Shown here one piece after another: positions 1-64,000 of a DNA stretch of 64,000 nt; the first letter of the stretch is position 1; the number at the start of each line of letters is the position of its first letter. The notes under the pieces are model-generated. The model had not been told where the DNA came from. It worked only from the letters and a program-made list of their open reading frames with translations, and did not search any database. This stretch comes from Escherichia phage vB_EcoM_Goslar, in the sequence record NC_048170.1. The stretch is one strand, 5' to 3'. The position numbers and the translations under genes were made by a program.

Positions 1-1877
1 GCCCAGTCTTCCCACAGTTCTTCACTACCACTTACTAAACTCGAACCAAGACGGACGGCAATTTTGTTTAGTGGTTTGATTGGATCACTGTTGATTGTCT
101 GGATAAAATGGATGGTGTAACTGCTCAATGTCTTAAGCAGCTGCAGCATTCCGTATTGAATATCCTTAAGACTGGTGACATCTTCCAAATCTTGACCGGT
201 GGCCTTTGTGAAGATATCGAGAGCCAGAATTCCCGCCTCTTCTTGACTGATTGCGTCAAGCTCCCAATCCATCGCTAAGAACCATTCCTTGTAAAGCTGC
301 CCAATACCGAAGTCGACACCAACATCCATGTAAAAGTTTTCAACGATGGCTTCAGCCATACCTCGAGCTTGATAATGCTCTTGGAGCTGGTACATGAACT
401 GATGACGACGCCAGCCCTGGTAGATCTCGGTAACGGCGGTCAGAAACTCTTCAGTACTGACGACAGCACGCAGCGTCACTTGTTTATCCAAACACCACCA
501 GATCAGTTTATCGGGAATGATAGCAGGATCGGTAATGCTACGGAGATGGTCGAATGTCGGTAGCGTTAACACCCTGACATGGTTAGCATGGATCTTAGGT
601 ACTTCAATCAGCGTCATGCCCATCGAATAGTTCAGCAAATACAAGAACAGCTTGTATGCATCTTTCATCGACATCGTCATGGTATCACCCGTCACCGGGT
701 TGGTTGTCGTTAACCGTGACTGATACATGCCTATTGCGCTAAGATGAATCCATTCATTCAGCAGGAAATCATACTTAGGATACAATTCACTGTCTGTAAG
801 GTCTTCGGCTTCACTTTCCAACACCTTGGTCGTTAAGGTATTGTTGTCGTGCATCGACATCTTCTCTATCGTGCGGTTAAGCTCGGTATAATACTCCGCT
901 TCGTTATCCCGCGCTAAAGGGAACTGTTGCTGCATCACGGTGGTGACCTTACGTCTTACCGTGCCATTACCGACGATCTCTTGAAGGTTAAGCGGTTTAC
1001 GCTCCATGTAAACTGCGGGTTTTAACGTTTGGGGTATCTCGGAAGCGTCTTGTTTGATCGAGAACGCACCGATTGGAATCCCACGATCGGTTAATACCTT
1101 TTGAATGAGCTTATCGTAGTTTTCCGTCCTACCCATGTTTCGTTCAACGTAAGCGATGTTACGATAGAACCAGAGCATTTGGGATTCGGTCATGTATCGC
1201 TTGAATCGATCGAGACCTTGATGGCTTGCCAGATAACTCCAGATATGGAAGCTATGGGCATAATGGGTATGACAGTTTTCCCAACGAATACCTTTTATCA
1301 TCTCAGGTATTTGTGTGAATAGAATGGCGTATAGCGCAGGCCAATGAAGCATATCGACGCTCTCATATGCCGGATGTTCCCAGCGTCTGAAGTAATCGTC
1401 GATTTCTTGCTGTAAACGTGGAATAAGATTGGCCTCGCGTGACTCAACCTCTTGTGTATCGTACCAGAGAATCTCGTGATTGCGGGCTGCAATTGCTTTC
1501 TCGATATCGATGGGGTTAAGGATACCCAAGATCAACATACGTTGTTCCGGGTACCGCGCAATTAAACGATTGAAATAATCTCCACCATACGCGTATTCCC
1601 TTGCCGTCATGCGATGCCGTAACATGTTTTCCTTGGTGAACTCGATCTCTTCGAGCGTATCCAGGGAATTTACGGTCATCATTGTCTGACAAGGATGATA
1701 CTCGCCAGCGAGATTCATGTAGTATAACCACGTGCGTGGGTCGTCCCCGACGGCCATCTGGTAGACTTCGGAAACCTTGAGGTTTAACCGTTCTGCCGTG
1801 ATGTCGCTTTTAATAATCAGGGTGTCCGTTAGACGCTGCACGCTTTCCGAATAAAGCTGATAGTCAGTGTTGGACAC
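1..1877 (-). CDS. hypothetical protein, 3' end beyond window start (>=625 codons in window)
   Basis: Hand translation of minus strand gives an uninterrupted protein-like frame from GTG at 1877..1875 (GGAGG 7 nt upstream) to position 1; missing from ORF track because there is no stop codon inside the window. Confidence 0.6.
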   Translation of the reverse strand, partial: MSNTDYQLYSESVQRLTDTLIIKSDITAERLNLKVSEVYQMAVGDDPRTWLYYMNLAGEYHPCQTMMTVNSLDTLEEIEFTKENMLRHRMTAREYAYGGDYFNRLIARYPEQRMLILGILNPIDIEKAIAARNHEILWYDTQEVESREANLIPRLQQEIDDYFRRWEHPAYESVDMLHWPALYAILFTQIPEMIKGIRWENCHTHYAHSFHIWSYLASHQGLDRFKRYMTESQMLWFYRNIAYVERNMGRTENYDKLIQKVLTDRGIPIGAFSIKQDASEIPQTLKPAVYMERKPLNLQEIVGNGTVRRKVTTVMQQQFPLARDNEAEYYTELNRTIEKMSMHDNNTLTTKVLESEAEDLTDSELYPKYDFLLNEWIHLSAIGMYQSRLTTTNPVTGDTMTMSMKDAYKLFLYLLNYSMGMTLIEVPKIHANHVRVLTLPTFDHLRSITDPAIIPDKLIWWCLDKQVTLRAVVSTEEFLTAVTEIYQGWRRHQFMYQLQEHYQARGMAEAIVENFYMDVGVDFGIGQLYKEWFLAMDWELDAISQEEAGILALDIFTKATGQDLEDVTSLKDIQYGMLQLLKTLSSYTIHFIQTINSDPIKPLNKIAVRLGSSLVSGSEELWEDW

Positions 1878-1904
1878 GATCGGTCCTCCAAGGAGCCAGT
1901 GTAA

Positions 1905-4814
1905 ATGAACGATATAAATAAAGGGCGCGTCGCCCTCGAACGTCAAATGAGCAATAATGACGTTGCGAAGGCACTCATGAACAAATTTGTCGCTCCTGCT
2001 CCGCAGTCACGTCTTTATAACACACGTGATGCGGAAGGAGCGAACGGTCGTTTCGGGTTAGTTGTTCCCGACCAAATGACGATGAACACGGTTACGCGTG
2101 CGACCGCGACAAACATCGAGGATAATAAAAACATCCTCGAGTTGTTCCCTGAACTTAAACGCGTGATGCAGATCTATGTTGCCGCGTTGACGAACCCTAA
2201 CGATCTTAAGACGGTCGAGATGTTTATCGACAGCGAAGATTTCCCCGGCAGAGTCGCAGAAATCGTTCAGCCGATGATCGATACCATCGACACGCATTTT
2301 AAGAATATCTATAAAATAAAGACGCTTATCCCTCGTATCATCGAAGACGTCTTCTTTATCAAGGGCAGTTATAACTTCGTTGTTCTGCCAGAAAGCACGC
2401 TCGACCGCGCCATTAATGGTAACGGTCAACTGAAACTTGAAGAATACGGTTTTAAAGACAACCATTTTGCAAGCTGGGGACTTTTAGGTAACGACAGTCG
2501 CAAACGCCACGAAAATCAATTACCTGCGACGGTTTCGATGGAAGATTATTTCTCAGGCGTTAATGAAACCATACCGTACGATCCTGTTGTTCGCATAGAC
2601 AGCATTAAATTTACCAATACCCTGCTTCGTGATAAGGACGGTAAATTCATTGAAGCGAAGATCGATATTCCGGATATGGTTACGGTTGTCGATAACCCGG
2701 ATATCCTCCGCATGCCTATTCTGCATCAACGTCGAGCAGCGACAGCAGTGCAGCGTGCGTTACGTGCAAACACGTTAGGAGGTAGTGGTTTGGTAACGCT
2801 GTCAGGTGATCCGACCCTAACCGCTAACCGACGTGAGCTGACGCAAGAGCAGGTTAACGAGATCTGGAATAAACTCAACATCCAGCGTCACACCAAGGTA
2901 TCTCCCGTTTACGCGTTGGCAACCCCAGATACACTCGATCGTCAAAGCGTCGGTCATCCTGGTGTGATGCACGTACCACCTGAGGCATTAGAACCTGTAC
3001 ATGCGCCGGGTGATCCGGAGAACCATATCGGATATTTGGTTCAGTTGGATGAGTTTGGTTATCCGGTGCGTTTGGTTGAAGATGCTGCGTATTACAAGCA
3101 GTTGGAAGGTCGGTTGTCGAAGATCACTGCAGATATCGCGGGCACGTCAAGCAACGGCATGGCGAGCGAGATGATTGGTGCAGCCAAGAACATGATCCAA
3201 GGTACGTCATGTAATCAGGTAGACATGTCGGCCTTCGTATCGTCGTACGAATCGCTGATGCAACGTTACATTGTCGAACGTATCGTTAACGGTTATCTTG
3301 GCAGTGCGGTGGAGATCGGTGCGACATCATCGTTTTATCTGTCGATGCTTGCCCGTAGCCTCGCTCACAAGCAGACCCGTGTTTTGTTTATTCCTCGAGA
3401 GATGGTGACTTACATCGCCTATGAATACAACAAATACGGTATCGGTCGTTCGCTGCTTGAAAGTACGAAGATGATCTCGTCGCAACGAGCCATGCTCATG
3501 GTTCAAGAACTGATGGCAAAAATCAAAAGTTCGTTGAACTATACGACGCTAAGCGTAATGCTTGAAGACACCGACAGAAACCCGGTCGATACCGTCGAAC
3601 AAGCACTGCATAGTTTCGCTCGTGTCTACCAGTCTGGTTTCCCGTTGGGTGAAACTAACCCGATGGATATCATCAACGCGTATGAACGAAGCTCGATTCG
3701 ATTGAAGGTTGAGGGGAATAACCCACGCTTCCCGAAATTGAATACAGACGTCAGTGTTGAGCAGCGTAACTATCAGTCTCCTGATAATGAGCTGATGGAT
3801 CGTTACCGTCGTGACCATTTCATGGGCTTGGGTGTGTCTCCGGAGATTATCGATACTTCCTACCAATCTGAATTCGCAGCTTCTGTGATTACAGCTAACG
3901 CGATGCAAGAGAAACAGTTCACGGTTTGTCGTGAGGTGATCACGAATGGATTATCGGACCACATCAAGAAATATACGGCATACAGTCCCGTGTTGTTGAC
4001 GTCGTTACGAAACACGGTTCGTGCGAACATGTCTAAGCTTTCCCAGGCACAATTGAAGCAGCTTTTTGGTAGCGATTTCGAAAACGGTGTTATCCGTAAC
4101 GTTAACGCCTATCAGGAGATTGACGACCAATCAGCAACAATGGATCTGGATTACACTAAACCAGAAGTCCAGGAAGTTATTGCCGATGCTTATGTGTCCA
4201 TGTTCTTAAACAGCCTGCGTGTGCGTTTACCGGATAGCAATGCTCGTCGCCTTGAAGATCAGGTACGTGAATATAATCAGTACAAGGAAGCGATTACTGC
4301 GCAACTTGATGATTATTTAACGCCTGATTACGTCATGGGTCTGGGTGGGGTTGATGAAACAACGCTGCAGATGATCCGCGCATGCATTATTGGTACCGCG
4401 ATGCGTACGTGGGCAAAAGAGAACAACTTCAATCAGGAGCTGGCTGATCTCTTCAGTCTTGACGATAAGAAGAATGCCGTGCAAGATTGGAAACGTATGT
4501 CCATGGAACATATTGAAGTCATGGGTAAATGCATGGGTGATTTTGCATTGTATATTCAGAATCTGACGAAGAAGATTGAAGAGAAGATGGGAGCTCAAGC
4601 ACAGGACGGTAGCGTTTCATCTGATGGTTCGTGGTCATCCGATTCAAGTAGCGATACCGGTTCTTCTGATGACTTCGGTGGCGGTGACGATTTCGGAGAT
4701 ACCGATTTCGATACCGAAACGATGGAGGAAACCTCAACAGAAGAAACAACCACATCTGAGGAAACGACTACCGACACAACGTCAGAAGACGACACTTCAG
4801 GTGGCGTTGTCTAA
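1905..4814 (+). CDS. large hypothetical virion-associated protein (969 aa) with Ser/Asp/Thr/Glu-rich C-terminal tail
   Basis: ORF track; ATG with AAGGAG 9 nt upstream; followed by hairpin 4846..4880; portal-like size but no motif support. Confidence 0.8.
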   Translation: MNDINKGRVALERQMSNNDVAKALMNKFVAPAPQSRLYNTRDAEGANGRFGLVVPDQMTMNTVTRATATNIEDNKNILELFPELKRVMQIYVAALTNPNDLKTVEMFIDSEDFPGRVAEIVQPMIDTIDTHFKNIYKIKTLIPRIIEDVFFIKGSYNFVVLPESTLDRAINGNGQLKLEEYGFKDNHFASWGLLGNDSRKRHENQLPATVSMEDYFSGVNETIPYDPVVRIDSIKFTNTLLRDKDGKFIEAKIDIPDMVTVVDNPDILRMPILHQRRAATAVQRALRANTLGGSGLVTLSGDPTLTANRRELTQEQVNEIWNKLNIQRHTKVSPVYALATPDTLDRQSVGHPGVMHVPPEALEPVHAPGDPENHIGYLVQLDEFGYPVRLVEDAAYYKQLEGRLSKITADIAGTSSNGMASEMIGAAKNMIQGTSCNQVDMSAFVSSYESLMQRYIVERIVNGYLGSAVEIGATSSFYLSMLARSLAHKQTRVLFIPREMVTYIAYEYNKYGIGRSLLESTKMISSQRAMLMVQELMAKIKSSLNYTTLSVMLEDTDRNPVDTVEQALHSFARVYQSGFPLGETNPMDIINAYERSSIRLKVEGNNPRFPKLNTDVSVEQRNYQSPDNELMDRYRRDHFMGLGVSPEIIDTSYQSEFAASVITANAMQEKQFTVCREVITNGLSDHIKKYTAYSPVLLTSLRNTVRANMSKLSQAQLKQLFGSDFENGVIRNVNAYQEIDDQSATMDLDYTKPEVQEVIADAYVSMFLNSLRVRLPDSNARRLEDQVREYNQYKEAITAQLDDYLTPDYVMGLGGVDETTLQMIRACIIGTAMRTWAKENNFNQELADLFSLDDKKNAVQDWKRMSMEHIEVMGKCMGDFALYIQNLTKKIEEKMGAQAQDGSVSSDGSWSSDSSSDTGSSDDFGGGDDFGDTDFDTETMEETSTEETTTSEETTTDTTSEDDTSGGVV

Positions 4815-4845
4815 ACGGATATAAAAAAAAATAACACATAGTTAA

Positions 4846-4880
4846 CCTTCTCCCCAACCCGATGAGGGAAGGGGAGAAGG
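4846..4880. terminator. GC-rich hairpin, bidirectional terminator candidate (ccttctcccc/ggggagaagg)
   Basis: Perfect 10-bp stem between convergent genes; A9 run at 4822..4830 gives a T-run after the hairpin on the minus strand. Confidence 0.6.
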
Positions 4881-4897
4881 GCTATGCGCTATTTAAT

Positions 4898-5173
4898 TTA
4901 TTTCGAGGTTAACCACGATTCAATTGTGGTGAGTTTGCTTCTCAGTACGCGCCAACTAGGGTGTGGTGGGATCACAGCGCCATTGTCGATTACGGTTAGC
5001 TGAACCTGGTACTTCTGTTGCATACGTGCTACCGTGTCGCTTATCGAGAGGAAAAGCTGGTAACGTTCATATGCCGTCAGTTCACTGTCCTGTTGAACTG
5101 CGTTGGCTGCTAACGTAATTTCGCGTAAGTCCTTTGCATCCACAGAGACGGTAATGAGTTTATATTGACTCAT
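4898..5173 (-). CDS. hypothetical protein (91 aa)
   Basis: ORF track; ATG with AAGGAAAC upstream. Confidence 0.55.
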   Translation of the reverse strand: MSQYKLITVSVDAKDLREITLAANAVQQDSELTAYERYQLFLSISDTVARMQQKYQVQLTVIDNGAVIPPHPSWRVLRSKLTTIESWLTSK

Positions 5174-5234
5174 ACGGTTTCCTTATCAACTGGGGTATTG
5201 CAAATACAATACCCGTCGTCGGACGATAAGTTAA

Positions 5235-7793
5235 TTACTGCTCTTCACGTTCCAGCAGATACTCGGAAGCGGTAATACCGTTTACCGTACGTACTGCTTT
5301 CAGACGAGTATCATCACTCAGAATCACGGTAACAGATTGCAGACCTTTTACTTTGGTTTCGAAGGTCTTGAACACCTGATCCAGCATACGAGCAATGCTT
5401 GGGTTGGTTGCAGCCGATGCGTGGGTGTAACCGCTTTGGTTCAGCTTCAGAATCTTGGCGTTGGTCGGTACGCGAACAACAACATGCGGACGCATCGCGA
5501 ATACGCTGTGATTGAACCAGTAAGCGTCGTTACTATCTTCGTCGGTAACGATGTCTGGATTAACACGCATATCCTCGACAGCCGCATCCGCCAAACGACG
5601 TTCGATTTCATCGGCGTCCAGAGAGCCATCTTTCTCCAGTTCTGCACGATACTCACTCATGGCAACCAGATGACGTTCACGATTCGCTGCGGATTTTTCG
5701 TGAGCGGCTTTCAGGTAGTCATGCATGTTGTACAGTTCTGCCATGGAAAGACGAATGTTCCACTGACCTTCGCCATCGCGATTGCAGTAGAGACACTTCA
5801 GCATGTTGACCCAGGTATAGTAGCAATTGGCGAATTCATCTTCAATGAACTTCTGGTCCATTTTAAGATCGTGAATCAGCCAACCGGACAGTTCTCCGAT
5901 ATCATCAACGAAGCTAGAGATGGTGGTTTCAGAGAAGTTCTTCGGTACGATACGTTTGATCAGCTTATTGACGTCTTTGGTCATGCTATCGTTCAGGAAA
6001 TGCCAGATACGCAGAGGAATGACATCTCGATACTGTTGCATGATCTGACGATAAGCTTTGATATCGTCGCTACGACCTTTATCAATAGACAACGCATCCA
6101 GGAATTCATGGATTGCATCCAGCTCTTTGTCGGTATAGGTTCCCAGATAGGAATTGACGGTGGCCAGGAATGCTAATGCGTCGTTTTGGTTGACGTCGGT
6201 GTTGGTCTGCTGAATGATCGCCACTGCAGCTTTAGTTTCAGCATCCTCAACGCTTGACGCTGCGATCGCGTCGGTGACGGTAAACAGTTTCATTTCGCGC
6301 TGCTCACCGACAACGATTGGCTCACGCTGAACCGGCTTGTTAAGACTAACGCGAACAACTTCTGCTTGCGCGATACGATCCAGTTTTGCCATTTCCTGCT
6401 CTGCCATACGACGAGCGGTTGGATCTGATTCAAGTTCGATGTATTCCACTTCTTCCTCCGTGAGGGATGTAATGTCAACAATGGTTTCATGAAGAATTCC
6501 GTTTTCGTCGATACGTGCTCGACGAGCGAAGTGCCTGAAGTCATACAACGTCGGCCAACGACTATTAGGTGCAAAGTCTTTGGCTTTCAGACGCATCTGC
6601 ATAAATTCTTCATGTTGAACAACACGACCGTAACGCTTAGCATCTTCGGTCGCATCAATTGGATTAACGGTCTTTGTTGCCGTAGCGGAACGAGCCGTAC
6701 GAACCGGTTCCGGTTTCACCTGCGCCGGTTCAGGTTGAACGGGTTTCTGCTGTCCAGCCTTAACATGCCATTCTGGCTCTTCGTACTGTTCAGCAAATTG
6801 CTCAGCCGCTGCAAAGATATCGTTGATACCACCAATATCTCCTTCAGGATTTGTCGAGTAAATCCGTGGTTGCGGTGCCTCGTAACGCGGCGCTGTAGCA
6901 GCAGGTGCCTCATCAACGATAGGATCATCATCACCGACATCATACAAACGGTTGAACGCACAATCCTTCGAATCAATGTACGATGGTGTTTGTGGTTGGA
7001 CAACCGTAGGCCGAGGTTGTGTGCCGTATCCTGGTGTTGTTGGAGCCATACCACGCATAACTGCTGGGTTAGGTTGGTATTGTGGTTGTGGGTAGGTTCC
7101 ACCATACATGGCGTACGCAGGCTGTTGTGGTTGACCATACCCGTTGCTAACCATCGCACTTGCTTGCGGCCCACGATAAGTCATCCCCATCTGCATCACC
7201 TGCTGCTTCAAACCACGTGACTTCTGCGCGATTTGCGCTAGGCTTCCGCTTTTATTCAGCTGCGTGTACTTATTCGCGGCTTCCGGGTTAATGCGTGATA
7301 ATTCAATCGCGCGATAATATTCCGGGTACTGATTCGGTTCAAAGAGCCACGTTACAAGATGATACAGCGCAACTGTACTCACGGCAGCAGAGACGATCTG
7401 GTCGTCGGACGCGTTCTGTGGCATCGGGTTGATGTAAGAGAACACGTTCCAACAACAGTCTTCAACAAGCGATTCCATCATCATATCGTTATTGGTATAA
7501 CGTGCGACGAACTCGGTTTGTATTTTGTCTTGCTGAGCGAAGTCTTTCAGGACATTAAAGATGGCTTGACGGATTTTGACGATCGTCGCTTCTTGGGTGA
7601 TGAAGTTATAGTTCTGCTGATATGAGGGTTGTTGGTATTGTGGTGGTTGATAGGCGTTATTCGGGTATGCGCCGTACGGCGATTGCTGATACTGTTGCTG
7701 ACGAACCTGTTCAGCCGCATAATTAATCGTGCTCGTATAAGGGTTTTCGCTATAGCCCATTTGTTGATACATGTTGTTACTGCCATTATACAT
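5235..7793 (-). CDS. hypothetical protein (852 aa) with Q/Y/P-rich low-complexity N-terminus
   Basis: ORF track; ATG with AAAGGA upstream; N-terminal about 60 aa dominated by Q, Y, P, N; second QPQY-rich stretch mid-protein. Confidence 0.8.
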   Translation of the reverse strand: MYNGSNNMYQQMGYSENPYTSTINYAAEQVRQQQYQQSPYGAYPNNAYQPPQYQQPSYQQNYNFITQEATIVKIRQAIFNVLKDFAQQDKIQTEFVARYTNNDMMMESLVEDCCWNVFSYINPMPQNASDDQIVSAAVSTVALYHLVTWLFEPNQYPEYYRAIELSRINPEAANKYTQLNKSGSLAQIAQKSRGLKQQVMQMGMTYRGPQASAMVSNGYGQPQQPAYAMYGGTYPQPQYQPNPAVMRGMAPTTPGYGTQPRPTVVQPQTPSYIDSKDCAFNRLYDVGDDDPIVDEAPAATAPRYEAPQPRIYSTNPEGDIGGINDIFAAAEQFAEQYEEPEWHVKAGQQKPVQPEPAQVKPEPVRTARSATATKTVNPIDATEDAKRYGRVVQHEEFMQMRLKAKDFAPNSRWPTLYDFRHFARRARIDENGILHETIVDITSLTEEEVEYIELESDPTARRMAEQEMAKLDRIAQAEVVRVSLNKPVQREPIVVGEQREMKLFTVTDAIAASSVEDAETKAAVAIIQQTNTDVNQNDALAFLATVNSYLGTYTDKELDAIHEFLDALSIDKGRSDDIKAYRQIMQQYRDVIPLRIWHFLNDSMTKDVNKLIKRIVPKNFSETTISSFVDDIGELSGWLIHDLKMDQKFIEDEFANCYYTWVNMLKCLYCNRDGEGQWNIRLSMAELYNMHDYLKAAHEKSAANRERHLVAMSEYRAELEKDGSLDADEIERRLADAAVEDMRVNPDIVTDEDSNDAYWFNHSVFAMRPHVVVRVPTNAKILKLNQSGYTHASAATNPSIARMLDQVFKTFETKVKGLQSVTVILSDDTRLKAVRTVNGITASEYLLEREEQ

Positions 7794-7827
7794 TTCTTAC
7801 GATCCTTTTTATTTATTCGGTTATGTG

Positions 7828-9624
7828 TCAATCGATTATGTCGCGATCGTTAATTTCTACAATTTCTTCATCGAATCGACCGACGTCTTTCTTCAAGCCT
7901 GCATTGGTTGCTGCAACGTCATTTGCAATTTGTGGGGTAATGATTAACCGACCGCGCTCATCGATAGGTGCGTACATACTGAACTTCTGACGTCCGGTTG
8001 GTTCGGAGTGTGGAAGATTCAGATAGCTTGCACAGAACGGGATGGAACCACTAACCAAACGACTCTCGTCAGCCAATGCAGCACCGCCTGCGTTTTGGCT
8101 CTGGAGAACAACATGCGTGCTCACTTTGAACAGCATGCAATCACCAGGTGACTGAATCGATGTTGCCACTTTCTCACGTTTATCACGATTGCTCTGGATA
8201 TTGAGAATCGCTTCCGTTGCAACTTGATTTCGCAACGCCTTCTGTACATCGCGATTGGTCATCTCTTTACGGTTGTTCTGTCGTTTACCACGTTCTGTGG
8301 TTTTAAGATGGAACCCCAGTTTAAAGATGCTCTTACGCACATCCTCCATGACATATTCCAACACCATCAATTCCTTACCGAACATCGTCGTGGTATCAAC
8401 ACGACTCATTTCGATAGTGACATTGTCAATCAGATACGCCATAAATTCGTAGAAGTCGTCGCAAGGAATATTTTCCTGTTTGAACTTCTTCTGTTGAATC
8501 TCGTCAACGTAAAGATCGAGACTGTCGATGTGGTGGTTTACATCACGCAACAAACGCGCATCCGCATTGTTGTTATTAAAGATAATCAAACCGAGTAATG
8601 TACGCCAATGGTCTGGCGCATTCGCGAACTCCTCAACCGGATAGTCTTCCGGAAAACGATCGTAATAACGGTCGATGAGATACAAGAATGCACCGACAAG
8701 GCCAAGAACAATACGTTCCGTGCCTCCACGTCTTACAGCAATTTGAATATCAGGATGTTTGTAACGTACAGCGCTAGCGCTACGGCTTTTACCGCTTTTG
8801 CTGATACTAAAGCCTTTAGGAATAACCCCCATGGTGCGATAGATTACCCATTGGTCACGCGGAAAATCACGTTCAGCAAGGTTCCGTCCGGTTACGGCTT
8901 CGACACCTGCAAAACGTCGGAAACACTCACCCACCCCGTACTTCGCAAAGAGATAGTGACCCAGTGTGGTTACGCTGGTGTGGTTGATGTTGTCACCGTT
9001 CACTTTACTTTGTTTAGTAAGATGATAGATTTGCGACCAGGGTAATGACAGGTAATGACGATAATCGATACCGGTCGGTGTATCATTGCTCAGGAACTGA
9101 TACGGTGTACGTTTAACCGTGATTTTGTCACGCGGAAGCATGATGAACGCCATGTCTTTCGTGTAACTGATTACGGGGTCAGCGAGTACCGCACTGAGAA
9201 TGAAGTTCGCACCACGTAGACGCATTTTACCACCCTGACCTACCGCGGGCAATAGGAGAGGATGTCGGATAATGCAGTAGTCCTTTCCTGGTTCACGACG
9301 GTCACCTGATTCCATCGCGCCGTACCAGCGGAATTCCAGCATCACCATAAACACATCGGAAGGCGCAAGGTCGAAGGTCAGCTTACCGCTATCCTTCCCT
9401 TTGGTTTTCTTTCCTCCGCTTAAGTAGTGGAACTGTTCGCGGGCCATACAACGACGCAGGCCATGATACACCAGATCCTTAGGTAAACTATCTTTGCTGT
9501 TCCGCCAAAGACGATCAACATAGGACTCAACATCTTGCATCTTATCGACGACGATGTTGCGTGCTATCTTCTCGTTCATCTTCGGTGCAAGCTCAGCGAC
9601 AGCTTTGCAGAATCTAGGATCCAT
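7828..9624 (-). CDS. hypothetical protein (about 598 aa)
   Basis: ORF track frame; track start 9627 is GTG, adjacent ATG at 9624 has AAGGAG 6 nt upstream. Confidence 0.8.
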   Translation of the reverse strand: MDPRFCKAVAELAPKMNEKIARNIVVDKMQDVESYVDRLWRNSKDSLPKDLVYHGLRRCMAREQFHYLSGGKKTKGKDSGKLTFDLAPSDVFMVMLEFRWYGAMESGDRREPGKDYCIIRHPLLLPAVGQGGKMRLRGANFILSAVLADPVISYTKDMAFIMLPRDKITVKRTPYQFLSNDTPTGIDYRHYLSLPWSQIYHLTKQSKVNGDNINHTSVTTLGHYLFAKYGVGECFRRFAGVEAVTGRNLAERDFPRDQWVIYRTMGVIPKGFSISKSGKSRSASAVRYKHPDIQIAVRRGGTERIVLGLVGAFLYLIDRYYDRFPEDYPVEEFANAPDHWRTLLGLIIFNNNNADARLLRDVNHHIDSLDLYVDEIQQKKFKQENIPCDDFYEFMAYLIDNVTIEMSRVDTTTMFGKELMVLEYVMEDVRKSIFKLGFHLKTTERGKRQNNRKEMTNRDVQKALRNQVATEAILNIQSNRDKREKVATSIQSPGDCMLFKVSTHVVLQSQNAGGAALADESRLVSGSIPFCASYLNLPHSEPTGRQKFSMYAPIDERGRLIITPQIANDVAATNAGLKKDVGRFDEEIVEINDRDIID

Positions 9625-9663
9625 CACACACTCCTTTCAGAAAGTTGCTTAAGCAGATTAAAG

Positions 9664-11100
9664 TTACTTTTTCGATGACGCCTTCTCAAGAATCTTGAAA
9701 AAGGTCATACCTATACCGACAACAGCCGCGGTTATACTCGCAGCGGCTTTCCAAACATCGACGTTACGTTGACGTCGCGCTTCTTCCGCTTCACGTTGTC
9801 TTTTTGCCTCTTCATCACGTCGACGTATCTCAGCCGCAAACTCGTCATGCTTACGTTTGGCTTCTTCGTCTCGACGACGAAGTTCAGCGACGAATTCTTC
9901 ATGTTTGCGTTTAGCCTCGTCGTCACGACGTTTTAAATCAGCTTGATAATCTTCGTGTATTTGTCTACGTAGATCATCTTGACGTTTCATTTCGGCTTGG
10001 TGTTGTTCCATCCTACGTTTTTGTTCGTCTTTAAGCTGATCGAGTTCGGCTTTATGTTGTTCATCACGCAGCTTTGCGTCGGCGCGATGCGCCTCATGCA
10101 TCTGTGCGATAACTGCCTTGTGTTCATCCGCCATACGTCGCATTTCAGCCATCACCCCTTTAAGGGTTTCTTCTGATGCCTTACGTTCGTAGCTACGTTG
10201 GTCGAAATCATTTTTGTAGGCTTCTTTTTGGATGGGGTCGCGCCAATGCAATGCCGATTCACGCGTCGGAAAAACATTGTACTTCCACATCTCTTTTTCC
10301 AAATCTTCGACCGGTACGAAGACGGAGTCATTATTCCCGAAGGTAACCAACATACCTGGCGCGCCTGCTCCATTCGTTGGTTTTATTTCGAACGCTTTCC
10401 CCAACACGTTAACCCATAAGCTATACGGATTATGAAAGTCGGGCGGCGTCCAATGGATAGTGAGTTGCGTTCCGAGAATCCGGAAACCCTCTGTTTTTCC
10501 CGTCAAGCTCCGCGCGCACGTTGCGATGTAGGGGTGATCAATCCCTTTCGTAACGTGGTCTGCGCTTTTGTATTCTCCTTTAACTTTTACGATTGCCACG
10601 TTGATTTGCGCGACATAAGCGGGTTGATTAAAGTTCAACGTGTTGAGGTCAATTTGACATATTTCATCCAGCGTATCGTACCAGTCTTGCTGGTCTAATA
10701 GACGCGGCATTTTCTCTGTGTTAACAATACGACGGATATGCGGTTTCCTTATCGCGTAACCTGTGCCGTTTTTAACACGGAGTATATCCCGACGTCTACC
10801 CGCGTAGACGAAGTTTCTGAATGCACCATTCGCATTAGATACGTCATGGCTGTCAACTATTACAGGACTACGAAATTTTGAACGTCGTACGATCCTGAAT
10901 GTATTGCCGTCCTCAACCCTACCAGGAATGTACTGGAACATATTGTCGGAGGTGATAACCAACACGGTATGGCCAGATTCATTAATACATGCCCATCCTA
11001 ATTCCAGGTCATATAACGGTTCAGCATAACCGTCAATGCGATATGCGTGCGTACCATCCCACGGTTCGAACGCAGTATCACATATTGGCATGGAGGGCAT
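9664..11100 (-). CDS. hypothetical protein with charged tandem-repeat helix and C-terminal transmembrane anchor
   Basis: ORF track frame; track start is TTG, ATG at 11100 has GGAGG 6 nt upstream; three 18-aa repeats (RRRDEEAKRKH-EF-AE); hydrophobic segment AAASITAAVVGIGMTFF then KK at C-terminus. Confidence 0.8.
   Translation of the reverse strand: MPSMPICDTAFEPWDGTHAYRIDGYAEPLYDLELGWACINESGHTVLVITSDNMFQYIPGRVEDGNTFRIVRRSKFRSPVIVDSHDVSNANGAFRNFVYAGRRRDILRVKNGTGYAIRKPHIRRIVNTEKMPRLLDQQDWYDTLDEICQIDLNTLNFNQPAYVAQINVAIVKVKGEYKSADHVTKGIDHPYIATCARSLTGKTEGFRILGTQLTIHWTPPDFHNPYSLWVNVLGKAFEIKPTNGAGAPGMLVTFGNNDSVFVPVEDLEKEMWKYNVFPTRESALHWRDPIQKEAYKNDFDQRSYERKASEETLKGVMAEMRRMADEHKAVIAQMHEAHRADAKLRDEQHKAELDQLKDEQKRRMEQHQAEMKRQDDLRRQIHEDYQADLKRRDDEAKRKHEEFVAELRRRDEEAKRKHDEFAAEIRRRDEEAKRQREAEEARRQRNVDVWKAAASITAAVVGIGMTFFKILEKASSKK
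9775..9936 (-). repeat. 3 x 54-nt in-frame tandem repeat encoding the charged 18-aa repeats
   Basis: Direct codon-by-codon reading of 9664..9940; repeat units 9775..9828, 9829..9882, 9883..9936. Confidence 0.8.
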
Positions 11101-11253
11101 CGTCAACCTCCATCAGATTGAAAACTATCACGCATAATACATTTCCCTTTTTCTTGTTCTTATCAAGCCGACAGCCGACGGTTTCAGCATCGTTCCTAGC
11201 GCGAGAACGACCTTACGTGTTGTCTATGCCTTATTCATCGCAGGCGTCTGTCA

Positions 11254-11280
11254 CCTAGGTAATGTAAGCGTCAAATTTTT
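11254..11280. promoter_or_regulatory. copy of conserved intergenic motif cctaggtaatgta (candidate promoter element for gene starting at 11100)
   Basis: Shares ctaggtaatgta core with copies at 17721 and 54693; lies between a hairpin and the next minus-strand gene. Confidence 0.35.
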
Positions 11281-11309
11281 TCTATTCGCAACGATAAACG
11301 GCATAGAAA

Positions 11310-11339
11310 CCTCCCCCAACCCTTACGGGCTGAGGGAGG
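11310..11339. terminator. GC-rich hairpin (cctccc ... gggagg) downstream of major structural gene
   Basis: Inverted repeat with inner ccc-ttac-ggg; about 100 nt 3' of stop at 11439 on minus strand. Confidence 0.5.
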
Positions 11340-11438
11340 CTGACTTATGTATCACGGTGCCGGATGAATGTCCGGTGCAATGAAACCATCTGCAACGTTG
11401 TCATCAAGAATATCATCCAACGAAGCAGCTACGGTAGT

Positions 11439-13661
11439 TCAGTTAGTCTGAACCGGCAGCTTGATGTTTTCAGTGTAGACCTTACGCAGGTTCACAACGT
11501 TAATCAGACCCAGCAGCGGGCAGTTGTTAACGAAGCGGCAGCGCGGCTGAACCATGGTTTCTTTAGAAACCTGACCGTTACGGGTAACCTGAGCAACAGA
11601 TACCAGTTCCGGTACATACAGGAACATACCGAAGGTCAGCGGATCCGGAGAACCCTGGATACCACGAGACAGGGTCACGAAGATCTTATCGCGCAGCATG
11701 ACGTTCGGGTTATCTACAACCACGAAGTTGAAGCTTACACCAACGGTACGGAAATCGCCATCGGTCTGCAGGAACTGCGGGATGTAGTTGTCAGTTGCTA
11801 CTACGCAACGCGGTTTCTCATCAGCGTTGGAAGACAGCAGCTGCAGAGCTGGCTGATAACCAGACTCGGAGTACATGCGGTATGCCATCTCACGAATCAC
11901 GTTCATGATCGCAGCAGACACTTCAGCACGACGTTCTGCAGTGGTGGTACCCTGAACAGATTTCTCCAGGTCCAGATTGATTTCTTCGAACCACGGACGG
12001 ATCAGGTAACGACCGAAACCTTCGATCTGGATGTCACCGAACTGACGGAAGCGAGAGGTCGCAACCGCTTTCAGTGCGTCTTTGTAGCTGAACAGTTTCT
12101 CAACCATCAGGTTGTCGAAACGTGCGTTAGCAGCTTGGATCAGAACGTCCAGGTCAGCAGCGTTTTCTTCCCAATCCAGCGGACGAGGAATGGAGAACGG
12201 AGCCAGCAGGCCGATTGCGTAACGTTCTTGCTTCATGTTGAAGTCAAGGTGCTTACCGCGCTCACGACGGTTGCTGTTGTTACGACGGATACGCAGTTCG
12301 TAACCAACCAGTTTGAAGCTCAGGTCTTCAGCCAGTTGTTTGAACTCTTCGCTCTTACGCGGTTGTTCGATGTTGTCCTGATCAACCAGGCGATACAGTT
12401 CAGCGTTAGCGCCGTTAACACGCAGACCCGCTTTCTCTACGTTGGAAGAACCGTAAACTTCGATCGCCAGCTGAGCAGCGGATTTCGCATCGATGATGTC
12501 CTGCAGCGCTTCGGCTTTCGCACCTTTAACGTCTTTGGTGTTCTCATCAACGAAGATGGAGTGGGTGTCGAACGCCAGGGTCATTTTGCGGAAGTCGCCT
12601 TCCAGGGATTTCTGGAAACCGTTGGTGATCAGACCAGATACGTCGAACGGTACGTAAGAGGTTTTGCTGTGCTTGGTAGATTTGATTTCCACCAGGATTT
12701 TGGTCAGCGTGATCTGAGCATCCAGCGCGTCGGTGTTGTCGCTGTAACCGTTAGCCAGAATGCTGTCGTCTTCAGCGATACCGATCATGTCGATCAGTTT
12801 ATCAACAGCCAGGTAAGACGTTTTATAAGTTACGCCTTTAATTTCGATGTCGCGCGGAGCAACGATAGCTTTGTCAACGAAGTACTGCGCGTTAGCATCG
12901 TCAGCACGATAGATCGGATGCAGATCGGTCACGTCGTTGGACAGAACGTCGTTATACATGAACGCATCCAGCAGCGGACGACGTACCCAATCAGCCGGAG
13001 TACCGTCAGCGTTACGACGCAGGTGGTTGAACACCAGCGGACGACGGAAAGATACGTCGTAACCGATCTGGTTCGGAGCCAGAACGATGGTGTTGTACAG
13101 TTCGTTACCCATGCGGCTCAGACGAGAAGCCTTCACGTTGAACACGACGGAGTACGGCATCATGTCACGCAGTTCTTTCTGGTCGTAGGACAGCTGAACC
13201 AGTTCTTCAGATTCGCAACCGCAGGAATCAGCAGCCATCATGACGAAGTTAGAGCTGTCAACTTCACGACCTGACGGAGTGGTGCTGATGTTCATGGAAC
13301 GTGCTTGTTTAGCATATTCTACCGGGTTGCCATGAGCCAGCATGATCAGTGCTGCTGCACGAGCCTGCTGTGCGTTCATGGTGAACAGCTGTTCTTCAAT
13401 ACGCTGCTTCTCTTCCGGAGTGGTGGTTTCGAAGCCCAGCAAGGTCAGAACCGGTTCTTCGGCTTTACGGATGTCGCTGCTGAAGCTCTTAACATCCATT
13501 TCGTTAACCAGTTTGTCCATGGATTTGAAATCAACCTTAGAAGCAGATTCCATAGACAGGAAGGTGTTCTCCAGACCTTTGTCTGCTGGTTTGCTACCAT
13601 TAGCGGTCAGGAACTGGCGAGTGGCCGCGACCTGTTGGCTAAGAAGGGTTTTATCATTCAT
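11439..13661 (-). CDS. major virion structural protein, putative major capsid protein (740 aa); tail sheath is the alternative
   Basis: ORF track; ATG with AAGGA 8 nt upstream; strongly optimised codon usage (CTG, CGT, GGT, AAC, TTC, GAA) unlike neighbours; size matches phiKZ-type capsid proteins (recalled, not searched); 149-nt leader. Confidence 0.6.
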   Translation of the reverse strand: MNDKTLLSQQVAATRQFLTANGSKPADKGLENTFLSMESASKVDFKSMDKLVNEMDVKSFSSDIRKAEEPVLTLLGFETTTPEEKQRIEEQLFTMNAQQARAAALIMLAHGNPVEYAKQARSMNISTTPSGREVDSSNFVMMAADSCGCESEELVQLSYDQKELRDMMPYSVVFNVKASRLSRMGNELYNTIVLAPNQIGYDVSFRRPLVFNHLRRNADGTPADWVRRPLLDAFMYNDVLSNDVTDLHPIYRADDANAQYFVDKAIVAPRDIEIKGVTYKTSYLAVDKLIDMIGIAEDDSILANGYSDNTDALDAQITLTKILVEIKSTKHSKTSYVPFDVSGLITNGFQKSLEGDFRKMTLAFDTHSIFVDENTKDVKGAKAEALQDIIDAKSAAQLAIEVYGSSNVEKAGLRVNGANAELYRLVDQDNIEQPRKSEEFKQLAEDLSFKLVGYELRIRRNNSNRRERGKHLDFNMKQERYAIGLLAPFSIPRPLDWEENAADLDVLIQAANARFDNLMVEKLFSYKDALKAVATSRFRQFGDIQIEGFGRYLIRPWFEEINLDLEKSVQGTTTAERRAEVSAAIMNVIREMAYRMYSESGYQPALQLLSSNADEKPRCVVATDNYIPQFLQTDGDFRTVGVSFNFVVVDNPNVMLRDKIFVTLSRGIQGSPDPLTFGMFLYVPELVSVAQVTRNGQVSKETMVQPRCRFVNNCPLLGLINVVNLRKVYTENIKLPVQTN

Positions 13662-13810
13662 TGAAAGTATCCTTTACAGAATTAACTTATATAAGTCGGT
13701 CGATAGACCATAGCGTACACGCGTGCATGCGCCACTATAGTATCAGTAAACACTTACCGTTATTGAGGTCGTGATACAACACTAAAAATGCCGCATAACT
13801 TTTCCCTACG

Positions 13811-14431
13811 TCATAAACGACGCAGGCGATAATGGATGGAACGATTGGTGCAATATGAACGGAACAGCGGCAATTGCGCAACTTCCGCAAGACTCATATT
13901 AATTCGCAGGTGTTCAATAACGGCGCTGTAGTTATCAGCAATACGATCGCTCAATAACTCTTCTGCCAATAAAGGAAGACAATCGACAACAATCGCGATC
14001 ACATCCTCATTAACATAACGCACCCGAACACTCAACGGACGTTTGTCTGGGCTGTAAGTTGGATCCGCCAAACGACGTTCAATATCACGCGGATAGCTCG
14101 TCAGTAAATGGTAATAACCATTGTCATAACGATTGATGTACTCGCACAGCACATCAACATTCTTCTCTGGCGGCAAACCTGTTTCGTCATAGTGATACGC
14201 AAACATACCACCAAGCAGGTTGTTAAGATGAACTGCAGGGTTCGCTTGTTCGTGTTCTTTCGTGATGAAGAAAGGCACGTTTTGAGCCGCGAAATAAAAA
14301 CCTACATCATTGGGCGATAGTATGCCGAAAAGACTTTTAGGATCTAATAACACCTGTAAGTCATCACGCGCATTTCGAATGATCGCGTGTTCTACCCAAT
14401 TCGGAACGACGAGATATCGGAGTTCCTTCAT
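13811..14431 (-). CDS. hypothetical protein (206 aa)
   Basis: ORF track; ATG with AGAGGT 8 nt upstream. Confidence 0.7.
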   Translation of the reverse strand: MKELRYLVVPNWVEHAIIRNARDDLQVLLDPKSLFGILSPNDVGFYFAAQNVPFFITKEHEQANPAVHLNNLLGGMFAYHYDETGLPPEKNVDVLCEYINRYDNGYYHLLTSYPRDIERRLADPTYSPDKRPLSVRVRYVNEDVIAIVVDCLPLLAEELLSDRIADNYSAVIEHLRINMSLAEVAQLPLFRSYCTNRSIHYRLRRL

Positions 14432-14470
14432 TATGATTACCTCTTTGCAAGTATCGAAAGGATTGAGTCG

Positions 14471-16081
14471 ATGGACCCAAAACAGATAGCCATTAAGATT
14501 ATTACGTTACTGTTTCGTAATGCACAATTGAACCATCCCGATCCCAGTACGATCGAACATGTTAAATCCGTCTTAGATAAAGTCGAACCCCCGAAAAACC
14601 ATCTCGCTACAGACGTAGATAGAGAGGTTTTCAGCAACCTGATGAACACCATTCATTGGATGCTGGAACAACCGTTATCGGAACCTTTCGATAAACAACA
14701 GTTGTTACAAAGGATACGTTTAGATTGCCTTGAACAAAGCAATCTTTACGAGATTCTTGCCGACGGACTGTACGATATCGAAGACGACGCTCATATCAGT
14801 AAGGTCTGTTCGCTCTATTACAATGAATTACGTAATCTGATTACCCGTCGTCGTGTTTTCGAAACCTTTAAAAACACGTACATGGATATCAGTAACGGGC
14901 GACTTGGGGATAAAGAATTTTTCGATGCGATGGCGAATTTGAAATTATCGCTAGACAGTATCGAAATGGATACCGAAAATCCCGAAGAGATGTCGTGTAT
15001 GATTGACGGCTTTATCGCTGACAGCGAAGACGATATCGAGAAAGTTGAACGTATGTTCGTCAAAGCGATGGAACGTAACAGTCCTGAAGGTGGATTTGTA
15101 ACCGGCTGGCAAGGCTTTAATAAAATGTTGGGGTCGGTCGGTGTTTTACGTCGCGGTACCTTAGGACTGATTGGTGCAATGCAGCACCGAAACAAGTCAG
15201 GTGTGTTGTTAAAACTGTTCACGCATCTGGCACTGTACAATAAACCCCATTTCTTTTTTCCGGAGCGAGCAAAGAAAGCACTACTGATTCACTTGTCAAC
15301 AGAAAACGAAGTAGAAGAAAACACGCTTCAGATATACAAGAACATGCGAGAACAGGAAACAGGCGAATATGTCGATATTCGTAAGATTGACCCTCGCGAG
15401 GCATCACGTTATGTGTTGAAGGTGTTCAACGATGCGGGTTTCTCTGTTTGTATGCGTCGTGTTGATGGGATGAGTTATAAACAACTCGCTAATCTCATCG
15501 ACCATTTCGAACGCATGGGTTATGAAGTCATGGCGTTGTTCATTGACTATCTGAAAATGTTCTCATCGGAAGGGTTGGATAGAAATGGACCGACCGGCGC
15601 ATGGTTACAAGAACTCTTCAACAAAGTACGTAACCTCTGCAGCGTTAAACGTATTTTAGGTATGACCGTACACCAGCTGTCATCCGACGCGAAGATGCGC
15701 GCACGTGACGGTAACGATGAAGAGTTCGTTGACCAAGTCGCGGGTTTAAGTTACTGGGATGGTTGTAAAGGGATTGACCGTGAGATTGACCTCGAAGTGA
15801 TTGTTGATATCGTTAAGGAACCGGGTAAACGTCAAAGCTGGCAAGTCTTTGCGTTAGGGAAAGACCGTCAACCGGATAACGGTTCAACGAAACCTGAAGA
15901 CAAACATTTCGCGATGCCATTCCAAACCATCGGGATGCTTCCTGATGATTACGGTAAGAAAGCAGTATATTGCCGCAAGGTTGGCGGACAACCTGTCTCC
16001 GAGGGAGGTAAAGGTCCGTGGAACAAGTTCGATGAAAACGCAGCACCGAGTAATGAATTACAATTTGATTTAGAATTTTAA
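14471..16081 (+). CDS. hypothetical protein (about 536 aa)
   Basis: ORF track frame; track start 14387 is GTG and overlaps the divergent gene; in-frame ATG at 14471 has AAGGA 8 nt upstream. Confidence 0.7.
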   Translation: MDPKQIAIKIITLLFRNAQLNHPDPSTIEHVKSVLDKVEPPKNHLATDVDREVFSNLMNTIHWMLEQPLSEPFDKQQLLQRIRLDCLEQSNLYEILADGLYDIEDDAHISKVCSLYYNELRNLITRRRVFETFKNTYMDISNGRLGDKEFFDAMANLKLSLDSIEMDTENPEEMSCMIDGFIADSEDDIEKVERMFVKAMERNSPEGGFVTGWQGFNKMLGSVGVLRRGTLGLIGAMQHRNKSGVLLKLFTHLALYNKPHFFFPERAKKALLIHLSTENEVEENTLQIYKNMREQETGEYVDIRKIDPREASRYVLKVFNDAGFSVCMRRVDGMSYKQLANLIDHFERMGYEVMALFIDYLKMFSSEGLDRNGPTGAWLQELFNKVRNLCSVKRILGMTVHQLSSDAKMRARDGNDEEFVDQVAGLSYWDGCKGIDREIDLEVIVDIVKEPGKRQSWQVFALGKDRQPDNGSTKPEDKHFAMPFQTIGMLPDDYGKKAVYCRKVGGQPVSEGGKGPWNKFDENAAPSNELQFDLEF

Positions 16082-16106
16082 ACGCAAAAAAAAAGATTGT
16101 GCGGTT

Positions 16107-16138
16107 CCCTCCTCCAACCCGTAAGGGAAGGAGGAGGG
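16107..16138. terminator. GC-rich hairpin ccctcctcc-aa-ccc-GTAA-ggg-aa-ggaggaggg, bidirectional terminator candidate
   Basis: Perfect stems with GNRA-type loop between convergent genes; A9 run at 16087..16095 gives a T-run for the minus-strand transcript. Confidence 0.65.
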
Positions 16139-16154
16139 GTTATGACCGCTTTGA

Positions 16155-16481
16155 TTAACTTATTGTCATGAATTCATTAGGTGAAAATTTCCAGCCGTTC
16201 TCAGTGAGAAGCGTGTTGAGTTTCGCTGCAACGATAAGCCATGCATGCATGGCCGTTACATCGTATTGGCGATTCACTCGACGTTGGTTTTCGATATTGA
16301 TTTGCTCCTGTTCAGTGATGTTTGGATAAAGTGCGATAGCGCTAGGTTTACCCAGCGCGCTAGTCATCACCGCAGTACATTCACTGATAATGTTGTTTAA
16401 GTGGTAGTTATACACCGTTCCACGCATGACGCGATGACGGCATTCGATAATAGCGTCGTAAATGATTTCTCGAGTAATCAT
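16155..16481 (-). CDS. hypothetical protein (108 aa)
   Basis: ORF track; ATG start; no clear SD. Confidence 0.55.
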   Translation of the reverse strand: MITREIIYDAIIECRHRVMRGTVYNYHLNNIISECTAVMTSALGKPSAIALYPNITEQEQINIENQRRVNRQYDVTAMHAWLIVAAKLNTLLTENGWKFSPNEFMTIS

Positions 16482-16487
16482 GATAAT

Positions 16488-16889
16488 TTAAAACATACGG
16501 TCGTTTTTAGCACGGGCGTCCATTACCAGATCGTAGATGCCTGCGGTTCGTAAGCACTCTTCGTAGTAACGATGCGCGCCTTCATCAGCCATCCACGATA
16601 ACCCTCGGCTATCCGCAACGATAACCAGTTTGTTATTGTTGAACGCACACACCACACGGTAGGTCGCGTTGTTATTCGGATCGCGAGTGATAAGTTCGTA
16701 AACGCCGTTAACAGGTTTACTGAATTCACCGTTTAACGGGATGAGTTCGGTAGTACCTTCAGCAAACGTTACGTTGATCGGTGATGGGTCTTTAGCGATA
16801 ACAGTATATTCCACATTGTGTTCTTTACTGGTCATGATACCGAAGTAAGAACTCACAGGGGAACGCGGTACACTAAGAATATTAAACAT
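16488..16889 (-). CDS. hypothetical protein (133 aa)
   Basis: ORF track; ATG with AAGAGGA upstream. Confidence 0.65.
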   Translation of the reverse strand: MFNILSVPRSPVSSYFGIMTSKEHNVEYTVIAKDPSPINVTFAEGTTELIPLNGEFSKPVNGVYELITRDPNNNATYRVVCAFNNNKLVIVADSRGLSWMADEGAHRYYEECLRTAGIYDLVMDARAKNDRMF

Positions 16890-16943
16890 GGATGTTGTCC
16901 TCTTAATTGGATTTAGATTGTTGGGTATGGATTGGGAAATGAA

Positions 16944-17513
16944 TTAGACGATGAGTGACCAGGTGGTAAGCACCCCGCTTGCGAATTCGAGCTTAAGACG
17001 TTTACCGATAAGTTGTTGTTGGATCATCTTCTCGGTGATGCGTCGATCTTGCTGAACCGCTTTATCAAACGCTTCTTTTGCTTCAGCTTGGTAGAAGTTC
17101 GTTTCTTCGTTGTCGTCGATCTCTTCGAGAGTATCGTCGTCGATGTCGGCAAGTTTCACTCGACCGTTTTCATCAGGTTGTTCTGCAGGTTCATTGTCAT
17201 ACGGCGTGTCTTTTGTTGGTGCGACACGATGTTGCAACTCGACCTGTGTTAACATGATCTCCATCTCACCATCGATAGGAATGATTTCATCGGCGCTGCC
17301 GTTTTCGGTTAGCTCTCGACTTTCCAGTAATGTCGTGGTAACAGAGAACACCTCTTCAACAGGAACCTCGTCATCGTCGATGGTGTTAACCGTGTTGCTG
17401 GTAACTTCGGCAACGACCATCAAATCAAATGCGTGAGGGTCACCTGGCATTTTGATTCCTGGAAGTTTGTTGAGGTACCAAGGATCAAGAATCATGATTT
17501 CTGGATTAAACAT
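16944..17513 (-). CDS. hypothetical acidic protein (189 aa)
   Basis: ORF track; ATG with AGAAAGGT upstream; D/E-rich. Confidence 0.65.
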   Translation of the reverse strand: MFNPEIMILDPWYLNKLPGIKMPGDPHAFDLMVVAEVTSNTVNTIDDDEVPVEEVFSVTTTLLESRELTENGSADEIIPIDGEMEIMLTQVELQHRVAPTKDTPYDNEPAEQPDENGRVKLADIDDDTLEEIDDNEETNFYQAEAKEAFDKAVQQDRRITEKMIQQQLIGKRLKLEFASGVLTTWSLIV

Positions 17514-17720
17514 CGTATTTTTACCTTTCTATGTTAGGTGGATTGCGGATAGAAGAATCAATGCATAGATTGATCGTTCTATGTTAGAAATTATTGCCGA
17601 ACTGGTTATGGTTATAACGCGTGTTTTCGTATTCTGACGGGTCGCGTATTAATAAGGTCATGACTGTATCCTCGATTATTAAGAGAAATTTACAACGATA
17701 ACAGTAACCGCTGTTATCAT

Positions 17721-17748
17721 CTAGGTAATGTAGTCGCGAAATAAACTG
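17721..17748. promoter_or_regulatory. conserved 28-bp intergenic motif ctaggtaatgtagtcgcgaaataaactg (copy 1)
   Basis: 26/28 identical to 54694..54721; both lie about 25 nt from a hairpin, upstream of the next minus-strand gene. Confidence 0.4.
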
Positions 17749-17775
17749 GAGTAATGCGAAATAAGACAGCATAAG

Positions 17776-17807
17776 CCCTCTCCCAACCCGTAAGGGAAGG
17801 GAGAGGG
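17776..17807. terminator. GC-rich hairpin ccctctccc-aa-ccc-GTAA-ggg-aa-gggagaggg
   Basis: Perfect stems, GNRA loop; 5 nt 3' of stop of gene 17812..19179. Confidence 0.6.
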
Positions 17808-17811
17808 AATA

Positions 17812-19179
17812 TTAAACGGTTGGACGAACGGTGTTGTCTTTTTCTGGTGCAAGCCATAACGTGACCGTACCATGGCATGTCCACTGTGGTTCACGTACAG
17901 AAGAACCTGCCATCGTAACAGCACAATCGGTACGCATGATAACCCCGTATGCTTCGCAGAGATTGTTATCCTGCATCCACACAACTTTAGCAGGCATGCC
18001 GGGATACAACAAATCCATGTTTGCGTATTCCCACACCAACTGCATTGTTCTACCGCGTAATCCAGCAGTATTGCTTAATTCACGCCATCGGTTATCGGTT
18101 ACGCGTCCCATCCCTTTCGCCACCTTCACGTTATCGCCACGTTCTTCAGTTACGTACTCGCTAACGTTTACAGTACGACTGATTATTGTATCGCCCCCTT
18201 TTGATAACGTCATTCCCTGGCTCATCTGACTTGCCGAAACAAAACGCCCACCCGCATTACCTAACAACGAAGCCGCGTTATTGATGTCGCTTACCGACGC
18301 CCCTCTCGTACATGCAATTTCCACGTATTTGTCACGATTGATCCAGGTCTTGTCCATGCCCGGAAACATATCGGCAGGATAGTTGTAAAAGATAGCCGTG
18401 CGCCGACCATCAGAAAAACGGGTTTCGTCATAGAGAGGATAAATATACAGATACGGAGATTGATAATAACAACCGACGTCCGCTGAATAAATACCGACCT
18501 GGTTCTGGATTTTGTCTACGAGATCCATTGCGTTGGTACCGTGCGGAAGAATAAGCAACTTGAACAGGTTGTCGTTATTCGGTGCAACAATATCCACACC
18601 CTGCATTTTGAATCCGGTGTCAGCTTCAACCGCAGAAAGTATCTTGCTGAATTCGAGCCGTAACACATCCAGCACTTTCGACCCGGTATAGTTCTCACCG
18701 GTTTCTGATTGCATGAAGCTTTCAAGAACAGGATCGAACAGTTGAAATTGAAGGTCGACCATTTGTTCGTAGTCTTTCTTCGAAGAATCGGTTGCGGTAC
18801 GTTCGTCGGTAGCAGACATACGACTGTCTACGGTTGTTAAACAAACCGCCCGGTAGACATAAGCCTGTGTGGCATCGTCTACGGTTTGGCGTTGTCCACG
18901 CATCAGGCTGTACGCCTGCACGATGATGCGCATTTTAAGTTGTTGTTGGTACGGTAGAATGTATTTTCCGTAACTGCCGGGCGGGAACTTTACAGAGATA
19001 TAAAGTTCATCTCCTGCGTTACGTTCATAGTCTCGATACGTGTGGACTTGAGTCACTAAAGGAACAGACACCGTCATTGACGGCGTGATTAATTCCGCGG
19101 TGACTTTATACGCAACAGCAACTGCTTCCTGCGCAAATGTACCGATATACCGTCCTAACGGCGTCTGTTTGTAATCCAT
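17812..19179 (-). CDS. hypothetical virion protein (455 aa)
   Basis: ORF track; ATG start. Confidence 0.8.
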   Translation of the reverse strand: MDYKQTPLGRYIGTFAQEAVAVAYKVTAELITPSMTVSVPLVTQVHTYRDYERNAGDELYISVKFPPGSYGKYILPYQQQLKMRIIVQAYSLMRGQRQTVDDATQAYVYRAVCLTTVDSRMSATDERTATDSSKKDYEQMVDLQFQLFDPVLESFMQSETGENYTGSKVLDVLRLEFSKILSAVEADTGFKMQGVDIVAPNNDNLFKLLILPHGTNAMDLVDKIQNQVGIYSADVGCYYQSPYLYIYPLYDETRFSDGRRTAIFYNYPADMFPGMDKTWINRDKYVEIACTRGASVSDINNAASLLGNAGGRFVSASQMSQGMTLSKGGDTIISRTVNVSEYVTEERGDNVKVAKGMGRVTDNRWRELSNTAGLRGRTMQLVWEYANMDLLYPGMPAKVVWMQDNNLCEAYGVIMRTDCAVTMAGSSVREPQWTCHGTVTLWLAPEKDNTVRPTV

Positions 19180-19181
19180 GT

Positions 19182-19787
19182 TTAACGACCCCGTTGCTGT
19201 TGTTGAATGATGAATTCTTCGATCTTCGTACCACGGAATTCGCTGTGACGAACTGCTTGCAGTTGCTCTTCAACGGTTGGGCCTGCATTGAGACCACCAC
19301 GACGTGCGCGGTTGATGCCGATTTTACGGCGCTGGCCGATTTCACGCAAACGTGAAGATAATCCGCTCATTTCGGTTGGGTCTTTAATACGACCGCGTGC
19401 AACGTTCCACAGACCGCCCATGAACTCTTCGAGAATACGGCTGGCTTCGAGAGACGGTACGCGCGCGTTGGGATCGTTTTCAAGATTGTATTTAACGTAT
19501 TCCGTGTGTTCCAGAAGAAGCATGAACATCTTCATGGCGTTCACGTCGGGATTTGCAATACGCATAGGAACACCACGAGAATGTTTTTCAGCGGCCTGCG
19601 GTACGGTAAGCTGTGCGGGCACCTCTTCGTTCATGGCCATATCGTCGATTTCTGCAACCCCTGAAGAGTAGACGCCGCTGACCTCATTGGTGTAGTTATC
19701 CACCATGAATTTACGGGGAATCCAGAATTCGAATTTACGTTCAAATAGACGTTTGGTTGGGGTATCTTTAACGTGTTGTAGACTCAT
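19182..19787 (-). CDS. hypothetical protein (201 aa)
   Basis: ORF track; ATG; start overlaps upstream stop by 4 nt. Confidence 0.75.
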   Translation of the reverse strand: MSLQHVKDTPTKRLFERKFEFWIPRKFMVDNYTNEVSGVYSSGVAEIDDMAMNEEVPAQLTVPQAAEKHSRGVPMRIANPDVNAMKMFMLLLEHTEYVKYNLENDPNARVPSLEASRILEEFMGGLWNVARGRIKDPTEMSGLSSRLREIGQRRKIGINRARRGGLNAGPTVEEQLQAVRHSEFRGTKIEEFIIQQQQRGR

Positions 19788-21100
19788 GGTTCAATAGCTC
19801 CTGCTCGTAACAGCATAATAACGAACGGTGTGAAATAATAACGATCTAGCGGAGAAAGCAACGGTATTGCGTCGACCATCTGTTTCAGTGCTGGATGACT
19901 GATTGCTTTCTCGTCGACCATATCACGTACCATACTCTCAATGATCGTCATTGGGGCTTGGTTGCGATAGAAAGCCTCTGTGAAAACATAGTACGGATCG
20001 TCCGCTACCGATGGAAACAACGGAACGCCGTCATACTCCATCGATGTAAGGTTGGTCACCAACGGATTTGTCGGTGGTGTGTTTTCAGGTACAGCCAACT
20101 CTTTACCGACGTCTTCACCGAGCGACGTGGTCGCAGGCCACATACAGAACCGCGCACCACTAAAACGAATCCCGCCTGCAGCCGGGTATTGATAGAAACG
20201 CTTTGTTGACAACAGTGTGAATTTCACCGTCAACCGCGCCTCGTCTTCCCGACGTCCATCCATGACCCATTCAAAGACAGAAATCGCATTCGCTTCCTGG
20301 TTATCGTCTACGTTAAGGCGTCCAAAGTTCCATGATGGCTTTCCTTCAAGCGACGACCATAATTTCGTAAACGCGTTAACGCACCAGGGATCGTAGGTTG
20401 CAGCATCTTGACCAGGAACAAGCAGTGTGTTGAGTTCACGGCTGTAGAATTCATGGTAATACGCGTGACAAAGCCCCAGCGCACGACGGAGATAATCATA
20501 CTTACGATTGTATTTCTCCGTTGCCATTACGGGATGTTTTCCGTGCTTTAACTGGTCTTGGTCGTACAGTGTATCCTCAACGATTTTCGCTTCCAGTTCG
20601 ATAAGCTGTTTTTCGTCAAGAATACGTTGGAAGGAAATATCACATTCGTAAGCCGGTGCTAAGCTGATGTTCTTCGGCGTGATTCGGGTGATTGTGTACA
20701 CCGCGATACGATGATCGAGACCGGAGATTAACAGCATGTTACCTAAAAGAGGAACCGATACCGCCGGAAGTATACACGTACCCTCTGATTGAAAACGCGC
20801 AGTACCGTTGTCGTACGATGGCGTCAATGACGACATTAACTTGATAGGGTAATGTCTGATGCGACGGTACTGCTGTTCAGCGATGTCACGGTTAGCTTGA
20901 AAACTGCTTTGTTCATCATCGCGACCGAGAATCTGTTCGTAATAATCGCATTCTACGGAATAACCGGATGCGTAATTCACTAACCCGATTTGACTATTGT
21001 ATTGCTCATCCACCACCGCAGAACGATAAACATCGTCGCGAGCCTTCGCGGGTTGTTGGGGGTTGATGTTGGGTTTCGCGGGCTTCTTAGCGAGCGCCAT
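19784..21100 (-). CDS. hypothetical virion protein (438 aa)
   Basis: ORF track; ATG with AGGAG 9 nt upstream. Confidence 0.8.
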   Translation of the reverse strand: MALAKKPAKPNINPQQPAKARDDVYRSAVVDEQYNSQIGLVNYASGYSVECDYYEQILGRDDEQSSFQANRDIAEQQYRRIRHYPIKLMSSLTPSYDNGTARFQSEGTCILPAVSVPLLGNMLLISGLDHRIAVYTITRITPKNISLAPAYECDISFQRILDEKQLIELEAKIVEDTLYDQDQLKHGKHPVMATEKYNRKYDYLRRALGLCHAYYHEFYSRELNTLLVPGQDAATYDPWCVNAFTKLWSSLEGKPSWNFGRLNVDDNQEANAISVFEWVMDGRREDEARLTVKFTLLSTKRFYQYPAAGGIRFSGARFCMWPATTSLGEDVGKELAVPENTPPTNPLVTNLTSMEYDGVPLFPSVADDPYYVFTEAFYRNQAPMTIIESMVRDMVDEKAISHPALKQMVDAIPLLSPLDRYYFTPFVIMLLRAGAIEP

Positions 21101-22652
21101 AGCGTTTTACTCCTACGATGGTACCGACAAGAATTCTCGGTACGAATAAACTACGATGTTTGAACCATGAAGCTGTTGTTGGGATACGTTTGATGGCTTC
21201 GATAAGCCCGATTAGCGTATAGCACCCCCGACTGTTCTTCTTAGGCCAGTACTTTTTATCTAGACCTAATACTGCAAACAGTTCATCCACCAGATTGGGA
21301 TAACAACACAACGCTTCAAGTGTTTCAACCTGTAACTGACTTAAATCTAACAGTATCGCTAGACGAACGTGGTAATCACTCCGTAAGTCTAACGGATCTT
21401 TCGCTTCAAGATCGCCAACGTCGGTTAATGTCCACGCGTCTCTTGCGTAGCGGTATTTGCCCTTCCAAACCTCAAGGAAAAAAGGAGACTGGTAATGACA
21501 TTTTGACCATTCCGGGTACTCGCGGAACCATCGAACAAGATCGGGATGGAATTCACCTTCTTCGGCTAACGAGTCCAACGTCACCAATAGGTTAGGTTGT
21601 TCGGGATCGATAGCAAGCAGCGCGGTGAAAAGCGTGCTTGATGGAAGCTCGGTTTCCACGCTCGATGGAGGCAACCATTCATCCAAATCGGGATACCGAT
21701 ACGCTTGAATCGACGCACCCTGCTCGGGCAAGAACGAATCACGAAGAATGTCCTGATACTGCACCACCATACCACCACGACGCGCACGGGATTTATCGCG
21801 CACCGAGAGGCTCGGTTTGTATAGGTACTCTTCGGGGAGTATCTGTTGGTGTACTTGAACCGGATACCGTGCTACGATGTGTGTTGGTGTGTCGTACGTG
21901 TAACGGTAAGAGAAGGTTGCGTTGTATGAAGAACTGTTCTCATTCTTCTCGGGTTTCGGAGCGTCGGTGAAATCAAATTGACCAGAGATCTCTTCTTGCA
22001 TTTCCCTGATAACCAATTTAACGCTCTTACCGTCACCTGCAACCGTCGTCATGGTGGTTGCACGGTTGTCGAACCCGTCTCTAAGATACTCACTGAATTT
22101 ATCCCCATAACCCGCGACAGCCTCTCGGTGGGTGTGGATAACTTTTAACAACATGAGAAACTGTGTAGGGATCGCATAGCTGTATTCGGCACTGAGAAAC
22201 GCGGCAACATGCTGACTTGTGAGCAAGCGTTTCATGTCGTACCACCAACGTTCGGCGGTGACCTGATCCTCGAACCGTTTGGTGATCTGCATGGTCGCAA
22301 CCATCGTACTGTAAACAGGTACTAGCGATACGCCAAGGTTACGGTCTTCAAATACTGGAAGACTGTTTCGTTTGTAAACGGTATCGTACATGGACGCCTG
22401 TTCTTCAGGGACAATGTTAAGCTCAATTTGGATGAACCCGTCAGCAGGCCCTTTTACATCCTGATCAACAACTTGCGGCGGTTGCTCGTTCGCAGCGCTC
22501 ATTTTAGCGTGAAGCGCTTCCCCTCGAAAAAGAATGTTCTCCCGATTATAATCCCACCCGCAAAGCTCGCTGATCTGCCGTAACACCGCGATTGCAACCG
22601 GACGTGTTACCGTCGCGTATACGTCATTGATTTTTCGATCAAGTTTAGGCAT
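21087..22652 (-). CDS. hypothetical virion protein (about 521 aa)
   Basis: ORF track frame; track start 22679 is GTG; ATG at 22652 has GAGGA upstream and overlaps upstream stop by 8 nt. Confidence 0.75.
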   Translation of the reverse strand: MPKLDRKINDVYATVTRPVAIAVLRQISELCGWDYNRENILFRGEALHAKMSAANEQPPQVVDQDVKGPADGFIQIELNIVPEEQASMYDTVYKRNSLPVFEDRNLGVSLVPVYSTMVATMQITKRFEDQVTAERWWYDMKRLLTSQHVAAFLSAEYSYAIPTQFLMLLKVIHTHREAVAGYGDKFSEYLRDGFDNRATTMTTVAGDGKSVKLVIREMQEEISGQFDFTDAPKPEKNENSSSYNATFSYRYTYDTPTHIVARYPVQVHQQILPEEYLYKPSLSVRDKSRARRGGMVVQYQDILRDSFLPEQGASIQAYRYPDLDEWLPPSSVETELPSSTLFTALLAIDPEQPNLLVTLDSLAEEGEFHPDLVRWFREYPEWSKCHYQSPFFLEVWKGKYRYARDAWTLTDVGDLEAKDPLDLRSDYHVRLAILLDLSQLQVETLEALCCYPNLVDELFAVLGLDKKYWPKKNSRGCYTLIGLIEAIKRIPTTASWFKHRSLFVPRILVGTIVGVKRYGAR

Positions 22653-23028
22653 CGATGTCGTCCTCGCTAATTTCCTCACCTCCTTGTTGTCGATATCCGG
22701 TATAATGAATCAGACTGCTCTGTAGAAGCTCTTTAACGAGCCCTAGACGCGTTTTATCTGTTTCATTGGACGTTTCCATTAATGTTTCTATTTCGTTGTT
22801 TAAAACAGCGTATAGCGCTTCTAACGGCAATCCTTGGATGATTGGTTTGTTGGTACCTTCCGGTAGTGCCGCAACAGGAATCTGCACGACGGTTTCATGT
22901 GAGGTATGTGGGTTGATACGGCAAATATACATACCGGGTACTGAATGTCGCGGGCACGCCGCTACCAAGCATGTCTGTTGCTGCGCACCGTTAAGTGCGA
23001 GTGAAAGAAATTTTGCTTCACGTGTCAT
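22645..23028 (-). CDS. hypothetical protein (127 aa)
   Basis: ORF track; ATG start. Confidence 0.6.
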   Translation of the reverse strand: MTREAKFLSLALNGAQQQTCLVAACPRHSVPGMYICRINPHTSHETVVQIPVAALPEGTNKPIIQGLPLEALYAVLNNEIETLMETSNETDKTRLGLVKELLQSSLIHYTGYRQQGGEEISEDDIDA

Positions 23029-23080
23029 CGCAGATTCCTGTTTGAAAGATAAGATATCACATGATGGTCGACAGCATAAA

Positions 23081-23100
23081 GCCCACCCCGAAGGGCGGGC
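23081..23100. terminator. GC-rich hairpin gcccaccc-cgaa-gggcgggc flanked by gcataaa / tttatgc arms
   Basis: Inverted repeat 3' of stop of gene 23117..26494; outer arms are also reverse complements. Confidence 0.5.
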
Positions 23101-23116
23101 TGTTTATGCGTACGGA

Positions 23117-26100
23117 TTACTTGTAGGCACCGCAATGTGCTTTGATGAGGAAAAGCACCGCTTGCATCGGTTTATTGAACTGTTGCCATAACGTCAATGC
23201 AGGATGGAACAACCAATCTTCCAGGCCAAGAACAATACCGTAGTTAACGACATTATTAACATCGTTCTCAACGTTGAGTTCGCTGTCCAGGAATTTATCG
23301 ATTGAACGCAGGGTCTGCATGGCGTTGTCAGCAATAAGCCAAGCTTCATGTGCTTCACGAGCCGCACGCAGCACTGCCTCCAGTTCGCTGATAGTAGCTA
23401 CCGGTAATTCCTCACTGGTGAGGTCGTCAGAAACCGTAAACTGGCGATTGATACCGGTGTAGATCCACTGCATCAGTTTCGCTGCTTCCTCGTTCGGGTT
23501 GTTGCGCGTTGTCGCATAAGTCGCGCTCACCTTCACGATGTGCGTTTCACCAAGATACGCTTTGGACCCAACACCTTTACGATCGCTGTCTTTCCACGGT
23601 TGTACGGTAGCGACCATGAGCTTATCCCATTTCTGAATAGGAATACGCTTCAGACCAACAACCGATCCGGCGGATGTTTCGGACTGGTTGCTCTTCCGCA
23701 CTTCGCTGAGCTCACGATCGATAGCAACGATTAATTCACGCGTCATGTTACCGAGCATTTTGATTTCACCCAACGCAGCGATGAGCTTCTTCACATCGGT
23801 AACAGGTTCACCACCGATGGTAAGATGACGGATGAAACGTTTCAGAATAATCCGTTCCGCTGCTGGATTACCGCGACGCGCTTTGGCCAGCGCTTGCTGT
23901 GTTTCGGCGAACAGCTTATCCCATGGAGCCGTAGCGGCGGTATAGTAACGGTGGTTGGTTTCAATCCAGTTACCGATACGGTTGACCGCGCTCTTAACGG
24001 TATCCATGAATCCTTCCATCGCAATTTCGGTAGCTTCCACGTTACCCTGGAAGTTATCAGGACCGATCTCGCGTGCCGCTACCAGAATACCTTCCACCGC
24101 ACTCACCGCATGACGACCGATAGCCAGATTTCGCTGCGCTTCTTCAGCACGCTCAACGAATTCCACTACCGCAGGATCGTCGACGATTTCCGCCTCGGCA
24201 ACAGCACGCGTACCCGCATCACCTTCCAGCGTTTCGATGGTGACAACCGGATCGTTTTCACCGGCAACATCCTGGTACTCTTCCTGTTTGAGATCGCCGT
24301 TATCAGCCGCTGCGACAGCGGTGAGTATACGGACGGTAACATCACCGAGTTCTTTTGCAGTGAATCCGTAGACGGTGCATGCTGTTGTCGCAAAGTTCAT
24401 CAGTGTGCGTGTGCGTTTAACGATGTAGCCAACATCATAATCGCTACCGCTCTTATCGATGTCACGGATTAACCGTTCAGCTGTCTCCTGAAGTTGTGTA
24501 GCTGCTTTCAGAAGGTCTTCGTCAAACAGTTTCGTTGACGCATCGATCAGCATATCAACGCTAACGTTAGACGGTACAGCATCATCCTGCTGTTTCATGG
24601 CGCTAAGTTCGTCACGGAACTTACGAATACCGTCTAAAGCGGCGTCAGCGGTATGTCCGAACGCAGCCACGCCTGACATTGTTGTTGCCGTCAGCATGTC
24701 TGAATCTGCGTTTGGACTTTCGCCTTCTTTAAGATTCTTCAACTGGTCGAAGAACTTACGAGATGCTTCAGCGATACGTTTACTGTCTTTGACCGCGTTT
24801 ACGATCTTATCGACAGATTTAGCGTCGTTCGCGAGCAGAGTATCCAGTTTATTCCACTCAACGTCAACCTTCTTGGTATCGCTTGGTGGTGGAAGCAGTT
24901 TCATCACTGGCGTTGTACGTTGTTCTTTGGTGAGCTTATCGGCCTTCTCATCGATTTTCTTTTTACTAACACCGAAGAGTTTTCTTAGGCGTGCCACGAT
25001 TGCTTTTAAGAACTTCGCGACCGCTTCGTAAACCGATTTCAGAATCTGTTTAAAGCGACCTGGCTGCTTTTCCCCGTCTTCCAGATTGAGATCGCTATTC
25101 AGTGCGACATCAAGCTGTTTGTACGATTCCATGATGTATTCGTCTTTGATTTCAGGACGAATCTCGAAGCTTTCCATCGGACCTTCAGCCGGACGGAATT
25201 CCATTTTCAGTTCGCCTTGCAGGGTAGGGTCGATAATAGCGATAGCTTCACCCTGACCATCAGCGTTAAAGCGTTCAGCGTAACGAGTACGGCGAACAAT
25301 AACACTCTTATCCCCATCAAGACGACGTACCACCATGGTGCCAGGAATGTACGGTTGTTCTGTTTCAATGACGGTTACATCTGCTTCACCTTCGCCGAGA
25401 ATAACCGATGCGCGCTGTTCAACAACAGGAACATCTAATACGCCACGGGCTTCCAGCTCTTGACGAATTTCGAACGACTCTTGTTTCAGATCTTCATCTT
25501 CTTCGTTTTCGTCGTCTTCATCATCGTCACCTTTGGTGTTTTCATTACCCTCGGTGGTTGTGGTGTTTGTAGCAGCAGCGTCGGCGTCTGTGTTGGTAGG
25601 TTCTTCGGACGCAGGTTCGGTGGTGCCGTCCTCGGCAGGCGTTTCGTCAGCGTTATCGACGTCAACATCACCTTGCAGCTCCGTTTCTTGAGCAACTGCT
25701 TCGGCTTTCTGCTCGCCGGTATTACCATCATTAGCGTCGACAACAGGTTGTTCGTCAGCGACGGTATCTTCAACCTTTTCTACTTTCTCCACGACACGTT
25801 TAATCACGGTGACTTTGATGGGTTCTTCCGTTGTTTTGGTTTCTGGCGTCACCTCGGCTGCCGCAGCCGCTGTTTCAGCAACAGGTTCTGCTTTTTCCGG
25901 TTCGACGACATTACCTTTAACACCTTCGGTGGTTTCTGCAGGTTGCGCTGCCTGTTCGATTTGCGCCGGATTGGTTGGATCGATGGCGTTAGCCGCATCC
26001 TGAATCTTGTTCTTCAGGTTGTCGCGGTCAGCGTTAACGGTCGGGTCGTTGGTCACTTTCGGTGCCGGTGTTTCGGTCGGCGCGTTTGCCGGATACGGGT

Positions 26101-26494
26101 TCTTCGGCTCCTCGCCAGGTGCGGTCGGTACCGCGATCAGAACGAACGGCTGAACGTCGTTACCGTCTTCCATGGTTACGCCGCCGTTGCTTGGCGTGAA
26201 ACGGATTCGCAAACTACCATCGATAGGACGGGTCACAATAACAGCACGTACGACATCCTCGCCGTTTTCATCTGTGCTACGAATCACGCGAACAGCGTCA
26301 TCAACGGTAGCCCCTTCCTCGAGCGTATCTGATTCGATCGTCGCTTCGATGCTGTCTGGCCGTGCCGCTGTAGGTAATGCGATCACTTGCTCTTCTTTAT
26401 CAGTAGAAAGCGTTGCTTTGACTTCGATAGGTGTATCGCCGCTTTCCAGGTTAAGATGCGACTTACGCATCAGATCAGCTAACGATTTTTTCAT
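23117..26494 (-). CDS. large virion protein (1125 aa) with acidic low-complexity region and internal ESF-helix motif
   Basis: ORF track; ATG with AAGAGGAA upstream; E/D/T-rich segment; MESFEIRP...ESYKQLD...KFLKAIV resembles the paralog-family motif. Confidence 0.85.
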   Translation of the reverse strand: MKKSLADLMRKSHLNLESGDTPIEVKATLSTDKEEQVIALPTAARPDSIEATIESDTLEEGATVDDAVRVIRSTDENGEDVVRAVIVTRPIDGSLRIRFTPSNGGVTMEDGNDVQPFVLIAVPTAPGEEPKNPYPANAPTETPAPKVTNDPTVNADRDNLKNKIQDAANAIDPTNPAQIEQAAQPAETTEGVKGNVVEPEKAEPVAETAAAAAEVTPETKTTEEPIKVTVIKRVVEKVEKVEDTVADEQPVVDANDGNTGEQKAEAVAQETELQGDVDVDNADETPAEDGTTEPASEEPTNTDADAAATNTTTTEGNENTKGDDDEDDENEEDEDLKQESFEIRQELEARGVLDVPVVEQRASVILGEGEADVTVIETEQPYIPGTMVVRRLDGDKSVIVRRTRYAERFNADGQGEAIAIIDPTLQGELKMEFRPAEGPMESFEIRPEIKDEYIMESYKQLDVALNSDLNLEDGEKQPGRFKQILKSVYEAVAKFLKAIVARLRKLFGVSKKKIDEKADKLTKEQRTTPVMKLLPPPSDTKKVDVEWNKLDTLLANDAKSVDKIVNAVKDSKRIAEASRKFFDQLKNLKEGESPNADSDMLTATTMSGVAAFGHTADAALDGIRKFRDELSAMKQQDDAVPSNVSVDMLIDASTKLFDEDLLKAATQLQETAERLIRDIDKSGSDYDVGYIVKRTRTLMNFATTACTVYGFTAKELGDVTVRILTAVAAADNGDLKQEEYQDVAGENDPVVTIETLEGDAGTRAVAEAEIVDDPAVVEFVERAEEAQRNLAIGRHAVSAVEGILVAAREIGPDNFQGNVEATEIAMEGFMDTVKSAVNRIGNWIETNHRYYTAATAPWDKLFAETQQALAKARRGNPAAERIILKRFIRHLTIGGEPVTDVKKLIAALGEIKMLGNMTRELIVAIDRELSEVRKSNQSETSAGSVVGLKRIPIQKWDKLMVATVQPWKDSDRKGVGSKAYLGETHIVKVSATYATTRNNPNEEAAKLMQWIYTGINRQFTVSDDLTSEELPVATISELEAVLRAAREAHEAWLIADNAMQTLRSIDKFLDSELNVENDVNNVVNYGIVLGLEDWLFHPALTLWQQFNKPMQAVLFLIKAHCGAYK

Positions 26495-26509
26495 AAAGCG
26501 TTATTCCTC

Positions 26510-27616
26510 TTAAAAGTAATATTTCAGCGCCTCGCGAGAGACATCAAGCATAGCCGCTGTTGAATTCGTAAAGAACTCGGCATAGCCCACAAGCGGCACC
26601 TTGATCCACGCGGTATACGCTGTAAGGTATCGAGAAAGGGCTACCATAGCATCATCAGAAGCAGTAGTAACTGACAACTGACCTTGTTGACGATAAACGT
26701 CGTTAAGTTTTGCTTGTAGATTCCCTGCGATTTCGAGTAACTCGTTGGCGTACTTTTTACGATGGTAACTAACCAGCAAATCAACACCCGTATTTACAGA
26801 CTCGAGTAGAAGACCAACTTGTTCTAATGTTGGCATTGTAACCACCATATCCCGTTCAACGGATGGGACATCCTGGACTTCAAACCGTGCGGATTGAATG
26901 GCGAGGGACTGTTGAATTGATCCAGAACCTGAAGCGGTAACTTGATCGAGTCGTAGCATACGGTTGCCCAGTAACGTCACGTTGACGAGTTTCGATTCGT
27001 TCAGCGTACTGTAGACTTTATGCAATAACGTATACGCATCACGGTTAATCACATCGATTAATGCGGTATCCGTCTGTTTTAAGATAATGTCGAGTGCTCT
27101 ATCTAACGTATTAGCGAACTGCTTAAAATCATCACGGAACGACGAAGACAAGAGATATTCAGCGATCGCTAAATTCTGTTTGTATAACGTATTCCCGGTT
27201 GTGAAATCGAACCCAAAACTGTTCCCATACCGTAGGTGCGGAGCCAACGTCGACGAAGCTTCGAAGCTTTGCGCGATAGGTTTACGACCAACGGCTTTTG
27301 TGTAGTGACGGCGGATGTTGCTGAGTTCGAGCTGTAGTGCGCGACTACGATCGATAAACCGTGCGATAAACGCGGTAATGTTCCGCAACGTTGTCCAGAT
27401 TGCATCGATGATAGCTTTGATGATCTTCATCGCAAGTTGATCGTACGATTCCATTGTGAGGAGATCAGCACTTTCCGTGGTATAACTGGTTGATAGCATA
27501 CCACCCGCTTGCTGATAAATAAGCTGGTGAATTTGTCGTTGCGTTGCTGTCTCTGGCACAGGTAATGTTTTTAACAAGCTTAACGCTTGAATCTGTCCAT
27601 CATTGGTCTGCAGCAT
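26510..27616 (-). CDS. head/internal protein paralog (family member E)
   Basis: ORF track frame; in-frame ATG at 27616 with GAGGAA upstream, overlapping upstream stop by 17 nt; motif ESYDQLAMKIIKAIIDAIW. Confidence 0.75.
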   Translation of the reverse strand: MLQTNDGQIQALSLLKTLPVPETATQRQIHQLIYQQAGGMLSTSYTTESADLLTMESYDQLAMKIIKAIIDAIWTTLRNITAFIARFIDRSRALQLELSNIRRHYTKAVGRKPIAQSFEASSTLAPHLRYGNSFGFDFTTGNTLYKQNLAIAEYLLSSSFRDDFKQFANTLDRALDIILKQTDTALIDVINRDAYTLLHKVYSTLNESKLVNVTLLGNRMLRLDQVTASGSGSIQQSLAIQSARFEVQDVPSVERDMVVTMPTLEQVGLLLESVNTGVDLLVSYHRKKYANELLEIAGNLQAKLNDVYRQQGQLSVTTASDDAMVALSRYLTAYTAWIKVPLVGYAEFFTNSTAAMLDVSREALKYYF

Positions 27617-28901
27617 TGCTGGTTTCCTCAAGTTCGAGATGCGCGTCAAGATAATCATTAAGACCATCGATGACGTCGCAGACAGTTAACAGGAATCGGG
27701 CAAAAGCAACCGCCTGGAAGCCGACGACGTTACGCGCGATACCCACGCGTTGAACGATAGCGGATGCTGCGGTATCGTTATTGCCCATCTGTTGTAGCAA
27801 ACGTTCATACGGTTGAATCCATTCGTCCTGGTCGGCAAGGCTTGCTTCAAGACAACGTTTAAATTCCAACTGTCGTAGCGTAGACCATAACGTACTTAAT
27901 GCGTTGATGATCGCGTTGGTTCCGTCGATAACATCGTTTAACGGTAAGAAACGGAATCCGTCTTTTGCTGATTGGAAAGGTGCGGCTTCCCACACAACGC
28001 TGAACTGCGTTCCTGTTGCGTCTTCGATGTTGTGTAATTTAAGATAGGAAGCACCAACAGGAACGTCAACGACCAGATCGTCTGTTCCGGTAGGTGTTAA
28101 CGGCTTCTCGCATAACGCCTCGTTGATGGCCTCGAGAATATTCTCCCAACAGGCTTCGTTTTCCGCAGCGATACCTTCTTTGTTATCCGCTGATGGTGCT
28201 TTTAGTAGCTGCATTAATAACGGATCAAGTTGACGGTGCCATGCTGCGAGGATTCCTGTGTTCGTTACGATGTTTTCTGCGGTTTGTCGTAAATCAGCAA
28301 TACTGCTTACCGCACCGCCTTTCGGATGGAGATATCGCCAGTTGTAGGGAAAGTTCTCCCAGAATGCGTTATCTTCATCGACGTCGTATTCGGAAATAGT
28401 TTTCAACGCAGCCGCTTTCTTTAATAACGGCTTCACCTGACGAACGAATCGACGATAACAGCGATTGCAGATATCGATCGCATAGCGGTATAATTCGTTC
28501 ATGTAAAGCCATAATGCACGGGTTGCTTCTTTTGCTGTCTTGTCAAAACTTTCCATGTTCAGACTCATCCCGCTGGAAGTTTCCTCTTCCAGACCCTCGA
28601 TGATGTGGTTTGGATCCATCCCCATCCCGGCTGCTGCGGTCGATGCGATATGTTTGATGGTGTTGATATCGCGTTCCTCGACTTCAGCCATGTTTGGGAC
28701 AATATCCAGCCTGAGTTTATTTAATGTTTGAAGGTGTTGTTCACCTTCTTTCATCGCCGTGTTTGTTTCGTCGATTGAGTGAAACTGATTCTCAATATTA
28801 CTGGCATCGAGAATGTTGCCAGCGATACCGAACGATTCTACAGGTTCATCATCAATCCCTTGAAACAACGATGTCATGGGTTGTTGTAACACGTTTTCCA
28901 T
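27600..28901 (-). CDS. head/internal protein paralog (family member C, 433 aa)
   Basis: ORF track; ATG with AGGAG 7 nt upstream; acidic N-terminal region; HIASTAAAGMGM and ESF...ALWLYM motifs shared with neighbours. Confidence 0.8.
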   Translation of the reverse strand: MENVLQQPMTSLFQGIDDEPVESFGIAGNILDASNIENQFHSIDETNTAMKEGEQHLQTLNKLRLDIVPNMAEVEERDINTIKHIASTAAAGMGMDPNHIIEGLEEETSSGMSLNMESFDKTAKEATRALWLYMNELYRYAIDICNRCYRRFVRQVKPLLKKAAALKTISEYDVDEDNAFWENFPYNWRYLHPKGGAVSSIADLRQTAENIVTNTGILAAWHRQLDPLLMQLLKAPSADNKEGIAAENEACWENILEAINEALCEKPLTPTGTDDLVVDVPVGASYLKLHNIEDATGTQFSVVWEAAPFQSAKDGFRFLPLNDVIDGTNAIINALSTLWSTLRQLEFKRCLEASLADQDEWIQPYERLLQQMGNNDTAASAIVQRVGIARNVVGFQAVAFARFLLTVCDVIDGLNDYLDAHLELEETSNAADQ

Positions 28902-29008
28902 TTGGGACTCCTACGTAGGAAAATCTTGGCGGGTGATCATGTCCGCCATTTACCTTCTGAACCGTTGATTCAGAAGTCAAAAGATAACCGGATACCAACG
29001 CCATAAAA

Positions 29009-29040
29009 CCTTCCTCCAACCCGTAAGGGAAGGAGGAAGG
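29009..29040. terminator. GC-rich hairpin ccttcctcc-aa-ccc-GTAA-ggg-aa-ggaggaagg
   Basis: Perfect stems; 3' of stop of gene 29051..30340. Confidence 0.6.
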
Positions 29041-29050
29041 GATATAGTGG

Positions 29051-30340
29051 TTATGCTTTTTCGGTTACAGCATCGAAGTATTTCGCTGCAGCAAATACGG
29101 CATCCGCATATTGACGGTTAGCAACACGGAGGATCTTAGCTGCTAATACCGCACTCAAGAGCGCCATTTCAGAAATGGCGCTTATATAAGGGCGAACGGT
29201 TTCACGATCTGCTTCCGGTAGATTGTCGAGCATACCGTCCCATTTGGTTTTAATTTTCATACCGTTCAGTTTAGCGGTACGTTCGACAGTACTCGTTAAA
29301 CTTTCCGTCTGGTTAAAATACGCAGGGTCAACAATACGAAACGCGTTAAGATACGAAGTCAGTGCGGCTTTCAATTCGTCGTCGTTATTGAAAATGTTCG
29401 CGTTTTCGATACTACCAGTCGCGGTTTCTTCCACTTCGATCTGAATATTCTTCACGAGCGCGCAGGCCTTAATGGTATCTTTCTCAGCCATAAGAGCGTC
29501 AAGACCTTTAACAACATATCGTTTCCCACCGCTTTCTGGTATTTTGAGTCCTTTTAACGCGGGCTTGATGGCGTAAATATAGTCGTCCAGAATATCGGCA
29601 AGTGTCGTCAAATCGGTTAGTTTATTAACTTTCTTGTTAATGTCGTCGGTTTGGAGTAGTAAAAAAGAGGATGCTTGTGTGGATGCCGCTAACTGCTCAA
29701 TATGTTTACGGACCTCCAACGCGTTAACTGTTTTTGCGTTAGGGAACATGCTAATCATATTCCCGGTCGGTTTATTTAGTTGTTTGATGTGACGCTCGCC
29801 TTTATTTACAGCGGTTGCAACATCGGTAATTTTTTTATACGCTACCGCAAGGTTTTTGAAAAGCAGCTGAATCAGTTTACATAACTGTTCAGCCATGTTC
29901 GCAATGATTACCCAAACTGCGTATAGCGCTTGTGCTGCGCGTTCTTTAAAGCCTTCCAGTACGATAGCCTGCCCTTCCACCAAACGATCGTCAGCTTGGA
30001 ACATGTCTTCATCAGACATCCCCAGGTTAGCTGCTGACGTCGAAGCAATCTGGCGGATAAGGGCGATGTCGCTCGCACGTGCTTCAGGGATCGTAGGTGC
30101 GATCATGTACGCGGTATCTTCCAGCGTTGCTGAGGTACGCACCGCAATTTCAGCCAGTTCGCTGGATTCGTCGATCGTCTCGTCGGTGCGTCGAATCACC
30201 AACTCAACTTCGTCCTCTTCAATTTCTGCGTTAGGATCGTTCTGCTCCGCTGGAATTGCCGCAAGAAGATCTTCGGCGCTGAGCAGTGCGAGTTCGAATG
30301 CGTTTTTATTGACGTTATCAAAAAGAGAAATGCGGGCCAT
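29051..30340 (-). CDS. head/internal protein paralog (family member B, 429 aa)
   Basis: ORF track; ATG with AAGGAA upstream; TIPEARASDIALIRQIASTSAANLGM and VLEGFKE motifs aligned with gene 30350..31666. Confidence 0.8.
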   Translation of the reverse strand: MARISLFDNVNKNAFELALLSAEDLLAAIPAEQNDPNAEIEEDEVELVIRRTDETIDESSELAEIAVRTSATLEDTAYMIAPTIPEARASDIALIRQIASTSAANLGMSDEDMFQADDRLVEGQAIVLEGFKERAAQALYAVWVIIANMAEQLCKLIQLLFKNLAVAYKKITDVATAVNKGERHIKQLNKPTGNMISMFPNAKTVNALEVRKHIEQLAASTQASSFLLLQTDDINKKVNKLTDLTTLADILDDYIYAIKPALKGLKIPESGGKRYVVKGLDALMAEKDTIKACALVKNIQIEVEETATGSIENANIFNNDDELKAALTSYLNAFRIVDPAYFNQTESLTSTVERTAKLNGMKIKTKWDGMLDNLPEADRETVRPYISAISEMALLSAVLAAKILRVANRQYADAVFAAAKYFDAVTEKA

Positions 30341-30349
30341 GTTAGTTCC

Positions 30350-31666
30350 TTAACCTTTGGTATAAGCGTTAACGAGAGTGTTGATAAATGAAGTCAGTGC
30401 GCGAAGATACTGGTAAGCGAATTGGTTTTCAATACGGTTCTCTTTACCGCAAAGCAGAATCGCACGCTTAACGAGTTTAGGATAGATCTCGACATACGGT
30501 TGGTAGCTTGCATCAAAATTCTGCTCGTTGAAGCGTTTCATGGTGATTTCCTGGATACGCTCCATGGTGCGAATTTTATTGCGAGAGAATATCTCAGAGA
30601 AAGCACGTCCGCGTTTTGTTACCATCAACAAATCTTTCGCGAACGTCAGTTGTCGAACGCTACGTAATTCGTCAGGTGTTGGCAGGACATACGTTTCTGG
30701 ATCGTTATCCCATTCAACATCTTCAACGATAATATCCAAGTCGAGGTAACGTTTAACAGCATCGATGATGTTGTCTTTTGACGCATCGAATTCTTTCAAG
30801 AAGACTGCGCCGTTGATGTAGCGGATGCGTTTCCCAGAAACTGTTGGGGTGATAACATCAGCACCTTCCACGGAACCGCGATTTTCCAGTGTCGATTTGA
30901 CAGCGTGCAAGAAAGACAGATAATCAACAGGAAGTTTTTCAACCTTATCTAAATGGAAGTCGATGATGTTTAATCCTAACCCATCAATAACTGAATAGCC
31001 GTCCGATTTAAGGAACATCTGATTGAAGGTATCGATGTTGCTTTTCAGCGTGTCTACGCCACCAACGCTGTTACGGTTAGGGAAAAGTGTCCGCCACTCC
31101 GCTTTAAACGCAACCTCTTTATTTTCCTCGTATTTGCCTTTAGGCATTTGTTCGAGGTCTGCAACGGCTTTCTGAAAATTGCGCGTCTCGTCGTAAACAA
31201 GACGGGTAAGCTTCTCGAAGGCTGCTGCCAAGGTCAGGGCAATATCAACAATGATATCCCAGATCTTTTTCATGGCTTTTACAACGGTGTCCTTAAACCC
31301 CTCAACAACCAAAGCTTCTCCAACCTCAACACGATCGGTTGGCGTCAGCAATGCTTCGGAGGGTAGACCCAGAGCAATCGACGCGGATTCTTGAACGTTA
31401 CGAACCAACGCAACATCACTGTAGTTAGCCGATTCGATAGTCGGAGCAACATCAAAACTGATTTCCCGTAATGCAGCAACAGCAGGGAAAGCACGATCAA
31501 GCGCATCTTCATGTTCGTCGATTGCCGCCAAACGTAATTCGACGCCATCGGCATCGATGACTTCAGCGGCAGGCTCCACAGCAAGCGCCTCAGCAACAAT
31601 AGGATCTTTTTCAAACGCCTCAAGGCTGATATCGCCTTGGGTCGCAAATAGCGGTATGTGTACCAT
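30350..31666 (-). CDS. head/internal protein paralog (family member A, about 438 aa)
   Basis: ORF track frame; track start is TTG, ATG at 31666 has GGAG 8 nt upstream; TIESANYSDVALVRNVQESASIALGL and VVEGFKD motifs. Confidence 0.8.
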   Translation of the reverse strand: MVHIPLFATQGDISLEAFEKDPIVAEALAVEPAAEVIDADGVELRLAAIDEHEDALDRAFPAVAALREISFDVAPTIESANYSDVALVRNVQESASIALGLPSEALLTPTDRVEVGEALVVEGFKDTVVKAMKKIWDIIVDIALTLAAAFEKLTRLVYDETRNFQKAVADLEQMPKGKYEENKEVAFKAEWRTLFPNRNSVGGVDTLKSNIDTFNQMFLKSDGYSVIDGLGLNIIDFHLDKVEKLPVDYLSFLHAVKSTLENRGSVEGADVITPTVSGKRIRYINGAVFLKEFDASKDNIIDAVKRYLDLDIIVEDVEWDNDPETYVLPTPDELRSVRQLTFAKDLLMVTKRGRAFSEIFSRNKIRTMERIQEITMKRFNEQNFDASYQPYVEIYPKLVKRAILLCGKENRIENQFAYQYLRALTSFINTLVNAYTKG

Positions 31667-31714
31667 GTGTTGTCTCCAGTAATGATTCAAAAGATAAACC
31701 TGAGCGGCATAGAA

Positions 31715-31746
31715 CCCTCTCCCAACCCGTGAGGGAAGGGAGAGGG
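31715..31746. terminator. GC-rich hairpin ccctctccc-aa-ccc-GTGA-ggg-aa-gggagaggg
   Basis: Perfect stems with GNRA loop; 3' of stop of gene 31769..33091; followed on minus strand by ggttctatgccg. Confidence 0.6.
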
Positions 31747-31768
31747 AATATGTCAGTTTATTAACTGA

Positions 31769-33091
31769 TTACTGCTGTGCTGCGTCAGCCGGTTTCTCAG
31801 CCGCCTGGCCGCCGTACTCTTTCAGCATTTTAGCAACGCCATCCAGGACAGCGTTACCTGCCTGAACACCGTATTTCATCAGACCGGTCTGCGGGTTCAC
31901 GTAGCAGGAACGTGCGTCTTTCAGTGCAGACAGTACAGCTTGAACACGCTGTTTTTCCTGAGCGGAAACTTCGCCTTTCTTAGACAGATCGGCTTCCATA
32001 TCGTCACCGAATTTAACAGCGTCTTTGAAGCCCTGGGATTTCTTACCGATGTTGCCTTTCAGCGCCAGCAGTTTGTCAGCCAGTGCTTCAACACCGCTAA
32101 CCGCAGCAGCCAGCTGATTCAGGGACAGGACGGTAGCTTCAACTTCTTTTGCTTCGCCAGAGCGTTCCCAGGTTACTTTACCATCGTTGGCTTTGAAACC
32201 CCAACCTGCCGGACCAGCAACGTCAGCGATCGCCGGAGCGTTCAGTTTATCAGCGTACTCGGTGTGAGACTTAGCAACAACGGTACCAACGAATTTATCA
32301 GCACGATCGTCAGCAGCCTTCATTGCTTTCTCGAAGGTGTCGGCGATTTTAGTTGCGCCGGTAACCAGATCGTCGCCACCGATGTAGCCTGAAACGCCGC
32401 CACCCAGTTTAACTTTGGTATTTTTAGCAGCGCCTTTACGCTTGCCGATCATTTCTTTCAGTTTAGCGGCACGTGCTTTCAGTTTGGTTGCGCCGTCGAA
32501 GATACGATCCATGAACTTCACGAAGGTTTCCCAGGAAGTTTTCAGGAAGTTCTTGATGGTTGCCCACAGTTTCTGCCACCATTTTTGTTCTTCCAGGAAG
32601 ATCATGTTGGTCGCATCGTAACGGGAAGCGGAACCACCGAAGCTTTCGAAGGACGGCATGGTTTCCGGCAGTTTGAAACCGATAGTACCACACAGACGTT
32701 TCAGATTACGCATGTGTTCCTGAGCGGTTTGTGCAGACATACCACCGTCTTTCAGGTAGCTTTCGGTTGCAACAACGGTTTCCGTCAGTTCATCCATGGC
32801 TTCATCCATGGCTTCTGCGGTTTCGTCGTCTTTTGCAATTTCGATAACAACAGCATCAACCTGCTCGATATCACCACGAACTTCGATAGCCAGTTCGGTT
32901 TCAGCTGCGGTATCTTCAGCGATTTCAGCACGTTCGGTCAGTTCAGCCACAACGGTTTCATCCGCTGGTGCAGCATCAGCTGCCGGTTCTGCTTCAACGG
33001 TTGCCGCTGCATCCGGATCGATCTCAGCAGCCAGTTGAACCAGCTGTGCGTTAGATGGATTTGCGACAAGACGATCAAAAATAGAAGGCAT
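31769..33091 (-). CDS. abundant head/internal protein paralog (family member D, 440 aa), codon-optimised
   Basis: ORF track; ATG with AAGGAAAC 8 nt upstream; highly acidic Ala/Glu/Asp-rich N-terminal 110 aa; codon usage like the 740-aa gene; ESFGG...KLWATIKNF motif. Confidence 0.85.
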   Translation of the reverse strand: MPSIFDRLVANPSNAQLVQLAAEIDPDAAATVEAEPAADAAPADETVVAELTERAEIAEDTAAETELAIEVRGDIEQVDAVVIEIAKDDETAEAMDEAMDELTETVVATESYLKDGGMSAQTAQEHMRNLKRLCGTIGFKLPETMPSFESFGGSASRYDATNMIFLEEQKWWQKLWATIKNFLKTSWETFVKFMDRIFDGATKLKARAAKLKEMIGKRKGAAKNTKVKLGGGVSGYIGGDDLVTGATKIADTFEKAMKAADDRADKFVGTVVAKSHTEYADKLNAPAIADVAGPAGWGFKANDGKVTWERSGEAKEVEATVLSLNQLAAAVSGVEALADKLLALKGNIGKKSQGFKDAVKFGDDMEADLSKKGEVSAQEKQRVQAVLSALKDARSCYVNPQTGLMKYGVQAGNAVLDGVAKMLKEYGGQAAEKPADAAQQ

Positions 33092-33116
33092 AATTTGTTT
33101 CCTTTACAATAAATTG

Positions 33117-33132
33117 CACATTAGCTAATGTG
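33117..33132. promoter_or_regulatory. perfect 16-bp palindrome CACATTAGCTAATGTG upstream of codon-optimised gene
   Basis: Exact inverted repeat 26-41 nt upstream of ATG at 33091; adjacent to hairpin 33135..33159. Confidence 0.4.
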
Positions 33133-33134
33133 GC

Positions 33135-33159
33135 TTAAGTGAACCGTCAGCTCACTTAA
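33135..33159. other. hairpin ttaagtga-N9-tcacttaa overlapping stop codon of gene 33156..33686
   Basis: 8-bp inverted repeat with 9-nt loop; no T-run follows. Confidence 0.4.
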
Positions 33160-33686
33160 AAGCCCTTAAAACCCGGTGCCATAGGTTGCCCAAACACCGC
33201 ATTCAAAGTACATATGATGTCCTGGATGCCATTGTCCCAATGGAGCCAAGTACGCACCATCTCTTCGTCTGACAACGTGATATAACTCATAAGTTTACCG
33301 CTGCTTTCCAGACGTTGGTGTGAACTTAACGACTGACGATCTGACCAGTTATCAATCAATTGACCAGCAATCTGAACGTTCGTGTCTCGTCTACCCGTGT
33401 GAATGAACCGTAGTGTATCGCGGATAAACTCCAGACTGGTGAAATTCAGATTTGGGTTATGGCTGTTCATTTCCACCCAATCGGTGATGGGGTACATCAA
33501 ACGATAAAGGGTAGAAAGAACCTGACGTTCATATTTCCAGTCATCGAGAGGAGTACCGTCGACCAGACGCTGATACAAACTAACAACGTCGCGATCGTAG
33601 TTCTCCTGGCGTTTTACGCCGTTAACCGGAAATCCGAAGAACCCGGTACCGTATAACGTTAAAGGGACGTCACGAAGTGCACTCAT
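33156..33686 (-). CDS. hypothetical protein (176 aa)
   Basis: ORF track; ATG; start overlaps upstream stop by 4 nt. Confidence 0.7.
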   Translation of the reverse strand: MSALRDVPLTLYGTGFFGFPVNGVKRQENYDRDVVSLYQRLVDGTPLDDWKYERQVLSTLYRLMYPITDWVEMNSHNPNLNFTSLEFIRDTLRFIHTGRRDTNVQIAGQLIDNWSDRQSLSSHQRLESSGKLMSYITLSDEEMVRTWLHWDNGIQDIICTLNAVFGQPMAPGFKGF

Positions 33687-34585
33687 ACAGCCGCCTCTTC
33701 TTTTCGTTTGATGTCGTAACGAAGTTTCTTCAGTCGCTCTTCGTGATATTCGATCTGTTGCTGGATTTTTGGATCGTTGCCCGCATTCTGTTGCTTTTGC
33801 TTCAGTGACAAAATCCAGTACTCCAACGCTTGGGCTTCTTCTTTGGCTGCTTGTAACGACGCTTCTTCACGTTCGCTGCGCCAGATGCGATAACGGTAAA
33901 TAAGCGTGTTGGTCATTTGAGTGTCGGACCATGAGCCCATACGCATCGGGTCAGTATTACCCGCGTTGTATAAGCCATTACCAACACCGTCTTCATCAGA
34001 AACCACAACATCCGGGATTTTATCCAACCCAGCAAGGATCTGTTGTTTCTGTCCACACAGCACCTCGGTGGCAATGGCGAAACCGTACATGTTGGCGGTT
34101 AGGTAAGCAATCTCGTTTTTGGTGAAGAACTCACCAAGTGCTTTATCACCACCCGGCATGCTTTCGCAGATGACCGTCGCACGAAGCAGCGTACGAGCGT
34201 AGCTAACGTAGAAGCCCAGGGACTCAACAAGACGTACCAGAGCGGCTTCTTTGAAACTCAGACCGTCGGCAGCAACATCGATTTCCAGGTTTTTGTTAAC
34301 ACGTTTAACAATTTCTGGAATCAGATCAACAGCATTACGTAGCGCTAAGTGAACGTTTTCTACCCAGCTTCCAGAGCGAACGCGGGTTAAACGCTGGTGC
34401 AGATCCTTATCAGCAAGTTTCCATAAGGCGCTTTCCCCTTTTTGGAGAAGCGAAGCGGATGTCTCGTAGTAAGGAATCGCGGTGTTGTTGATTTCGTCAC
34501 GGATTGATTCAAGTGCGTCAGCAACACCGGTGCGTTTAAAAAGCGGTTTCAAACCGCGAATGAATTCTTTAAAATCAATTGCCAT
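33683..34585 (-). CDS. hypothetical protein (300 aa)
   Basis: ORF track; ATG start. Confidence 0.75.
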   Translation of the reverse strand: MAIDFKEFIRGLKPLFKRTGVADALESIRDEINNTAIPYYETSASLLQKGESALWKLADKDLHQRLTRVRSGSWVENVHLALRNAVDLIPEIVKRVNKNLEIDVAADGLSFKEAALVRLVESLGFYVSYARTLLRATVICESMPGGDKALGEFFTKNEIAYLTANMYGFAIATEVLCGQKQQILAGLDKIPDVVVSDEDGVGNGLYNAGNTDPMRMGSWSDTQMTNTLIYRYRIWRSEREEASLQAAKEEAQALEYWILSLKQKQQNAGNDPKIQQQIEYHEERLKKLRYDIKRKEEAAV

Positions 34586-34624
34586 GAGTGAGCACCTATG
34601 CTATTTCGAAACAGGTTACGTGTA

Positions 34625-35731
34625 TTAACGAATCTGTGGGACGTTTCCGGTACGGAGCGCCTGGAGGATCGTCAGAAGATCGGAACCCGAAGTTGACGAA
34701 CTGTTGGATTTTTCCAGTTGCTTGAAGCTTACGGTGGTCCCTTGATCCAAGCTGTGGAAATAGAAGGTCACCATCTCTTCAGCTTCGTCGATGATGATCA
34801 ACTGCATTGCGAGGGCTTCAGCCATGACTTTCTGACGTGTGGTATAGTCAGATAAACGACGTCCGATCTTACGCTCGATGGCTTCCTGGTTAGCCTTAGA
34901 GATGATATAGGTGGAGGCGATTGCTCCAGAAGAAGGGATCTTTGTGCTCGCTGCAGCTTTTGCGGCATTGATGCGCGCAGCATTAACAGCCTTGCGGATA
35001 CCCTCTTTATCCATGCGTGAGATTCGTTTATGTTCACGAACCAGATCGCTAAGCAGGATCATATCGCTCCAGAAAGACAGCTCACCAGCCATCATGCGAT
35101 GCCAACGTGCTCGCCAGGTGTTCTGTGGGCCACCGATCGCTAAAATCGATGCAAGCACTTCCGCTGGAGAGCTTGCAATACGCATGCTGATGTTCAACGG
35201 CATTTTCATCGTTGCCTGACCATCGGTCAGCGTCACGGTTAAGAACTTGCCGGTGACCGCGTTCGCATCTTTGTTCAGCAATTCGATCGCCGCGTCGCTA
35301 GCTCCAACATCGAGGCTATTTTTTTGTTTCCCCTGCAGGTTGAATCCTTTGTCATCAAGGAAAACAAGGCTTTTGCTATCCGCACTTTCCAGCGCTAATT
35401 TGATAGCCTTATCCGTCAGATTAGCATTACGATTTGGGTTCACACGACCCAGCGTTTTATCTACACTGATGTTACCCACCTGCATGATGGTATTCAACGC
35501 CAGTAAATAGAACCCGGTATACATGTTTTCAGCGGTGCGCATGCAGTTGCCTAACGCATTGCGTGCGTCGCTATAATACAACTCACGTTCAAAGATCAAC
35601 GGCGCGATAACGCGTGAAGGTTGTGAGAGTTCAACCAGCGAACCTGGCTGGATAAGTTTATTAACTTCGTAGACTTTAGCGATACCGGACGCAACAACGT
35701 TAACAGCGTCGGCAATTTCTGATGCTACCAT
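34625..35731 (-). CDS. hypothetical protein (368 aa)
   Basis: ORF track; ATG with AAGGA upstream. Confidence 0.75.
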   Translation of the reverse strand: MVASEIADAVNVVASGIAKVYEVNKLIQPGSLVELSQPSRVIAPLIFERELYYSDARNALGNCMRTAENMYTGFYLLALNTIMQVGNISVDKTLGRVNPNRNANLTDKAIKLALESADSKSLVFLDDKGFNLQGKQKNSLDVGASDAAIELLNKDANAVTGKFLTVTLTDGQATMKMPLNISMRIASSPAEVLASILAIGGPQNTWRARWHRMMAGELSFWSDMILLSDLVREHKRISRMDKEGIRKAVNAARINAAKAAASTKIPSSGAIASTYIISKANQEAIERKIGRRLSDYTTRQKVMAEALAMQLIIIDEAEEMVTFYFHSLDQGTTVSFKQLEKSNSSSTSGSDLLTILQALRTGNVPQIR

Positions 35732-35765
35732 ATTGAAATCCTTATTTACAAATAAAGGAAAGAAA

Positions 35766-36971
35766 ATGTCTAATTACTACGACCAAGCTATTCAAACCAT
35801 TCAGGAGAATAATGCGTCGTTAACACCCGAAGCTGTGGAGGCAGCGGGCAATGCGGTGTTATTCACTGATTCGGATTGGGCAATAGCGCGGAAGAATATT
35901 CGTACCAGTGTCGGTCAAGGGACATACGAGGACAGTATCGCCAGACGGTATCGGAACGTGTCACCTATTCCAGGTAACAGCCCGATCCCGATTAACCGCG
36001 ATCATTCCGGTATTACCTTCTTTACACGACCTAATTTACATCTTACCGACGCGAACTTAAAACGAGATCGACGTTTGTGGTCGTTACGCACGGATAACCC
36101 TAACAGTATTCAGGCTGTTGTCCGCGACTACTTGGACCCTGTGGGTGCCAGAAAGCGGAACCATCGAGGACGTGCCATCGTCGATGAGCGCAATCCATTC
36201 ATAAGTATACTGACGGACAACCTGACGGATATCAGCGGTTTCAATGACATGGAAATGCAGGTCTATCAGGGTAAACCGGGATTACGCCAAGAAACCGTTG
36301 TGATGGCTGACGGTTCAGTGGATATGTTTCAACCCTATAACCTGAACGCGACGTTCAAGAACATCATGGGTAACCCCATCATGTTCCTTCATTATATTTG
36401 GTTGATTTACATCGCTGGTGTGCATAATGGCGAACTGACGCCAAGCCCTCAGGCCATCATTGATAATGAAATGGATTACTGGACAAGATGTTATCGTATC
36501 ATCTTGGATCCGACTGGGATGTATGTTCGTTATATCTTCGCGCCGACCGCGATGTTTCCGGTTGGGCTACCGATTGGTAATATGGCCAACTACAGCATCG
36601 ATAAACCCTTCACGCAAGATAACGAACGTATCACTATTCCATACCAAGCGGTTGGTAACAACGCATTTGATGAGATTCTGAAGGATGAATTCAATCGACT
36701 TGTCCTGATGTTCTATTACGGTGAGAACGATACCCGTACGTTCCTTGAAGATGAGGAGTTGGTACCTATCTCACCCTACGAGCGTCGAATCATGTCGTAT
36801 CGTGTCGATATGTATCCATTTATTCATCCGTTGACCTCAGAGCTTCTTTGGTTCGTACCCGCTGATGATTACAACGAATTCTATCTGGACCTTGAGCCGT
36901 CGGCGTTACCACCGGATACGTTCAGTCGCGATCTTGTCCGTACCACCATTCCGCAAAATTACGAGGGATAA
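35766..36971 (+). CDS. hypothetical protein (about 401 aa)
   Basis: ORF track frame; track start 35733 is TTG; ATG at 35766 has AAGGAAAG 7 nt upstream. Confidence 0.75.
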   Translation: MSNYYDQAIQTIQENNASLTPEAVEAAGNAVLFTDSDWAIARKNIRTSVGQGTYEDSIARRYRNVSPIPGNSPIPINRDHSGITFFTRPNLHLTDANLKRDRRLWSLRTDNPNSIQAVVRDYLDPVGARKRNHRGRAIVDERNPFISILTDNLTDISGFNDMEMQVYQGKPGLRQETVVMADGSVDMFQPYNLNATFKNIMGNPIMFLHYIWLIYIAGVHNGELTPSPQAIIDNEMDYWTRCYRIILDPTGMYVRYIFAPTAMFPVGLPIGNMANYSIDKPFTQDNERITIPYQAVGNNAFDEILKDEFNRLVLMFYYGENDTRTFLEDEELVPISPYERRIMSYRVDMYPFIHPLTSELLWFVPADDYNEFYLDLEPSALPPDTFSRDLVRTTIPQNYEG

Positions 36972-36974
36972 TAA

Positions 36975-39968
36975 ATGAGCGTAACCAACAAAGATCTTGC
37001 TGAACAGCTCAATCGCTATATGCTTTCACCTATTGAAATGCAGGCTGTTGCAAGCGATATGATCCGTTTGGCTTCTGATGGTGAATTAACCCTGGTTGAC
37101 CCCAGCTGTCCGTTTGTTTATCTGCTGGAGGTTGCAACGGCGACGGCGGCGAACCAGAACGCACGGGATGAATCCCGTGTTCGCGAACTGTATCCGAAGC
37201 TCGCAACGAACTGGAACCAGCTCTATCGTTGGATGTATGATGAGTCGTACGTTGGACGTTTCGCAATGCCGGGTAAAACGGAAATCATCTATTCGTTAGG
37301 GTATCAGGAAATCCTCGATCGCGCTGTAGAGATTCCCAACACCATCGCCTCCGATGATTTAAGCCGTTCTTACAGCCGTAAGTTAGTGATACCACGTACG
37401 ACGGCGTTTACGGTGGCTGGAATGGATTTCGGGTTGCATTATCCCATCGAAATCCAAGTACAAGCGCACGACCAGATCCGCGTCGTTTATAACACCGATA
37501 ACATCAGCCCATTGCAAACCTTGGAGAGTAACCAGGTTGAGTACGGGGTTGTTCGTGTAAAAGCGGGTAAAGTGTTGGTGATGCGTATTCCGCTGTTCCA
37601 GTTTAAAACACTGGTAAAAGATGTGCCGTTTAACAGCGTTCACGGGATGAACAGCAGCATTACCTTCGAAGATCAGTTTTACCATTGTCGTGCGTACATG
37701 TCGTCGGATAACGATACCTGGACGGAGATAGCGACAACACACAGTCAGCAGATCTACGATCCGTTAACACCAACCATCGCGTTACAAGTAGAAGGGAACA
37801 AACTTAACTGGCGTGTTCCTGAAATTTATTTGTCTCAAGGTACGATGGATAAAAGCACCATTCGACTTGAGGTGTTGACGACGAAAGGGAAAATCAGCGT
37901 CGACCCGTCTGATTACGACGTGACCGATTGGAAAGATAACTACATCGATTTGTCACCAAAAGCTGAACAGAAATACAGCGCGCCGCTAAGCGCATTCAAC
38001 ATTAAAGGGATTTATAGCGAAGGGGCATTGTCGGGTGGACGATCTGCATTAACGTTCGAGGAACAACGTGAACGTGTTATGGCGGGTGTGAACAAAACCA
38101 AGGTACCGATCACGGGAACGCAGGTAGAGCTGGTGCTTCAAGATGCGGGTTATGGGATGGTGACCACCATCGACAACGTAACCAATCGTTCGTTCCTGGC
38201 AACCCGAGATTTACCGCAATTGAGCGACAGCGTGCCGCAAGCCGGTTCGTTGATGGGGTCTTTCTATACGTCAGCTGCAGCATTGGTGAAAAGTAAGTTT
38301 GTCGCCGATAACGGCGATCGTATTACAATTAAACCTGACTGCCTGTATCGCGACAGTAACGGAAGTATCACGCTGTTGTCGGACGATGAAATTGACCGTA
38401 TTAATGCAGGCAACTCCGATGCGAAGTTGAACGCGGTAAACAACGCCATGTTGTTCTACAGTCCGTTTCATTACGTATTAGATGCAACAAGCGATTTCGA
38501 CATCCATGCTTATTACCTGGATGCCCCTAAGATCGGCACACAAGCATTCCTCGACGCGAACGAGACGATCCCGTTAACCGCTATGGTGACCGGATACCGT
38601 CTGGATCGTATCGCTGAAGGATATCGTCTAAGCCTCATTGTAGAAGGTAACGACGCATGGAAGGCGCTCGACGATAAAAACGTGCACATCCAGCTGGGAT
38701 TCAATCCGCGGGGTGAGGGTGATTATGCGACGATGCTGGCGTCACCGACAACCGATGAACAAGGTCGTCGTTTGTTCACCTTCGATATCACCACGAATTA
38801 CGATTTTACACGAATCCTGGCCGATGATTCCACGGCGTATGAACCGTATATCGCATTGACTTCGTTCTCGATGTATGAATCAACACCGCGGGATTATTGG
38901 GCATCACTGCAGCAGTATTTGGAAATCTTCCATGTGGTGACGGATTACGCGCCTGAAGATGTCGACGGTATCTTACACAGCGCTTCCGATAATTACCTGG
39001 TTAAGAAACTCACGCTTCAAAATGGGTATTGTTTCTACCGTGAACGTCTCACCGCAACCTTTGGTTATGATCTGGATGGTCTTTGGATGCGTTCTCGTAC
39101 GGTGGCCTCGGAGATCACGTATAAACGTTACACCGAGAACATTCCGTGGGTGTATGATGAAGATATCCCAGCGACGGATGAGACCGGTTCTGTTATCATT
39201 GAGCCGGGTGACGATGGTACGTTGTCGGTTAAATATCTGCATCGTAAAGGAGATCCGAAATTAAACAGTGATGGGAGCCAAGCCTATCGTTATCTGAAAG
39301 GCGACATCATGAAAGATAATTACGGTAATCCGATCCCCGTCGATGAACGTGAGGTTCTGCGTAACCTGGATATGTTCTTTATTGATGCATCGTATCTGTT
39401 AGCGAACGATACAGACGTGATTGAGTATCGTAATGCGATTCCTACGCAGCTTATCGAATGGATCCAGAACGATATCGACACGTTCAGGAATTTCTGTTAT
39501 GAAGAAACAGAGATTTCATTGTATCCTAAGCAATCGCTGGGGTATGTGGATGTTATTGTGGAAAACGGATTGGAAACGACGCTTCCTGCTGCCCTATCGT
39601 TCAACGTGACGCTGTACTTACCAGCTAAGCAATACGCTGACCTGGATTTACGTCAGGTCCTTCAAGCGATGGTATCGAAAGTCATCAATGAATGCTTAAC
39701 ATCCCGTACAGTGGCGAAAGCAGAAATGATCGCGATGATTCGTGAGGAGGGCGGTGACGACATCCTTAACGTTGAAATCGATGATTTTGGACCAGGTAAG
39801 AACCTCAGTGTTTATACCGCGAAGAACGATGGTGTTCGTTGTGCGGTGAAGAAAGAGCTTTATGTTAAAGCGGATGGTATCTTGTCCGTACGTGAAGCGA
39901 TCGATGTAAGTTTTGTGAAACATGCACAAAGCAACAGCACAGCGTTAGCGCAAGGCCTCCGTGTCTAA
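36975..39968 (+). CDS. large hypothetical virion protein (997 aa)
   Basis: ORF track; ATG with GAGGGA upstream; 3 nt after previous stop. Confidence 0.85.
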   Translation: MSVTNKDLAEQLNRYMLSPIEMQAVASDMIRLASDGELTLVDPSCPFVYLLEVATATAANQNARDESRVRELYPKLATNWNQLYRWMYDESYVGRFAMPGKTEIIYSLGYQEILDRAVEIPNTIASDDLSRSYSRKLVIPRTTAFTVAGMDFGLHYPIEIQVQAHDQIRVVYNTDNISPLQTLESNQVEYGVVRVKAGKVLVMRIPLFQFKTLVKDVPFNSVHGMNSSITFEDQFYHCRAYMSSDNDTWTEIATTHSQQIYDPLTPTIALQVEGNKLNWRVPEIYLSQGTMDKSTIRLEVLTTKGKISVDPSDYDVTDWKDNYIDLSPKAEQKYSAPLSAFNIKGIYSEGALSGGRSALTFEEQRERVMAGVNKTKVPITGTQVELVLQDAGYGMVTTIDNVTNRSFLATRDLPQLSDSVPQAGSLMGSFYTSAAALVKSKFVADNGDRITIKPDCLYRDSNGSITLLSDDEIDRINAGNSDAKLNAVNNAMLFYSPFHYVLDATSDFDIHAYYLDAPKIGTQAFLDANETIPLTAMVTGYRLDRIAEGYRLSLIVEGNDAWKALDDKNVHIQLGFNPRGEGDYATMLASPTTDEQGRRLFTFDITTNYDFTRILADDSTAYEPYIALTSFSMYESTPRDYWASLQQYLEIFHVVTDYAPEDVDGILHSASDNYLVKKLTLQNGYCFYRERLTATFGYDLDGLWMRSRTVASEITYKRYTENIPWVYDEDIPATDETGSVIIEPGDDGTLSVKYLHRKGDPKLNSDGSQAYRYLKGDIMKDNYGNPIPVDEREVLRNLDMFFIDASYLLANDTDVIEYRNAIPTQLIEWIQNDIDTFRNFCYEETEISLYPKQSLGYVDVIVENGLETTLPAALSFNVTLYLPAKQYADLDLRQVLQAMVSKVINECLTSRTVAKAEMIAMIREEGGDDILNVEIDDFGPGKNLSVYTAKNDGVRCAVKKELYVKADGILSVREAIDVSFVKHAQSNSTALAQGLRV

Positions 39969-39989
39969 AACAAAATAGCGTGAGCATAA

Positions 39990-40021
39990 CCCTCCTCCAA
40001 CCCGTAAGGGAAGGAGGAGGG
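39990..40021. terminator. GC-rich hairpin ccctcctcc-aa-ccc-GTAA-ggg-aa-ggaggaggg, bidirectional terminator candidate
   Basis: Perfect stems between convergent genes 36975..39968 (+) and 40031..42823 (-). Confidence 0.6.
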
Positions 40022-40030
40022 AATATGCTG

Positions 40031-42823
40031 TTATCTTACGTTATTGCTATTCTGCTGTTCGCTGAACCAGCCATACACCTTGAGATCGGTACCGTATTTC
40101 AATGCGATATACGCATTCAGCGCAGCGCAGAACAAAGACGCGAATGCCCATATCAGCGAAGGATCGACGTCTTCCGTTACCACTGGGAGAGTATTATCCG
40201 GTTCCCATGATGGTGAACTGTCCATGAACGTCGCGTACCATCCCCGCCGTTGTTCTTCGGTGGTAAAGTCGCTATGGGGTTCCAATGCTTCTTTTGCCAG
40301 ACGTCGATATTCGAACATATGCGTTGCTAAAGCCGATGAGTTACCAGATTCGCCCTCATAGTTCGGATCCACCGCATAACAGAGTTCTGTTGAATCTAAC
40401 AAAGCAACCGCCTGTGTGATGCTGTCGGCAGTGCCTGCACCATAGAGCTCGATAGACCGCGAAAGCTTTTCACAGAACGCATTTAACGCGGAAGGATTGG
40501 ACACCTGAAGGTCAAGGCCTAATGTCCACGGATAGTTACTGAATACACCCGTAAACCGTGGCATAACACCCAACAGATGCTGTCCGATTACGGCACGGTT
40601 ATAAACAGCCCTGTTATAGACTTGAAGCGCGGCCTCCAGGGCTTGGTTATAATGACGACGAAGCTCGTCACGAGAGTTGCGGAACCTGTTTGCCGCAAGA
40701 CTTGTGGCTGCGACGCTACAAACATCGTAATTGGTGGACGAGAGCACAACCTCGTTAAGATCGAACGCTTCCTGTTTCAATGTTCCGCTAACAGCCGCTG
40801 CTTCGCTGTTCGCTTTATCGACAACTGTACTCAAAGCGTTAATATAACGTTTAGCTCGGACCTCCAACCATTGTGCGATACCGAGAATATCCACCGCAGC
40901 TTTAGCAAGATCACGTGCATTCACGATTTCGTTCTTCAATGCCCCTAAACCTTTATTTTCAGGCGATGAGGCTTGTTGACGAATCATGCTGTTCAACATG
41001 GTAAGCAGATTATCCAACTCATGTCCGCTGACCTTGTTACGTGCATCGGTAATCGGCCCTTGCAGGAATTTACGGCAACCGTCGTTGTATCGAATCAGTT
41101 TATCCACATCGATAGATTCGTTCGTGGATTCCTTGAACTGATCCTTCAATTCTTCACGGTAATCATGGATTTCACTTGCGAGATTATCGATAGTGATACC
41201 ATCATGTCCAAGAAGAACTTTATTGAAGTTACCTTTCTCGAATGCAAGAGTAAGACCTTCACGAATCTTAGCGAGTTTGTCCTGATCAAGTTCACGACCG
41301 TTCGATAGCTCTTTCACTTCCGAGCTGATTAATGCCGAAACGTTACCCAGATTGTCGGTAACCCCTTTGAACGCTCCCGACCAGATCGTTCCTGCTTCAG
41401 CATATTTCGCAATGGTCTGAATACCGACGGTATGTAACGATGCTAAGCGTTTCTTCGTGCCTTCGGTAAGCAGTGCGTCTTTAGCTCGCGTAAGCTGACT
41501 GTTATTAGCTTCCGCCTGCTGAATCGCTGCTTTCGCACTTCCATTACGCCAGCTCTTAACCAGCCAATCAACCAAACGTTTTAGGATATTGACGGTGTAT
41601 TCCATTGTCCGCCGTAACGTTTCCCACGCGCTTTCTGCGGTATAGATGCCGTACCCTTCCATCTTCGTTGGGTCAAAGAAACCTTCCTGCACGAGATCGG
41701 TACGTGTGTAGCCATCAGCAGCTTCTACTTCCGCCTGGGTTTTATCCCAGAAGTCGTCGCTCTTTGCAGCAATCGCTGTATCTTTAACGTCCAGGATGAT
41801 CTGACCAACCGTTTGTGCAAACAGCAAGGCTGCACGTACCGATTGTGCGAACATCCGCTGATATTTGATTCGAACGCATTGCATCTGGGTTAGCAGATTC
41901 AGTTGTGCGATCCCATCCAAGGTGCTATCCTGAGCAAGTCCTTCGGCTTTAGCGATAACCTGTTTTACACGTTCAGCGACATCACCGTACTGCTGGCAAA
42001 CATCCCGCAGAATACGTGCCGCGAAGACCCCGGTACCGATATAGTTCAATAGGTCTTTTAACGACCATTCGGTCGGACAATCGGTCGGCGCAATAGGGAG
42101 TAAGCAACCATCACCGTCCATGAATCTCTCTAATGCGCTAATATCCTGATTTTCTACGCTCATGGGGATATCGACATCAGCCGCTTGCAGATCCAGCATC
42201 TGTTGTAGGATGTTGGTATCGGCTTGTACAAGCGTCGCAAGCGCTTGGCTGTGTGCGATTATTGGTAACGCAGGTGACCATACTGCAGCAAGCTTGTCGG
42301 CGTGACGTTGAATGGCATACCCCATATCCTCGATCACATCGGGATGCTCGATAACCCCCTGAAGCGTTTGATGTAGCTCACCGAGTTGCTGAGACAGATC
42401 GACCATCATGGTGTTGAAGGTTTCGTCATCCTCTTTGTGGTTGTCCAGACGCTCGAGTTCATGTCGAAGCAATGTAACGAGCTGTCCGTTGCCTTCTTGC
42501 TTCAGCTTGCTTTCCATTAACGTAATGGCTTTATCGACGATCTGACACGCTTCACGAAAACCGGTTGTGGAAGGAAGCTCTGTCCATAACGCCAGCGGTT
42601 TACCGTCAAGGGCTTCCGGCATCGATAACGAAAGCATAGACAGTTGTTGACGTGATACTTGCTGTTCACGGTGTAATGTTTCTTTTAACGCCAGGAGATC
42701 GTCAAGAAACGCGCCGTTAAGGGTGGTCGTACGTGGTGTTGAATTAATACCGTCAGTTAACGATTCAAGCACCAGGAGACCGTTATCAGCTGAAGAGAGT
42801 CCCGCGGCAAGATATTTGTTCAT
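40031..42823 (-). CDS. large hypothetical virion protein (930 aa)
   Basis: ORF track; ATG with GGAG 7 nt upstream; internal LVQEGFF motif; hydrophobic C-terminal segment. Confidence 0.85.
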   Translation of the reverse strand: MNKYLAAGLSSADNGLLVLESLTDGINSTPRTTTLNGAFLDDLLALKETLHREQQVSRQQLSMLSLSMPEALDGKPLALWTELPSTTGFREACQIVDKAITLMESKLKQEGNGQLVTLLRHELERLDNHKEDDETFNTMMVDLSQQLGELHQTLQGVIEHPDVIEDMGYAIQRHADKLAAVWSPALPIIAHSQALATLVQADTNILQQMLDLQAADVDIPMSVENQDISALERFMDGDGCLLPIAPTDCPTEWSLKDLLNYIGTGVFAARILRDVCQQYGDVAERVKQVIAKAEGLAQDSTLDGIAQLNLLTQMQCVRIKYQRMFAQSVRAALLFAQTVGQIILDVKDTAIAAKSDDFWDKTQAEVEAADGYTRTDLVQEGFFDPTKMEGYGIYTAESAWETLRRTMEYTVNILKRLVDWLVKSWRNGSAKAAIQQAEANNSQLTRAKDALLTEGTKKRLASLHTVGIQTIAKYAEAGTIWSGAFKGVTDNLGNVSALISSEVKELSNGRELDQDKLAKIREGLTLAFEKGNFNKVLLGHDGITIDNLASEIHDYREELKDQFKESTNESIDVDKLIRYNDGCRKFLQGPITDARNKVSGHELDNLLTMLNSMIRQQASSPENKGLGALKNEIVNARDLAKAAVDILGIAQWLEVRAKRYINALSTVVDKANSEAAAVSGTLKQEAFDLNEVVLSSTNYDVCSVAATSLAANRFRNSRDELRRHYNQALEAALQVYNRAVYNRAVIGQHLLGVMPRFTGVFSNYPWTLGLDLQVSNPSALNAFCEKLSRSIELYGAGTADSITQAVALLDSTELCYAVDPNYEGESGNSSALATHMFEYRRLAKEALEPHSDFTTEEQRRGWYATFMDSSPSWEPDNTLPVVTEDVDPSLIWAFASLFCAALNAYIALKYGTDLKVYGWFSEQQNSNNVR

Positions 42824-42838
42824 AAAACACTCCGTTGG

Positions 42839-42869
42839 CCTAGGGGAAGGTTTTCAGCCTTCCCCTAGG
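42839..42869. terminator. hairpin cctaggggaagg-ttttcag-ccttcccctagg
   Basis: Perfect 12-bp stem, 7-nt loop; between stop 42883 and start 42823. Confidence 0.6.
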
Positions 42870-42882
42870 GTTATAAACACAA

Positions 42883-45687
42883 TTAAGCTAATTTACCGAA
42901 ACCGGCTTTCTGCAGTTTCTCGTTGATGATTTTCGCTTCAGCGAAGACGTAATCGCGGTAGGCGGTCACTAACGCATCCACACGTGAACGCAAGGCTTCT
43001 TCGAAGCTATACCACGCAGCGATTTCACGAATCTGTGCGTTGATATAATCAACGGTTGAGCGAAGCTCGGTTGCGTTTTCCTGCGGGATGGCTTTCACCT
43101 GGCGAGCAACGTCATTTAAACGACGGAACTGTGTTTCGATTTCTTTAAACTTATTGTCGGCAAGTTTGCTGAATTCGTCACCAGAACGGGTAAATAACAG
43201 ATAGCTGTTGCCATCAAGTGCGGTCGCTAACTGCTGAAGTACGTTGGTGTCCGGATACACAGGAGTACCGCTTTGCAGTACCTTCTCACCGAATTCCGCG
43301 AAGTCCTTCGGTGGTAAGTGCGCAGACGTTGTCAACTCGTTGAAACGGAAAGTCAGCGAACTATCATACAACATCCGGTACGCTTCCATACCCTGCTTCA
43401 TGGTGCCAGCCAGGTTGGCCAGACGCGGAGCAATCTCACCCTCTTTAGCGCGTTTCTGGTCTTCTAACGCCCCTTCGAGTTCTTTACACTGGTCGTTCAG
43501 ATACACGATACGATCGGGACGCAGACGACGCATCTCACGAAGAATGGTATCCAGCTTACCTTCCTGGAAATAACCTAGCGTTAAAGACGTACACGCTTGC
43601 TGAAGACGATCGAACACCGGTAAGGTTACCATCTCCTTACGGATACCATCAACAATCGCAGAAACAGCCGAAAGTTTCTGTTCTGTCGTTAATGGAACAT
43701 CAGAGACCGACTTGCTGGGCGCACCAACAACGTTACGCATTGCGTCGGTATCCTCGGTTTTATCAACCTCTTTACGAACATGCTCATCAGGAACATAAAC
43801 GTTCGCATTACGTTTCGCCTGCTTGATGGCATCGTTGGCCGCTTTTTCGGTGGCTGCTACGCTATCGGCACGTTTCTTCAAGAGTTCAATAATCCAGAGC
43901 ACCAGACGACGAATCGCAGTATAGGCCGTCGTGATGATGACACCGATAACAGCCATCTTCATGATACCGAACGATTCCATGGTCGGCTCTAATGCCTGGT
44001 CTGGCATATAGCGTTCACGCAGCTCCAGATAGATCTGCTCATCCGGTTTGCTGATCTCGCCACGATGCGAAGTCCGATAGATGGCTTCGTCAATCTCAAC
44101 AAGATCTTTGCGTGCCTGACGGTCTGTTTCGGTCAAATAAGCGCAGCCGGATACGTCGTCTTCAAAACTTTCGAACTTAAAGAAATCGACAACCATCTTG
44201 GCAAGCGCCTCTTTCTTAGCAGGATCGAGTGTCTTCGCATCTTCTTTTTGCTTATCCATTTTTTCCTTGAATTTCTCTTTGTAGTCATTCAAGGGTTTTA
44301 CCGCTCTTGCTTTCAACGCGTTATAGATAGCTTTCCACTCATCGTTACGTTCGAGGACAATGAAATGGTTTTTGAGTTCGAAAGCGCGATAGCGTGCAAC
44401 GAGCTGTTCTACCTGAATATGAGCGAGTTGGATATCCATTAACCAACGCGACATCGCCGAGATCAAACGGCTATAAGCGAACAACGTTTGGTAGGTTAAC
44501 TTCATGTATGTTTCATACAGCTCAATATCGCCGCTCTGAATATTGGCTGTTGGATTCATTTCCTTTGTTGCCTTGAAGACCTGTTCTGCTTCTCTCAGCG
44601 TCTTTTCGAACTTAACGTCATTAAACGCAGTGAATGGTTCAGCCAACTCATGCATTTTATCGTGGAGTTCGCGGATCCAAGCTTCCTTGCTGTCGCGGAT
44701 GGTGTTTTCATCATGGAGCACGGTTTGATGTTTTCGTACCCATTCTTCCACGATATCAGCAGCGGAAACAATCGGAACGCGATCTGAAATGAGCGGGACG
44801 ATCGTGTGAAGCGCCCCGACACATTCTGGCGTGTCCCAGTGTTTCTGGAGTTCATCACGGAAACGGTTAATGTTTTCTAAGGTGGTACCTAAATCAAGGA
44901 AAGTGCCGCCATTATGACTCATCTGTGCAACCAGATCGGCAAATACCTTTTGTTTTTCGATGACAAAAGGAACCATCCGCATAAGCCATTCAGCAGTTGC
45001 TTTAGCCTTTTCTTTCAGGTTCTTATCGGCGATTTCTTTAAGGTTAATCGCGCTACCGTATCCTGCAAGTTCGTTGTAGACGTCGTTAACCGTCATCTCT
45101 TTATCCAACATTTCTTTGAAACGTGGATAATCTGCACCTAACGCGTCGATGACTTCTTGGATGATGTCGTCTGTGGTAGCGATAAATTTATTTGTGCCGC
45201 CGTAATGGTTCCAGATTTTCTGTAGCGTCTTCTTAAAGAATTCGAAGACGAATGTCCAGATACGCTTAATGAGTTCCCAGACTTTCTTCGCACCATCGAC
45301 AAACAGTTTAGAGACTTTGGCAACGAATCCTTCCTGCACCAACTCAACGCCGTTACGTGATGGAATTTCGGTGAAGAAAGCATCTGGCAGTTGTTTCGGG
45401 AACGCGTCACCAAGACGCATACGCAATTCGGGTACATCGGCACGAGAAATACCGCGCGTCGTTAACTGCTCGTGAAGACGAACGTTTTCTTCACCAGAGG
45501 CTACGAATTCGTTAACGTCAAATGACACCAGTTCTTGATCTTCGGTGGTGACGACGCTTGAACCATCACTGGTTTGGATGTCTTCGTCAGGGAATGCCAT
45601 GAGCATACCGTGACGCATTTCAACCACTCCGTAATCGGTTGCTAAACCGAATTCGTTGTGATCGGGGGTAATAACTGGGATACTCAT
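42883..45687 (-). CDS. large virion protein (934 aa) carrying the paralog-family N-terminal motif
   Basis: ORF track; ATG; VELVQEGFVAKVSKLFVDGAKKVWELIKRIW aligns with VVEGFKDTVVKAMKKIWDII of gene 30350..31666. Confidence 0.85.
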   Translation of the reverse strand: MSIPVITPDHNEFGLATDYGVVEMRHGMLMAFPDEDIQTSDGSSVVTTEDQELVSFDVNEFVASGEENVRLHEQLTTRGISRADVPELRMRLGDAFPKQLPDAFFTEIPSRNGVELVQEGFVAKVSKLFVDGAKKVWELIKRIWTFVFEFFKKTLQKIWNHYGGTNKFIATTDDIIQEVIDALGADYPRFKEMLDKEMTVNDVYNELAGYGSAINLKEIADKNLKEKAKATAEWLMRMVPFVIEKQKVFADLVAQMSHNGGTFLDLGTTLENINRFRDELQKHWDTPECVGALHTIVPLISDRVPIVSAADIVEEWVRKHQTVLHDENTIRDSKEAWIRELHDKMHELAEPFTAFNDVKFEKTLREAEQVFKATKEMNPTANIQSGDIELYETYMKLTYQTLFAYSRLISAMSRWLMDIQLAHIQVEQLVARYRAFELKNHFIVLERNDEWKAIYNALKARAVKPLNDYKEKFKEKMDKQKEDAKTLDPAKKEALAKMVVDFFKFESFEDDVSGCAYLTETDRQARKDLVEIDEAIYRTSHRGEISKPDEQIYLELRERYMPDQALEPTMESFGIMKMAVIGVIITTAYTAIRRLVLWIIELLKKRADSVAATEKAANDAIKQAKRNANVYVPDEHVRKEVDKTEDTDAMRNVVGAPSKSVSDVPLTTEQKLSAVSAIVDGIRKEMVTLPVFDRLQQACTSLTLGYFQEGKLDTILREMRRLRPDRIVYLNDQCKELEGALEDQKRAKEGEIAPRLANLAGTMKQGMEAYRMLYDSSLTFRFNELTTSAHLPPKDFAEFGEKVLQSGTPVYPDTNVLQQLATALDGNSYLLFTRSGDEFSKLADNKFKEIETQFRRLNDVARQVKAIPQENATELRSTVDYINAQIREIAAWYSFEEALRSRVDALVTAYRDYVFAEAKIINEKLQKAGFGKLA

Positions 45688-46124
45688 GCATTCTCTCCTT
45701 GCAGTGCGTTAGCGAAAGCTGTTGCGAGCTGCGCAACCAGTTTCGGATCAACGCCTTCGATAACGTCAGGCAGCCCTGCGGTTTCTTGGTCACGAACAGC
45801 GGAGGCTAATAACAGCATGGTTTCAGGCGCGGTTGGCTCATGCACCATGCGGTAACGCAGGCACCAGAAGTAGCGGGCAACGTCTAACGCATCAGCCAGC
45901 CCAATAACCAGCACCTTGTTCAGTTTATCCAACCCGTCACGGATTTTAGGGAGATGTTCACGAACGAAGATGCTATCCGCAGTCAGATCTTCTTTTTCAG
46001 CGAATACCGGCATGCTGTAACCGGCGATGTAACCTGCGGCAATACTTAACGCGCGGGTCTGTTGTTCGGCTGGGAAGTCACGTACCAGGTCTTTCAGCTG
46101 AACGGCGAAATCAGAAATATTCAT
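45684..46124 (-). CDS. hypothetical protein (146 aa)
   Basis: ORF track; ATG with AAAGGAA upstream; stop overlaps downstream start (ATGA). Confidence 0.65.
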   Translation of the reverse strand: MNISDFAVQLKDLVRDFPAEQQTRALSIAAGYIAGYSMPVFAEKEDLTADSIFVREHLPKIRDGLDKLNKVLVIGLADALDVARYFWCLRYRMVHEPTAPETMLLLASAVRDQETAGLPDVIEGVDPKLVAQLATAFANALQGENA

Positions 46125-46157
46125 GTTAAATTCCTTTATAGTAAAAAATAGAAGAGA

Positions 46158-47468
46158 TTAGGCGATAATGGAATCAAGAGTCGCTGCTGTTTTGAACAGA
46201 TCGCTGTTCATTGTAGAAGAAAGGACTTGCTGAATTTCTTCCTGTTTAACGGCTTTACGAACTCCAGGACGAAGGATAAGCGTAACCATCTGCATAAATG
46301 TACGGTTGTTGTTCATCGCGCTTAACGTTTCATCAATTGTTTTGATGGTATCTAACGTAGTGGAGCGTATGTCGCTAGGGAGGTCACGATCTTTCAGACG
46401 TATAATCAAATCTTGTTTGATTTTTCTGAATCGTTCCATATCGTTGTCATAGATGCTGTATGTCGGATCTAACCAAACTGCAAGCGCCATAGCAGCAACA
46501 AATATTGCCATACCAAGAATATTAACCGAGGTGAAGCTGATCGCTATCAAAATTGTCACGGCTGCATCTTTAATGAAGGAGAGCCAGAACATCGTTTTGG
46601 ACTTCATGGAGTTGGTGCCATAAAGCCGAAACATTTTAGCAAGCCCGCTAACGAGATACTCCCCACTGCCGTGACGTGTAGCGAACTGATCGGCCATGAA
46701 TTCGGAAGCAACGTCGGTATATCGTCCAGCGTTGTTTACATTTCTTAACTGCATCGCTTTGTTAGACACGTAAACCGTGTACCAGACACTACCATCGTCT
46801 GAATCACTGATTTTATTTACGTCGACGTTAGTATCTAGCGTTTTGTTTAACGCTTTCGCCAGTTCGATACGTTTTACCTTATCGGTTGTTCCCAACAGTT
46901 CGCGCTGCACGGTCATGATTGAGGCTTCGACACGAACCGTTTCCGACAATGTTTCAAGGAAAGTAAACGCATGACCGATTTCATGCAGCATTATGGCTGC
47001 TTTTTCTTCCGGAAGAAAGGGTTCTGTCGCTGTTAGCAATTCATACGTGATGGCAGAACGAATCTTCAACTCCTCAAAAATACCGTAAACGCGACCTTTT
47101 TCTAAATCGACGTAACCGACAGGTGCATCTTTAATCTTCTTAAGAAGTGCGACACCATCGACACCACGCATCCATAATCGATGATAGTCTGCCAATATCG
47201 CGTTGTTTGTTGAAATATCCGGCGGGTACACGTAGGCATTCATCTGGCCCATTTTCACGTCAACCGAAAATTCGATGTTCAACCCCGTATAGCGTTTAAC
47301 CATCTCGGTTAAACGACCGTCCTTGAAAACGTTTAAAACCTCTTTTTTATCCAGTCCCTGTTTGCTTCTGAAGAACTCGGTCATTTCCTTGAACAAGGAA
47401 CCATCCTGAAACTTGATGGCCTCCATCGTTAATTCGTCATGACCATACACGCGTTGTAGTAATGACAT
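46158..47468 (-). CDS. putative membrane-associated zinc metallopeptidase (HExxH motif, 436 aa)
   Basis: ORF track; ATG with GAGAG upstream; AAIMLHEIGHAF encoded at 46985..46971 (verified by direct reading); two hydrophobic segments near residues 290-335. Confidence 0.7.
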   Translation of the reverse strand: MSLLQRVYGHDELTMEAIKFQDGSLFKEMTEFFRSKQGLDKKEVLNVFKDGRLTEMVKRYTGLNIEFSVDVKMGQMNAYVYPPDISTNNAILADYHRLWMRGVDGVALLKKIKDAPVGYVDLEKGRVYGIFEELKIRSAITYELLTATEPFLPEEKAAIMLHEIGHAFTFLETLSETVRVEASIMTVQRELLGTTDKVKRIELAKALNKTLDTNVDVNKISDSDDGSVWYTVYVSNKAMQLRNVNNAGRYTDVASEFMADQFATRHGSGEYLVSGLAKMFRLYGTNSMKSKTMFWLSFIKDAAVTILIAISFTSVNILGMAIFVAAMALAVWLDPTYSIYDNDMERFRKIKQDLIIRLKDRDLPSDIRSTTLDTIKTIDETLSAMNNNRTFMQMVTLILRPGVRKAVKQEEIQQVLSSTMNSDLFKTAATLDSIIA

Positions 47469-47689
47469 TGTACACTCTCTAAATTTACGTAAATTTAAGG
47501 GCTAATGGATCGGCTGGCCGCACCAATCACAATGTGTCCGCTGCTATGCAACGGCATTCATAGAAATACCTTTTGACGGTAACATCACCCATCACACCCC
47601 AAGCAATAAGAGTGGTCGGTTAAAAACAACAGAACGTGAGGATGATATAGAAATTCACCTTTTAACACCTATTACGAGTTTATCAAGCC

Positions 47690-49189
47690 ATGAGCGAACA
47701 AGAACGAAAACCTAAGAAGAAACTGCTCGGTATTCAATGTCGACACATCAGCTATAACGAAGCGAACGATGGCAGCAAGAACGACCTCATGATCGCAAAA
47801 GAGATCATGTTCTTTGATGATAATACGCAAGCGACGAACCTTCGCTTCTTTGAGAATTACAAACGTCCGTTTTGGGTGACAGTAGAGAGTAAACGTAAGA
47901 ACAAATATAAAAAGGAAAGCGAGAAGCTGTCACATGTGCGACGCTACGATGTCCGTCAAAGTGAACTGGTTGAAAAGATCAGTTCGGTGCTTTATAAAAG
48001 ACGTGCCGATGATAACACCCGTTTACAGCAGCTTGCACGGAGTCCATACCTCTATGGAACGGACGTTAGCGCCAGCTGTTATTTAAAAACCCAATACAAT
48101 ACAAAATGGCCGGAATACGTCGATAAATTACCCGCTTCTATCGCCTGTTTCGATATCGAAACTGACGTTGTCCATGGACACGGTAAGATCGTCTGTATGT
48201 CTATTACAATGGGATACAATGCGATACTTTGCTATACCAAGGACTTCGTTGGTCATATTCCGAATGCGATTGAGAAAACTCATGAGAAGATTCGATATTA
48301 TCTGGCCGAACGTCTGAATACCAAAGAAGATCCTCACGCGTTCGAAAAATATCATTACGATGTGCGAATCGTAGAAAGTCCGGCACAAGCGGTCATCCAA
48401 TGCATGCAAAAGGTTCACGAATGGCAGCCGGATTATCTCCTCGGCTGGAATATCGCGTTCGATATTCCGCGCATGCTCCAGGCACTGAACGAGGAAGGGT
48501 ATCGTCCCGAGGATGTTTTCTCCGATCCTCGTGTACCACCTAAATATCGTATTGCTCGCTGGGTACCACCGAAGACCGACAAGGTATCTGCTTCAGGTCG
48601 TAAAACCAACCTTACCCTCGAGCAGACCTGGCCGATGTTTTATACGATGGCTACGTATCAGGTTATGGATGCGATGTGTGGCTATAAGTTCGTTCGTTTA
48701 GGAAGACCGGATGAAGGACGCTATTCACTCGATGCGGTATTAGAGCGAAATAAATGCCATACGAAATTAAAAGCGATTCCTGGTACAGAAGGGTTCACGG
48801 AGCTTGCGTGGCACGAAGAAATGCAAACGAACCATCAAATCGACTACGGCGTATATAACCTTTGGGATAACCAAGGCATCGAGGCGTTGGACCAGAAAAC
48901 AAAAGACTATTCGATGACCATCCCTATCCGTTTAGCGGCGTCGGATTTGAAAGATTTCAGTTCTAACCCTAAACGTATCTGCGATAAACTTTTCTTCGTT
49001 TATCTTAACCGTGGGGAAGTCATGGGATGCACCGCCGACGACATGACCCAGGAAGAAGATAAGTGGGTTATCTCACGAACCGGACATATCGTCACATTAC
49101 CATGCGATCTCATGGCGGACAACGGCATTCATCTCTTCTGGGATATGCCTAATTTAAGGAGCTATATTCGATTATTTGTTGCGGATTAA
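47690..49189 (+). CDS. DEDD-type 3'-5' exonuclease-like protein (499 aa); possible exonuclease part of a split family-B DNA polymerase; probable exon 1
   Basis: ORF track; motifs ACFDIETD, GWNIAFDIPRM, YGVYNLWD in canonical Exo I/II/III order; no polymerase motifs; followed by HNH ORF and intron-like core. Confidence 0.65.
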   Translation: MSEQERKPKKKLLGIQCRHISYNEANDGSKNDLMIAKEIMFFDDNTQATNLRFFENYKRPFWVTVESKRKNKYKKESEKLSHVRRYDVRQSELVEKISSVLYKRRADDNTRLQQLARSPYLYGTDVSASCYLKTQYNTKWPEYVDKLPASIACFDIETDVVHGHGKIVCMSITMGYNAILCYTKDFVGHIPNAIEKTHEKIRYYLAERLNTKEDPHAFEKYHYDVRIVESPAQAVIQCMQKVHEWQPDYLLGWNIAFDIPRMLQALNEEGYRPEDVFSDPRVPPKYRIARWVPPKTDKVSASGRKTNLTLEQTWPMFYTMATYQVMDAMCGYKFVRLGRPDEGRYSLDAVLERNKCHTKLKAIPGTEGFTELAWHEEMQTNHQIDYGVYNLWDNQGIEALDQKTKDYSMTIPIRLAASDLKDFSSNPKRICDKLFFVYLNRGEVMGCTADDMTQEEDKWVISRTGHIVTLPCDLMADNGIHLFWDMPNLRSYIRLFVAD

Positions 49190-49257
49190 CCTTCGTTCTG
49201 TAAAAGTTTACTTCATGTAAGAATCGTGTGCGGCATAAGAGAGGCCGATACATCTAG

Positions 49258-50469
49258 ATGTTACATGAGGTTTACGAGATGGAAAAATCTATACATACTC
49301 AAACTGGAACTATTGACTATCGCGATTCAGCATATTTGCCGTACACAAATCATCGTTATCGTATATTTGAAGATGGCGAGTTGTACGACTATAAAGAAGA
49401 TAGGGTCGTCCCTTACGAAGTTGTAGACGGTGTCCCTTATGTTGAAATCGATTGGTATAGAGGCATTGGAAAATACGATCTCGGTATGATCATTCTCACC
49501 GTTCTTGAACGGGTTGCTTTACCAGATCACCTTTACGATGAAATTGAATCGTTGTTTGTGGACGGAGATCCGACTAACTTTTCGTATAGCAATCACATCT
49601 ACCGTTTCCGTAATGGGCCGTTAGAAGTTGAGGGATTCGAAGGTTATTGTTATATTCCGTTTGCATCTCGTTACGCGATAAATAAAGAAGGACATTGTAT
49701 TAGTCTTCTTTCGTTGGATCCTATCACGTGGACGAAAACGGTTCAGCAAGGCACACGTCTTGGCGGATACGCTTATCGTAAAGTGGTTCCCGACAGCGGG
49801 TTTACACCGCAGTTATATCGTCACCGAGCTATCATGTTAGCGTTTACGAGATATGATGCTAACGTTGTGAACTTAACTGTAAATCATAAAAACGGAATTA
49901 AAGGTGACGATTGGTTTGACAACCTCGAATGGGCGACATATGCCGAGAACAATCAACATGCTCGTATGGCAGGGTTGTGTATAGGTACGTCAAAACCTGT
50001 TTTGGTTTATGATTACCGTGCACGAATCGAACGTCGTTTTAATAGTATCGCAGAAGCGGAACGTGCTTATCCGTACGTGCCGAAAGGACGTTTCAAATGG
50101 TGGGTAAACAATCCTCCGAAACGTATCCCAGAATGCGATTTATACATCAAGTTTGCCACGGACAATACGCCTTGGCCGGAGTGGAAACTTGGAGAAGATC
50201 GTCGTGTCGAGGACACCGACGGTCGCGGTATTCTCGCTATTAATAAAGAGACGAACGAACGACATGTGTTTCCATCAGTAACTGCTGCCGCAAATGCGTT
50301 AGGAATCTCCTGGATTACCGTAAGACGTCATTGCGATCGTCGTGCAGTACCTACGAAACAGCCTTGGTGTTTTCGTTACGCTGATGATATCGCTGCCATG
50401 CCTGATTTCGATGTTAATAAATTAGTTCCTAAGAAGAAGCGTGTATTTAATGTCCCATTAGAACGATAA
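49258..50469 (+). CDS. HNH homing endonuclease (403 aa)
   Basis: ORF track; motif TVNHKNGIKGDDWFDNLEWATYAENNQH (His-Asn-His) plus NALGISWITVRRH helix-turn-helix-like segment; alternative ATG at 49279 has GAGG upstream. Confidence 0.8.
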   Translation: MLHEVYEMEKSIHTQTGTIDYRDSAYLPYTNHRYRIFEDGELYDYKEDRVVPYEVVDGVPYVEIDWYRGIGKYDLGMIILTVLERVALPDHLYDEIESLFVDGDPTNFSYSNHIYRFRNGPLEVEGFEGYCYIPFASRYAINKEGHCISLLSLDPITWTKTVQQGTRLGGYAYRKVVPDSGFTPQLYRHRAIMLAFTRYDANVVNLTVNHKNGIKGDDWFDNLEWATYAENNQHARMAGLCIGTSKPVLVYDYRARIERRFNSIAEAERAYPYVPKGRFKWWVNNPPKRIPECDLYIKFATDNTPWPEWKLGEDRRVEDTDGRGILAINKETNERHVFPSVTAAANALGISWITVRRHCDRRAVPTKQPWCFRYADDIAAMPDFDVNKLVPKKKRVFNVPLER

Positions 50470-50945
50470 CAGGTCCCCCTACTTGTAATGAGTGGGTGAA
50501 CTCTCTTTAATTGCTGGAAACCTTTAATGCCCCTCCACACCACAACGCAATCCGAAAGGGTAAACGTGATGGTTGTCGAAAGACAGAAAAAAGTTGGAGG
50601 GGATTACCTATGTTGCAATAAAAGCCACCGCTTTCTTGGATAACGAAAGATGACGGTGGTACTAAGGGTAGAAGATAGAAATAAGGTAACCGTAGCAGCG
50701 AAGACCCTACGGACTGTCGTGACCGACTCGATGAGTTGGCGTGGTTAACACGGACAGGCTACGGGTAACGTTCAACGACCATCCGGTTGCGCGGAGTAGG
50801 AGAATTAGGATGTTCTCTGAAAAGGGAGAAGTCGGTCGAGGTGTTGTAGAAACACCATTCGGTTTGCTAACGCAAACCTAAGGCAGGCTAAGATATGGTC
50901 TATTTTTCGTTGTGTTCATGTATAGAAATTACTGAACCATCGTAA
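50470..50945 (+). ncRNA. group I intron catalytic core (candidate), 3' part of an intron carrying the HNH ORF
   Basis: P-like aattgctggaaacc 50509..50522, R-like gttcaacgacca 50770..50781, S-like aagatatggtct 50890..50901 in canonical order; R/S pairing GACCA/UGGUC is compensatory relative to canonical GACUA/UAGUC; region is ORF-free. Confidence 0.5.
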
Positions 50946-51203
50946 GAGCTCGATATATCTTCAAGCTATCCAAATGGGCAGATACTGCTCAATCTATCCA
51001 GAGCATGTGTTTTTCGTGAGCTCTCACGCATTGAGGGCGTCTCTGACTATCAATTCAGGAAGCTAGGTATCAACTTTATCACTGGAGGTAAAACGAACGC
51101 TGTAGACTTCTGTAGAATCGTTTATAAAGCGCCATCGATGTTTGAACTTTTAGAACATTTCGATGCGACGCGTCCAAAAGAGGAAGCGCGGACCATCGAA
51201 TGA
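50946..51203 (+). other. candidate 3' exon: start-less open frame ending at TGA 51201..51203
   Basis: Frame open 50946..51200, protein-like translation (..ACVFRELSRIEGVSDYQFRKLGINFITGGKTNAVDFCRIVYKAPSMFELLEHFDATRPKEEARTIE), followed by hairpin terminator 51251..51282; splice site not determined. Confidence 0.3.
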
Positions 51204-51250
51204 ATCAAGTATGTTGATCCTCGTTTAACAAAAAGAAAACGCATGCGAAG

Positions 51251-51282
51251 CCCCTCCCCCTGGCGGAAGCCGGAGGGAGGGG
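51251..51282. terminator. GC-rich hairpin cccctccc ... gggagggg, bidirectional terminator candidate
   Basis: 8-bp outer stem between convergent candidate exon (+) and gene 51289..51774 (-). Confidence 0.55.
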
Positions 51283-51288
51283 TGAGGT

Positions 51289-51774
51289 TTATGCGCGTTC
51301 GTTGCCAACCGTTACTTTGTAGTCAGCGTCGGTTAAGAAAATAGACAGGAATCCATGTTCTTTGCAAATCTTACTAAGGATGTCAGCAATGATTTCGTTG
51401 ATCATCGGCTTGTTTGCAAGGGCATAGATGTACCCGGGTGTAAAAGAAAGTGCGTGATTGATCATAGGCTCATGAGAAGCCAAGATAAGGATCACGTGAT
51501 GCTTCCCATCGTCGGTAACGACCGCTTGCGTAGACACGAAGAAATCAGTGAAGCAGCAGCGATCACAGGCTTTAGGTATATACAAGTCACCCAGAGCTTC
51601 GTCACGTGCTTTTACGTGTGTTTCAGGGGTAATGCTGCTAAGTTGATCTTCAGCGAGATCCAAGACATCCTCAATCGTTTTAAGAATAGCGTTGCGGAAA
51701 TCCTCACGGTAGAATGGGATGATATCACGATCGTTCATGTAATCGCCGGATTCGATAGTAAAGTTGATGTTCAT
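51289..51774 (-). CDS. small hypothetical protein (161 aa)
   Basis: ORF track; ATG with AGGAG 6 nt upstream. Confidence 0.65.
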   Translation of the reverse strand: MNINFTIESGDYMNDRDIIPFYREDFRNAILKTIEDVLDLAEDQLSSITPETHVKARDEALGDLYIPKACDRCCFTDFFVSTQAVVTDDGKHHVILILASHEPMINHALSFTPGYIYALANKPMINEIIADILSKICKEHGFLSIFLTDADYKVTVGNERA

Positions 51775-51884
51775 TGAATGCTCCTAGTGGTTATGTCGAT
51801 TGATTGATGTGTTAATTTATGTTTGATGGGGTATACTTGAAACTACAAATAAGGCTCTTGGCGTTGCTGTTATGGTTCAGTTCT

Positions 51885-52361
51885 TTATCCCTTGTTGGAT
51901 TCGTCAATATACTTGGTGTCGTAAGACAAATGCTGAATTAATTTTCTAGGTCTGATGAAAATACGACATGTGATAAACACATCGGGATCGTATTGTTCCA
52001 CGCAACGTCCGAAGGCTCGTTTTGCGGACTGACGCATCAAGGCTAATTCCTGATCGTTCATCTCATCATCAAATTCGATGAGTATTGTTATTTTATCGGG
52101 AAATAAATAGATAGAGTAATCGCTACCGATATCACCGTCGTCAAAACGATAATCGTTGTGGTAATGGCGGAGCTTACCTTCGTGCTCCGCCTGGTACCAC
52201 CCGACGATACTATCAAGGCCCATACCCAGGCGTCCGAATGCCTGATTAATAATATCATCAACGACGGATGCAGGTGTGGGGCCATTGAATAATCTATCCA
52301 GACATTTTTTCATCGATTTGGTTTTCACGTTCATTGTTTCTTTTCCTGTTATAGTCAACAT
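51885..52361 (-). CDS. small hypothetical protein (158 aa; alternative start 52334)
   Basis: ORF track; ATG at 52361 abuts hairpin; in-frame ATG at 52334 has AGGAAAAG upstream. Confidence 0.6.
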   Translation of the reverse strand: MLTITGKETMNVKTKSMKKCLDRLFNGPTPASVVDDIINQAFGRLGMGLDSIVGWYQAEHEGKLRHYHNDYRFDDGDIGSDYSIYLFPDKITILIEFDDEMNDQELALMRQSAKRAFGRCVEQYDPDVFITCRIFIRPRKLIQHLSYDTKYIDESNKG

Positions 52362-52364
52362 ATA

Positions 52365-52398
52365 GCCCTTCCCCGGCCTTGACGGCTAGGGAAGGGGC
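52365..52398. terminator. imperfect GC-rich hairpin gcccttcccc ... gggaaggggc
   Basis: Inverted repeat with one shifted base; 3' of stop of gene 52424..52909. Confidence 0.45.
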
Positions 52399-52423
52399 TA
52401 GGTACGTTATTTATGCTTCATTA

Positions 52424-52909
52424 TCAACCAGAGATGTTGCACGTTTCTTCTTCGTCGAGTGCGTACTCCATTGTGTAGAATTCATAACCATCGGAAAACT
52501 TGAGTGTTACTGTAATAGGGAAATCGCACGGCATAGCTGATTTCTTAAATGCGTTATTAGCAACATCAGCCAACCGACGTATAGCATCAGTCCCGCTGAC
52601 ACTGAATGGTAGTTGTATGTTGATAAGGATGCGGTGCTTGTAAACATAGAAAACAACGGTGCTGTCAAGATAAACGCTATGGAACGGTATTGTTGGGATG
52701 CGTTCCACGATGGTAAAATACGTCCCATCAATATCACTATTTCCCACTGACCACTTATCGGATTTGCGTAGATTTTCTTTGAGGAATTCGACGCTTCGAG
52801 TGACAGCCTCAGTAGTAGGTGCGACGTATGCGTCTTTATGCGTGTCGAAAAGTTCGTTGACGTTAGATTTGAATGAATACGCTGTTGCCATTTTGATAAC
52901 ACCGGTCAT
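52424..52909 (-). CDS. small hypothetical protein (161 aa), tandem paralog
   Basis: ORF track; C-terminal FPITVTLKFSDGYEFYTMEYALDEEE resembles C-terminus of gene 52952..53443. Confidence 0.65.
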   Translation of the reverse strand: MTGVIKMATAYSFKSNVNELFDTHKDAYVAPTTEAVTRSVEFLKENLRKSDKWSVGNSDIDGTYFTIVERIPTIPFHSVYLDSTVVFYVYKHRILINIQLPFSVSGTDAIRRLADVANNAFKKSAMPCDFPITVTLKFSDGYEFYTMEYALDEEETCNISG

Positions 52910-52951
52910 GTTTAATTGATGAGTATTCCATCTAGTAAGGGAATACGTTAT

Positions 52952-53443
52952 TTAGCTATCGATCTCGCCATCTTCAGGATGGTAGTGGAATTCGAATAGC
53001 CCTGAACCATCGTGCCCGCTGATTGTTAATGTAACAGGCATATCGAATCCTCGTACGCGTTTATGAAAACACTCCGCTAACTTACGTTCAGCGTAATCTA
53101 CTATTTCATCGGTTGCTTCGACGCCACCTGTTACGCTGAGCGTGATATCGATACTAATGATGTTATCATGCAACGCAAACCGCCAACGATCGATACGATT
53201 ATTATCTTCAGCAGGCGTCTCGTTTACAAGATAGATTTTATCGTCAGCTGACAAAGCGGGACTCCAGCAACGTTCGTTTATTAATTTCGCCTGGAGTTTT
53301 AGTATCGTCTGATCAATAATATCCCAACACGTAACCAGCGTGACGTCAGGCACTGAATTGAGAAGGGCGAGCACTTTATCCTTTATTTTAAGTGCTTCCG
53401 CAGGACGCCCGCAAATACCATGCATTTCAACTTTCTTATCCAT
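52952..53443 (-). CDS. small hypothetical protein (about 163 aa), tandem paralog
   Basis: ORF track frame; track start is GTG, ATG at 53443; C-terminal MPVTLTISGHDGSGLFEFHYHPEDGE. Confidence 0.65.
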   Translation of the reverse strand: MDKKVEMHGICGRPAEALKIKDKVLALLNSVPDVTLVTCWDIIDQTILKLQAKLINERCWSPALSADDKIYLVNETPAEDNNRIDRWRFALHDNIISIDITLSVTGGVEATDEIVDYAERKLAECFHKRVRGFDMPVTLTISGHDGSGLFEFHYHPEDGEIDS

Positions 53444-53495
53444 ATTCACTTCTTCACTTCTTTCTTAATCTAAATGTTAGTTGGGGATGGGATGC

Positions 53496-54098
53496 TTACA
53501 TGCTTTCTAACATATCGATGATCATGGAACCCATACCGAAACTCGGTCTCTCGCCGATGTACTCAGCAAGCTGACGATGAACGTCTTTTGGATTTCCTTC
53601 TTCACCGTCGGCATCGATGTAGACCGAAAAAGAAAATGAATCGGAATCCACGCTGATAACCAGACGGCGTTCATTGCGTTCCTTGAGTGTATCGACAATA
53701 GCCGCTTTCAGTACCGCGATCGCATTCATCGCGTGCAAGATGTCTCCATCGGGTTTCGGTAGATCGATCTTTTCTTTCAGGTCGATATTGATGTTGGTTA
53801 CAATTGGATTGAGGTCGACCTTGACATAATCGTTAGGGAAAACGCGAATAATTGCACGATCGATATCTGAACCGTAAAAGTCAACACGTGGCTTTAACAC
53901 TTCTTTGTTTGGATCCATGTTTTCATCCATCCCGGCCTGCAAGAAACGTTCTACGTTATCCAGTTCACGATAAACTGACGCTTCGATTTCTTTCAGATAG
54001 TTGGCTGCGGTTTCATGTTCTTTACGCAGCTCGTCTTTAAGGAGCTGTACGGTGACTTCACTAGAACGAATGCTGTTCGCGAATTGGGTAATTGACAT
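53496..54098 (-). CDS. small hypothetical protein (about 200 aa), possible paralog
   Basis: ORF track frame; track start is TTG, ATG at 54098 has AAGGAA 6 nt upstream; C-terminal RRLVISVDSDSFSFSVYIDADGEEG. Confidence 0.65.
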   Translation of the reverse strand: MSITQFANSIRSSEVTVQLLKDELRKEHETAANYLKEIEASVYRELDNVERFLQAGMDENMDPNKEVLKPRVDFYGSDIDRAIIRVFPNDYVKVDLNPIVTNINIDLKEKIDLPKPDGDILHAMNAIAVLKAAIVDTLKERNERRLVISVDSDSFSFSVYIDADGEEGNPKDVHRQLAEYIGERPSFGMGSMIIDMLESM

Positions 54099-54154
54099 AT
54101 CGAATTCCTTAAATTCTCTTGAGTTCAATTAATGATGAAAAGCTGTAAAAAAAA

Positions 54155-54172
54155 GGTGGGGCGAACCCCACC
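54155..54172. terminator. intrinsic terminator for minus-strand gene 54197..54622 (ggtggggcgaaccccacc plus T8 run)
   Basis: 7-bp GC stem with 4-nt loop, followed on the minus strand by 8 T (plus-strand A8 at 54147..54154). Confidence 0.75.
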
Positions 54173-54196
54173 AAAACGTCAGACACACGCAGAAAA

Positions 54197-54622
54197 TCAA
54201 TTCAGTGATGCATATAACGCATAACGACTGTAGATCTCAACCGCCGGTCCGTTATGCGTTAACAGACCATCCCGGTTGTAATACTGGAAAAATGAATAAC
54301 GTTTGTCGAAGTGATAAACAAAAGCAATGTCTTTGCCGTCAAAACCTGTGATGCGTGGTCTGTTTTTATCTAACAATGCTTTGACTTTTAACAGTGTTGC
54401 CGCACGTGCTTTAACGTTAGGGATTAATCCATCACAGTCGATATAAACGGTGTAACCTGTTTCAGATGTTGCGACGGTTGTATTACGATTGACGCGGAAG
54501 ATTTTTGTTTCGTATGTACTATCTTCAAGAATTGGGTTTTGTTTTTCGTATTTTCGTTTACGTAGAAATTCTACAACGGTGATATAGTTAGCGGTAATAT
54601 GCCCGGTTATAGCTTGTAACAT
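54197..54622 (-). CDS. small hypothetical protein (141 aa)
   Basis: ORF track; ATG start; classic terminator downstream. Confidence 0.65.
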   Translation of the reverse strand: MLQAITGHITANYITVVEFLRKRKYEKQNPILEDSTYETKIFRVNRNTTVATSETGYTVYIDCDGLIPNVKARAATLLKVKALLDKNRPRITGFDGKDIAFVYHFDKRYSFFQYYNRDGLLTHNGPAVEIYSRYALYASLN

Positions 54623-54692
54623 CTCGACATCCTTTTATATTGGATTGATTGCAATTGTCTTAAATAGATGATAAGATATTTTGCTCTTATCA

Positions 54693-54721
54693 CTAAGGTA
54701 ATGTAGTCGTGAAATAAACTG
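54693..54721. promoter_or_regulatory. conserved 28-bp intergenic motif ctaaggtaatgtagtcgtgaaataaactg (copy 2)
   Basis: 26/28 identical to 17721..17748; about 70 nt upstream of ATG 54622 on minus strand. Confidence 0.4.
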
Positions 54722-54750
54722 CGTTAACAAGAAATAAAAACAGCATAGAA

Positions 54751-54790
54751 CCCTCCTCCCCCATCCTTCAAGAGGACGGTGGGAAGAGGG
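54751..54790. terminator. imperfect GC-rich hairpin ccctcctccc ... gggaagaggg
   Basis: Inverted repeat 3' of stop of gene 54798..55199. Confidence 0.45.
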
Positions 54791-54797
54791 AGAGAGA

Positions 54798-55199
54798 TTA
54801 AATGTCGTGGACGGCATTGCCGTTTAACCAGCAATACAGTTTAACGCGACAGGAATACCGCTTCGTTGCAGCAACCATTTCATCGCGTAAACGCTGGTAG
54901 ATTTCATCCTGGTGTTCACGTTCAATGGGGTAATCAGCCCAACATTCGATCATGACGTCACCATTAGTCAGAATCGTCGTACGCATCCTGTCCTGGACAC
55001 GACGATCTTTCCCAGCATTAGGGAAATACATCCCTTCAGTACGAATAAGGTCGCCGCAGGGCATGACTAACCATTCGTTCGTTTTGCCGGTATTCTTATA
55101 ATCCATTACAGCTTGCATTGCGGTGTCAACGCTAAAAGAAACATAATTCCAAACGGATGTCCAACGATAGATTGCGGGTTGTTCGAGTGTTTCGTTCAT
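54798..55199 (-). CDS. small hypothetical protein (133 aa)
   Basis: ORF track; ATG with AGGAAAAG upstream. Confidence 0.65.
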   Translation of the reverse strand: MNETLEQPAIYRWTSVWNYVSFSVDTAMQAVMDYKNTGKTNEWLVMPCGDLIRTEGMYFPNAGKDRRVQDRMRTTILTNGDVMIECWADYPIEREHQDEIYQRLRDEMVAATKRYSCRVKLYCWLNGNAVHDI

Positions 55200-55253
55200 G
55201 GAGTGCTTTTCCTATTTTTATTTTCTGCACAGGATAAATTCAACGGCATAAAG

Positions 55254-55285
55254 CCCTTCCCTGCCCTTATATGGGGCGGGAAGAG
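55254..55285. terminator. imperfect GC-rich hairpin cccttccctgccc ... ggggcgggaag
   Basis: Inverted repeat flanked by gcataaa / tttatga arms. Confidence 0.4.
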
Positions 55286-55412
55286 TTTATGACCGCAATG
55301 AGAATCTCTCACGACAAGCTCACGACGATTATCGCATCACCCCGCGAGTGAGGGAGATCAGGATCACCTCCTACGTCGTAACGACAGCAATCCCGTTACG
55401 TCGCATTAGACG

Positions 55413-56051
55413 TTATGCAAAGCGACGCATGTAACCTGCCAGGTAGTTACGTGTATCGAAGTAGGCAATTTCAGGAATTGCGATATTAAGGTCGATAGCA
55501 CGGATTTCAACTTGGCGACGGCTTTCATCATAGATCGCATCCATCAGACGCAGTACTGTCAGGAAAGCCATGCGGGTATGGTAGTCCAGCGGCATGTTAT
55601 CGATACCGCGATACAGATAACGGTTTGCGTTAAATGCCCCTTCGCTGTTATCTTTCCAGATCTTCAGAATATCAGCAAAGGCGGTGCGGAAAACCTCAGG
55701 ATTATCCACATCCAGTAACGCACGGAAAGCAGACATTAAAGACCGCTGATGACGGATCAACGACTGCGGTGTTTGCGGCATGGTTGGACCCATTTCTTCC
55801 GCATATTTCTGGAACGGGGCAACCAGGGTTGCGGCACGAGAAGCCACGATAGAAACAGCAGGCGATTCTTTCACCGCCGGTTTCGCAGGCTTTTCTTCAA
55901 CAACGGTTTCCTTCTTCTCAACAGCGACCGTTTCCGGCTGTGCTACAACGTTGTTGGTCGGAGCAGCAGCCGCACCATTTTCCACGGCGGTCTCTACTGC
56001 TGTAATCTTTTCGTCCATTTGTGCGGAACGTTGGTCTTTATTCTTGCTCAT
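55413..56051 (-). CDS. hypothetical protein (212 aa) with Ala/Val/Glu/Lys-rich N-terminus
   Basis: ORF track; ATG with AAAGGAAA upstream. Confidence 0.7.
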   Translation of the reverse strand: MSKNKDQRSAQMDEKITAVETAVENGAAAAPTNNVVAQPETVAVEKKETVVEEKPAKPAVKESPAVSIVASRAATLVAPFQKYAEEMGPTMPQTPQSLIRHQRSLMSAFRALLDVDNPEVFRTAFADILKIWKDNSEGAFNANRYLYRGIDNMPLDYHTRMAFLTVLRLMDAIYDESRRQVEIRAIDLNIAIPEIAYFDTRNYLAGYMRRFA

Positions 56052-56076
56052 GTTTATTTCCTTTCATTTAACAAGG

Positions 56077-57378
56077 TTAACTAATATAAAGTTCAGGATC
56101 GTAAGGCGCTAACGATACACTGGCGTTATGCATTGCTTTCATCATAGTGTTCATGAAAACGTTGTTTACACCGGTGATCTCCGCCCCGATCGCGTCTGGG
56201 GTTGGAGCCATCGCGTTACCGCAACAGGTAGCACAGTATTCCAACGGACCCGCTTTACAGCGCTGAGGATCGCGTAACTTGATGGTTTGTCCTTCCAAGG
56301 AAGCAAGTAATTCAGCATCAATAAGTTTAAGCGCCGCACCGTCGATCATGTAACGGCCGACAAGCAGCTTATCTTTGATATGATCGCGGTTTACCGTGAA
56401 CAGAATATGTTCTTGGGTACCACAGTCGTCCATCGTGATTTTAAGGTTCTGTGTCGCACGTTGTGATTCTTTCGCCGTCTGTCCCGCTAAAGCGGTCAAC
56501 GCACCACGTGAGAACGAACCCGCACGTGCACTGTTGTTGTACTCCGCCCAATGGTCGACACGCATCCCTTCAGCCAGGCTGTGCGTGATAACGTTACGTT
56601 TACCAGGGTCAACGAAGTCGGCTTCAACCCCCATCATGATGTGCGTTTTCTTTCGAGTATTACCGAAACTCTTGCCAGGGTTAATATAGAACCCTTCCGA
56701 TTCGTCGCCCTTAAAGGATTCCTTATCCATTTTGGTTAGCGTGGCTTCGAGTTTAATAAGTTCTTCAGGCGTGAACTTACCTTCCTCTTGCAGACGCGCT
56801 AACTCTTTATCACGATAGGCAATAATATCGTCATCGACCGTTAACGCTTTATCGCTCATCGATGGGACAATTAAACGGTTGATGGCGGTTAATGCGCTGA
56901 TATTGTTGGTGAATTTCTTCACTTCGCTTGCGTACAGCGGGCCAATAGGACGTTCGTTAGGATCGGGTATCCCCTCTTCGGGATCGTCCGCTACGCGCGG
57001 CGCAATCAGTGATTCCAGTGTACCGCTGGTCAACCGTCCTGCCTGATATTCAATCTGAATACCGAAAGCATCATAAAGGACGTACATATTGAACAACGCT
57101 TCACCGAAGGTTGTGGTGGTCGTATTCTTAACCGACGGTAGATCACCAGGTGCGAGCTCCAATGGCTCCCAGAAACTCAACAAGGGTTTTGTTGGCTCGG
57201 TTTCCCATTGATGTTCCTCACCGTCGATGGTAACCGTAACGACGTTACCTTGACGACGTAATTTGGGCTGATACTTCTCAGCACCACCTTCCGTAAAAGC
57301 AAATGCGTCGTTAATCCATTCAAGATAACGGTAGTGCCCTTCACGCATCGCGTAAAGGAAATATTCACGAGGTGTCAT
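56077..57378 (-). CDS. hypothetical protein (433 aa) with C-terminal Cys cluster
   Basis: ORF track; ATG with AAGGAG 7 nt upstream; CKAGPLEYCATCCGN near C-terminus. Confidence 0.8.
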   Translation of the reverse strand: MTPREYFLYAMREGHYRYLEWINDAFAFTEGGAEKYQPKLRRQGNVVTVTIDGEEHQWETEPTKPLLSFWEPLELAPGDLPSVKNTTTTTFGEALFNMYVLYDAFGIQIEYQAGRLTSGTLESLIAPRVADDPEEGIPDPNERPIGPLYASEVKKFTNNISALTAINRLIVPSMSDKALTVDDDIIAYRDKELARLQEEGKFTPEELIKLEATLTKMDKESFKGDESEGFYINPGKSFGNTRKKTHIMMGVEADFVDPGKRNVITHSLAEGMRVDHWAEYNNSARAGSFSRGALTALAGQTAKESQRATQNLKITMDDCGTQEHILFTVNRDHIKDKLLVGRYMIDGAALKLIDAELLASLEGQTIKLRDPQRCKAGPLEYCATCCGNAMAPTPDAIGAEITGVNNVFMNTMMKAMHNASVSLAPYDPELYIS

Positions 57379-57391
57379 GTAACAACTCCTT

Positions 57392-58264
57392 TTAAACCTG
57401 GGTCAGGTCGCCGCGACGTGAAACGAACTCTGATAACGCTCGGGTTGCTTCTTTGGATTCTTCAGCCATCGGGAAGTTTGCGGTAATAAGTTCTCGTAAG
57501 ACGGGAATAATTTCATTATCTTCGAGATCAGAAGCTAAAGCGAATGCAATCAGTTCTTGGGTGTATGCATACGGTTGCTGGCGTAATGTAGCCAACTGAT
57601 TCCGACACTGCGCCATCAGCAAGTCTAGTGGAACCGCTATCGTACCCCCTTCATCAATATACTGGCTGAACACCGGTGGGAACGCATCGCTGATGACACG
57701 AATTCGTCGACGAATATGATCCGGAATCAGGACGTTTTCTTCGTCGGTGATATTTTCGCTGTCTTTCTCCAGCTTCTTGGTCAGTACCTGTTGAATGCGT
57801 GGAAGTAAGCTTGAATGTACGAAATTGATTAACGGTGTTACGTTAACAGCATCAACGCCGTAAATATGATGCGCGCATTCCGCCAGCACTTCAGCTGTGG
57901 TGTAGTCTTCATCTTCAACGATAGCGAGTAGAAAAGCGGTATCGTCGTGTGTTTCCAGGTCTAATAACGTAGACGCCAGTGCATGAAGATATTTCAGGCT
58001 ATCCAGAGTTAGCTGTCCTTCGTTAATTCGGATCCCGAAGGCAAGCAATTGTTGTTTATAAAGTTCGATACATCCGTTTGTTAAAATGATATCTAATTCG
58101 TTTAAATCGTATTGTTCCCCAGCACCTGATAACATCGTACTGCAGAACGTTTCCAGTTGTTCGCATTTAAAATCTTGGTATAAACGATGCATGCAGTGCT
58201 GTAACAGCGTACGCCTTGTTTCAGGGATCTTACCTTCTAACAAAGCCAAGACGGAATCAATCAT
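57392..58264 (-). CDS. hypothetical protein (about 290 aa)
   Basis: ORF track frame; track start is GTG, ATG at 58264 has GGAGTGG upstream. Confidence 0.75.
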   Translation of the reverse strand: MIDSVLALLEGKIPETRRTLLQHCMHRLYQDFKCEQLETFCSTMLSGAGEQYDLNELDIILTNGCIELYKQQLLAFGIRINEGQLTLDSLKYLHALASTLLDLETHDDTAFLLAIVEDEDYTTAEVLAECAHHIYGVDAVNVTPLINFVHSSLLPRIQQVLTKKLEKDSENITDEENVLIPDHIRRRIRVISDAFPPVFSQYIDEGGTIAVPLDLLMAQCRNQLATLRQQPYAYTQELIAFALASDLEDNEIIPVLRELITANFPMAEESKEATRALSEFVSRRGDLTQV

Positions 58265-58360
58265 ATCCACTCCGATGCGGTAAATGTCTACTAGCTCTCA
58301 TAATCTATTGAAGAAACTACCAGCTTACGCCAACTTAGATTAATCAGGAGTAACCATCCC

Positions 58361-58834
58361 ATGCCAGTTTCATCCAAACCAAGAAAAAAATCCGTAGGAA
58401 ACCCTAAAGCTCAGGAAACAACAGCAATTCGTTGGGACGAGTTACGTGAACCTATCGAAAACTGCGAATTGTTATTGGGCACCCTGGGTGCGGCTATTTA
58501 CCAAGCGACGCAACCCTGTCGTTTACGATTAACCCAAAACAAACGTGATGAGTTCGTTGCGTTATCAACGAGCACGAATAAAGATCTGACCGAACTTCAA
58601 ACCGAGTTGACGACGATCAAGAACTCCATTACGCCGATGTATGGTAAAGAAGTCGATGAACAAAGTATTCTGTTACAGTACAACTACGGGATGTCGTTAA
58701 TGAACATCCTGGAACGCGCATCCGATATTCTGCGTCCTGACGTTGCACGCCTGAGCCAACTGCGTGTTGAAGGGATGGAGAACCAGATCCGATTCGCTAA
58801 CAGTGTTAAATCTCAAGGAGCCACCGAAGCATGA
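58361..58834 (+). CDS. hypothetical protein (157 aa)
   Basis: ORF track; ATG start. Confidence 0.65.
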   Translation: MPVSSKPRKKSVGNPKAQETTAIRWDELREPIENCELLLGTLGAAIYQATQPCRLRLTQNKRDEFVALSTSTNKDLTELQTELTTIKNSITPMYGKEVDEQSILLQYNYGMSLMNILERASDILRPDVARLSQLRVEGMENQIRFANSVKSQGATEA

Positions 58835-60495
58835 GCGAACAAGAAAAAGAAGTCGTGACGAATCAGGAAGCCACCGAACGTTCAGAGTCGTCCGTTGAAA
58901 CTACGATTCCGGCAAGTTCCGAGCCGGTTGGTTCCGCACAGCAGGAAAGTAAAGAAGATGTAGTGGCTCCAGAAGCAACCCGTGAAGAAGAACCATCACA
59001 TCCACCGCTAATCGATTTCTCGAAGGCGACGATACGTTTCCAATGCGAAGACATTCGTCCTAAGAGTCCGAAGAAAACAAAACGTCAGCCGTTGGTGTTA
59101 CCGCTGTATTCTCCGCGTGTACAGACAGCGTATTACCGGGAATACATCAACGAAGCAATGGATACCGTACAAGCCATTGTCGCTCAACGCGGTAAACCGA
59201 CAGACGAACAGTTTGATAAATTCAGTAAAGCGGTGGTGCAATCGGTTGCTGATGGACAATATCATCCGCGTGGTCCAGCTCACGATCGTGCGTTGGAACG
59301 TAAGGGCAGTCAGTGGACTAACGTGCCCGTAGACTCATCGGGTGTTGGTCGCGTTATTCCTGGCATCCCGCAACCGAACCATATTCCTGATGATGTCGAA
59401 GCGCCGCTGACAGGAACCGATGCGATCTATTTTGCCATCCGTAATACGAAATCAGGTGCGCCTGCGGTAATGCCGTTATGGCATAGCGGTATTAAGCTGC
59501 AGTTTAATCCGCCGTCAAATGAACGTGTCGCAATTATGCACGAACGTATTGCCCGCGATAAAATCCTGGGTGGACGTGATAGTACCGGTTTCCTGTTTTC
59601 GGCAACCTCGATTATCACCATGAAGCACGCAATCGAATTAGCATTAGAATGCTGCTACATGGCCAACGTACCTAACCTGGATATCCAGCGTTTGAAAGAC
59701 ATTATTCCGGTTACCGATGTTCCAGCGTTATTGTTGAACGTGCTGGTAACCATGTATCCGTACGGATATCCTTACGTACAGACCTGCTATCAGAATCCAG
59801 AAACCTGCGACTATCGTGTTGAAGATACCGTAAGCTTTGCGAAACTCTATCAAGTTGACAACAGCGCAATAACCAAACGTATGCGACAGATCATGACCGA
59901 AGGTCCGGTCATGACAGATGAACTTTTGCGTGAGTATGCAAACGAACTGGGTGAAACAAACTCCCGTACGTTGGATCTGTCCGACAACGGTTCTGTTATC
60001 ATTGAACTTGAAGTACCGAAGATTTCACGTCAGATCGCCATGGGCGAACGCTGGTTAAGCGATACCCTGGAAGATCTGCGTGATATTCTATCGCGTCCGT
60101 CAATGACCGAAGAAGAGCGTGATCGTGTTATTCGTGAACGTCAGTTCTATAGCTGGATGCGTCAGTATGATGCATGGATCAAATCCATGCACGTGTCAGT
60201 AAACGGCACCATGCGTCGTGTAAGCGATGCGGATACAGCAACGGTATTAGCGCAGCTGTCTCGTGATAGCGATCTTCGTGAACGCTATATCGATGGGTTG
60301 ATGCAATTCATCGGTGATTCGACGATTGCGCTCGCAGCGATGCCTGCCTGGAAATGTCCGAAATGTAATACCGATATTGCCGACAATCTGCGTGACCAGA
60401 AATACTACGATCTGATTGCTTTGGATGTACCCCAGCTTTTTTTTACCCTAAACTCCGTCCAATCTCTTCAGGAGGGGATGGACGCGGTATTCTAA
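58831..60495 (+). CDS. hypothetical protein (554 aa)
   Basis: ORF track; ATG with AAGGAG 12 nt upstream; start overlaps upstream stop (ATGA). Confidence 0.8.
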   Translation: MSEQEKEVVTNQEATERSESSVETTIPASSEPVGSAQQESKEDVVAPEATREEEPSHPPLIDFSKATIRFQCEDIRPKSPKKTKRQPLVLPLYSPRVQTAYYREYINEAMDTVQAIVAQRGKPTDEQFDKFSKAVVQSVADGQYHPRGPAHDRALERKGSQWTNVPVDSSGVGRVIPGIPQPNHIPDDVEAPLTGTDAIYFAIRNTKSGAPAVMPLWHSGIKLQFNPPSNERVAIMHERIARDKILGGRDSTGFLFSATSIITMKHAIELALECCYMANVPNLDIQRLKDIIPVTDVPALLLNVLVTMYPYGYPYVQTCYQNPETCDYRVEDTVSFAKLYQVDNSAITKRMRQIMTEGPVMTDELLREYANELGETNSRTLDLSDNGSVIIELEVPKISRQIAMGERWLSDTLEDLRDILSRPSMTEEERDRVIRERQFYSWMRQYDAWIKSMHVSVNGTMRRVSDADTATVLAQLSRDSDLRERYIDGLMQFIGDSTIALAAMPAWKCPKCNTDIADNLRDQKYYDLIALDVPQLFFTLNSVQSLQEGMDAVF

Positions 60496-60587
60496 TCGAT
60501 CCGCGATACGGGTTACACGACGGGCAACTTGTTCGTAATGATGAAAAAATCTGGGAATTGCTGTTAGCGCGTAAAGGCGATGGTGGC

Positions 60588-60917
60588 ATGAAGCTGAACA
60601 TCGAAATGGGTATTGCGTACGATACCATGTTTGGCTTGTACGATCGTGTTAACGACTGGACGCCGTTGAAATGGGTGGCTCAGCATCCCGCTGAAGATCC
60701 CTGGGACAGATTAGGGATTAAACCCTTAATCGAGGATTATGTCCGATTCGGTATTAAAGAGTTCATGACGCTGGATGCGTTTTTAAAAGCACCGTATCCT
60801 TACGCGCAAACGGTACTCAAAATCGCACAAGACGAACTGCGGAAACGTAGTGCGGTACTGGACGACGATGAGGACAAGTTACGACGAGAAGAAGAACGTT
60901 TACGAAACGGAAAATAA
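60588..60917 (+). CDS. small hypothetical protein (start uncertain)
   Basis: ORF track frame 60558..60917 begins with TTG; first ATG at 60588. Confidence 0.45.
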   Translation: MKLNIEMGIAYDTMFGLYDRVNDWTPLKWVAQHPAEDPWDRLGIKPLIEDYVRFGIKEFMTLDAFLKAPYPYAQTVLKIAQDELRKRSAVLDDDEDKLRREEERLRNGK

Positions 60918-60918
60918 A

Positions 60919-61428
60919 ATGGCGAGATTTACCAGTTTGATTGGATTGGACATTTGGGAAACACCGGCTGACGTTCGGGTTATTCCTGTCAACACCGTCG
61001 GTGTGATGGGACGTGGTCTTGCCAAGCAGGCTGCCGAGCGCGTGCCCGGTCTTCTTGAAGCGTACCGCAAGCAATGTCGAGATGGGTTTACGGTGGGTGA
61101 AGTCGTGTCATATCAGCATGGCGAGAACGATCAGCTCACCTACGTGTTGTTTCCATCAAAATCGGATTGGCGTGAAAGAACACGACGCGAGTATATCGTT
61201 AACGGTTTACTGGCGTTAAAAGCATGGTTATTGGAGCTTCAGTTCGAAAGAGACGGCTTCTCATACCACCGTCCGGCTGAACCGTTGATTGTCGCAATTC
61301 CTCCGGTTGGTTCTGGTTGCGGTAATATCGGTTACGGACAATCCGAAACAATCCAGCCTCAGTGGGTACGCGCACAAATCAAACAGTATCTTGCCACCGT
61401 ACCGAACGTTCATTTCTACTTGTTCTAA
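60919..61428 (+). CDS. macro-domain protein (Poa1p-like, putative ADP-ribose processing enzyme, 169 aa)
   Basis: ATG at 60919 directly after upstream TAA; motifs VIPVNTVGVMGRGLAKQAA and VAIPPVGSGCGNIGYG resemble macro-domain Gly-rich loops; ORF-track start 60850 would overlap upstream gene. Confidence 0.6.
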   Translation: MARFTSLIGLDIWETPADVRVIPVNTVGVMGRGLAKQAAERVPGLLEAYRKQCRDGFTVGEVVSYQHGENDQLTYVLFPSKSDWRERTRREYIVNGLLALKAWLLELQFERDGFSYHRPAEPLIVAIPPVGSGCGNIGYGQSETIQPQWVRAQIKQYLATVPNVHFYLF

Positions 61429-61444
61429 TGCAACGGTAACATAA

Positions 61445-61476
61445 CCCTCTCCCAACCCAGCAGGGAAGGGAGAGGG
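61445..61476. terminator. GC-rich hairpin ccctctccc-aa-ccc-AGCA-ggg-aa-gggagaggg, bidirectional terminator candidate
   Basis: Perfect stems between convergent genes; flanked by cataac / gcttatg arms. Confidence 0.6.
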
Positions 61477-61493
61477 CTTATGCTGTTATGCTA

Positions 61494-61868
61494 TTAATGT
61501 TCGTTCCAGATGGCATCTTCCGGTGGAACAATAGGATCTTTCCTTGGCATTGACGGCACTTCATGACGATGCTTACGGAACTGCCTATCAATAACCTCAC
61601 GAAGCCGGTACGCGTCAACCCATGTTGATTTATTGAACAGCTCCAATGTCACAGTTAATCGTGTTCTTGACATTGAATAGCTTTTCTTTGCAATCAAATT
61701 GGGATAATTCAGTTGAGCGAACCATGCACGTATTTGTGCTTCGGTAAAAGCGATGCTGTAATAACTAAGTTTACCGTCATTAAAATCGTGCGCGTGGGTG
61801 TAGCGTCCAGCGTAACGCCAGACAAGATGCACATTCAGATCGATCCATGGTGGGGTGGTATCAGCCAT
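61494..61868 (-). CDS. hypothetical protein (124 aa)
   Basis: ORF track; ATG with GAGGG 5 nt upstream. Confidence 0.6.
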   Translation of the reverse strand: MADTTPPWIDLNVHLVWRYAGRYTHAHDFNDGKLSYYSIAFTEAQIRAWFAQLNYPNLIAKKSYSMSRTRLTVTLELFNKSTWVDAYRLREVIDRQFRKHRHEVPSMPRKDPIVPPEDAIWNEH

Positions 61869-61877
61869 GTGTTACCC

Positions 61878-62447
61878 TCAACGATTCTTCATCACTTTAC
61901 CCAGGCTTTCGATATTATCCCAAAAGCGATTTTTACTTGGTGCATCGCCAACGATGACCGACATCAAATCGCGACGTTCACGACTGATGATGCCTTGTGA
62001 TTTCCAGATCACCATCGTCCAGCAAGCTGCCAGAACGAACAGATGGTTAATGCTCGGTTTGGTTTGTGCGATGAACGCAAGCCATGCCCAGATACCGGTA
62101 TATACTATCGTCACTAAAAAGAGGGAGATTGTTGCAACGACAACAACGAAGTTTTGGACAGCGGGTTGATTCGCGTTATCATGAATAGCGGTAAGATCAG
62201 GAAGGTTACCTTCAACTGAACTCGTTTCATCGATTTCCAATTCTTCGATTTCTTTTCGTGTGTCGGGAGCTAATCCGGCATCATCAAGATGCTTTTTTAA
62301 CCGCTGTATACTTAATCGTTGACCGACAGGAATGTTGATGTTGTCGTAACTATTAAGCGCATCAACCAGGGAGCGTCCATCAACGAGAACCAAGCTCGCA
62401 GTACCCATTGTCTGCGGTTTTATTTTGTAAAGGTCTTTTACTTTCAT
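61878..62447 (-). CDS. hypothetical membrane protein (189 aa, two predicted TM helices)
   Basis: ORF track; ATG with GGAGGTGG upstream; hydrophobic segments FVVVVATISLFLVTIVYTGIWAWLAFIA and LFVLAACWTMVIW. Confidence 0.65.
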   Translation of the reverse strand: MKVKDLYKIKPQTMGTASLVLVDGRSLVDALNSYDNINIPVGQRLSIQRLKKHLDDAGLAPDTRKEIEELEIDETSSVEGNLPDLTAIHDNANQPAVQNFVVVVATISLFLVTIVYTGIWAWLAFIAQTKPSINHLFVLAACWTMVIWKSQGIISRERRDLMSVIVGDAPSKNRFWDNIESLGKVMKNR

Positions 62448-62468
62448 GTAGACACCACCTCCAACGTG

Positions 62469-64000
62469 TTAAGCGTCTGGTGTAAAATCAAAAGGAATGT
62501 CCGTACGAATGATATCATAACGTTTTCCTAATAAATAGAACTCTTCGGGAACCTGGCCGGGAATAATGCTATCGCCGATGAACTGCGGATACGCCCAGAT
62601 GTACTGAGTGAGTCCTTCGAACATATCCAGGTTATTTGCGTGGTTACCCATGATACGTTTCCAGAGTTCGCGTTTATACGGTGTTTTAACATCGAATCCA
62701 TAAAGCGGTGCAAGATCTTCACCAGGAACAAATCCCAGGTAATAATGGATCTGACTAACCGGGAAACCAAGCGTATCTCGCGGAATGGTGATCGCTTGCT
62801 CAGCCTTGGTGACATGCGTTTCAATAATCCAGTCGTAGCACTCCGAATAGAACCGATCGAATTTCTCTGGGTTATACCACGCTTTGGGAAGATTCAGTTT
62901 CTCCGTGAACGCGTTCGACATGATCGTCGGCAAGAACGGAAGAACGCCGGTTTTGATCTGCGTGTATTTCGATTTTACCCGGTTAACCAAATTCCAGCAA
63001 CTGTATCCTAATTGGTCGTTACAAAACTCAACGTAGAGATCGTAGTCACCACCGGATAACGGGTTGTTAATATCACCGATGTCTGCGGCGTATTTGTTGG
63101 GATATCGGTTATTGAAAGCCAGTTTGGTTTGGTAATCGTAGATACACGGTTTGTTGTTCGCTGTATTGATCCACCACCAGGGTTCACCTACTTGTACACA
63201 AATGTCCTGGACATGGGGGTAGATGATATCAGCAAACGCGGTTAACACATCCCCTAACCACGCCATCGCCTGTTGGTTACATGGAGACAGCAACCAGGAC
63301 GGTGGTGTATATCCGGTTGCTGCGATGTTTCCTTCCCAATCCTGCTGCGCCCACTCGAATGGACACGCCGTACTCATCAATTCGTAACTTAAACTGATGG
63401 TGACAGAGAAATGGTGTTTTGCAGCATATGCGGCGAAAGCTTCATGCCACGCGATACAGGGTGGATTTAATACATCCGTGGTGTTCACCAGTAACTTACC
63501 CGCACTTGGCGTCCAGACAGTATCGTAGAAATGCGACATTCCAACATAATGCACTAATTCATCCTGATATCCCGCATAAACCAGGTTTTCAAATACACGC
63601 TCTGGCGTGATGTTGTAATGGTCATCGTAAGCGGTTATCGCACGAAGTTCGTGTGGCGTACAATGATGGCGATTAACCGTCATTTCCTGATACACCCCAT
63701 CGATAGGAAGAATCTCGAGGGTTAAACCGAGGTCGATTGGCGTTTCCAGATAGGTCGTTTCAGTCGCATCTTCCTTATAATGTCGAGAACTCATGCTGAA
63801 CATCAACGACGTTACCGATTCAAGTTCGATAGGTTCGTCAGCATAGAACCCCGCCATTGCGTCATTGAAATCGATCGTCACGATTGCGCTTGTACCGTCT
63901 TCAGAGACGTCGGTCGCATATCGGGTTAATGAGATATACTGACGGCTATCGTCTTTGTGTACGATGGTTAGAACCGGCGGGTTTTCGGTATCTGCAAAGT
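62469..64000 (-). CDS. hypothetical protein, 5' end probably beyond window end (>=510 codons in window)
   Basis: ORF track gives 62469..63881 from GTG, but the same frame has no stop from 63882 to 64000 (checked codon by codon) and stays protein-like. Confidence 0.65.
   Translation of the reverse strand, partial: FADTENPPVLTIVHKDDSRQYISLTRYATDVSEDGTSAIVTIDFNDAMAGFYADEPIELESVTSLMFSMSSRHYKEDATETTYLETPIDLGLTLEILPIDGVYQEMTVNRHHCTPHELRAITAYDDHYNITPERVFENLVYAGYQDELVHYVGMSHFYDTVWTPSAGKLLVNTTDVLNPPCIAWHEAFAAYAAKHHFSVTISLSYELMSTACPFEWAQQDWEGNIAATGYTPPSWLLSPCNQQAMAWLGDVLTAFADIIYPHVQDICVQVGEPWWWINTANNKPCIYDYQTKLAFNNRYPNKYAADIGDINNPLSGGDYDLYVEFCNDQLGYSCWNLVNRVKSKYTQIKTGVLPFLPTIMSNAFTEKLNLPKAWYNPEKFDRFYSECYDWIIETHVTKAEQAITIPRDTLGFPVSQIHYYLGFVPGEDLAPLYGFDVKTPYKRELWKRIMGNHANNLDMFEGLTQYIWAYPQFIGDSIIPGQVPEEFYLLGKRYDIIRTDIPFDFTPDA

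Follow-up and report, generated by a model that had tools for sequence, protein, structure and literature searches.

Genes and features of the locus

The sequence analysed here, referred to as the window, comprises 64,000 nt of Escherichia phage vB_EcoM_Goslar (NC_048170.1) and contains three copies of an intergenic module, all on the minus (coding) strand. Judging from its gene content, the phage is a phiKZ-like jumbo phage. The major capsid protein gene (11439-13661, minus strand) matches the Pfam family PhiKZ_MCP (5e-218), and the gene at 7828-9627 (minus strand) encodes a gp123-like subunit of the non-virion RNA polymerase (nvRNAP), with matches to PDB 7ogp_E (PHIKZ123; 5.8e-41), by tblastn (7e-53) and to phrog_2943. 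The window also encodes a homologue of gp80, which in phiKZ is part of the virion RNA polymerase (vRNAP), so that both types of multisubunit RNA polymerase, virion and non-virion, are encoded by this phage. The gene order (DnaB-like gene, capsid gene, gp124) agrees with phiKZ, and the operon order is that of phiKZ gp118-gp124. A gp55 homologue is found in close relatives too, and homologues of gp68, gp71, gp73 and gp74 are found in more distant contigs that bear the motif described below. In the phage collection, the closest capsid protein has 34% identity. Megablast of the module locus against cultured phages gave no match (megablast of the related locus L177 likewise gave none), a search with the 455-aa virion protein (17812-19179) returned two close relatives only, and a tRNA search of the window found none. 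The features considered are as follows.

Copy 1
17776..17807, minus strand: predicted terminator hairpin, CCCTCTCCC-TT-CCC-TTAC-GGG-TT-GGGAGAGGG (fold -27.4 kcal/mol, z -4.9)
17766..17775, minus strand: predicted terminator tail, CTTATGCTGT (TATG at 17773->17770)
17717..17741, minus strand: predicted vRNAP early promoter, TTTCGCGACTACATTACCTAGATGA (20/20 consensus positions; core TACATTAC at 17732->17725; predicted +1 G at 17718)
17697..17718, minus strand: 5' stem-loop from the predicted +1, GATAACAG-CGGTTA-CTGTTATC (-9.5 kcal/mol, z -3.5)
16155..17513, minus strand: downstream genes of 189, 133 and 108 aa, no family match; the unit ends at the hairpin at about 16107-16138

Copy 2
54751..54790, minus strand: predicted terminator hairpin, sequence unlike copy 1 (fold -31.4 kcal/mol, z -4.3)
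54740..54750, minus strand: predicted terminator tail, TTCTATGCTGT (TATG at 54747->54744)
54690..54714, minus strand: predicted vRNAP early promoter, TTTCACGACTACATTACCTTAGTGA (20/20; core at 54705->54698; predicted +1 G at 54691)
54670..54691, minus strand: 5' stem-loop from the predicted +1, GATAAGA-GCAAAATA-TCTTATC (-7.6 kcal/mol, z -9.3)
52424..54622, minus strand: downstream genes of 141, 210, 165 and 161 aa, no family match; next hairpin at about 52370-52420

Copy 3
11308..11341, minus strand: predicted terminator hairpin, 3' of the major capsid gene (fold -31.5 kcal/mol, z -5.0)
11298..11307, minus strand: predicted terminator tail, TCTATGCCGT (TATG at 11305->11302)
11251..11275, minus strand: predicted vRNAP early promoter, AAAAAA-TTTGACGCTTACATTACCTAGGTGA (20/20; core at 11266->11259; predicted +1 G at 11252)
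4898..11100, minus strand: downstream operon with a 478-aa gene, the gp123-like gene (7828-9627), an 852-aa gene and a 91-aa gene; ends at the hairpin at about 4840-4885

Elsewhere in the window
56077..57378, minus strand: homologue of phiKZ gp80, vRNAP subunit (tblastn 30.7% identity over 446 aa, 4e-45)

Three copies of an intergenic module

An initial sequence-only reading of this DNA had described a conserved 90-bp module in two long copies and a degenerate third one. Both long copies were found where that reading had placed them: a 29-nt pattern matches at 17720-17748 (3 mismatches) and at 54693-54721 (0 mismatches), and none of 100 shuffled sequences contained a match. The near-identity reported for copies 1 and 2 holds over AGGTAATGTAGTCG(C/T)GAAATAAACTG, where 24 of 25 positions are identical without gaps, but the 'cta(g/a)gg' end can be aligned only with a shift of 1 nt. 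Between TATG and the predicted +1, the two copies are 81% identical, and their spacers are 76% identical. The spacer of copy 3 is 55% identical to those of copies 1 and 2, which is the sole difference of this copy from the other two. The label 'degenerate' does not apply to copy 3 where it matters, since positions 11251-11275 match 20 out of 20 specified positions of the family consensus (TTTSRSGNNTAYATTACYTNNNTGA); by sequence, copy 3 matches the promoter in full and is closer to phiKZ than the other two. All three copies score 20/20 against this consensus and no site in the window scores 16-19, with shuffled sequences giving 0.75 sites that score at least 16 of 20. The same bimodal scoring was repeated in 162 kb of loci from close relatives, with nothing at 16-19.

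The three copies are thus real and all intergenic, as claimed, but the hairpin and TATG part is not specific to the module, as it is found at about a dozen other intergenic hairpins. Most hairpins in the window lack the 28-nt motif, and six of the nine promoter sites in a 237.5-kb relative have no hairpin within 60 nt upstream; therefore, there is no obligatory 90-bp unit. The hairpin and the promoter are independent elements that are adjacent here.

Hairpins and tails of the predicted terminators

The hairpin of copy 1 begins 4 nt past the TAA stop of the 455-aa virion protein gene, that of copy 2 begins 8 nt past the TAA stop of the gene at 54798-55199, and that of copy 3 begins 97 nt past the stop codon of the capsid gene. 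Hairpins near-identical to that of copy 1 were found at about 16107-16138, 29006-29040, 31707-31755, 39985-40026 and 61443-61476. The conserved terminator motif of phiKZ is BCCYCCCCHWWDGGGRRGGBYTTATKYYGT (PMC10914365). The tail of copy 1 (CTTATGCTGT) is an exact match to the YTTATKYYGT end of this motif, and those of copy 2 (TCTATGCTGT) and copy 3 (TCTATGCCGT) are one base off. Sites with the tail pattern GGGNNYTATGYYGT number nine in the window (1.5 expected), and the complete published motif has one site with at most 3 mismatches (23071-23100; none expected by chance). The hairpin with its YTATGYYGT tail is, by these matches, a predicted conserved intrinsic terminator of the phiKZ type. A scan with a simple terminator consensus did not flag the module; such a scan misses these hairpins because they have no plain T run.

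The terminators of phiKZ and 201phi2-1 (PMC10914365, PMC11512511) share with the window the C-rich and G-rich stem arms, the YTTATKYYGT tail and the presence of many near-identical copies per genome, some of them bidirectional. Unlike in the phiKZ terminator, most hairpins in the window are longer and have a two-tier stem (CCCTCTCCC-TT-CCC-loop-GGG-TT-GGGAGAGGG).

The late promoter of phiKZ is 5'-TATG-3' with the G as +1, and is bound by gp123 (PMC7598289, PMC12809450). TATG lies 2-4 nt past each of the three hairpins and a gp123 homologue is encoded in the window, so the TATG of the tail could serve as a late (nvRNAP) start, which would give early plus late expression. However, TATG occurs 342 times in the window, too often to be diagnostic, and convergent gene pairs keep the tail on both strands, in a position in which a promoter would give only antisense RNA; the tail is therefore more readily explained as belonging to the terminator. 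No hairpin lies upstream of p119L, a well-studied late promoter of phiKZ.

Predicted early-promoter motif next to the hairpins

According to published work (PMC5312081, PMC7598289), the early promoters of these phages are AT-rich elements of about 10 nt whose centre is near -10 and from which the start lies 6 nt downstream. In the window, the motif takes the form TTTSRSG-N2-TACATTAC-N6-G, with exactly three sites and no near-misses. Its layout (TTT, 6 nt, 8-nt core, 6 nt, G) has a spacing equal to that of the phiKZ sites. A G is found exactly 6 nt past the core in all window copies, in 13 of 13 phiKZ sites and in 13 of 13 sites of Serratia phage 2050HW, as a sequence pattern only. The core is TACATTAC in the three window copies and TATATTAC at most sites of relatives, a difference of one position (T to C). 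Both forms are found within one relative genome, and they interchange at the copy 2 locus, where the orthologous sites in relatives L161 and L183 read TATATTAC. Orthologous sites of the copy 1 promoter are kept in relatives L114 and L118.

The early promoters of phiKZ resemble the window sites in several respects: they have the 8-nt core at -14 to -7 (TATATTAC), followed by 6 nt and a G (the predicted start in the window); they have TTT nine nt upstream of the core and A/T-rich sequence beyond; and they are strictly intergenic and co-oriented with the downstream gene, sometimes lying right behind a terminator tail. Unlike them, the window cores have C at position 3 (TACATTAC), the -20 element is TTTC(A/G)(C/G)G (TTTAA(A/G)N in phiKZ), and the window flanks have more G+C. 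The strict scan, which covered less than a complete genome of the lineage, gave about nine sites in the 237.5-kb relative, as compared to about 30 reported for phiKZ.

The early promoter of Bacillus phage AR9 is AAATATATATTAT-(6N)-G (PMC5312081). It shares the AT-rich element near -10, the 6-nt spacer and, as predicted for the window, the G start and reading by an injected multisubunit polymerase, and differs in its core (TATATTAT in AR9, TAYATTAC here); AR9 also has a uracil-containing genome and belongs to a distant lineage. AR9 early promoters are sharply defined and tolerate few deviations (PMC5312081), and the bimodal scores of the window motif fit this. Since a single deviation can abolish an AR9 early promoter (PMC5312081), the C variant at core position 3 might be weaker or differently timed.

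Occurrence of the motif in relatives, phiKZ and 2050HW

An exact scan of IMG/VR with the 14-nt core found scattered chance matches only. The family consensus TTTSRSGNNTAYATTACYTNNNTGA has 35 matches in IMG/VR, with 9 in the 237.5-kb relative and 7 in a 182.9-kb relative, and a further 11 matches on other contigs of 214-276 kb. The pattern was derived from the window and included the +1 G, which makes the conservation at its specified positions partly a matter of ascertainment; independent support for the motif comes from its flanks, its position, phiKZ and 2050HW. All three window sites (3/3) are intergenic and co-oriented with the downstream gene. Among 36 distinct sites, 32 have a ribosome-binding site and a same-strand ORF 25-165 nt downstream, and most motif sites sit in stop-free spans of less than 100 aa.

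In the first 150 kb of phiKZ, 13 of 21 occurrences of TATATTAC are found in a -N5-TG context. All 13 are on the plus strand upstream of genes, including PHIKZ054, gp68 and gp121, and an early-promoter motif has been reported at the primary start site of PHIKZ054 (PMC8244752). In the complete genome of Serratia phage 2050HW, 13 of 13 TATATTAC-N5-TG sites lie in annotated intergenic gaps before plus-strand genes. At sites with promoter context, both phiKZ and 2050HW have TATATTAC only. The capsid gene and the gp123 operon flank copy 3, the phiKZ site at 120657 and the 2050HW site at 38672 alike, and copy 3 can be aligned with phiKZ 120657 over hairpin, tail and core. In phiKZ, the module separating gp120 from gp121 reads GCCCTCCCTTCGGGGAGGGC-TTTATGTTGT-...AAAAAAAGTTTAAGATC-TATATTAC-AGTAATGA, with the same hairpin-TTTATG-TATATTAC arrangement as copy 3. 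The likeness of the TACATTAC core to the phiKZ early promoter, which the sequence-only reading had noted, is thus borne out in core, spacing and position (phiKZ TATATTAC-N6-G), and its proposal of a terminator-promoter cassette agrees, at the level of sequence, with the match of hairpin and tail to the phiKZ terminator and of the motif to the phiKZ early promoter.

The motif is found ahead of genes of the kind needed early, such as those for nvRNAP subunits and the nuclear shell protein: copy 3 precedes the operon with the gp123-like gene, three relatives (L168, L193 and L191) have the motif 66-72 nt before a ChmA homologue with a gp55 homologue behind it, and in another (L190) the distance to a gp68 homologue downstream is 32 nt. 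Some nvRNAP genes of 201phi2-1 lack an early promoter directly in front of them (PMC11512511), and this gene-logic argument is therefore supportive but not compelling.

The motif might instead be a promoter or regulator-binding site of another temporal class, e.g., a middle nvRNAP promoter or a transcription-factor operator. With C at core position 3, the window copies differ from the TATATTAC sites, and they sit among late structural genes, both of which would suit such a class. However, TACATTAC and TATATTAC swap at the same locus in close relatives, and the motif agrees with the phiKZ TATATTAC sites in core, spacing and position, including the one at PHIKZ054. It is also unlike the phiKZ middle motif (TACT near -22 with A-rich sequence before it; PMC8244752) and the phiKZ late motif (TATG at -3 to +1; PMC7598289), and we regard a different temporal class as improbable.

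A host sigma-70 promoter or a chance repeat has a negligible probability in our view. Copy 3 contains TTGACG, which is like a -35 hexamer, but its spacing to any -10-like hexamer is wrong; a sigma-70 scan found no site at the module (6 sites in the region, 15 expected), and transcription in phages of the phiKZ type is independent of the host polymerase (PMC7598289). A chance origin is excluded by the shuffles (0/100 matching) together with the recurrence of the motif across many jumbo-phage contigs.

Stem-loop at the predicted transcript start

Members of the motif family usually have a stem-loop that starts at the predicted +1 G or close to it. It is common in the window motif family (z -1.43) and not in phiKZ (z -0.35), and it is also present in Serratia phage 2050HW. 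The stem of copy 2 is kept in L161 with a changed loop (GATAAGA-CATCGGGT-TCTTATC).

Stems kept with different loops in orthologues, right after the motif, would also be seen if the conserved sequence, instead of being a DNA promoter, worked as RNA, i.e., as a 5' leader element, a processing site or a small RNA. We consider this very improbable: the conserved 25 nt show no internal pairing or covariation, and the stretch that folds varies in sequence and follows the conserved block on its downstream side, which is what a transcript start would look like. The motif always points in the direction of the downstream gene, at a variable distance of 25-165 nt, and there was no Rfam match at gathering score anywhere in the window.

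Gene-sized indels next to the cassettes

The close relatives that are 95-98% identical to the window differ from it by gene-sized indels. Three of about five large indels abut the cassettes of copies 1 and 2: a gene of about 210 aa is found just upstream of hairpin 1 in L114 and L118, three genes are found just downstream of promoter 1 in L114, and a 151-aa gene is found just upstream of hairpin 2 in L161 and L183. At the copy 2 locus, L161 and L183 have a hairpin of the copy 1 type, from which the window hairpin differs. In L183, moreover, 45 nt are inserted after the promoter, and behind them the promoter 3' end (CCTAGGTGATAAGAGC) occurs a second time.

These observations, and the likeness of copies 1 and 2 from TATG to the predicted +1, including a spacer that is foreign to copy 3, would suit repeats that are mainly recombination cassettes or scars, either added to the promoter function or replacing it. 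The promoter-early stem-loops (PeSLs) of T4-type phages, which are composites of a terminator stem-loop and an early promoter (PMC2839356, PMC4122927), offer a parallel, as they too are small, repeated and flanked by gene-sized indels between close relatives. The PeSLs have host sigma-70-type early promoters, whereas the module promoters appear from their sequence to be of the vRNAP type, and here the stem-loop and the promoter are also found apart. The module was not assigned to the PeSLs, since it lacks a sigma-70-type promoter and belongs to a phage unlike T4, and the likeness is one of functional analogy only.

Against recombination as the main explanation, gene-sized indels must fall between genes, which is where terminators and promoters sit, so that adjacency of cassettes and indels is expected, and the events number only about five. 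The unit is not obligatory, given the hairpin-free promoters of the 237.5-kb relative and the promoter-free hairpins of the window, and recent copying cannot explain a core, spacing and position that are kept as far as phiKZ and 2050HW. We therefore regard recombination as the main explanation as unlikely overall: as an added role it is possible, and as a replacement for promoter function it is unlikely. It is conceivable, though rather doubtful, that the unit of about 100 nt acts as a PeSL-like mobile cassette for the gain, loss and swap of small early genes, and that the +1 stem-loop has a cap-like role at the 5' end of early mRNAs, e.g., a stabilising one.

Predicted function of the module

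The module very probably consists of two adjacent and separable minus-strand signals, a terminator of the phiKZ type and a vRNAP early promoter, and would be an ordinary regulatory element of a known type, real and well explained. In the proposed order of events, the GC-rich hairpin with its YTATGYYGT tail would end the upstream transcription unit. About 30 nt past the terminator would follow TTTSRSG (-23 to -17), N2, TACATTAC (-14 to -7), N6 and G (+1). The vRNAP, injected with the virion and including the gp80 homologue (56077-57378) as part of the predicted reader of the module promoters, would recognise the promoter right after infection and start at the G. The transcript would usually open with a short stem-loop, with a ribosome-binding site and a start codon 25-165 nt later. 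Copy 3 would drive the operon that contains the gp123-like nvRNAP subunit, and copies 1 and 2 would drive small genes. We infer the stop at the hairpin, the start at the G, the early timing and the vRNAP as the polymerase from these comparisons.

With a promoter rule (TTTSRSG-N2-TAYATTAC-N6-G) and a terminator rule for this lineage of jumbo phages of the nucleus-forming type, early operons become predictable from sequence alone, e.g., the operon of the gp123-like gene and, in relatives, the ChmA/gp55 operon. The core of the predicted vRNAP promoter, its spacing and even its genomic positions are conserved between phiKZ (Pseudomonas), the Serratia phage and the window lineage, whose capsids are only about 30% identical, and this conservation limits the ways in which the virion polymerase, as yet poorly understood, can recognise DNA. 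Two leads to follow are the +1 stem-loop and the interchange of TACATTAC with TATATTAC at one locus; none of these results alters the current understanding.

Downstream genes and small ORFs at the module

Searches with the small genes after copies 1 and 2 returned nothing in PHROGs, Pfam or local BLAST. The ORFs at 17584..17772 and 54635..54817 had been called translation artefacts of the repeat, and we agree: the promoter is translated as LLQFISRLHYL in both, both extend across the terminator region, and neither is conserved in relatives that are 95-98% identical. The tail of the first of them contains one further feature.

17584..17661, minus strand: 25-codon relic ORF, MTLLIRDPSEYENTRYNHNQFGNNF, with its own GAGGA ribosome-binding site; tail of ORF 17584..17772

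By sequence comparison, this stretch (17584-17661) is the remnant of an array of three paralogous genes (263, 286 and 148 aa) that follows the copy 1 promoter in L114.

Affiliation of the window and layout of the intergenic module

Judged by homology, the proteins encoded in the window place it among the phiKZ-like jumbo phages. The gene order (DnaB-like, capsid, gp122-, gp123- and gp124-like) is that of phiKZ gp118-gp124, and the phiKZ-type proteins include:

7828-9627: homologue of phiKZ gp123, a subunit of the non-virion RNA polymerase (nvRNAP) (PDB 7ogp_E, 5.8e-41)
11439-13661: phiKZ-type major capsid protein (Pfam PF25620, 5e-218)
56077-57378: homologue of gp80, a subunit of the virion RNA polymerase (vRNAP) (4e-45)

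No near-identical cultured phage was found, the capsid protein sharing about 34% identity with its best match in any cultured phage; in IMG/VR, two contigs (237.5 kb and 182.9 kb; the close relatives below) are 90-98% identical to the window across long stretches.

The sequence-only reading had reported two long copies of an intergenic repeat, and both were recovered where it had placed them: a 29-nt pattern matches 17720-17748 (copy 1) and 54693-54721 (copy 2) and is found in 0/100 shuffles, which excludes a chance repeat. The short core AGGTAATGTA is found additionally at 11257 (copy 3). All copies are flanked by minus-strand genes, and on that strand each copy runs from a stop codon to a strong GC hairpin and its YTATGYYGT tail; some 30 nt separate the tail from the motif, behind which come a short stem-loop and then a ribosome-binding site with ATG. 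Fold energies of the three hairpins are -27.4, -31.4 and -31.5 kcal/mol (z-scores -4.3 to -5.0). A similar stem and TATG tail, without the 28-nt motif, are found in about a dozen further intergenic hairpins of the window, including those at:

about 4850, 16120, 23085, 29020, 31730, 40005, 51270, 52390, 55270 and 61460

In the 237.5-kb relative, 6 of the 9 motif sites (nine being the strict-pattern count) have no hairpin within 60 nt upstream. Since there are hairpins without the motif and motif sites without a hairpin, the two are independent signals; they adjoin where a motif-carrying operon comes after another same-direction transcription unit. The earlier terminator-promoter interpretation is supported: the module is best read as a terminator of the phiKZ type and, behind it, this lineage's own form of the early promoter of jumbo phages.

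Predicted early promoter

Searching IMG/VR with the three-copy consensus TTTSRSGNNTAYATTACYTNNNTGA gave 35 matches. The 237.5-kb relative holds nine of them and the 182.9-kb relative seven, while 11 are on other contigs of 214-276 kb, one of which is Serratia phage 2050HW. The commonest core in this motif family is TATATTAC, of which the window core, TACATTAC, is a variant; relatives L161 and L183 carry TATATTAC where the window has copy 2. A ribosome-binding site and an ORF are found 25-165 nt downstream on the same strand at 32 of 36 distinct motif sites, the majority of motif sites lying within stop-free spans of less than 100 aa. Motif scores are bimodal (three window sites score 20/20 and none 16-19, and the latter scores are likewise missing from 162 kb of close-relative loci), in line with AR9 early promoters, which are all-or-none too.

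With G as +1, TACATTAC occupies -14 to -7 and TTTSRSG -23 to -17, with A/T-rich sequence further upstream. Early promoters of phiKZ-like phages contain a conserved AT-rich stretch, about 10 nt long with its centre near -10, and transcription starts 6 nt downstream of it (PMC7598289, PMC5312081); the AR9 motif is AAATATATATTAT-(6N)-G (PMC5312081), and in phiKZ and 201phi2-1 conservation reaches the -20 and -30 regions (PMC11512511). The motif is a predicted early promoter for the virion polymerase, and we infer its start site, early timing and polymerase identity from homology of sequence and position. A sigma-70 promoter was excluded. A middle or late promoter class would also be conceivable, but the published phiKZ middle and late motifs are unlike the window motif. 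The motif is unlikely to act as an RNA element, since neither internal pairing nor covariation is seen in the conserved block and Rfam gave no match in the window at gathering score. TACATTAC is not used in promoter context in phiKZ and 2050HW, and with C in place of T at core position 3 the window promoters might differ in strength or timing.

Counterparts in phiKZ and Serratia phage 2050HW

The first 150 kb of phiKZ contain 13 TATATTAC-N5-TG sites, 13/13 on the + strand upstream of genes and in the context TTTAANNN-TATATTAC; one precedes PHIKZ054 by 80 nt, a gene whose primary start site is reported to have an early-promoter motif (PMC8244752). The complete 2050HW genome likewise has 13 such sites, all on the + strand; each falls in an annotated intergenic gap and precedes a + strand gene by 40-130 nt. 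The sole other TATATTAC and all nine TACATTAC lie inside genes, without promoter context.

Window copy 3 has the capsid gene on one side and the gp123-like operon on the other. The phiKZ gap between gp120 (capsid) and gp121 reads GCCCTCCCTTCGGGGAGGGC-TTTATGTTGT-ATTACATT-AAAAAAAGTTTAAGATC-TATATTAC-AGTAATGA and aligns with copy 3 element by element, and 2050HW has a motif site in the same gap, at 38672. The motif is also found 66 nt upstream of the ChmA (gp54) homologue, followed by the gp55 homologue, in the close relatives, 72 nt upstream of ChmA in the IMG/VR locus L191, and 32 nt upstream of the gp68 homologue in 2050HW (likewise in phiKZ, at 57984). A purely recombinational cassette cannot explain why core, spacing and position are conserved as far as phiKZ. 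In one phage or another, the motif precedes gp123-, gp55-, gp68- and gp71-like genes. The injected polymerase must transcribe at least some nvRNAP genes, which fits the motif's place ahead of them; we count this as supportive only, because not every nvRNAP gene of 201phi2-1 has an early promoter directly ahead of it (PMC11512511). The results provide a usable promoter rule for an uncultured jumbo-phage lineage and evidence for deep conservation of how vRNAP promoters are built and where they are placed. They also give two testable leads: the +1 stem-loop, and shuffling like that of the promoter-early stem-loop (PeSL) cassettes.

Predicted terminator hairpin and TATG tail

RNA 3' ends of phiKZ were mapped by Putzeys et al., and 61 phiKZ terminators share BCCYCCCCHWWDGGGRRGGBYTTATKYYGT, i.e. 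a stem-loop followed by TTAT (PMC10914365); the terminator motif of 201phi2-1 is similar (PMC11512511). The window tails CTTATGCTGT and TCTATGCTGT agree with YTTATKYYGT, the full phiKZ consensus matches 23071-23100 with at most 3 mismatches (0 expected by chance), and GGGNNYTATGYYGT occurs 9 times in the window as compared to 1.5 expected.

The terminator tail contains TATG, which is the phiKZ late-promoter motif bound by gp123 (PMC7598289, PMC12809450), and it is possible that the tail doubles as a late promoter; AR9 genes expressed all through infection are preceded by an early promoter as well as a late one (PMC5312081). However, three findings speak against taking the tail as proof of a late promoter. 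TATG occurs 342 times in the window. At convergent gene pairs, where the tail is found on both strands (4840/4883, 39988/40024, 61443/61479), a late promoter would give nothing but antisense RNA, and the phiKZ model late promoter p119L has no upstream hairpin.

Many terminator hairpins in the window are symmetrically flanked (CATA-hairpin-TATG), so that both strands read a hairpin and TATG; this is seen at convergent gene pairs and at some tandem pairs too:

4840/4883, 23078/23105, 31711/31749, 39988/40024, 55250/55288 and 61443/61479

At 52359-52362 (minus strand), by the hairpin at about 52370-52420, the tail is CTATATG, whose ATG is the listed start codon of ORF 51885-52361; the terminator tail therefore overlaps the start of the next gene.

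Stem-loop at the predicted transcript start

Among 29 non-redundant promoter sites (including window 17697-17718 and 54670-54691, and IMG/VR loci L114-L202), predicted transcripts show more structure in their first 30 nt than is seen in control windows placed at -120, +120 and +200 (mean z -1.43 vs about 0; paired Wilcoxon p <=9e-4). The stem begins exactly at the predicted +1 in 14/29 sites, and no more than 4 nt away from it in 19/29. Orthologues keep the stem and differ in the loop (e.g. GATAAGA...TCTTATC in the window and L161). A similar tendency is found in 2050HW (z -1.50), but not in phiKZ (z -0.35).

Cassette duplication, indels and small ORFs

Spacers of copies 1 and 2 are 76% identical (55% with copy 3); as they share the spacer, these two copies are duplicates of a whole cassette. 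Gene-sized indels are found at cassette edges between the window and its 95-98% identical relatives, and the hairpin type at locus 2 (the site of copy 2) is not the same across genomes. This recalls the PeSL cassettes of T4-type phages (PMC4122927), although the events are few and indels must fall between genes anyway. Both close relatives have an extra gene, absent from the window, that sits precisely in the gap separating the terminator hairpin from the stop codon upstream of it; those at the two loci are mutually unrelated:

L114 12823-13456 (minus) and L118 about 1623-2273: extra gene of about 210 aa, locus 1
L161 3488-3943 (minus) and L183 about 3828-4290: extra gene of 151 aa, locus 2

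At L183 4363-4440 (237.5-kb relative), an insert of 45 nt comes after the promoter. It contains two small hairpins, both perfect (CCTTAGTGA/TCACTAAGG and GCGTTTTGTT/AACAAAACGC), and behind it lies a second promoter 3' end, CCTAGGTGATAAGAGC; the arrangement looks like a recombination scar within the promoter.

ORFs 17584..17772 and 54635..54817, which the sequence-only reading took for translation artefacts, translate the promoter as LLQFISRLHYL and extend through the terminator region; no conservation was found in the relatives, and they are therefore artefacts, except for the last 25 codons of the first (17584-17661, minus, with its own GAGGA ribosome-binding site). This short ORF, present in the window and L118, is a relic of three paralogous genes found in its place in L114:

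L114 10391-12668 (minus): three genes behind the same promoter (263, 286 and 148 aa), sharing a C-terminal region (29-43% identical)

Other observations

At 49258-50923 (+), next to 47690-49189, a DNA polymerase fragment (phrog_3011) precedes an HNH-type ORF of 403 aa and 819 bp poor in ORFs. The Rfam Group I intron model RF00028 is fully covered at 50405-50923, where it scores 44.7 bits (E = 6.7e-10) against a gathering score of 50 and so falls short of it, and the region may be an intron with a homing endonuclease next to a split polymerase gene. Inside ORF 23117-26494 (minus, 1125 aa), about 550 bp (24354-24898) do not align with L165, although identity in the flanks is 92-94%; part of this large protein without known family has thus been replaced. 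At L188 10673-10770 (IMGVR_UViG_3300024259_000010, a 236-kb contig), a sequence resembling a tRNA, GTAGCTCAGCAGGTCAGAGCA...GGTTCGAGTCCCG, comes within about 10 nt after the promoter motif, and a tRNA may therefore be under an early promoter.

Follow-up and report, generated by a model that had tools for sequence, protein, structure and literature searches.

The window analysed is a stretch of 64,000 nucleotides from Escherichia phage vB_EcoM_Goslar, a nucleus-forming jumbo phage (NC_048170.1). Positions 23117-45687 hold gp53-gp58, the conserved structural genes gp59-gp63, and gp64 and gp65 in tandem (Table 1). The five array ORFs gp54-gp58 lie where the sequence-only reading had placed them, all on the (-) strand, and each of the peptide strings that it quoted was found in the translations. 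With the start codons that it chose, the masses of gp54 (41,244 Da) and gp57 (49,306 Da) come out as published; the computed masses agree with the published Table S4 (10.64898/2026.04.21.720040) for nine proteins, and PDB chains of Goslar match gp65, the major capsid protein and the portal at 100% identity. A further gene considered here, gp67, lies outside the interval flagged by that reading.

Table 1. Genes and candidate cleavage sites (the slash marks the bond after Glu; the number is that of the Glu residue)
Feature	Position	Strand	Basis or remark
gp53, 1125 aa	23117..26494	(-)	computed mass 123,289.5, published 123,291
gp53 IAME-827/GF	24008..24016	(-)	homologous to the site of the paralogs
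gp53 further motif copies	E339 (25472-25480), E441 (25166-25174), E456 (25121-25129)	(-)
gp54, 368 aa, PF12699-like	26510..27616	(-)	mass match; PF12699 21.5 bits
gp54 TME-56/SY	27443-27451	(-)
gp55, 433 aa	27600..28901	(-)	BLASTP to gp57 2e-9
gp55 NME-117/SF	28545-28553	(-)	ortholog r453 NME/GF
gp55 early PVE-22/SF	28830-28838	(-)
gp56, 429 aa	29051..30340	(-)	BLASTP to gp57 6e-18
gp56 VLE-129/GF	29948-29956	(-)	orthologs r463, s460 VLE/GFKE
gp57, 438 aa	30350..31666	(-)	PF12699 21.3 bits; translation checked
gp57 VVE-122/GF	31295-31303	(-)
gp58, 440 aa	31769..33091	(-)	PF12699 82.4 bits
gp58 ATE-110/SY; SFE-149/SF	32756-32764; 32639-32647	(-)	helix from ~residue 166
gp59-gp63, conserved structural genes between gp53-gp58 and gp64/gp65	33156..39968		BLASTP 6e-12 to 0.0 with phiKZ-group proteins
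gp59, vertex-binding complex			phiKZ gp91 counterpart; role per 10.64898/2026.04.21.720040
gp60, gp61, injected			phiKZ gp90, gp89 counterparts; role per 10.64898/2026.04.21.720040
gp62, gp63			phiKZ gp88, gp87 counterparts
gp64, 930 aa, virion protein	40031..42823	(-)	mass match with published table
gp64 VQE-380/GF; KME-389/GY	41678-41686; 41651-41659	(-)
gp64 KQE-685/AF	40763-40771	(-)	mass-spectrometry support
gp65, 934 aa, vertex-binding-complex protein	42883..45687	(-)	100% identical to PDB 11fg/11mk
gp65 VQE-119/GF; TME-571/SF	45325-45333; 43969-43977	(-)
gp65 FKFE-506/SF	44164-44172	(-)	E506 not invariant in homologs
gp67, 436 aa, HExxH motif	46158..47468	(-)	BLASTP to SPN3US gp45 8e-24
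gp67 TME-16/AIKF	47415-47423	(-)	semi-tryptic peptide in virion data

The eight proteins gp53-gp58, gp64 and gp65 were all detected in the published virion mass spectrometry (8/8; coverage 31-69%, 46-2150 estimated copies; Table S4 of 10.64898/2026.04.21.720040). The same source gives ~330 copies per virion for gp53, ~70 for gp54, ~2150 for gp58, which is the dominant PF12699 protein of the Goslar virion, ~110 for gp64 and 55 for gp65; injection into the host is published for gp58, gp60 and gp61 only. Megablast with 20 kb and tblastn with gp53, gp64 and gp65 gave zero matches in a phage collection that seems to lack Goslar itself, as did complete E. coli genomes and plasmids.

Family membership of the clustered genes

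The gathering score of PF12699 (phiKZ_IP, phiKZ-like internal head proteins) is 27 bits. This cut-off is passed by gp58 and by residues 800-1125 of gp53 (27.5 bits); gp54 and gp57 fall under it (Table 1), as does r453, the ortholog of gp55 (23.7 bits). gp55 and gp56 have no PF12699 match themselves and are tied to gp57 by BLASTP (gp55 against gp56, 2e-7; the pairs with gp57 are in Table 1). gp53 consists of a long acidic, repeat-containing N-terminal part followed by a PF12699 domain (~818-1125; nt 23120-24043). Independently, gp53-gp58 have been called PF12699 proteins, all present in virions, with the fold recognized in gp54-gp57 by AlphaFold (10.64898/2026.04.21.720040). The block is syntenic gene-for-gene with phiKZ gp84-gp101 and SPN3US gp45-gp54, the flanking genes being BLASTP-homologous, and gp53-gp58 are syntenic with phiKZ gp92-97 and SPN3US gp53/54. 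Synteny, PF12699 and the preprint support, for gp53-gp58, the proposed paralogous family of phiKZ-type internal head proteins. In two of the three homolog searches, nearly all sequences returned were variants 84-99% identical, and the distant relatives come from the gp58 search only. A home-made HMM of the mature domains missed gp53 and phiKZ gp97 and was dropped as too noisy.

The two large proteins gp64 and gp65, in which the motif recurs, show no homology to the PF12699 proteins over their whole length. Neither matches PF12699 even at E = 10, as full-length sequence or in segments. With hhalign, only ~40 columns (site and helix) align between gp65/gp64 and the PF12699 set (probability 57%/22%, E = 1e-4/1e-3), and a search with hhalign and Smith-Waterman for global homology of their modules to PF12699, to SPN3US gp47 or to each other recovered only this site-plus-helix segment and the relationship between gp65 and phiKZ gp86. 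Judged by these comparisons, gp64 and gp65 are not members of PF12699. gp65 is instead a capsid vertex-binding-complex protein and a homolog of phiKZ gp86 (10.64898/2026.04.21.720040); the two align by BLASTP at E = 0.005, with VQE/GF opposite SQE/AV, and the Smith-Waterman z-score is 6.3. Among 1.84 billion representative proteins, its family accounts for only three clusters at 50% identity. gp64, a partial tandem paralog beside gp65, is unmodelled and has no discussion in the literature; AlphaFold2 run without an alignment on its residues 381-930 gives an all-helical prediction with a pLDDT of 37.8, too low to be of use.

Recurrence and conservation of the E-[SG]-[FY] motif

An amphipathic helix comes after E-[SG]-[FY] in 8/8 proteins, and both the motif counts and the hydrophobic moments agree with this part of the sequence-only reading. 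The tripeptide is found 16 times in the 5,097 aa of the eight proteins, where ~3 occurrences are expected from composition (Poisson P ~1e-7), versus 12 times in the 40 other ORFs of the window (14,080 aa; Fisher p = 8e-4). The bias increases for [VLMIFQ]E[SG][FY] (15 versus 5, p = 9e-6), and ME[SG][FY] occurs 7 versus 0 times (p = 9e-5). At most sites, the peak 18-residue window of helical hydrophobic moment just past the site ranks in the top 1-5% of its own protein. The motif does occur in the 1125-aa protein gp53, but the copy quoted for it previously (MESFEIRP, 441) is an extra one, the homologous site being AME-827/GF: residues 823-911 align with SPN3US gp54 133-229 (BLASTP E = 1e-3), with E827 opposite E137 of ARE-137/SL. 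The relative r1380 has VME/GM at the position of E827 and keeps KQE/SF at the match of E339.

Very acidic N-termini had been attributed to all five array proteins. This is correct for gp55-gp58, whose N-terminal regions have net charges of -17 to -26 and pI values of 4.05-4.2, but not for gp54, in which the 56 residues concerned are only mildly acidic. Past the site, the pI is 7-9.3 in gp54, gp56, gp57, gp58 and the C-terminal domain of gp53, and 4.7 in gp55.

Conservation is higher at the Glu, small and aromatic positions than in the helix after them. Residues E122, F124 and W136 of gp57 are invariant in the family alignment, and the forms VLE/GFKE, NME/GF, SFE/SF and KQE/SF are kept in relatives that are 25-45% identical. 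Both sites of gp58 are retained in r449 and s452 (45% identity), and SFE-149/SF aligns with AQE-124/SY of SPN3US gp54. The gp54 ortholog r387 has no Glu at the site (IML/GL); it has ALE/D 12 residues upstream and keeps the helix. In gp65, E119 and F121 as well as M570, E571 and F573 are invariant in homologs 29-34% identical; E506 is not, and FKFE-506/SF is probably not functional. Conserved short N-terminal leaders ending in Glu were also noted (ISLE-15, NAFE-16, PVE-22 and LAAE-23).

Probable cleavage after glutamate

The shared E-[SG]-[FY] is most likely a cut site of the head-maturation protease in gp53-gp58, gp64 and gp65. The interval would be a head-internal protein module made up of the PF12699 internal head/ejection proteins gp53-gp58 and of tandem gp64 and gp65, which would fill the slot of phiKZ gp86 and SPN3US gp47. 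E-[SG]-[FY] would represent P1-P1'-P2' of a prohead serine protease site, the protease presumably being a homolog of phiKZ gp175 / SPN3US gp245 encoded outside the 64-kb window. Cutting after Glu would part an acidic N-terminal region, with a function in prohead assembly, from a domain rich in helices; the first amphipathic helix of this domain would begin a few residues past the cut. Taken as a whole, we hold this to be the best explanation and a quite probable one. A role of the motif as a cleavage signal had been suggested before; it gains support from SPN3US, in which sites mapped by semi-tryptic peptides (gp53 AQE-125/GWKETLKDLF, gp54 ARE-137/SLWDDIK and AQE-124/SY; PMC10052503) share their alignment columns with the Goslar sites.

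Virion proteins of Goslar are cut after Glu at two related sites, gp67 TME/AIKF and gp64 KQE/AF. The semi-tryptic gp67 peptide AIKFQDGSLFKEMTEFFR, present in the Goslar virion data, starts at A17, right past TME-16, and the BLASTP alignment of gp67 with SPN3US gp45 begins at E16 opposite E20 of the mapped site ASE-20/SIGFQD; gp67, which is also a homolog of phiKZ gp84, belongs among the substrates of the prohead protease. The semi-tryptic gp64 peptide ANSEAAAVSGTLKQE ends at KQE-685 with an area of 14,100, above that of the fully tryptic form. Cutting at the E/[SG][FY] sites proper in gp53-gp58, gp64 and gp65 is our inference, as is the identity of the fragments that leave the capsid.

Peptide areas, which are only a rough measure of N-terminal depletion, agree in part with the claim that N-terminal propeptides are removed: depletion is seen in gp56, gp58, gp64 and gp65, but the N-terminal part of gp53 is retained and the N-terminal peptide of gp55 is not depleted. 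Among the peptides listed, the gp56 N-terminal peptide ASDIALIR is absent and the mature peptide AALTSYLNAFR has an area of 31,600. The N-terminal peptides of gp58 contribute 0.05-0.16% of the signal of this protein, and those of gp64 are 17-90 times weaker than its C-terminal peptides. For gp65, depletion of N-terminal peptides is accompanied by the cryo-EM data: residues 1-133 are missing from the map, and the composite model 36za begins at residue 134, 14 residues past E119, although the protein is deposited as a single chain (134-934) that spans the 571 site. Abundant N-terminal peptides (areas 79,000 and 11,000) make it clear that this part of gp53 is kept in virions and not discarded. 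An uncleaved peptide across gp53 E827 was detected at a low area (541). Among the peptides listed, there is no semi-tryptic gp53 peptide ending in IAME, nor are there semi-tryptic forms at gp65 E506, gp57 E15 or gp56 E23, for the gp58 propeptide fragments, for the capsid protein past E152 or at gp61 ALE-115. The major capsid protein likewise has no N-terminal density, its model starting at residue 158, past GCE-150 and SEE-153.

The same observations were weighed against other explanations of the motif. It could be an uncut structural element inherited by gp53-gp58, gp64 and gp65, in which a helical module common to them has its N-terminal cap and first helix, as might be expected from the ~40 hhalign columns common to gp65/gp64 and the PF12699 set, from the helix of r387 lacking the Glu, from the uncleaved peptide across gp53 E827 and from the gp65 chain deposited unbroken across residue 571. 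We consider this unlikely, since mass spectrometry shows cuts at this column in SPN3US gp53 and gp54 (PMC10052503), cleavage after Glu is seen in Goslar virion proteins at the similar TME/A and KQE/AF, the first 133 residues of gp65 are missing in the map, four proteins show depletion of their N-terminal peptides, and conservation is stronger in the Glu, small and aromatic residues than in the helix. A capsid-targeting signal that directs proteins into the prohead, as in T4, and is not a cleavage site had also been put forward. Packaging of eight out of eight proteins and the use of short targeting peptides by T4 internal proteins (PMC5694885) speak for it; however, T4-type signals occupy the extreme N-terminal 10-20 residues whereas the Goslar motif lies 56-827 residues in, and gp67 is packaged and cut at TME/AI with neither aromatic residue nor helix. 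The separate short leaders ending in Glu, which match SLE-13/S of phiKZ gp93 as given in secondary sources, fit the role better, and targeting by the motif itself, which finds no support here, seems very improbable. The idea that the motif recurs in Glu-rich proteins by chance or through their composition, for which the shortness of the tripeptide and its 12 copies in other ORFs of the window might be invoked, was rejected as having practically no likelihood in view of the enrichment (p = 9e-6 for the four-residue form; 7 versus 0 for ME[SG][FY]), the position kept across orthologs, and the coincidence of alignment column and charge boundary.

If the motif is a cleavage site, as we prefer, the candidate sites miss the published non-prime consensus, S/A/G-x-E in phiKZ and A-x-E in SPN3US. 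Only 3/16 of them have A or S at P3 (V, V, N, S, T, V, V, K and P are among the residues found), and this residue is T (gp67) or K (gp64 E685) in the two sites with support from mass spectrometry; the P1' preference for Ser/Gly is shared. The specificity of the Goslar protease appears shifted. A broader reading, which we advance tentatively and with somewhat less than even confidence, combines a shifted subsite preference of the prohead protease in the Goslar clade with gp53, gp64 and gp65 being multiply cut polyproteins. The subsites would then be P4 ~[LIV], P3 any, P2 Met/Gln/Val/Leu and P1 Glu, with Ser/Gly/Ala at P1' and Phe/Tyr/Ile at P2'; the fragments kept would be the pieces of gp53, ~380-685 and 686-930 of gp64, and 120-571 and 572-934 of gp65.

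Comparison with phiKZ, SPN3US and T4

The PF12699 set of phiKZ consists of gp92-gp97, gp162 and gp163, and its protease is gp175. The Goslar proteins share with it the slot, the gene order and the Pfam family. In both phages a helix-rich domain comes after an acidic N-terminal region, the N-terminus bears a short leader with Glu at its end, and an x-x-E cut, probable in Goslar, lies just ahead of the first helix; in phiKZ, whose cut sites are given here after secondary sources, this column reads S-x-E/[DE]-[LI], with TSLE/SF in gp97. gp97 is also the positional counterpart of gp53 and is built alike, its acidic N-terminal part being long and its PF12699 domain C-terminal. The two phages differ in that sequence identity is near the detection limit, in that Goslar has the single dominant gp58 (~2150 copies) versus several proteins at 100-200 (10.64898/2026.04.21.720040), and in that the Goslar P3 is not Ser/Ala/Gly and its P1'-P2' is Ser/Gly followed by Phe/Tyr. 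gp65 and phiKZ gp86, the product of a verified protease cleavage, agree in slot and in position within the capsid, in line with the homology assigned in the cryo-EM study, and both have an N-terminal region of ~115-120 residues that ends in x-Q-E and is followed by a Trp-containing helix. However, gp65 is twice as long, with a second domain after the conserved TME/SF and a very hydrophobic helix, and has the tandem partial paralog gp64 alongside.

The comparison with SPN3US that had been proposed shows synteny on the one hand and agreement of the motif columns with the mapped sites of gp53 and gp54 (paralog family A) on the other. Ser is preferred at P1' and a hydrophobic residue at P4 in both phages, and ASE-20/SIGFQD of gp45 corresponds to TME-16/AIKFQD of Goslar gp67, the latter confirmed by Goslar peptides. 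In contrast, Ala at P3 is required in SPN3US (14/14 mapped sites) and mostly missing from the Goslar sites, the family has two members in SPN3US versus six in Goslar, and 254 residues are removed from the SPN3US portal, while the model of the Goslar portal begins at residue 5. The resemblance to T4 lies in internal proteins that are packaged and ejected, in paralogous families and in a related protease, gp21, that cuts after Glu (PMC5694885), its cleavage motif being [LI]-x-E; the T4 proteins differ in being small, in having leaders of 10-20 residues, and in sharing neither sequence homology nor the PF12699 fold.

In nucleus-forming jumbo phages, the PF12699 proteins rank among the most abundant cargo and enter the host together with the DNA; their role has been called an unsolved question (10.64898/2026.04.21.720040). 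The Goslar PF12699 set, the copy numbers and the role of gp65 are already known from that source, and the cut-site detail of the internal head proteins is a modest new addition. Cut positions in Goslar would provide true mature N-termini for copy-number estimates, for the assignment of capsid density and for tagged or truncated constructs. The density still to be assigned includes a fibre-like one lining the inside of the capsid; in phiKZ, gp93 and gp162 were fitted to density of this kind. A shifted subsite preference, if true, would call for caution with predictions in other chimalliviruses based on phiKZ and SPN3US rules. Diagnostic peptides are GFFDPTK and GYGIYTAESAWETLR if the sites of gp64 are cut, and SEELVQLSYDQK or LVQLSYDQK if the capsid protein is cut.

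Identity and family of the motif-bearing proteins

We assigned gp numbers to the ORFs because two sources agreed. The 934-aa ORF matches, at 100% identity along its entire length, the gp65 chains of PDB entries 11fg and 11mk, and is likewise identical to an 801-residue chain in 36za (all part of a cryo-EM study on the E. coli phage Goslar, bioRxiv 10.64898/2026.04.21.720040; hereafter the Goslar preprint), and the computed masses of nine window proteins fall within 2 Da of those in Table S4 of that preprint. By identity in the same PDB entries, the 740-aa ORF of the window is the major capsid protein and the 969-aa ORF is 'Portal Protein gp36'.

Features in the window
Feature	Position (strand)	Size or residues	Remark
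gp53	(-)	1125 aa	ORF read in interval 23117-45687
gp53 internal repeat	25121-25480	339-458	
gp54	(-)	368 aa	ORF read in the interval
gp55	(-)	433 aa	ORF read in the interval
gp56	(-)	429 aa	ORF read in the interval
gp57	(-)	438 aa	ORF read in the interval
gp58	(-)	440 aa	ORF read in the interval
gp64	(-)	930 aa	beyond conserved genes separating gp64/gp65 from the gp53-gp58 ORFs
gp64 gp86-type N-terminal region	42520-42823		
gp65	(-)	934 aa	beyond the same conserved genes
gp65 first domain	44128-45327	121-520	
gp65 gp86-type N-terminal region	45325-45687		
gp67	46158-47468 (-)	436 aa	homolog of phiKZ gp84 and SPN3US gp45
Portal gp36	1905-4814 (+)		
DNA polymerase part	47690-49189 (+)		
HNH endonuclease ORF	49258-50469 (+)		

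The sequence-only reading had seen a phiKZ-type family of internal head paralogs, and several lines of evidence bear this out. BLASTP relates gp55, gp56 and gp57 to one another (6e-18 to 2e-7); against Pfam PF12699 (phiKZ-like internal head proteins), gp58 scores 82 bits and gp53 residues 800-1125 score 27.5 bits (cut-off 27), gp54 and gp57 falling slightly under this cut-off. Gene order across the block follows that of phiKZ gp84-gp101 and SPN3US gp45-gp54, the flanking genes being clear homologs, and the Goslar preprint reports for gp53-gp58 a common PF12699 fold, synteny with phiKZ gp92-97 and copy numbers of about 50 to 2150 in each virion. Metagenomic relatives (loci L005, an ENA ERZ926030 contig, L007 and L008) carry four stand-alone PF12699 genes in the gp59-gp53 homolog interval and Goslar five; therefore, the gp56/gp57 pair was probably duplicated recently in the Goslar lineage.

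The motif as a probable prohead protease site

All peptide strings quoted in the sequence-only reading were found in the translated ORFs. E[SG][FY] occurs 16 times in the eight proteins (5,097 aa; ~3 predicted from composition alone) versus 12 times in 40 other ORFs (14,080 aa; Fisher P = 8e-4); the corresponding counts are 15 and 5 for [VLMIFQ]E[SG][FY] (P = 9e-6), and 7 and 0 for ME[SG][FY] (P = 9e-5). The proposed sharing of the motif by all eight proteins holds, and so does the amphipathic helix after it, since each site is followed by an 18-residue stretch among the most amphipathic of its protein. The acidic N-terminal part upstream of the site has a pI of about 4.05-4.2 in gp55-gp58. 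The part after the site has a pI of 7-9.3 in gp54, gp56, gp57, gp58 and the gp53 C-domain, unlike that of gp55 (4.7).

The motif is most likely a prohead protease site. The SPN3US protease gp245 cleaves after Glu, with Ser favoured at P1', and semi-tryptic peptides mapped its sites (bar, point of cleavage) to AQE-125|GWKETLKDLFER in gp53, ARE-137|SLWDDIK and AQE-124|SY in gp54, ALE-111|SW in gp47 and ASE-20|SI in gp45 (PMC10052503). When Goslar, relative, SPN3US and phiKZ proteins were aligned with MAFFT, a single column held Goslar VVE|GF, VLE|GF, NME|SF and TME|SY, SPN3US AQE|GW and ARE|SL, and phiKZ S-x-E|[DE][LI]; gp58 SFE|SF shares a column with SPN3US gp54 AQE-124|SY. Independently, BLASTP placed gp53 E827 opposite SPN3US gp54 E137. 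Starting from a gp58 homolog with 45% identity, we reached a related phage (L005, L007). Despite protein identities of only 25-45%, it keeps the sites (VLE|GFKE, NME|GF, SFE|SF, TTE|SY, KQE|SF). In its gp54 ortholog, Leu replaces the site Glu.

Processing in the Goslar virion

The search behind Table S4 permitted semi-tryptic peptides; the entries read here are those whose sequences begin with A to about EI. Among these, two show cuts after Glu. The gp67 peptide AIKFQDGSLFKEMTEFFR begins at A17, directly after LTME-16, a cut that BLASTP aligned with the mapped SPN3US gp45 site ASE-20|SIGFQD. The gp64 peptide ANSEAAAVSGTLKQE terminates at E685, with AFDL next, and has a larger area than its fully tryptic form (14,100 versus 5,460). 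Both sites have Met/Gln at P2, a small P1' and a hydrophobic P2', as in the flagged motif; P3 is not Ala, Ser or Gly. gp67 itself has a zinc-metalloprotease-like HEIGH motif, is packaged in the virion (about 48 copies), and carries a very hydrophobic C-terminal stretch (residues 292-336).

Judging from peptide areas, four proteins appear to lose their N-terminal regions: gp58 (N-terminal 4,880 and about 17,000; protein total 1.08e7), gp64 (2,420 or not found; mature region 41,000-224,000), gp65 (451; mature region 14,400) and gp56 (absent; mature region 31,600). For gp55, one N-terminal peptide showed no depletion. In the composite model, whose deposited chains comprise modelled residues only, gp65 begins at residue 134, 14 residues past E119, and the capsid protein at residue 158, right after GCE-150/SEE-153; processing of the latter was inferred by the authors of the Goslar preprint themselves. 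The earlier picture of propeptides removed by the protease is too simple, and the long N-terminal part of gp53 is retained. Such retention is no argument against cleavage, because N-terminal fragments of phiKZ gp93 and gp162 stay as capsid cement after cleavage (PMC11297242). The portal gp36 is modelled from residue 5 (36za chain, 5-921) and therefore keeps its N-terminus, whereas SPN3US portal gp81 sheds a 254-residue propeptide (PMC10052503).

For Goslar, the paralog array, its family, synteny and packaging and the role of gp65 are already known, and processing at Glu is established in phiKZ, 201phi2-1 and SPN3US. Three things appear to be new: the site pattern without Ala, Ser or Gly at P3, the two cuts readable from the public peptide list, and a hint of multiple internal cuts in gp53, gp64 and gp65. 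They add modestly to the published biology.

The large proteins and further observations

Like phiKZ gp97, gp53 combines an acidic N-terminal part with a C-terminal PF12699 domain. The sequence-only reading had quoted MESFEIRP, the copy at 441; the family-type site is instead residue 827. In the virion data, residues 84-96 and 202-220 yield abundant peptides, and the long N-terminal part is therefore retained; cutting at 827 may be incomplete, since a peptide across E827 is detectable. ESFEIR[QP]E opens the units of the internal repeat at 339 and 441, each probably followed by a small beta-rich domain. A 1380-aa relative has additional copies (KQE|SF at 298, KTE|GF at 895).

gp65 is the counterpart of phiKZ gp86 (BLASTP E = 0.005; VQE|GF opposite SQE|AV), described in the Goslar preprint as a capsid vertex-binding-complex protein with an added second domain. 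Across 1.84 billion representative proteins, gp65 has just two distant homologs (34% and 29% identity); E119/F121 and M570/E571/F573 are invariant in both, and the E506 copy, variable also across Goslar-like population variants, is lost. The first domain is the most variable part in these variants (column identity 0.81-0.95; 0.97-1.0 for residues 1-120 and 521-934). gp64, present at about 110 copies in Table S4 of the Goslar preprint, whose text does not discuss it, shares with gp65 the gp86-type N-terminal region of about 100 residues ([VI]SR...TE[LI]PS..G..L..E|GF). The Glu of its ancestral site is now Gln in Goslar (FREACQIV); relatives keep LAME|GF.

The motif does recur in three large proteins, gp53, gp64 and gp65, but gp64 and gp65 have no global similarity to PF12699 proteins, the alignment being confined to the site-plus-helix segment. 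Recurrence in these two is best explained by both being substrates of the prohead protease; the short common segment could stem from a shared ancestor or from convergence.

Draft assemblies bearing the labels Salmonella enterica, Shigella flexneri, E. coli and Enterobacter hormaechei contain Goslar-like contigs of 234-248 kb, and two IMG/VR contigs also represent Goslar-like genomes (protein identity 84-99%; proteins P0001-P0292); complete E. coli RefSeq genomes and PLSDB plasmids gave no match. The draft-assembly contigs suggest that the jumbo phage is often carried by, or contaminates, enterobacterial isolates. Finally, the HNH ORF directly follows the DNA polymerase part and could represent a homing endonuclease inserted into, or next to, the split polymerase gene.

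Follow-up and report, generated by a model that had tools for sequence, protein, structure and literature searches.

The operators of phage 434, 14-bp sites of the form ACAA-N6-TTGT, are addressed by dimeric helix-turn-helix regulators, and stem-loops in 5' leaders stabilise or insulate abundant mRNAs of phages and bacteria. Phages of the phiKZ type possess two unusual multisubunit RNA polymerases, their middle and late promoters are not predictable from sequence, and an unexplained sequence downstream of the start site affects promoter efficiency (PMC7598289, PMC12809450). The early promoters, which serve the virion RNA polymerase, are built around an AT-rich core, TATATTAC, centred near position -10 (PMC7598289, PMC8244752), the phiKZ late promoter is 5'-TATG-3' with the start at the G and a requirement for all four bases (PMC7598289), and a terminator combined with a TTAT(G) motif has already been described for phiKZ (PMC10914365). 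The chimallin gene of phiKZ, PHIKZ054, carries a secondary promoter of the middle class in its leader (PMC8244752). The literature searched (promoters, palindromes) holds no description of leader palindrome elements of jumbo phages, no transcription factor/operator pair for Chimalliviridae and no mention of the string CATTAGCTAATG.

The window, the whole stretch of 64,000 nucleotides that was analysed, belongs to a phiKZ-like jumbo phage of the chimallin type that is very divergent. A comparison with 50,697 phage records gave no close match at the DNA level. Metagenomes contain near-identical genomes some 238 kb in length, one protein cluster carries the NCBI label Salmonella enterica, and the gene order is that of Erwinia phage RAY at 25-34% protein identity. 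A gp91-like gene, the product of which reaches a best identity of 35% in the phage records, is followed on the minus strand by IP1, the first of an array of phiKZ-type internal head protein paralogues, and the genes for the major capsid protein (11439-13661), the tail tube protein and other virion proteins are also near. On the mRNA (minus) strand, the spacer between the two genes reads ggc ttt TAA gtgagctgacggttcacttaa gc CACATTAGCTAATGTG caatttattgtAAAGGAAacaaatt ATG (Table 1). The phage's own chimallin gene is not within the 64-kb window, and a search with the chimallin profile returned only chimallins of the RAY/SA002/Proteus type and a few distant ones, the window phage's own gene not being among them.

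Table 1. Features of the IP1 leader and of comparable leaders (positions in the window unless another phage is named)
Feature	Position	Strand	Basis or remarks
Perfect 16-bp palindrome CACATTAGCTAATGTG	33117..33132	.	sequence; exact
Conserved palindrome core, 14-mer ACATTAGCTAATGT	33118-33131	.	L012, L013, chimallin leaders of other phages
Second, weak dyad CAAT-TT-ATTG, adjoining the palindrome on its downstream side	33107..33116	minus	sequence; significance uncertain
RNA stem-loop (GGCU..UUAAGUGAGC-loop-GGUUCACUUAA..AGCC), 14 pairs	33132..33164	minus	folding and covariation; this species only
Homologue of phiKZ gp91 vertex-binding protein, gene upstream of IP1	33156..33686	minus	PF25618, E = 1e-46
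Shine-Dalgarno of IP1, AAGGA	33100-33104	minus	sequence; AAGGAA conserved in L012 and L013
ATG of IP1	33089-33091	minus	sequence
IP1, phiKZ-type internal head protein served by the leader	31769..33091	minus	PF12699 phiKZ_IP, E = 4.8e-23; phrog_5750
Small hairpin TCAGTTAATAAACTGA (TCAGTT-AATA-AACTGA), immediately following the IP1 stop and preceding the GC-rich terminator	31753-31768	minus	
Downstream boundary of the IP1 unit: small hairpin, nested GC-rich terminator hairpin, then TTCTATGCCG (terminator + TATG late-promoter motif)	31705..31768	minus	also in L012 and L013
28-bp motif, reading GTTTATTTCRCGACTACATTACCTAGRTGATAA	11251-11276, 17717-17742, 54690-54715	minus	
Perfect palindrome ACTTATATAAGT, leader of the major capsid protein gene	13685-13696		23 nt before the ATG
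Chimallin leader, SA002 and relatives			AATTACCATGGTAATT plus CAATCGCGATTG
Chimallin leader, P0013, P0020 and the distant P0023			CATTCGCGAATG
Chimallin leader, LucasX and P0025			(T)GTTCGCGCGAAC(A)
Chimallin leader, PhiPA3 (L393)			TACTTGATCAAGTA
Chimallin leader, phiKZ (L395)	45,5xx-45,647 (phiKZ)		after TATATTAC, three consecutive perfect palindromes: TAGTATACTA and CTAAGTACTTAG (both shorter), then TTCTTGATCAAGAA

The initial annotation had reported an exact 16-bp palindrome 26-41 nt upstream of the IP1 ATG, and this is what the sequence holds, with 25 nt separating the palindrome from the ATG at 33091. Perfect palindromes with 8-bp arms number 5 in the 64 kb, against about 0.8 expected. 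The palindrome by itself is not significant, because about one such palindrome is expected per 64 kb, and its significance therefore comes through location and conservation, not through symmetry alone. The search for further copies that the annotation had proposed gave no second one in the window, neither of the 16-mer nor of the 14-mer, with up to 3 mismatches tolerated; with one copy here and one in the 271 kb of RAY, the palindrome does not behave as a repeated extragenic palindrome or dispersed repeat. At the place of the second dyad, relatives also have a short perfect palindrome (AATTCGAATT in L012, ACTTGCAAGT in RAY).

Nine near-identical relatives keep the palindrome, which is little informative at 98% identity. 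The sole substitution within its arms among them, an A to G change at the second base of the left arm (CGCATTAGCTAATGTG) in five of the nine, breaks the symmetry of the DNA and retains a G.U pair in the sense RNA. Two distant relatives, L012 and L013 (gp91 70% and 52% identical, respectively), both have an IP gene after gp91, and their spacers cannot be aligned with that of the window except for ACATTAGCTAATGT and the Shine-Dalgarno sequence AAGGAA. In a k-mer comparison of about 3.3 kb, coding DNA included, ACATTAGCTAATGT was the only stretch of at least 12 nt common to all three phages and the only 14-mer common to the window and L013. The outermost pair of the 16-mer is free, being C-G in the window, A/A in L012 and A-T in L013, and is also broken in RAY; the strictly invariant part is CATTAGCTAATGT. 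Lack of conservation in related phages, which according to the annotation would have spoken against a function, is thus the opposite of what is seen in L012, L013 and the chimallin leaders described below, where the palindrome is exceptionally conserved. As the distance from gp91 to the next gene is 10-27 nt in other clades (LucasX, PhiEaH1, PhiPA3) and 64 nt here, the spacer together with its element was acquired by the window's clade, of which GTDB genomes and IMG/VR contain no further gp91 relatives.

The same element stands before the gene of chimallin, the shell protein of the phage nucleus. Scanning IMG/VR for CATTAGCTAATGT followed by AAGGAA within 12-40 nt returned, beyond the window's own species, three contigs with the motif right before a chimallin gene (PF25677), one of which is Erwinia phage RAY. 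Placed downstream of the early-promoter core and upstream of the Shine-Dalgarno sequence of the chimallin gene, the identical 14-mer is present in the leaders of RAY, AH06, L081, L056 and the contig of P0009, of Proteus phage 10 (chimallin 54% identical to RAY's) and of the contig of P0022 (50% identical), P0009 and P0022 standing for metagenomic lineages, with flanks that are unrelated and not alignable between these leaders. In the whole genome of RAY it occurs once, at 181652-181665, with 26 nt separating it from the CTATATTAC core upstream and 31 nt from the chimallin ATG downstream; the distance past the early-promoter core is 22-28 nt in RAY, Proteus phage 10 and the P0022 contig. Other genes of RAY are also preceded by CTATATTA, in every case on the coding strand, and this sequence is the same as the early-promoter core of phiKZ. 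Upstream of the palindrome in the window no promoter is recognisable. Across six lineages the 14 bp are perfectly symmetric, and the element never leaves the transcribed leader, where 11-21 nt separate it from the Shine-Dalgarno sequence downstream.

The exact 14-mer has at least 120 unrelated matches in IMG/VR, and no homologue of IP1 or gp91 stands beside it among the matches listed. A scan of IMG/VR for a related AGGAG pattern gave contexts that mostly look coding (e.g. ..ALANV..), and in an early-promoter 14-mer scan the known copy was alone among the matches listed. A large family of small contigs with ...gcataccgCATTAGCTAATGT and a GC hairpin reads as a coding C-terminus (..YRIS*) and is a probable coincidence; a degenerate family, ACATTANCTAAT, with nine matches in RAY against two to six in shuffled sequences, was not compelling.

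Other Chimalliviridae possess different perfect palindromes of 12-16 bp at the same spot of the chimallin leader (Table 1). For the longest palindrome per leader, shuffling gives P values of 0.001-0.03 each, and most lineages sampled carry 12-16 bp. Where sister elements differ, they do so in a paired, symmetric manner, as in CAATCGCGATTG versus CATTCGCGAATG (CAAT/ATTG versus CATT/AATG) and in TTCTTGATCAAGAA of phiKZ versus TACTTGATCAAGTA of PhiPA3 (TT../..AA versus TA../..TA), and the arms are common to CATT-CGCG-AATG and CATT-AGCT-AATG. Paired changes of this kind in the sister elements, together with the six symmetric lineages, are those of a dyad-symmetric site selected for symmetry, as an operator would be. 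The capsid leader of RAY (267934-267947) carries AACTTATATAAGTT, although the capsid proteins of RAY and the window share only 32% identity and their leaders are otherwise different. Leaders of the window exceed coding DNA 6.6-fold in their density of perfect palindromes with arms of at least 6 bp (four observed versus about 0.6 expected), and those of RAY do so 2.6-fold, an excess for part of which AT-richness accounts.

It is conceivable, if rather doubtful, that leader palindromes of 12-16 bp in the most abundant genes (chimallin, capsid, internal head proteins) form an unrecognised family-wide control class of nucleus-forming jumbo phages, which would be read by dedicated symmetric factors or by RNA self-pairing; ACATTAGCTAATGT, CATTCGCGAATG, GTTCGCGCGAAC, CTTGATCAAG and ACTTATATAAGT would then be exchangeable alleles of the class, which is doubtful to the same degree. 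If true, such a class would supply promoter-proximal specificity missed by sequence logos, for non-early transcription or for selective handling of mRNAs.

Further palindromes were seen in these genomes. Two of the three phiKZ chimallin-leader palindromes contain TACT, the published middle-promoter motif. RAY has an early-type core, CTATATTAT, followed after 13 nt by the dyad ACATTAACTAATCA before gp188 (157291-157325), and another, CTACATTAC, that is separated by 8 nt from the 16-bp palindrome TATGTTGTACAACATA behind it (99040-99077). In the window, 11 nt separate an 18-bp perfect palindrome, TAAATTTACGTAAATTTA (47480-47497), which has CATTAGC just upstream, from the ATG of gene 46158-47468, a homologue of the RAY virion protein gp286; the intergenic region is divergent, with a DNA-polymerase-like gene on its other side. 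A 12-bp perfect palindrome, TCCTACGTAGGA (28909-28920), overlaps the Shine-Dalgarno sequence of the fourth internal head protein paralogue (27600-28901). The tail tube gene probably starts with the ATG at 35766, not with the TTG at 35733, so that about 34 nt (35732-35765) are left to the divergent gene 34625-35731, and this stretch is a near-palindrome (CCTTTATTTGTAAATAAGG) with both ribosome sites. Throughout a 1.1-kb gap in the simple gene map (26495-27599), one minus-strand frame is open (end ...ALKYYF*), probably another gene, and the 14-bp palindrome AAGCTTCGAAGCTT at 27256 is therefore probably coding.

Beside the palindrome, the hairpin ttaagtga-N9-tcacttaa, noticed already by the annotation as overlapping the stop codon of the upstream gene, is found at 33135-33159 over the gp91-like stop (33156-33158) and extends to 14 pairs, which are part of a centroid fold of -16.7 kcal/mol. 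Among close relatives it is where the mutations of the region concentrate, yet 98% of cells are paired, compared with 18-52% in slid controls. Compensatory double changes affect two pairs, UA to CG and GC to AU (L009, L010), and several single changes pass via G.U pairs that are functional on the sense strand only. This covariation and the sense-only wobble pairs identify the hairpin as an RNA stem of the minus-strand transcript. It is absent from L012 and L013, and since the palindrome is kept there, the two are not one unit; in our reading the hairpin does not belong to the conserved element and would, in this species only, end the gp91 message or stabilise it. Intrinsic (Rho-independent) terminators are unlike both elements: no T-run or U-tract follows, the terminator scan lists neither of them and the stems are AU-rich. 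The terminators of this phage are built otherwise, from a nested GC hairpin plus TTATG.

The annotation had also likened one half of the palindrome to the core of a conserved 28-bp motif, and correctly so, as ACATTAGCTA and ACATTACCTA (minus strand) differ at one base and ACATTA[C/G]CTA occurs in the window in the palindrome and two copies of the 28-bp motif only. The motif comes after terminator hairpins and before the polymerase-family gene 7828-9627 (phrog_2943 'polymerase'; homologous to RAY gp2, the annotated nvRNAP beta subunit 1) and before small ORFs without a known function. Its core resembles TATATTAC of phiKZ and RAY, and the motif is most likely the early (virion polymerase) promoter of the window phage. 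The palindrome itself departs from a phiKZ-type early promoter, sharing nine of ten core bases but being single-copy and without the upstream block GTTTATTTCRCGACT; the early core of RAY-type phages differs, so that the likeness to the 28-bp motif may be phage-specific or a coincidence. A phiKZ-type late promoter would have TATG where the palindrome has AATG.

A nested GC-rich hairpin (CCCTCTCCC..CCCGTGAGGG..GGGAGAGGG) is present in eight copies of about 40 nt each (4850, 11299, 16097, 17774, 28999, 31705, 39980 and 61435), several of which are followed by TTYTATGCCG on the coding strand; the spacer between IP1 and IP2 in L012 and L013 likewise has a GC hairpin and then TTTTATGCCG. The nested hairpin with TATG matches the published phiKZ motif and would accordingly be a predicted terminator fused to a TATG late promoter. 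As promoters for IP1 two further candidates were discarded: the TATG inside the 3' end of gp91 (CCTATGGCA) is not conserved in L012 or L013, and for a host sigma-70 promoter nothing convincing was seen, the flanks not being conserved.

Judged from these comparisons, the element is functional, self-contained within 14 bp, gene-specific and portable between genes, and is selected for full dyad symmetry as well as exact sequence; its single copy per genome argues for gene specificity and against a general promoter class. Our tentative preference, held at less than even confidence, is that the 14-bp palindrome is an operator-like site for a symmetric phage factor, read as double-stranded DNA. Weak folding as RNA, combined with a symmetry that is complete through the centre, points to recognition of the duplex by such a factor, and symmetry that spans the central four bases with paired changes argues against an RNA hairpin, the loop of which needs no such constraint. 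A symmetric (dimeric) factor encoded by the phage would bind the site in the IP1 leader, between the upstream gp91 operon and the ribosome-binding site, and the bound site would set the amount or timing of transcription into the gene of the very abundant head protein, either by activation of an internal start or by a block to read-through. In other nucleus-forming jumbo phages the same site, presumably with the same factor specificity, would act just downstream of the chimallin early promoter. The proposal of the annotation, an operator for a dimeric regulator, is thus sustained as to conservation, gene specificity, selected symmetry and position before a highly expressed gene; the binding of a protein, the choice of DNA over RNA as target and the direction of the effect are what we infer beyond this. 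Several points weigh against an operator. Perfect central symmetry is rarely needed by operators, two or three different palindromes in a row, as in several leaders such as that of phiKZ, would call for several factors, and the left-arm A to G change in five of nine close relatives breaks the DNA symmetry and keeps the G.U pair of the sense RNA. Chimallin is early and the IP genes are presumably later, so that one regulator for both is not obviously sensible. A cognate DNA-binding protein did not emerge: RAY gp94 (HTH_3, HigA-like), the one annotated HTH protein of RAY and the only candidate considered, was rejected, as its phylogenetic distribution does not match that of the site.

A somewhat unlikely alternative is that the site of action is the mRNA, where the palindrome would form a small hairpin or, being self-complementary, pair two transcripts with each other, and that an RNA-binding factor of phage or host raises translation, stability or handling of the abundant messages of chimallin, IP1 and the capsid protein. 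The constant place in the transcribed leader of six lineages is consistent with it, as are the G.U pairing that the arm substitution preserves on the sense strand, the change of the outermost pair from C-G to A-T in L013 and the clear evolution of the neighbouring hairpin as sense-strand RNA; an intermolecular duplex would also account for perfect symmetry through the centre. However, as RNA the palindrome alone reaches only -4.2 kcal/mol in the window, -1.6 in L012 and -1.9 in L013, with z-scores of -1.0 to -0.1 against shuffled sequences, its hairpin is outside the minimum-energy fold of the 91-nt spacer context of the window, and no Rfam family matches at E <= 1, so that it does not behave as a structured RNA, whereas the neighbouring hairpin does pass the covariation test. 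The RNA processing site that the annotation had offered as a second possibility finds no support for the same reasons, the weak fold and the missing Rfam family. Moreover, the loop AGCU is invariant and self-complementary, which is not required of a hairpin, the outer pair is broken in L012 and RAY, and the exact sequence is kept across phages at 25-34% protein identity, beyond the needs of a structure.

Still less probable, and in our view unlikely, is that the palindrome is or contains a secondary promoter of a phage RNA polymerase, middle-class or weak early-type, which would make IP1 a separate strong unit between the upstream hairpin and the downstream terminator. The phiKZ chimallin gene has a primary early start and a secondary one with a middle motif (PMC8244752), in the same tandem layout as the early core and palindrome of RAY, and a start in or near the palindrome would give a leader of 26-35 nt, near the 31-40 nt typical of phiKZ (PMC8244752). 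IP1 is also without a TATG-type promoter of its own, while IP2 has the hairpin and TTTTATGCCG in all three lineages, and no non-coding block before IP1 other than the palindrome and the ribosome site is conserved, the left half of the palindrome matching nine of ten bases of the presumed early core of the window. Promoter classes recur, however, whereas the palindrome is single-copy in the 271 kb of RAY and the 64 kb of the window; it is without the upstream TTTATTTC block of the window's early motif and has AATG in place of the TATG that is strictly required at a phiKZ late promoter (PMC7598289). The early core of RAY-type phages being TATATTAC, the likeness to an early promoter is specific to the window, and promoters need neither dyad symmetry nor compensatory symmetric changes. 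That the palindrome is a functionless chance product of an AT-rich spacer is very improbable. By chance, 64 kb should contain about one perfect 16-bp palindrome, the odds are a few-fold higher in AT-rich leaders, and the unrelated 14-mer matches in IMG/VR that were inspected in the follow-up pattern scans are largely coding; chance is nevertheless refuted by the conservation data, namely exact conservation at 70% and 52% protein identity while the flanks are randomised, and identical sequence at the equivalent chimallin leader position in at least three further lineages. What probability the operator, leader RNA and promoter readings leave over falls to other mechanisms.

A symmetric element that is identical across phages with just 25-50% protein identity, and that invariably occupies the leader of one of the most highly expressed genes, offers a concrete handle: it can serve as bait for the regulator, can be mutated in tractable phages such as RAY and may be a portable part for the control of expression. 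It also links the regulation of the nuclear shell gene with that of head internal proteins.

Compared with the systems described, the palindrome shares with 5' leader stem-loops the location in the leader of very highly expressed genes and the character of an inverted repeat, but its stems are too weak and its loop and sequence are conserved, unlike under a constraint on pairing only. Like phiKZ-type early promoters, it is placed after a hairpin and before a gene, with a left half, ACATTAGCTA, that matches the window core ACATTACCTA at nine of ten positions; unlike them, it is palindromic, single-copy and without the conserved upstream T-rich block, and RAY-type phages have it in addition to a bona fide TATATTAC core, which it follows and does not replace. 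With the secondary promoter of PHIKZ054 it has in common, in chimallin leaders, the place downstream of an early promoter and upstream of the ribosome site, where the phiKZ and PhiPA3 leaders have perfect palindromes, whereas the middle motif described for phiKZ consists of an A-rich run and TACT at -22 and is no palindrome. The operators addressed by dimeric helix-turn-helix regulators, as in phage 434, differ in that the palindrome is one site and not part of an operator array, its symmetry is perfect through the centre, its regulator is a hypothetical one and its phage group encloses the DNA in a protein nucleus; they agree with it in being a 14-bp dyad site, gene-specific and conserved far beyond the surroundings, and, as regards the chimallin leaders, in lying beside or downstream of a promoter.

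Follow-up and report, generated by a model that had tools for sequence, protein, structure and literature searches.

Goslar gp067, a predicted M48-like zinc metallopeptidase of phiKZ-like jumbo phages with a conserved hydrophobic hairpin and a putative place in the capsid

Locus, gene, and neighboring ORFs

The window, i.e., the whole stretch of DNA analyzed (64,000 nucleotides of Escherichia phage vB_EcoM_Goslar, sequence record NC_048170.1), contained the gene under study and three co-directional downstream ORFs (Table 1). The gene product was identified by exact-sequence look-up as Goslar gp067 (QBO63860.1/YP_009820752.1), which was annotated as 'hypothetical protein' in its record and named 'Virion structural protein' in UniRef; megablast of the gp067 locus against the phage collection gave no match. 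The gp067 gene lay at a divergent junction, as a preliminary description had stated; the opposite gene was a DNA polymerase gene (47690.., phrog_3011) broken by an insertion bearing an HNH endonuclease.

Table 1. Features of gp067 and of the ORFs downstream of it in the window
Feature	Coordinates	Strand	Residues or description	Basis
gp067 CDS	46158..47468	-	436 aa, ATG start	ORF list; identical to Goslar gp067
Predicted N-terminal propeptide	47421..47468	-	1-16, MSLLQRVYGHDELTME, capsid-targeting type; predicted cut after T-M-E16	Alignment
Predicted catalytic domain	46620..47285	-	~62-283	AF2 model
HEIGH motif	46971..46985	-	162-166; His162 and His166 as zinc ligands, Glu163 as catalytic base	Sequence and conservation
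Third-zinc-ligand motif	46668..46703	-	E256-FMAD260-QF262-ATR265-HG267, M48-typical	Conservation; ZMPSTE24 alignment
Hydrophobic helical hairpin	46464..46595	-	~292-335, predicted two-pass anchor	Kyte-Doolittle, AF2
YDxxxxR motif	46431..46451	-	Y340-D341-x4-R346, directly after the hairpin	Conservation
C-terminal all-helical domain	46164..46442	-	~343-435	AF2 helices, family conservation
146-aa ORF	45684..46124	-	Co-directional, downstream; 4-nt overlap with the next ORF	ORF list; weak phrog_30916 match
934-aa ORF	42883..45687	-	Co-directional; one membrane-type helix, ~574-597	ORF list; position of SPN3US gp47
930-aa ORF	40031..42823	-	Co-directional; one C-terminal hydrophobic helix, ~889-908	No family match

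An ORF matching the 146-aa one in size and place followed the gp067 orthologue in SPN3US (gp46), PhiEaH1, and phiKZ-like PA02, and the arrangement divergent from the DNA polymerase gene together with the ~146-aa ORF was shared by SPN3US, PhiEaH1, PA02, and the Goslar window; the 146-aa ORF itself displayed no BLASTP similarity to SPN3US gp46. The 934-aa ORF stood where SPN3US has gp47, which is essential, carries a transmembrane (TM) helix, and is a candidate ejection protein; the gp47 authors described this position as highly diverged between related phages (PMC5694885). The 934-aa and 930-aa ORFs had no PHROG match and no similarity to SPN3US gp47, and the similarity between the two was at most marginal. 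Because these downstream ORFs and their SPN3US counterparts shared no detectable sequence, the functional link to gp46 and gp47 was drawn from position only. A conserved virion protein of ~990 aa encoded further along was 29% identical to SPN3US 'putative virion structural protein 2', which corresponded to gp48 by gene-order count.

Family distribution and catalytic motifs

gp067 matched PHROG 2767 (no function assigned) over residues 12-432 of 436 (E=2.6e-79). Full-length relatives with <30% identity were recovered by tblastn from 249 jumbo-phage records, whose host genera included Pseudomonas, Erwinia, Salmonella, Vibrio, Serratia, Ralstonia, and Klebsiella, the figures being E=4e-18 with 95% coverage for SPN3US and E=2e-17 for phiKZ-type phages. 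A profile search of 1.84 billion representatives gave 3709 clusters at 50% identity, and among the 150 matches listed (of these 3709 clusters) nearly all lengths were 400-460 aa. The orthologues in model phages were SPN3US gp45 (43079..44431, annotated as 'putative virion structural protein 1') and phiKZ gp84 (PHIKZ084), the latter being matched to gp45 by homology in this analysis; the phiKZ-type orthologue in phage KTN4 was annotated as 'putative structural head protein'.

gp067, SPN3US gp45, and phiKZ gp84 shared (i) full-length homology (21-30% identity, 413-450 aa), (ii) HExxH, a downstream Glu motif, and a hydrophobic hairpin, (iii) a gene placed divergently to that for DNA polymerase, and (iv) a conserved Glu in the column of the prohead-protease cut measured for gp45, but their sequences had diverged to ~25% identity. 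SPN3US gp45 further differed in having a 20-residue propeptide ending in A-x-E, whereas one of 16 residues ending in T-x-E was predicted for gp067, and the downstream ejection-protein region of Goslar was unrelated in sequence to that of SPN3US and twice as large. The preliminary description had held such a protein not to be a standard jumbo-phage structural component; this was wrong, since the gp067 family, with its 249 phage records and 3709 clusters and with gp45 identified as a head protein by mass spectrometry, is a widely conserved head protein.

The HEIGH motif was located exactly where the preliminary description had put it (46985..46971, residues 162-166), within the longer string AAIMLHEIGHAF (47000..46965). 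The six-frame stop-free stretches of the window (29,225 aa in all) contained bare HExxH three times; HExxH alone in the window is within chance expectation, and thus the protease case for gp067 was built on conservation and fold. All 196 gp067 homologues collected carried HExxH, and all 196 likewise carried ExxxDx[FY]xx[RK], always 89-99 residues downstream of it; both motifs were present in phiKZ gp84, SPN3US gp45, and the PhiEaH1 protein. Two family alignments were used: a first one of 20 sequences (21-78% identity) and a second one of 34 sequences (20-94% identity), with most rows of each at <32% identity. His162, Glu163, Gly165, His166, Glu256, Asp260, Phe262, Arg265, Gly267, and Arg346 were invariant in both. 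The HExxH of gp067 was therefore considered meaningful, as this motif was found in every homologue collected and was invariant in alignments at 21-30% identity.

The preliminary description had read gp067 as a zincin-type metallopeptidase-like protein, had suggested a search for a third zinc ligand (Glu or His) downstream of HExxH, and had named loss of HExxH in homologues or a profile assignment to a non-protease family as findings against its reading. The conserved HExxH and the Glu256 motif supported that reading: Glu256 was invariant and lay in an ExxADxFxxR motif, every homologue kept HExxH, and no match to a non-protease family emerged. Since the catalytic base was conserved as well as the zinc ligands, gp067 is very probably a catalytically active enzyme. 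gp067 is assigned as an M48-like (gluzincin) zinc metallopeptidase of a distinct, phage-specific family that is widely conserved in phiKZ-like nucleus-forming jumbo phages.

The protease nature of gp067 was already known in silico and is not a new discovery: Iyer et al. 2021 (PMC7824862) described the family as a "conserved, uncharacterized zincin-like metallopeptidase", citing AMR59696.1, an accession whose identity with SPN3US gp45 was checked here. Literature searches on phiKZ gp84, PHIKZ084, gp084, and Goslar gp67 yielded no functional study, activity assay, or substrate. The present analysis added that the full catalytic set was invariant family-wide, and it joined the zincin call of Iyer et al. 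to the SPN3US head-protein and propeptide data and to the conserved hairpin (see below).

Relationship to M48 peptidases, predicted fold, and hydrophobic hairpin

The family profile, compared with PDB sequences, matched ZMPSTE24 (E=0.008) with both motifs aligned: (i) 'tpeEiaAilLHEIGH' against 'kneEvlAvlgHElGH' (HELGH being ZMPSTE24 335-339) for the first motif, and (ii) 'rssEqlADqFAtRhGaGrdLvtaLdKl' against 'rrfEfqADaFAkklGkakdLysaLiKL' of ZMPSTE24 412-441 (RRFEFQADAFAKKLG) for the Glu motif. The Glu aligned with Glu256 was ZMPSTE24 Glu415, which we take to be the third zinc ligand of that enzyme. The Pfam model Peptidase_M48 (PF01435) scored gp067 alone below threshold (11.0 bits against a cut-off of 20.3, E=0.38) and recurred as a weak match in 23 of the 34 family members (best 2.5e-05); none of the other zincin Pfam models recurred in more than three of these 34. 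Given the below-threshold score and the weak matches of the relatives, the gp067 family was regarded as distant and separate from Pfam-defined M48. The hhalign comparisons with a single E. coli HtpX sequence (74% probability) and a single E. coli BepA sequence (47% probability) covered the strand-plus-HExxH region only, and these matches are supportive and not decisive for M48 kinship.

The AF2 model built on the family alignment (mean pLDDT 77, pTM 0.78) displayed a catalytic domain composed of five beta-strands, an active-site helix (153-193) with HEIGH inside it, a variable helical insert (197-245), and a Glu helix (252-283). This predicted fold seemed closest to that of M48 peptidases; Foldseek against PDB gave nothing significant, its helical-repeat matches being below significance. 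The structure search of BFVD gave distant matches named 'Zincin protease' (two proteins of Bacillus phage AR9), 'Peptidase M48 domain-containing protein', and 'Beta-barrel assembly-enhancing protease'. The two AR9 proteins and the 'Peptidase M48 domain' proteins of uncultured myoviruses were whole-chain matches (E 1e-4 to 1e-7), and the AR9 pair was of similar length (323-425 aa), but identities were 11-17% and TM-scores ~0.4. AR9, like the phiKZ group, encodes multisubunit RNA polymerases. Among the families named in the preliminary description (M48, M56, and SprT-like), M48 came closest; SprT-like and M56 (BlaR1) zincins were rejected, their matches being weaker than those to M48.

The gp067 family and the M48 peptidases (Ste24/ZMPSTE24, HtpX, BepA, and Oma1; clan MA gluzincins) shared HExxH on an active-site helix after a beta-strand, the signature '...eE..A.i.HEiGH', and, 65-100 residues further on, an ExxAD..A motif that supplies the Glu as third ligand, the spacing of 65 being that of BepA. 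HtpX, Ste24, and Oma1 are moreover membrane-associated, as is predicted for gp067. The gp067 family differed from M48 in having one hairpin after a complete catalytic domain, a helical insert between the motifs, and its own C-terminal helical domain with YDxxxxR, as well as in the packaging of its SPN3US member in a virus capsid. In HtpX, two TM helices precede the catalytic domain and a further two separate HExxH from the Glu, while Ste24 forms a seven-helix chamber. HtpX-type (M48B) membership was rejected for gp067, which had no hydrophobic segment before HExxH or between the motifs and carried its hairpin (292-335) after Glu256; as its membrane topology differs, gp067 was filed under neither the HtpX nor the Ste24 subtype.

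A Kyte-Doolittle scan confirmed the two hydrophobic helices that the preliminary description had noticed ~130 residues past HExxH (TMFWLSFIKDAAVTILIAISF and NILGMAIFVAAMALAVWL; 19-residue mean up to 2.3), and the AF2 model placed them at 291-313 and 317-332. A hydrophobic stretch after the Glu motif was present in 189 of the 194 homologues scanned (median span 37 aa), and such stretches elsewhere in the protein were rare (six of the 194). The position of the hairpin was thus kept, while its sequence was unconserved in the 20-sequence alignment, as would suit an anchor rather than a catalytic element. Lys/Arg residues stood at both hairpin flanks; this weak evidence would place the catalytic and C-terminal domains together on one side of the membrane. 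Alternatively, the hairpin might lie enclosed within a protein complex inside the capsid.

Directly after the hairpin, Arg346 of the YDxxxxR motif was invariant in both alignments, and Tyr340 was invariant in the 20-sequence alignment and conserved at >=90% (at least) in the 34-sequence one; YD was the commonest pair of first residues of this motif (159 of 196 homologues). The C-terminal domain, with AF2 helices at 343-358, 365-384, 391-420, and 423-435, was conserved family-wide, and the profile matches ran end to end.

Capsid packaging and candidate roles

The column of Glu16 contained at least 90% Glu and was the same alignment column as that of SPN3US gp45 Glu20. Ala, Ser, or Gly stands two residues before the cut Glu at the known SPN3US and phiKZ sites, from which the Thr of gp067 departs, a point against the predicted cut; among the 162 homologues with a recognizable site, S/A/T/G was found at this position in 153, and Thr, as in gp067, in 31. 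As Glu16 aligned with the measured gp45 site ASE-20, cleavage at T-M-E16 is predicted for Goslar, and residues 1-16 of gp067 are most likely a targeting peptide that is removed after this Glu.

SPN3US gp45 was recorded as a head protein with a 50.3-kDa precursor and a 48.2-kDa mature form (PMC10052503 Table 2). Its 20-residue propeptide was found by mass spectrometry to be removed by prohead protease gp245 at ASE-20; the cleavage was seen in virions and purified heads, gp45 was detected in replicate purified-head preparations, and its entry reads 'Head, unknown function' (PMC10052503). gp45 was also listed as a mass-spectrometry-verified head protein in a separate account, where its short propeptide was described as similar in length to T4 capsid-targeting sequences (PMC5694885). 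It was one of seven cleaved SPN3US head proteins conserved in related giant phages, and the phiKZ counterparts of those seven, unnamed in the source, were also cleaved (PMC10052503). By analogy with gp45, we infer that Goslar gp067 is packaged in the capsid.

The M48-like active site, the conserved hairpin, and the packaging and trimming of the SPN3US orthologue constituted the evidence-based parts of a mechanism for gp067, and its ejection, membrane insertion, and cleavage near the membrane were the inferred parts. On balance, gp067 is probably an active M48-like protease that is carried inside the capsid, enters the host with the DNA, becomes anchored in a membrane, and acts on membrane-proximal substrates. 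It would leave the capsid together with the DNA, as do other internal head proteins that carry membrane segments, and its hairpin would then insert in the host inner membrane or in the lipid vesicle around the injected Goslar genome, with the catalytic and C-terminal domains on the same membrane face. The substrates cut there might be either co-ejected phage proteins, among which the variable TM-bearing proteins encoded just downstream of gp067 would be candidates, or host inner-membrane proteins. A widely conserved enzyme that is carried in the capsid and combines a membrane anchor with an intact protease site would be an obvious candidate for the vesicle step or for envelope penetration, and the joined facts give a testable placement of gp067 at the ejection or early-vesicle step. 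Nucleus-forming jumbo phages are intensely studied, and Goslar is a main model among them, with tools for testing.

The location of gp45 in the head, together with its conservation alongside heavily processed head proteins, would also suit a second maturation protease of the prohead, which would cleave or clear away proteins of the head, scaffold, or inner body beside the prohead serine protease; Iyer et al. 2021 put forward this role for AMR59696.1, the SPN3US orthologue (PMC7824862). However, all catalogued SPN3US head cleavages were assigned to gp245 with one tight logo, the listed sites ended in Glu with no orphan cleavages reported, and ~80% of SPN3US head proteins were uncleaved (PMC10052503). 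Since the cleavages were thus accounted for by gp245 and since a maturation role leaves the conserved membrane-type hairpin unexplained, this role was rated below action upon ejection and is considered unlikely.

The packaging data also bear on a reading in which gp067 would work as a newly made membrane protein in the producing cell, its presence in the virion being incidental, and would serve the roles suggested in the preliminary description (lysis, superinfection exclusion, or the cleavage of a host defense or envelope factor). HtpX and BepA are M48 enzymes whose targets are membrane or envelope proteins, which would fit such a role, and the hairpin could insert from the cytoplasm, the Lys/Arg flanks being compatible with both ends cytoplasmic. 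Nevertheless, SPN3US gp45 has a propeptide of the capsid-targeting type that is removed by the prohead protease, and it was found in replicate purified heads (PMC10052503). Moreover, the gp067 gene lay among virion genes and not among lysis genes, and it is widely conserved, whereas a patchy distribution is expected by Iyer et al. for host-directed proteases (PMC7824862). Virion packaging favors a role during or shortly after ejection over lysis, exclusion, or defense roles, and a function in the producing cell is therefore judged improbable.

The hairpin, as the sole membrane-type element of the protein, could also mark gp067 as a membrane tether or a procapsid assembly factor, with a zinc site that is structural and not catalytic (a pseudo-protease); capsids of nucleus-forming phages are reported to assemble at the cell membrane, in line with such a tether. 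Against this, the catalytic base Glu163, needless for a structural zinc site, was present in 196/196 relatives. Furthermore, processing in SPN3US takes off only ~20 residues at the N-terminus, so the hairpin stays in the mature head, and a tether would need pulling out of the membrane. A structural zinc site is accordingly held to be very improbable; it and the producing-cell roles were both ranked below prohead maturation, because the orthologue is capsid-targeted and the catalytic Glu is invariant.

Within the preferred reading, i.e., an ejected and membrane-anchored protease, a narrower placement was also considered. A lipid vesicle surrounds the Goslar genome after injection, along with capsid proteins, and no protein components of the vesicle membrane were noted in the same source (bioRxiv 10.1101/2023.09.20.558163). 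gp067 might insert in the membrane of this early phage infection vesicle, its protease activity being needed for the working of the vesicle or the exit from it, a proposal to which we give a low probability. It might there activate co-injected membrane proteins that pass nucleotides in and mRNA out, or it might open the vesicle so that the genome can pass into the phage nucleus. If this were true, gp067 would be the first enzyme assigned to the recently discovered membrane-bound stage of nucleus-forming phage infection.

The C1 subdomain of N4 virion RNA polymerase provided an analogy only: it likewise has a conserved HExxH (zincin-like) in a capsid-packaged, ejected protein (PMC13434306), but its HExxH belongs to a domain of a 3500-residue polymerase and not to a separate membrane-anchored protein.

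Identity of gp067 and its Y-D-x4-R motif
The window belongs to Escherichia phage Goslar, since the protein encoded at 46158..47468 (-) was an exact match to Goslar gp067, an M48-like zinc metallopeptidase; megablast of the gp067 locus against the phage record collection gave no match. The Y-D-x4-R motif, directly following the hydrophobic two-helix hairpin predicted to anchor gp067 in the membrane, was near-invariant in alignments of the family (gp067 homologues, PHROG 2767), with Arg346 being invariant; no counterpart of this motif was identifiable in M48 enzymes. Its possible roles are completing the active site or substrate binding.

The cluster of phiKZ gp84, another family member, also included several short gp84 fragments filed as "hypothetical protein, partial [Klebsiella pneumoniae]"; the K. 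pneumoniae contigs bearing them were 230–680 bp, and these fragments probably represented read-level contamination of assemblies by phiKZ-like phage.

Features of the window
Feature	Coordinates	Strand
Polymerase-family protein	7828..9627	
Major head protein	11439..13661	
DnaB-like helicase	14387..16081	
Large ORFs of 934 aa and 930 aa	within 40031..45687	-
Overlap of 146-aa and 934-aa ORFs	45684..45687	
Y-D-x4-R motif (gp067 residues 340-346)	46431..46451	-
DNA polymerase gene, in two pieces	47690..51200	+
DNA polymerase residues 1-499	47690..49186	+
HNH endonuclease ORF inside insertion	49258..50469	
DNA polymerase residues 499-583	50946..51200	+

Large ORFs downstream of gp067
The 934-aa and 930-aa ORFs each contained one membrane-type helix; they had no match in the PHROG search and no similarity to SPN3US gp47 (an essential candidate ejection protein with a transmembrane helix), which occupied the equivalent position in its own genome. 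The stretch at 40031..45687, adjoining conserved virion genes, seems to be a hypervariable region of candidate ejection proteins. The 146-aa and 934-aa ORFs overlapped by 4 nt, which suggests their translational coupling within an operon.

Split DNA polymerase gene
The two segments of the DNA polymerase gene, the divergent neighbour of the gp067 gene, were parted by a ~1.76-kb insertion carrying an HNH endonuclease ORF; this insertion appears to be either a homing element or an intron of the mobile kind. In contig L004, with flanks ~97% identical to the window, the DNA polymerase gene was unbroken and encoded 583 aa.
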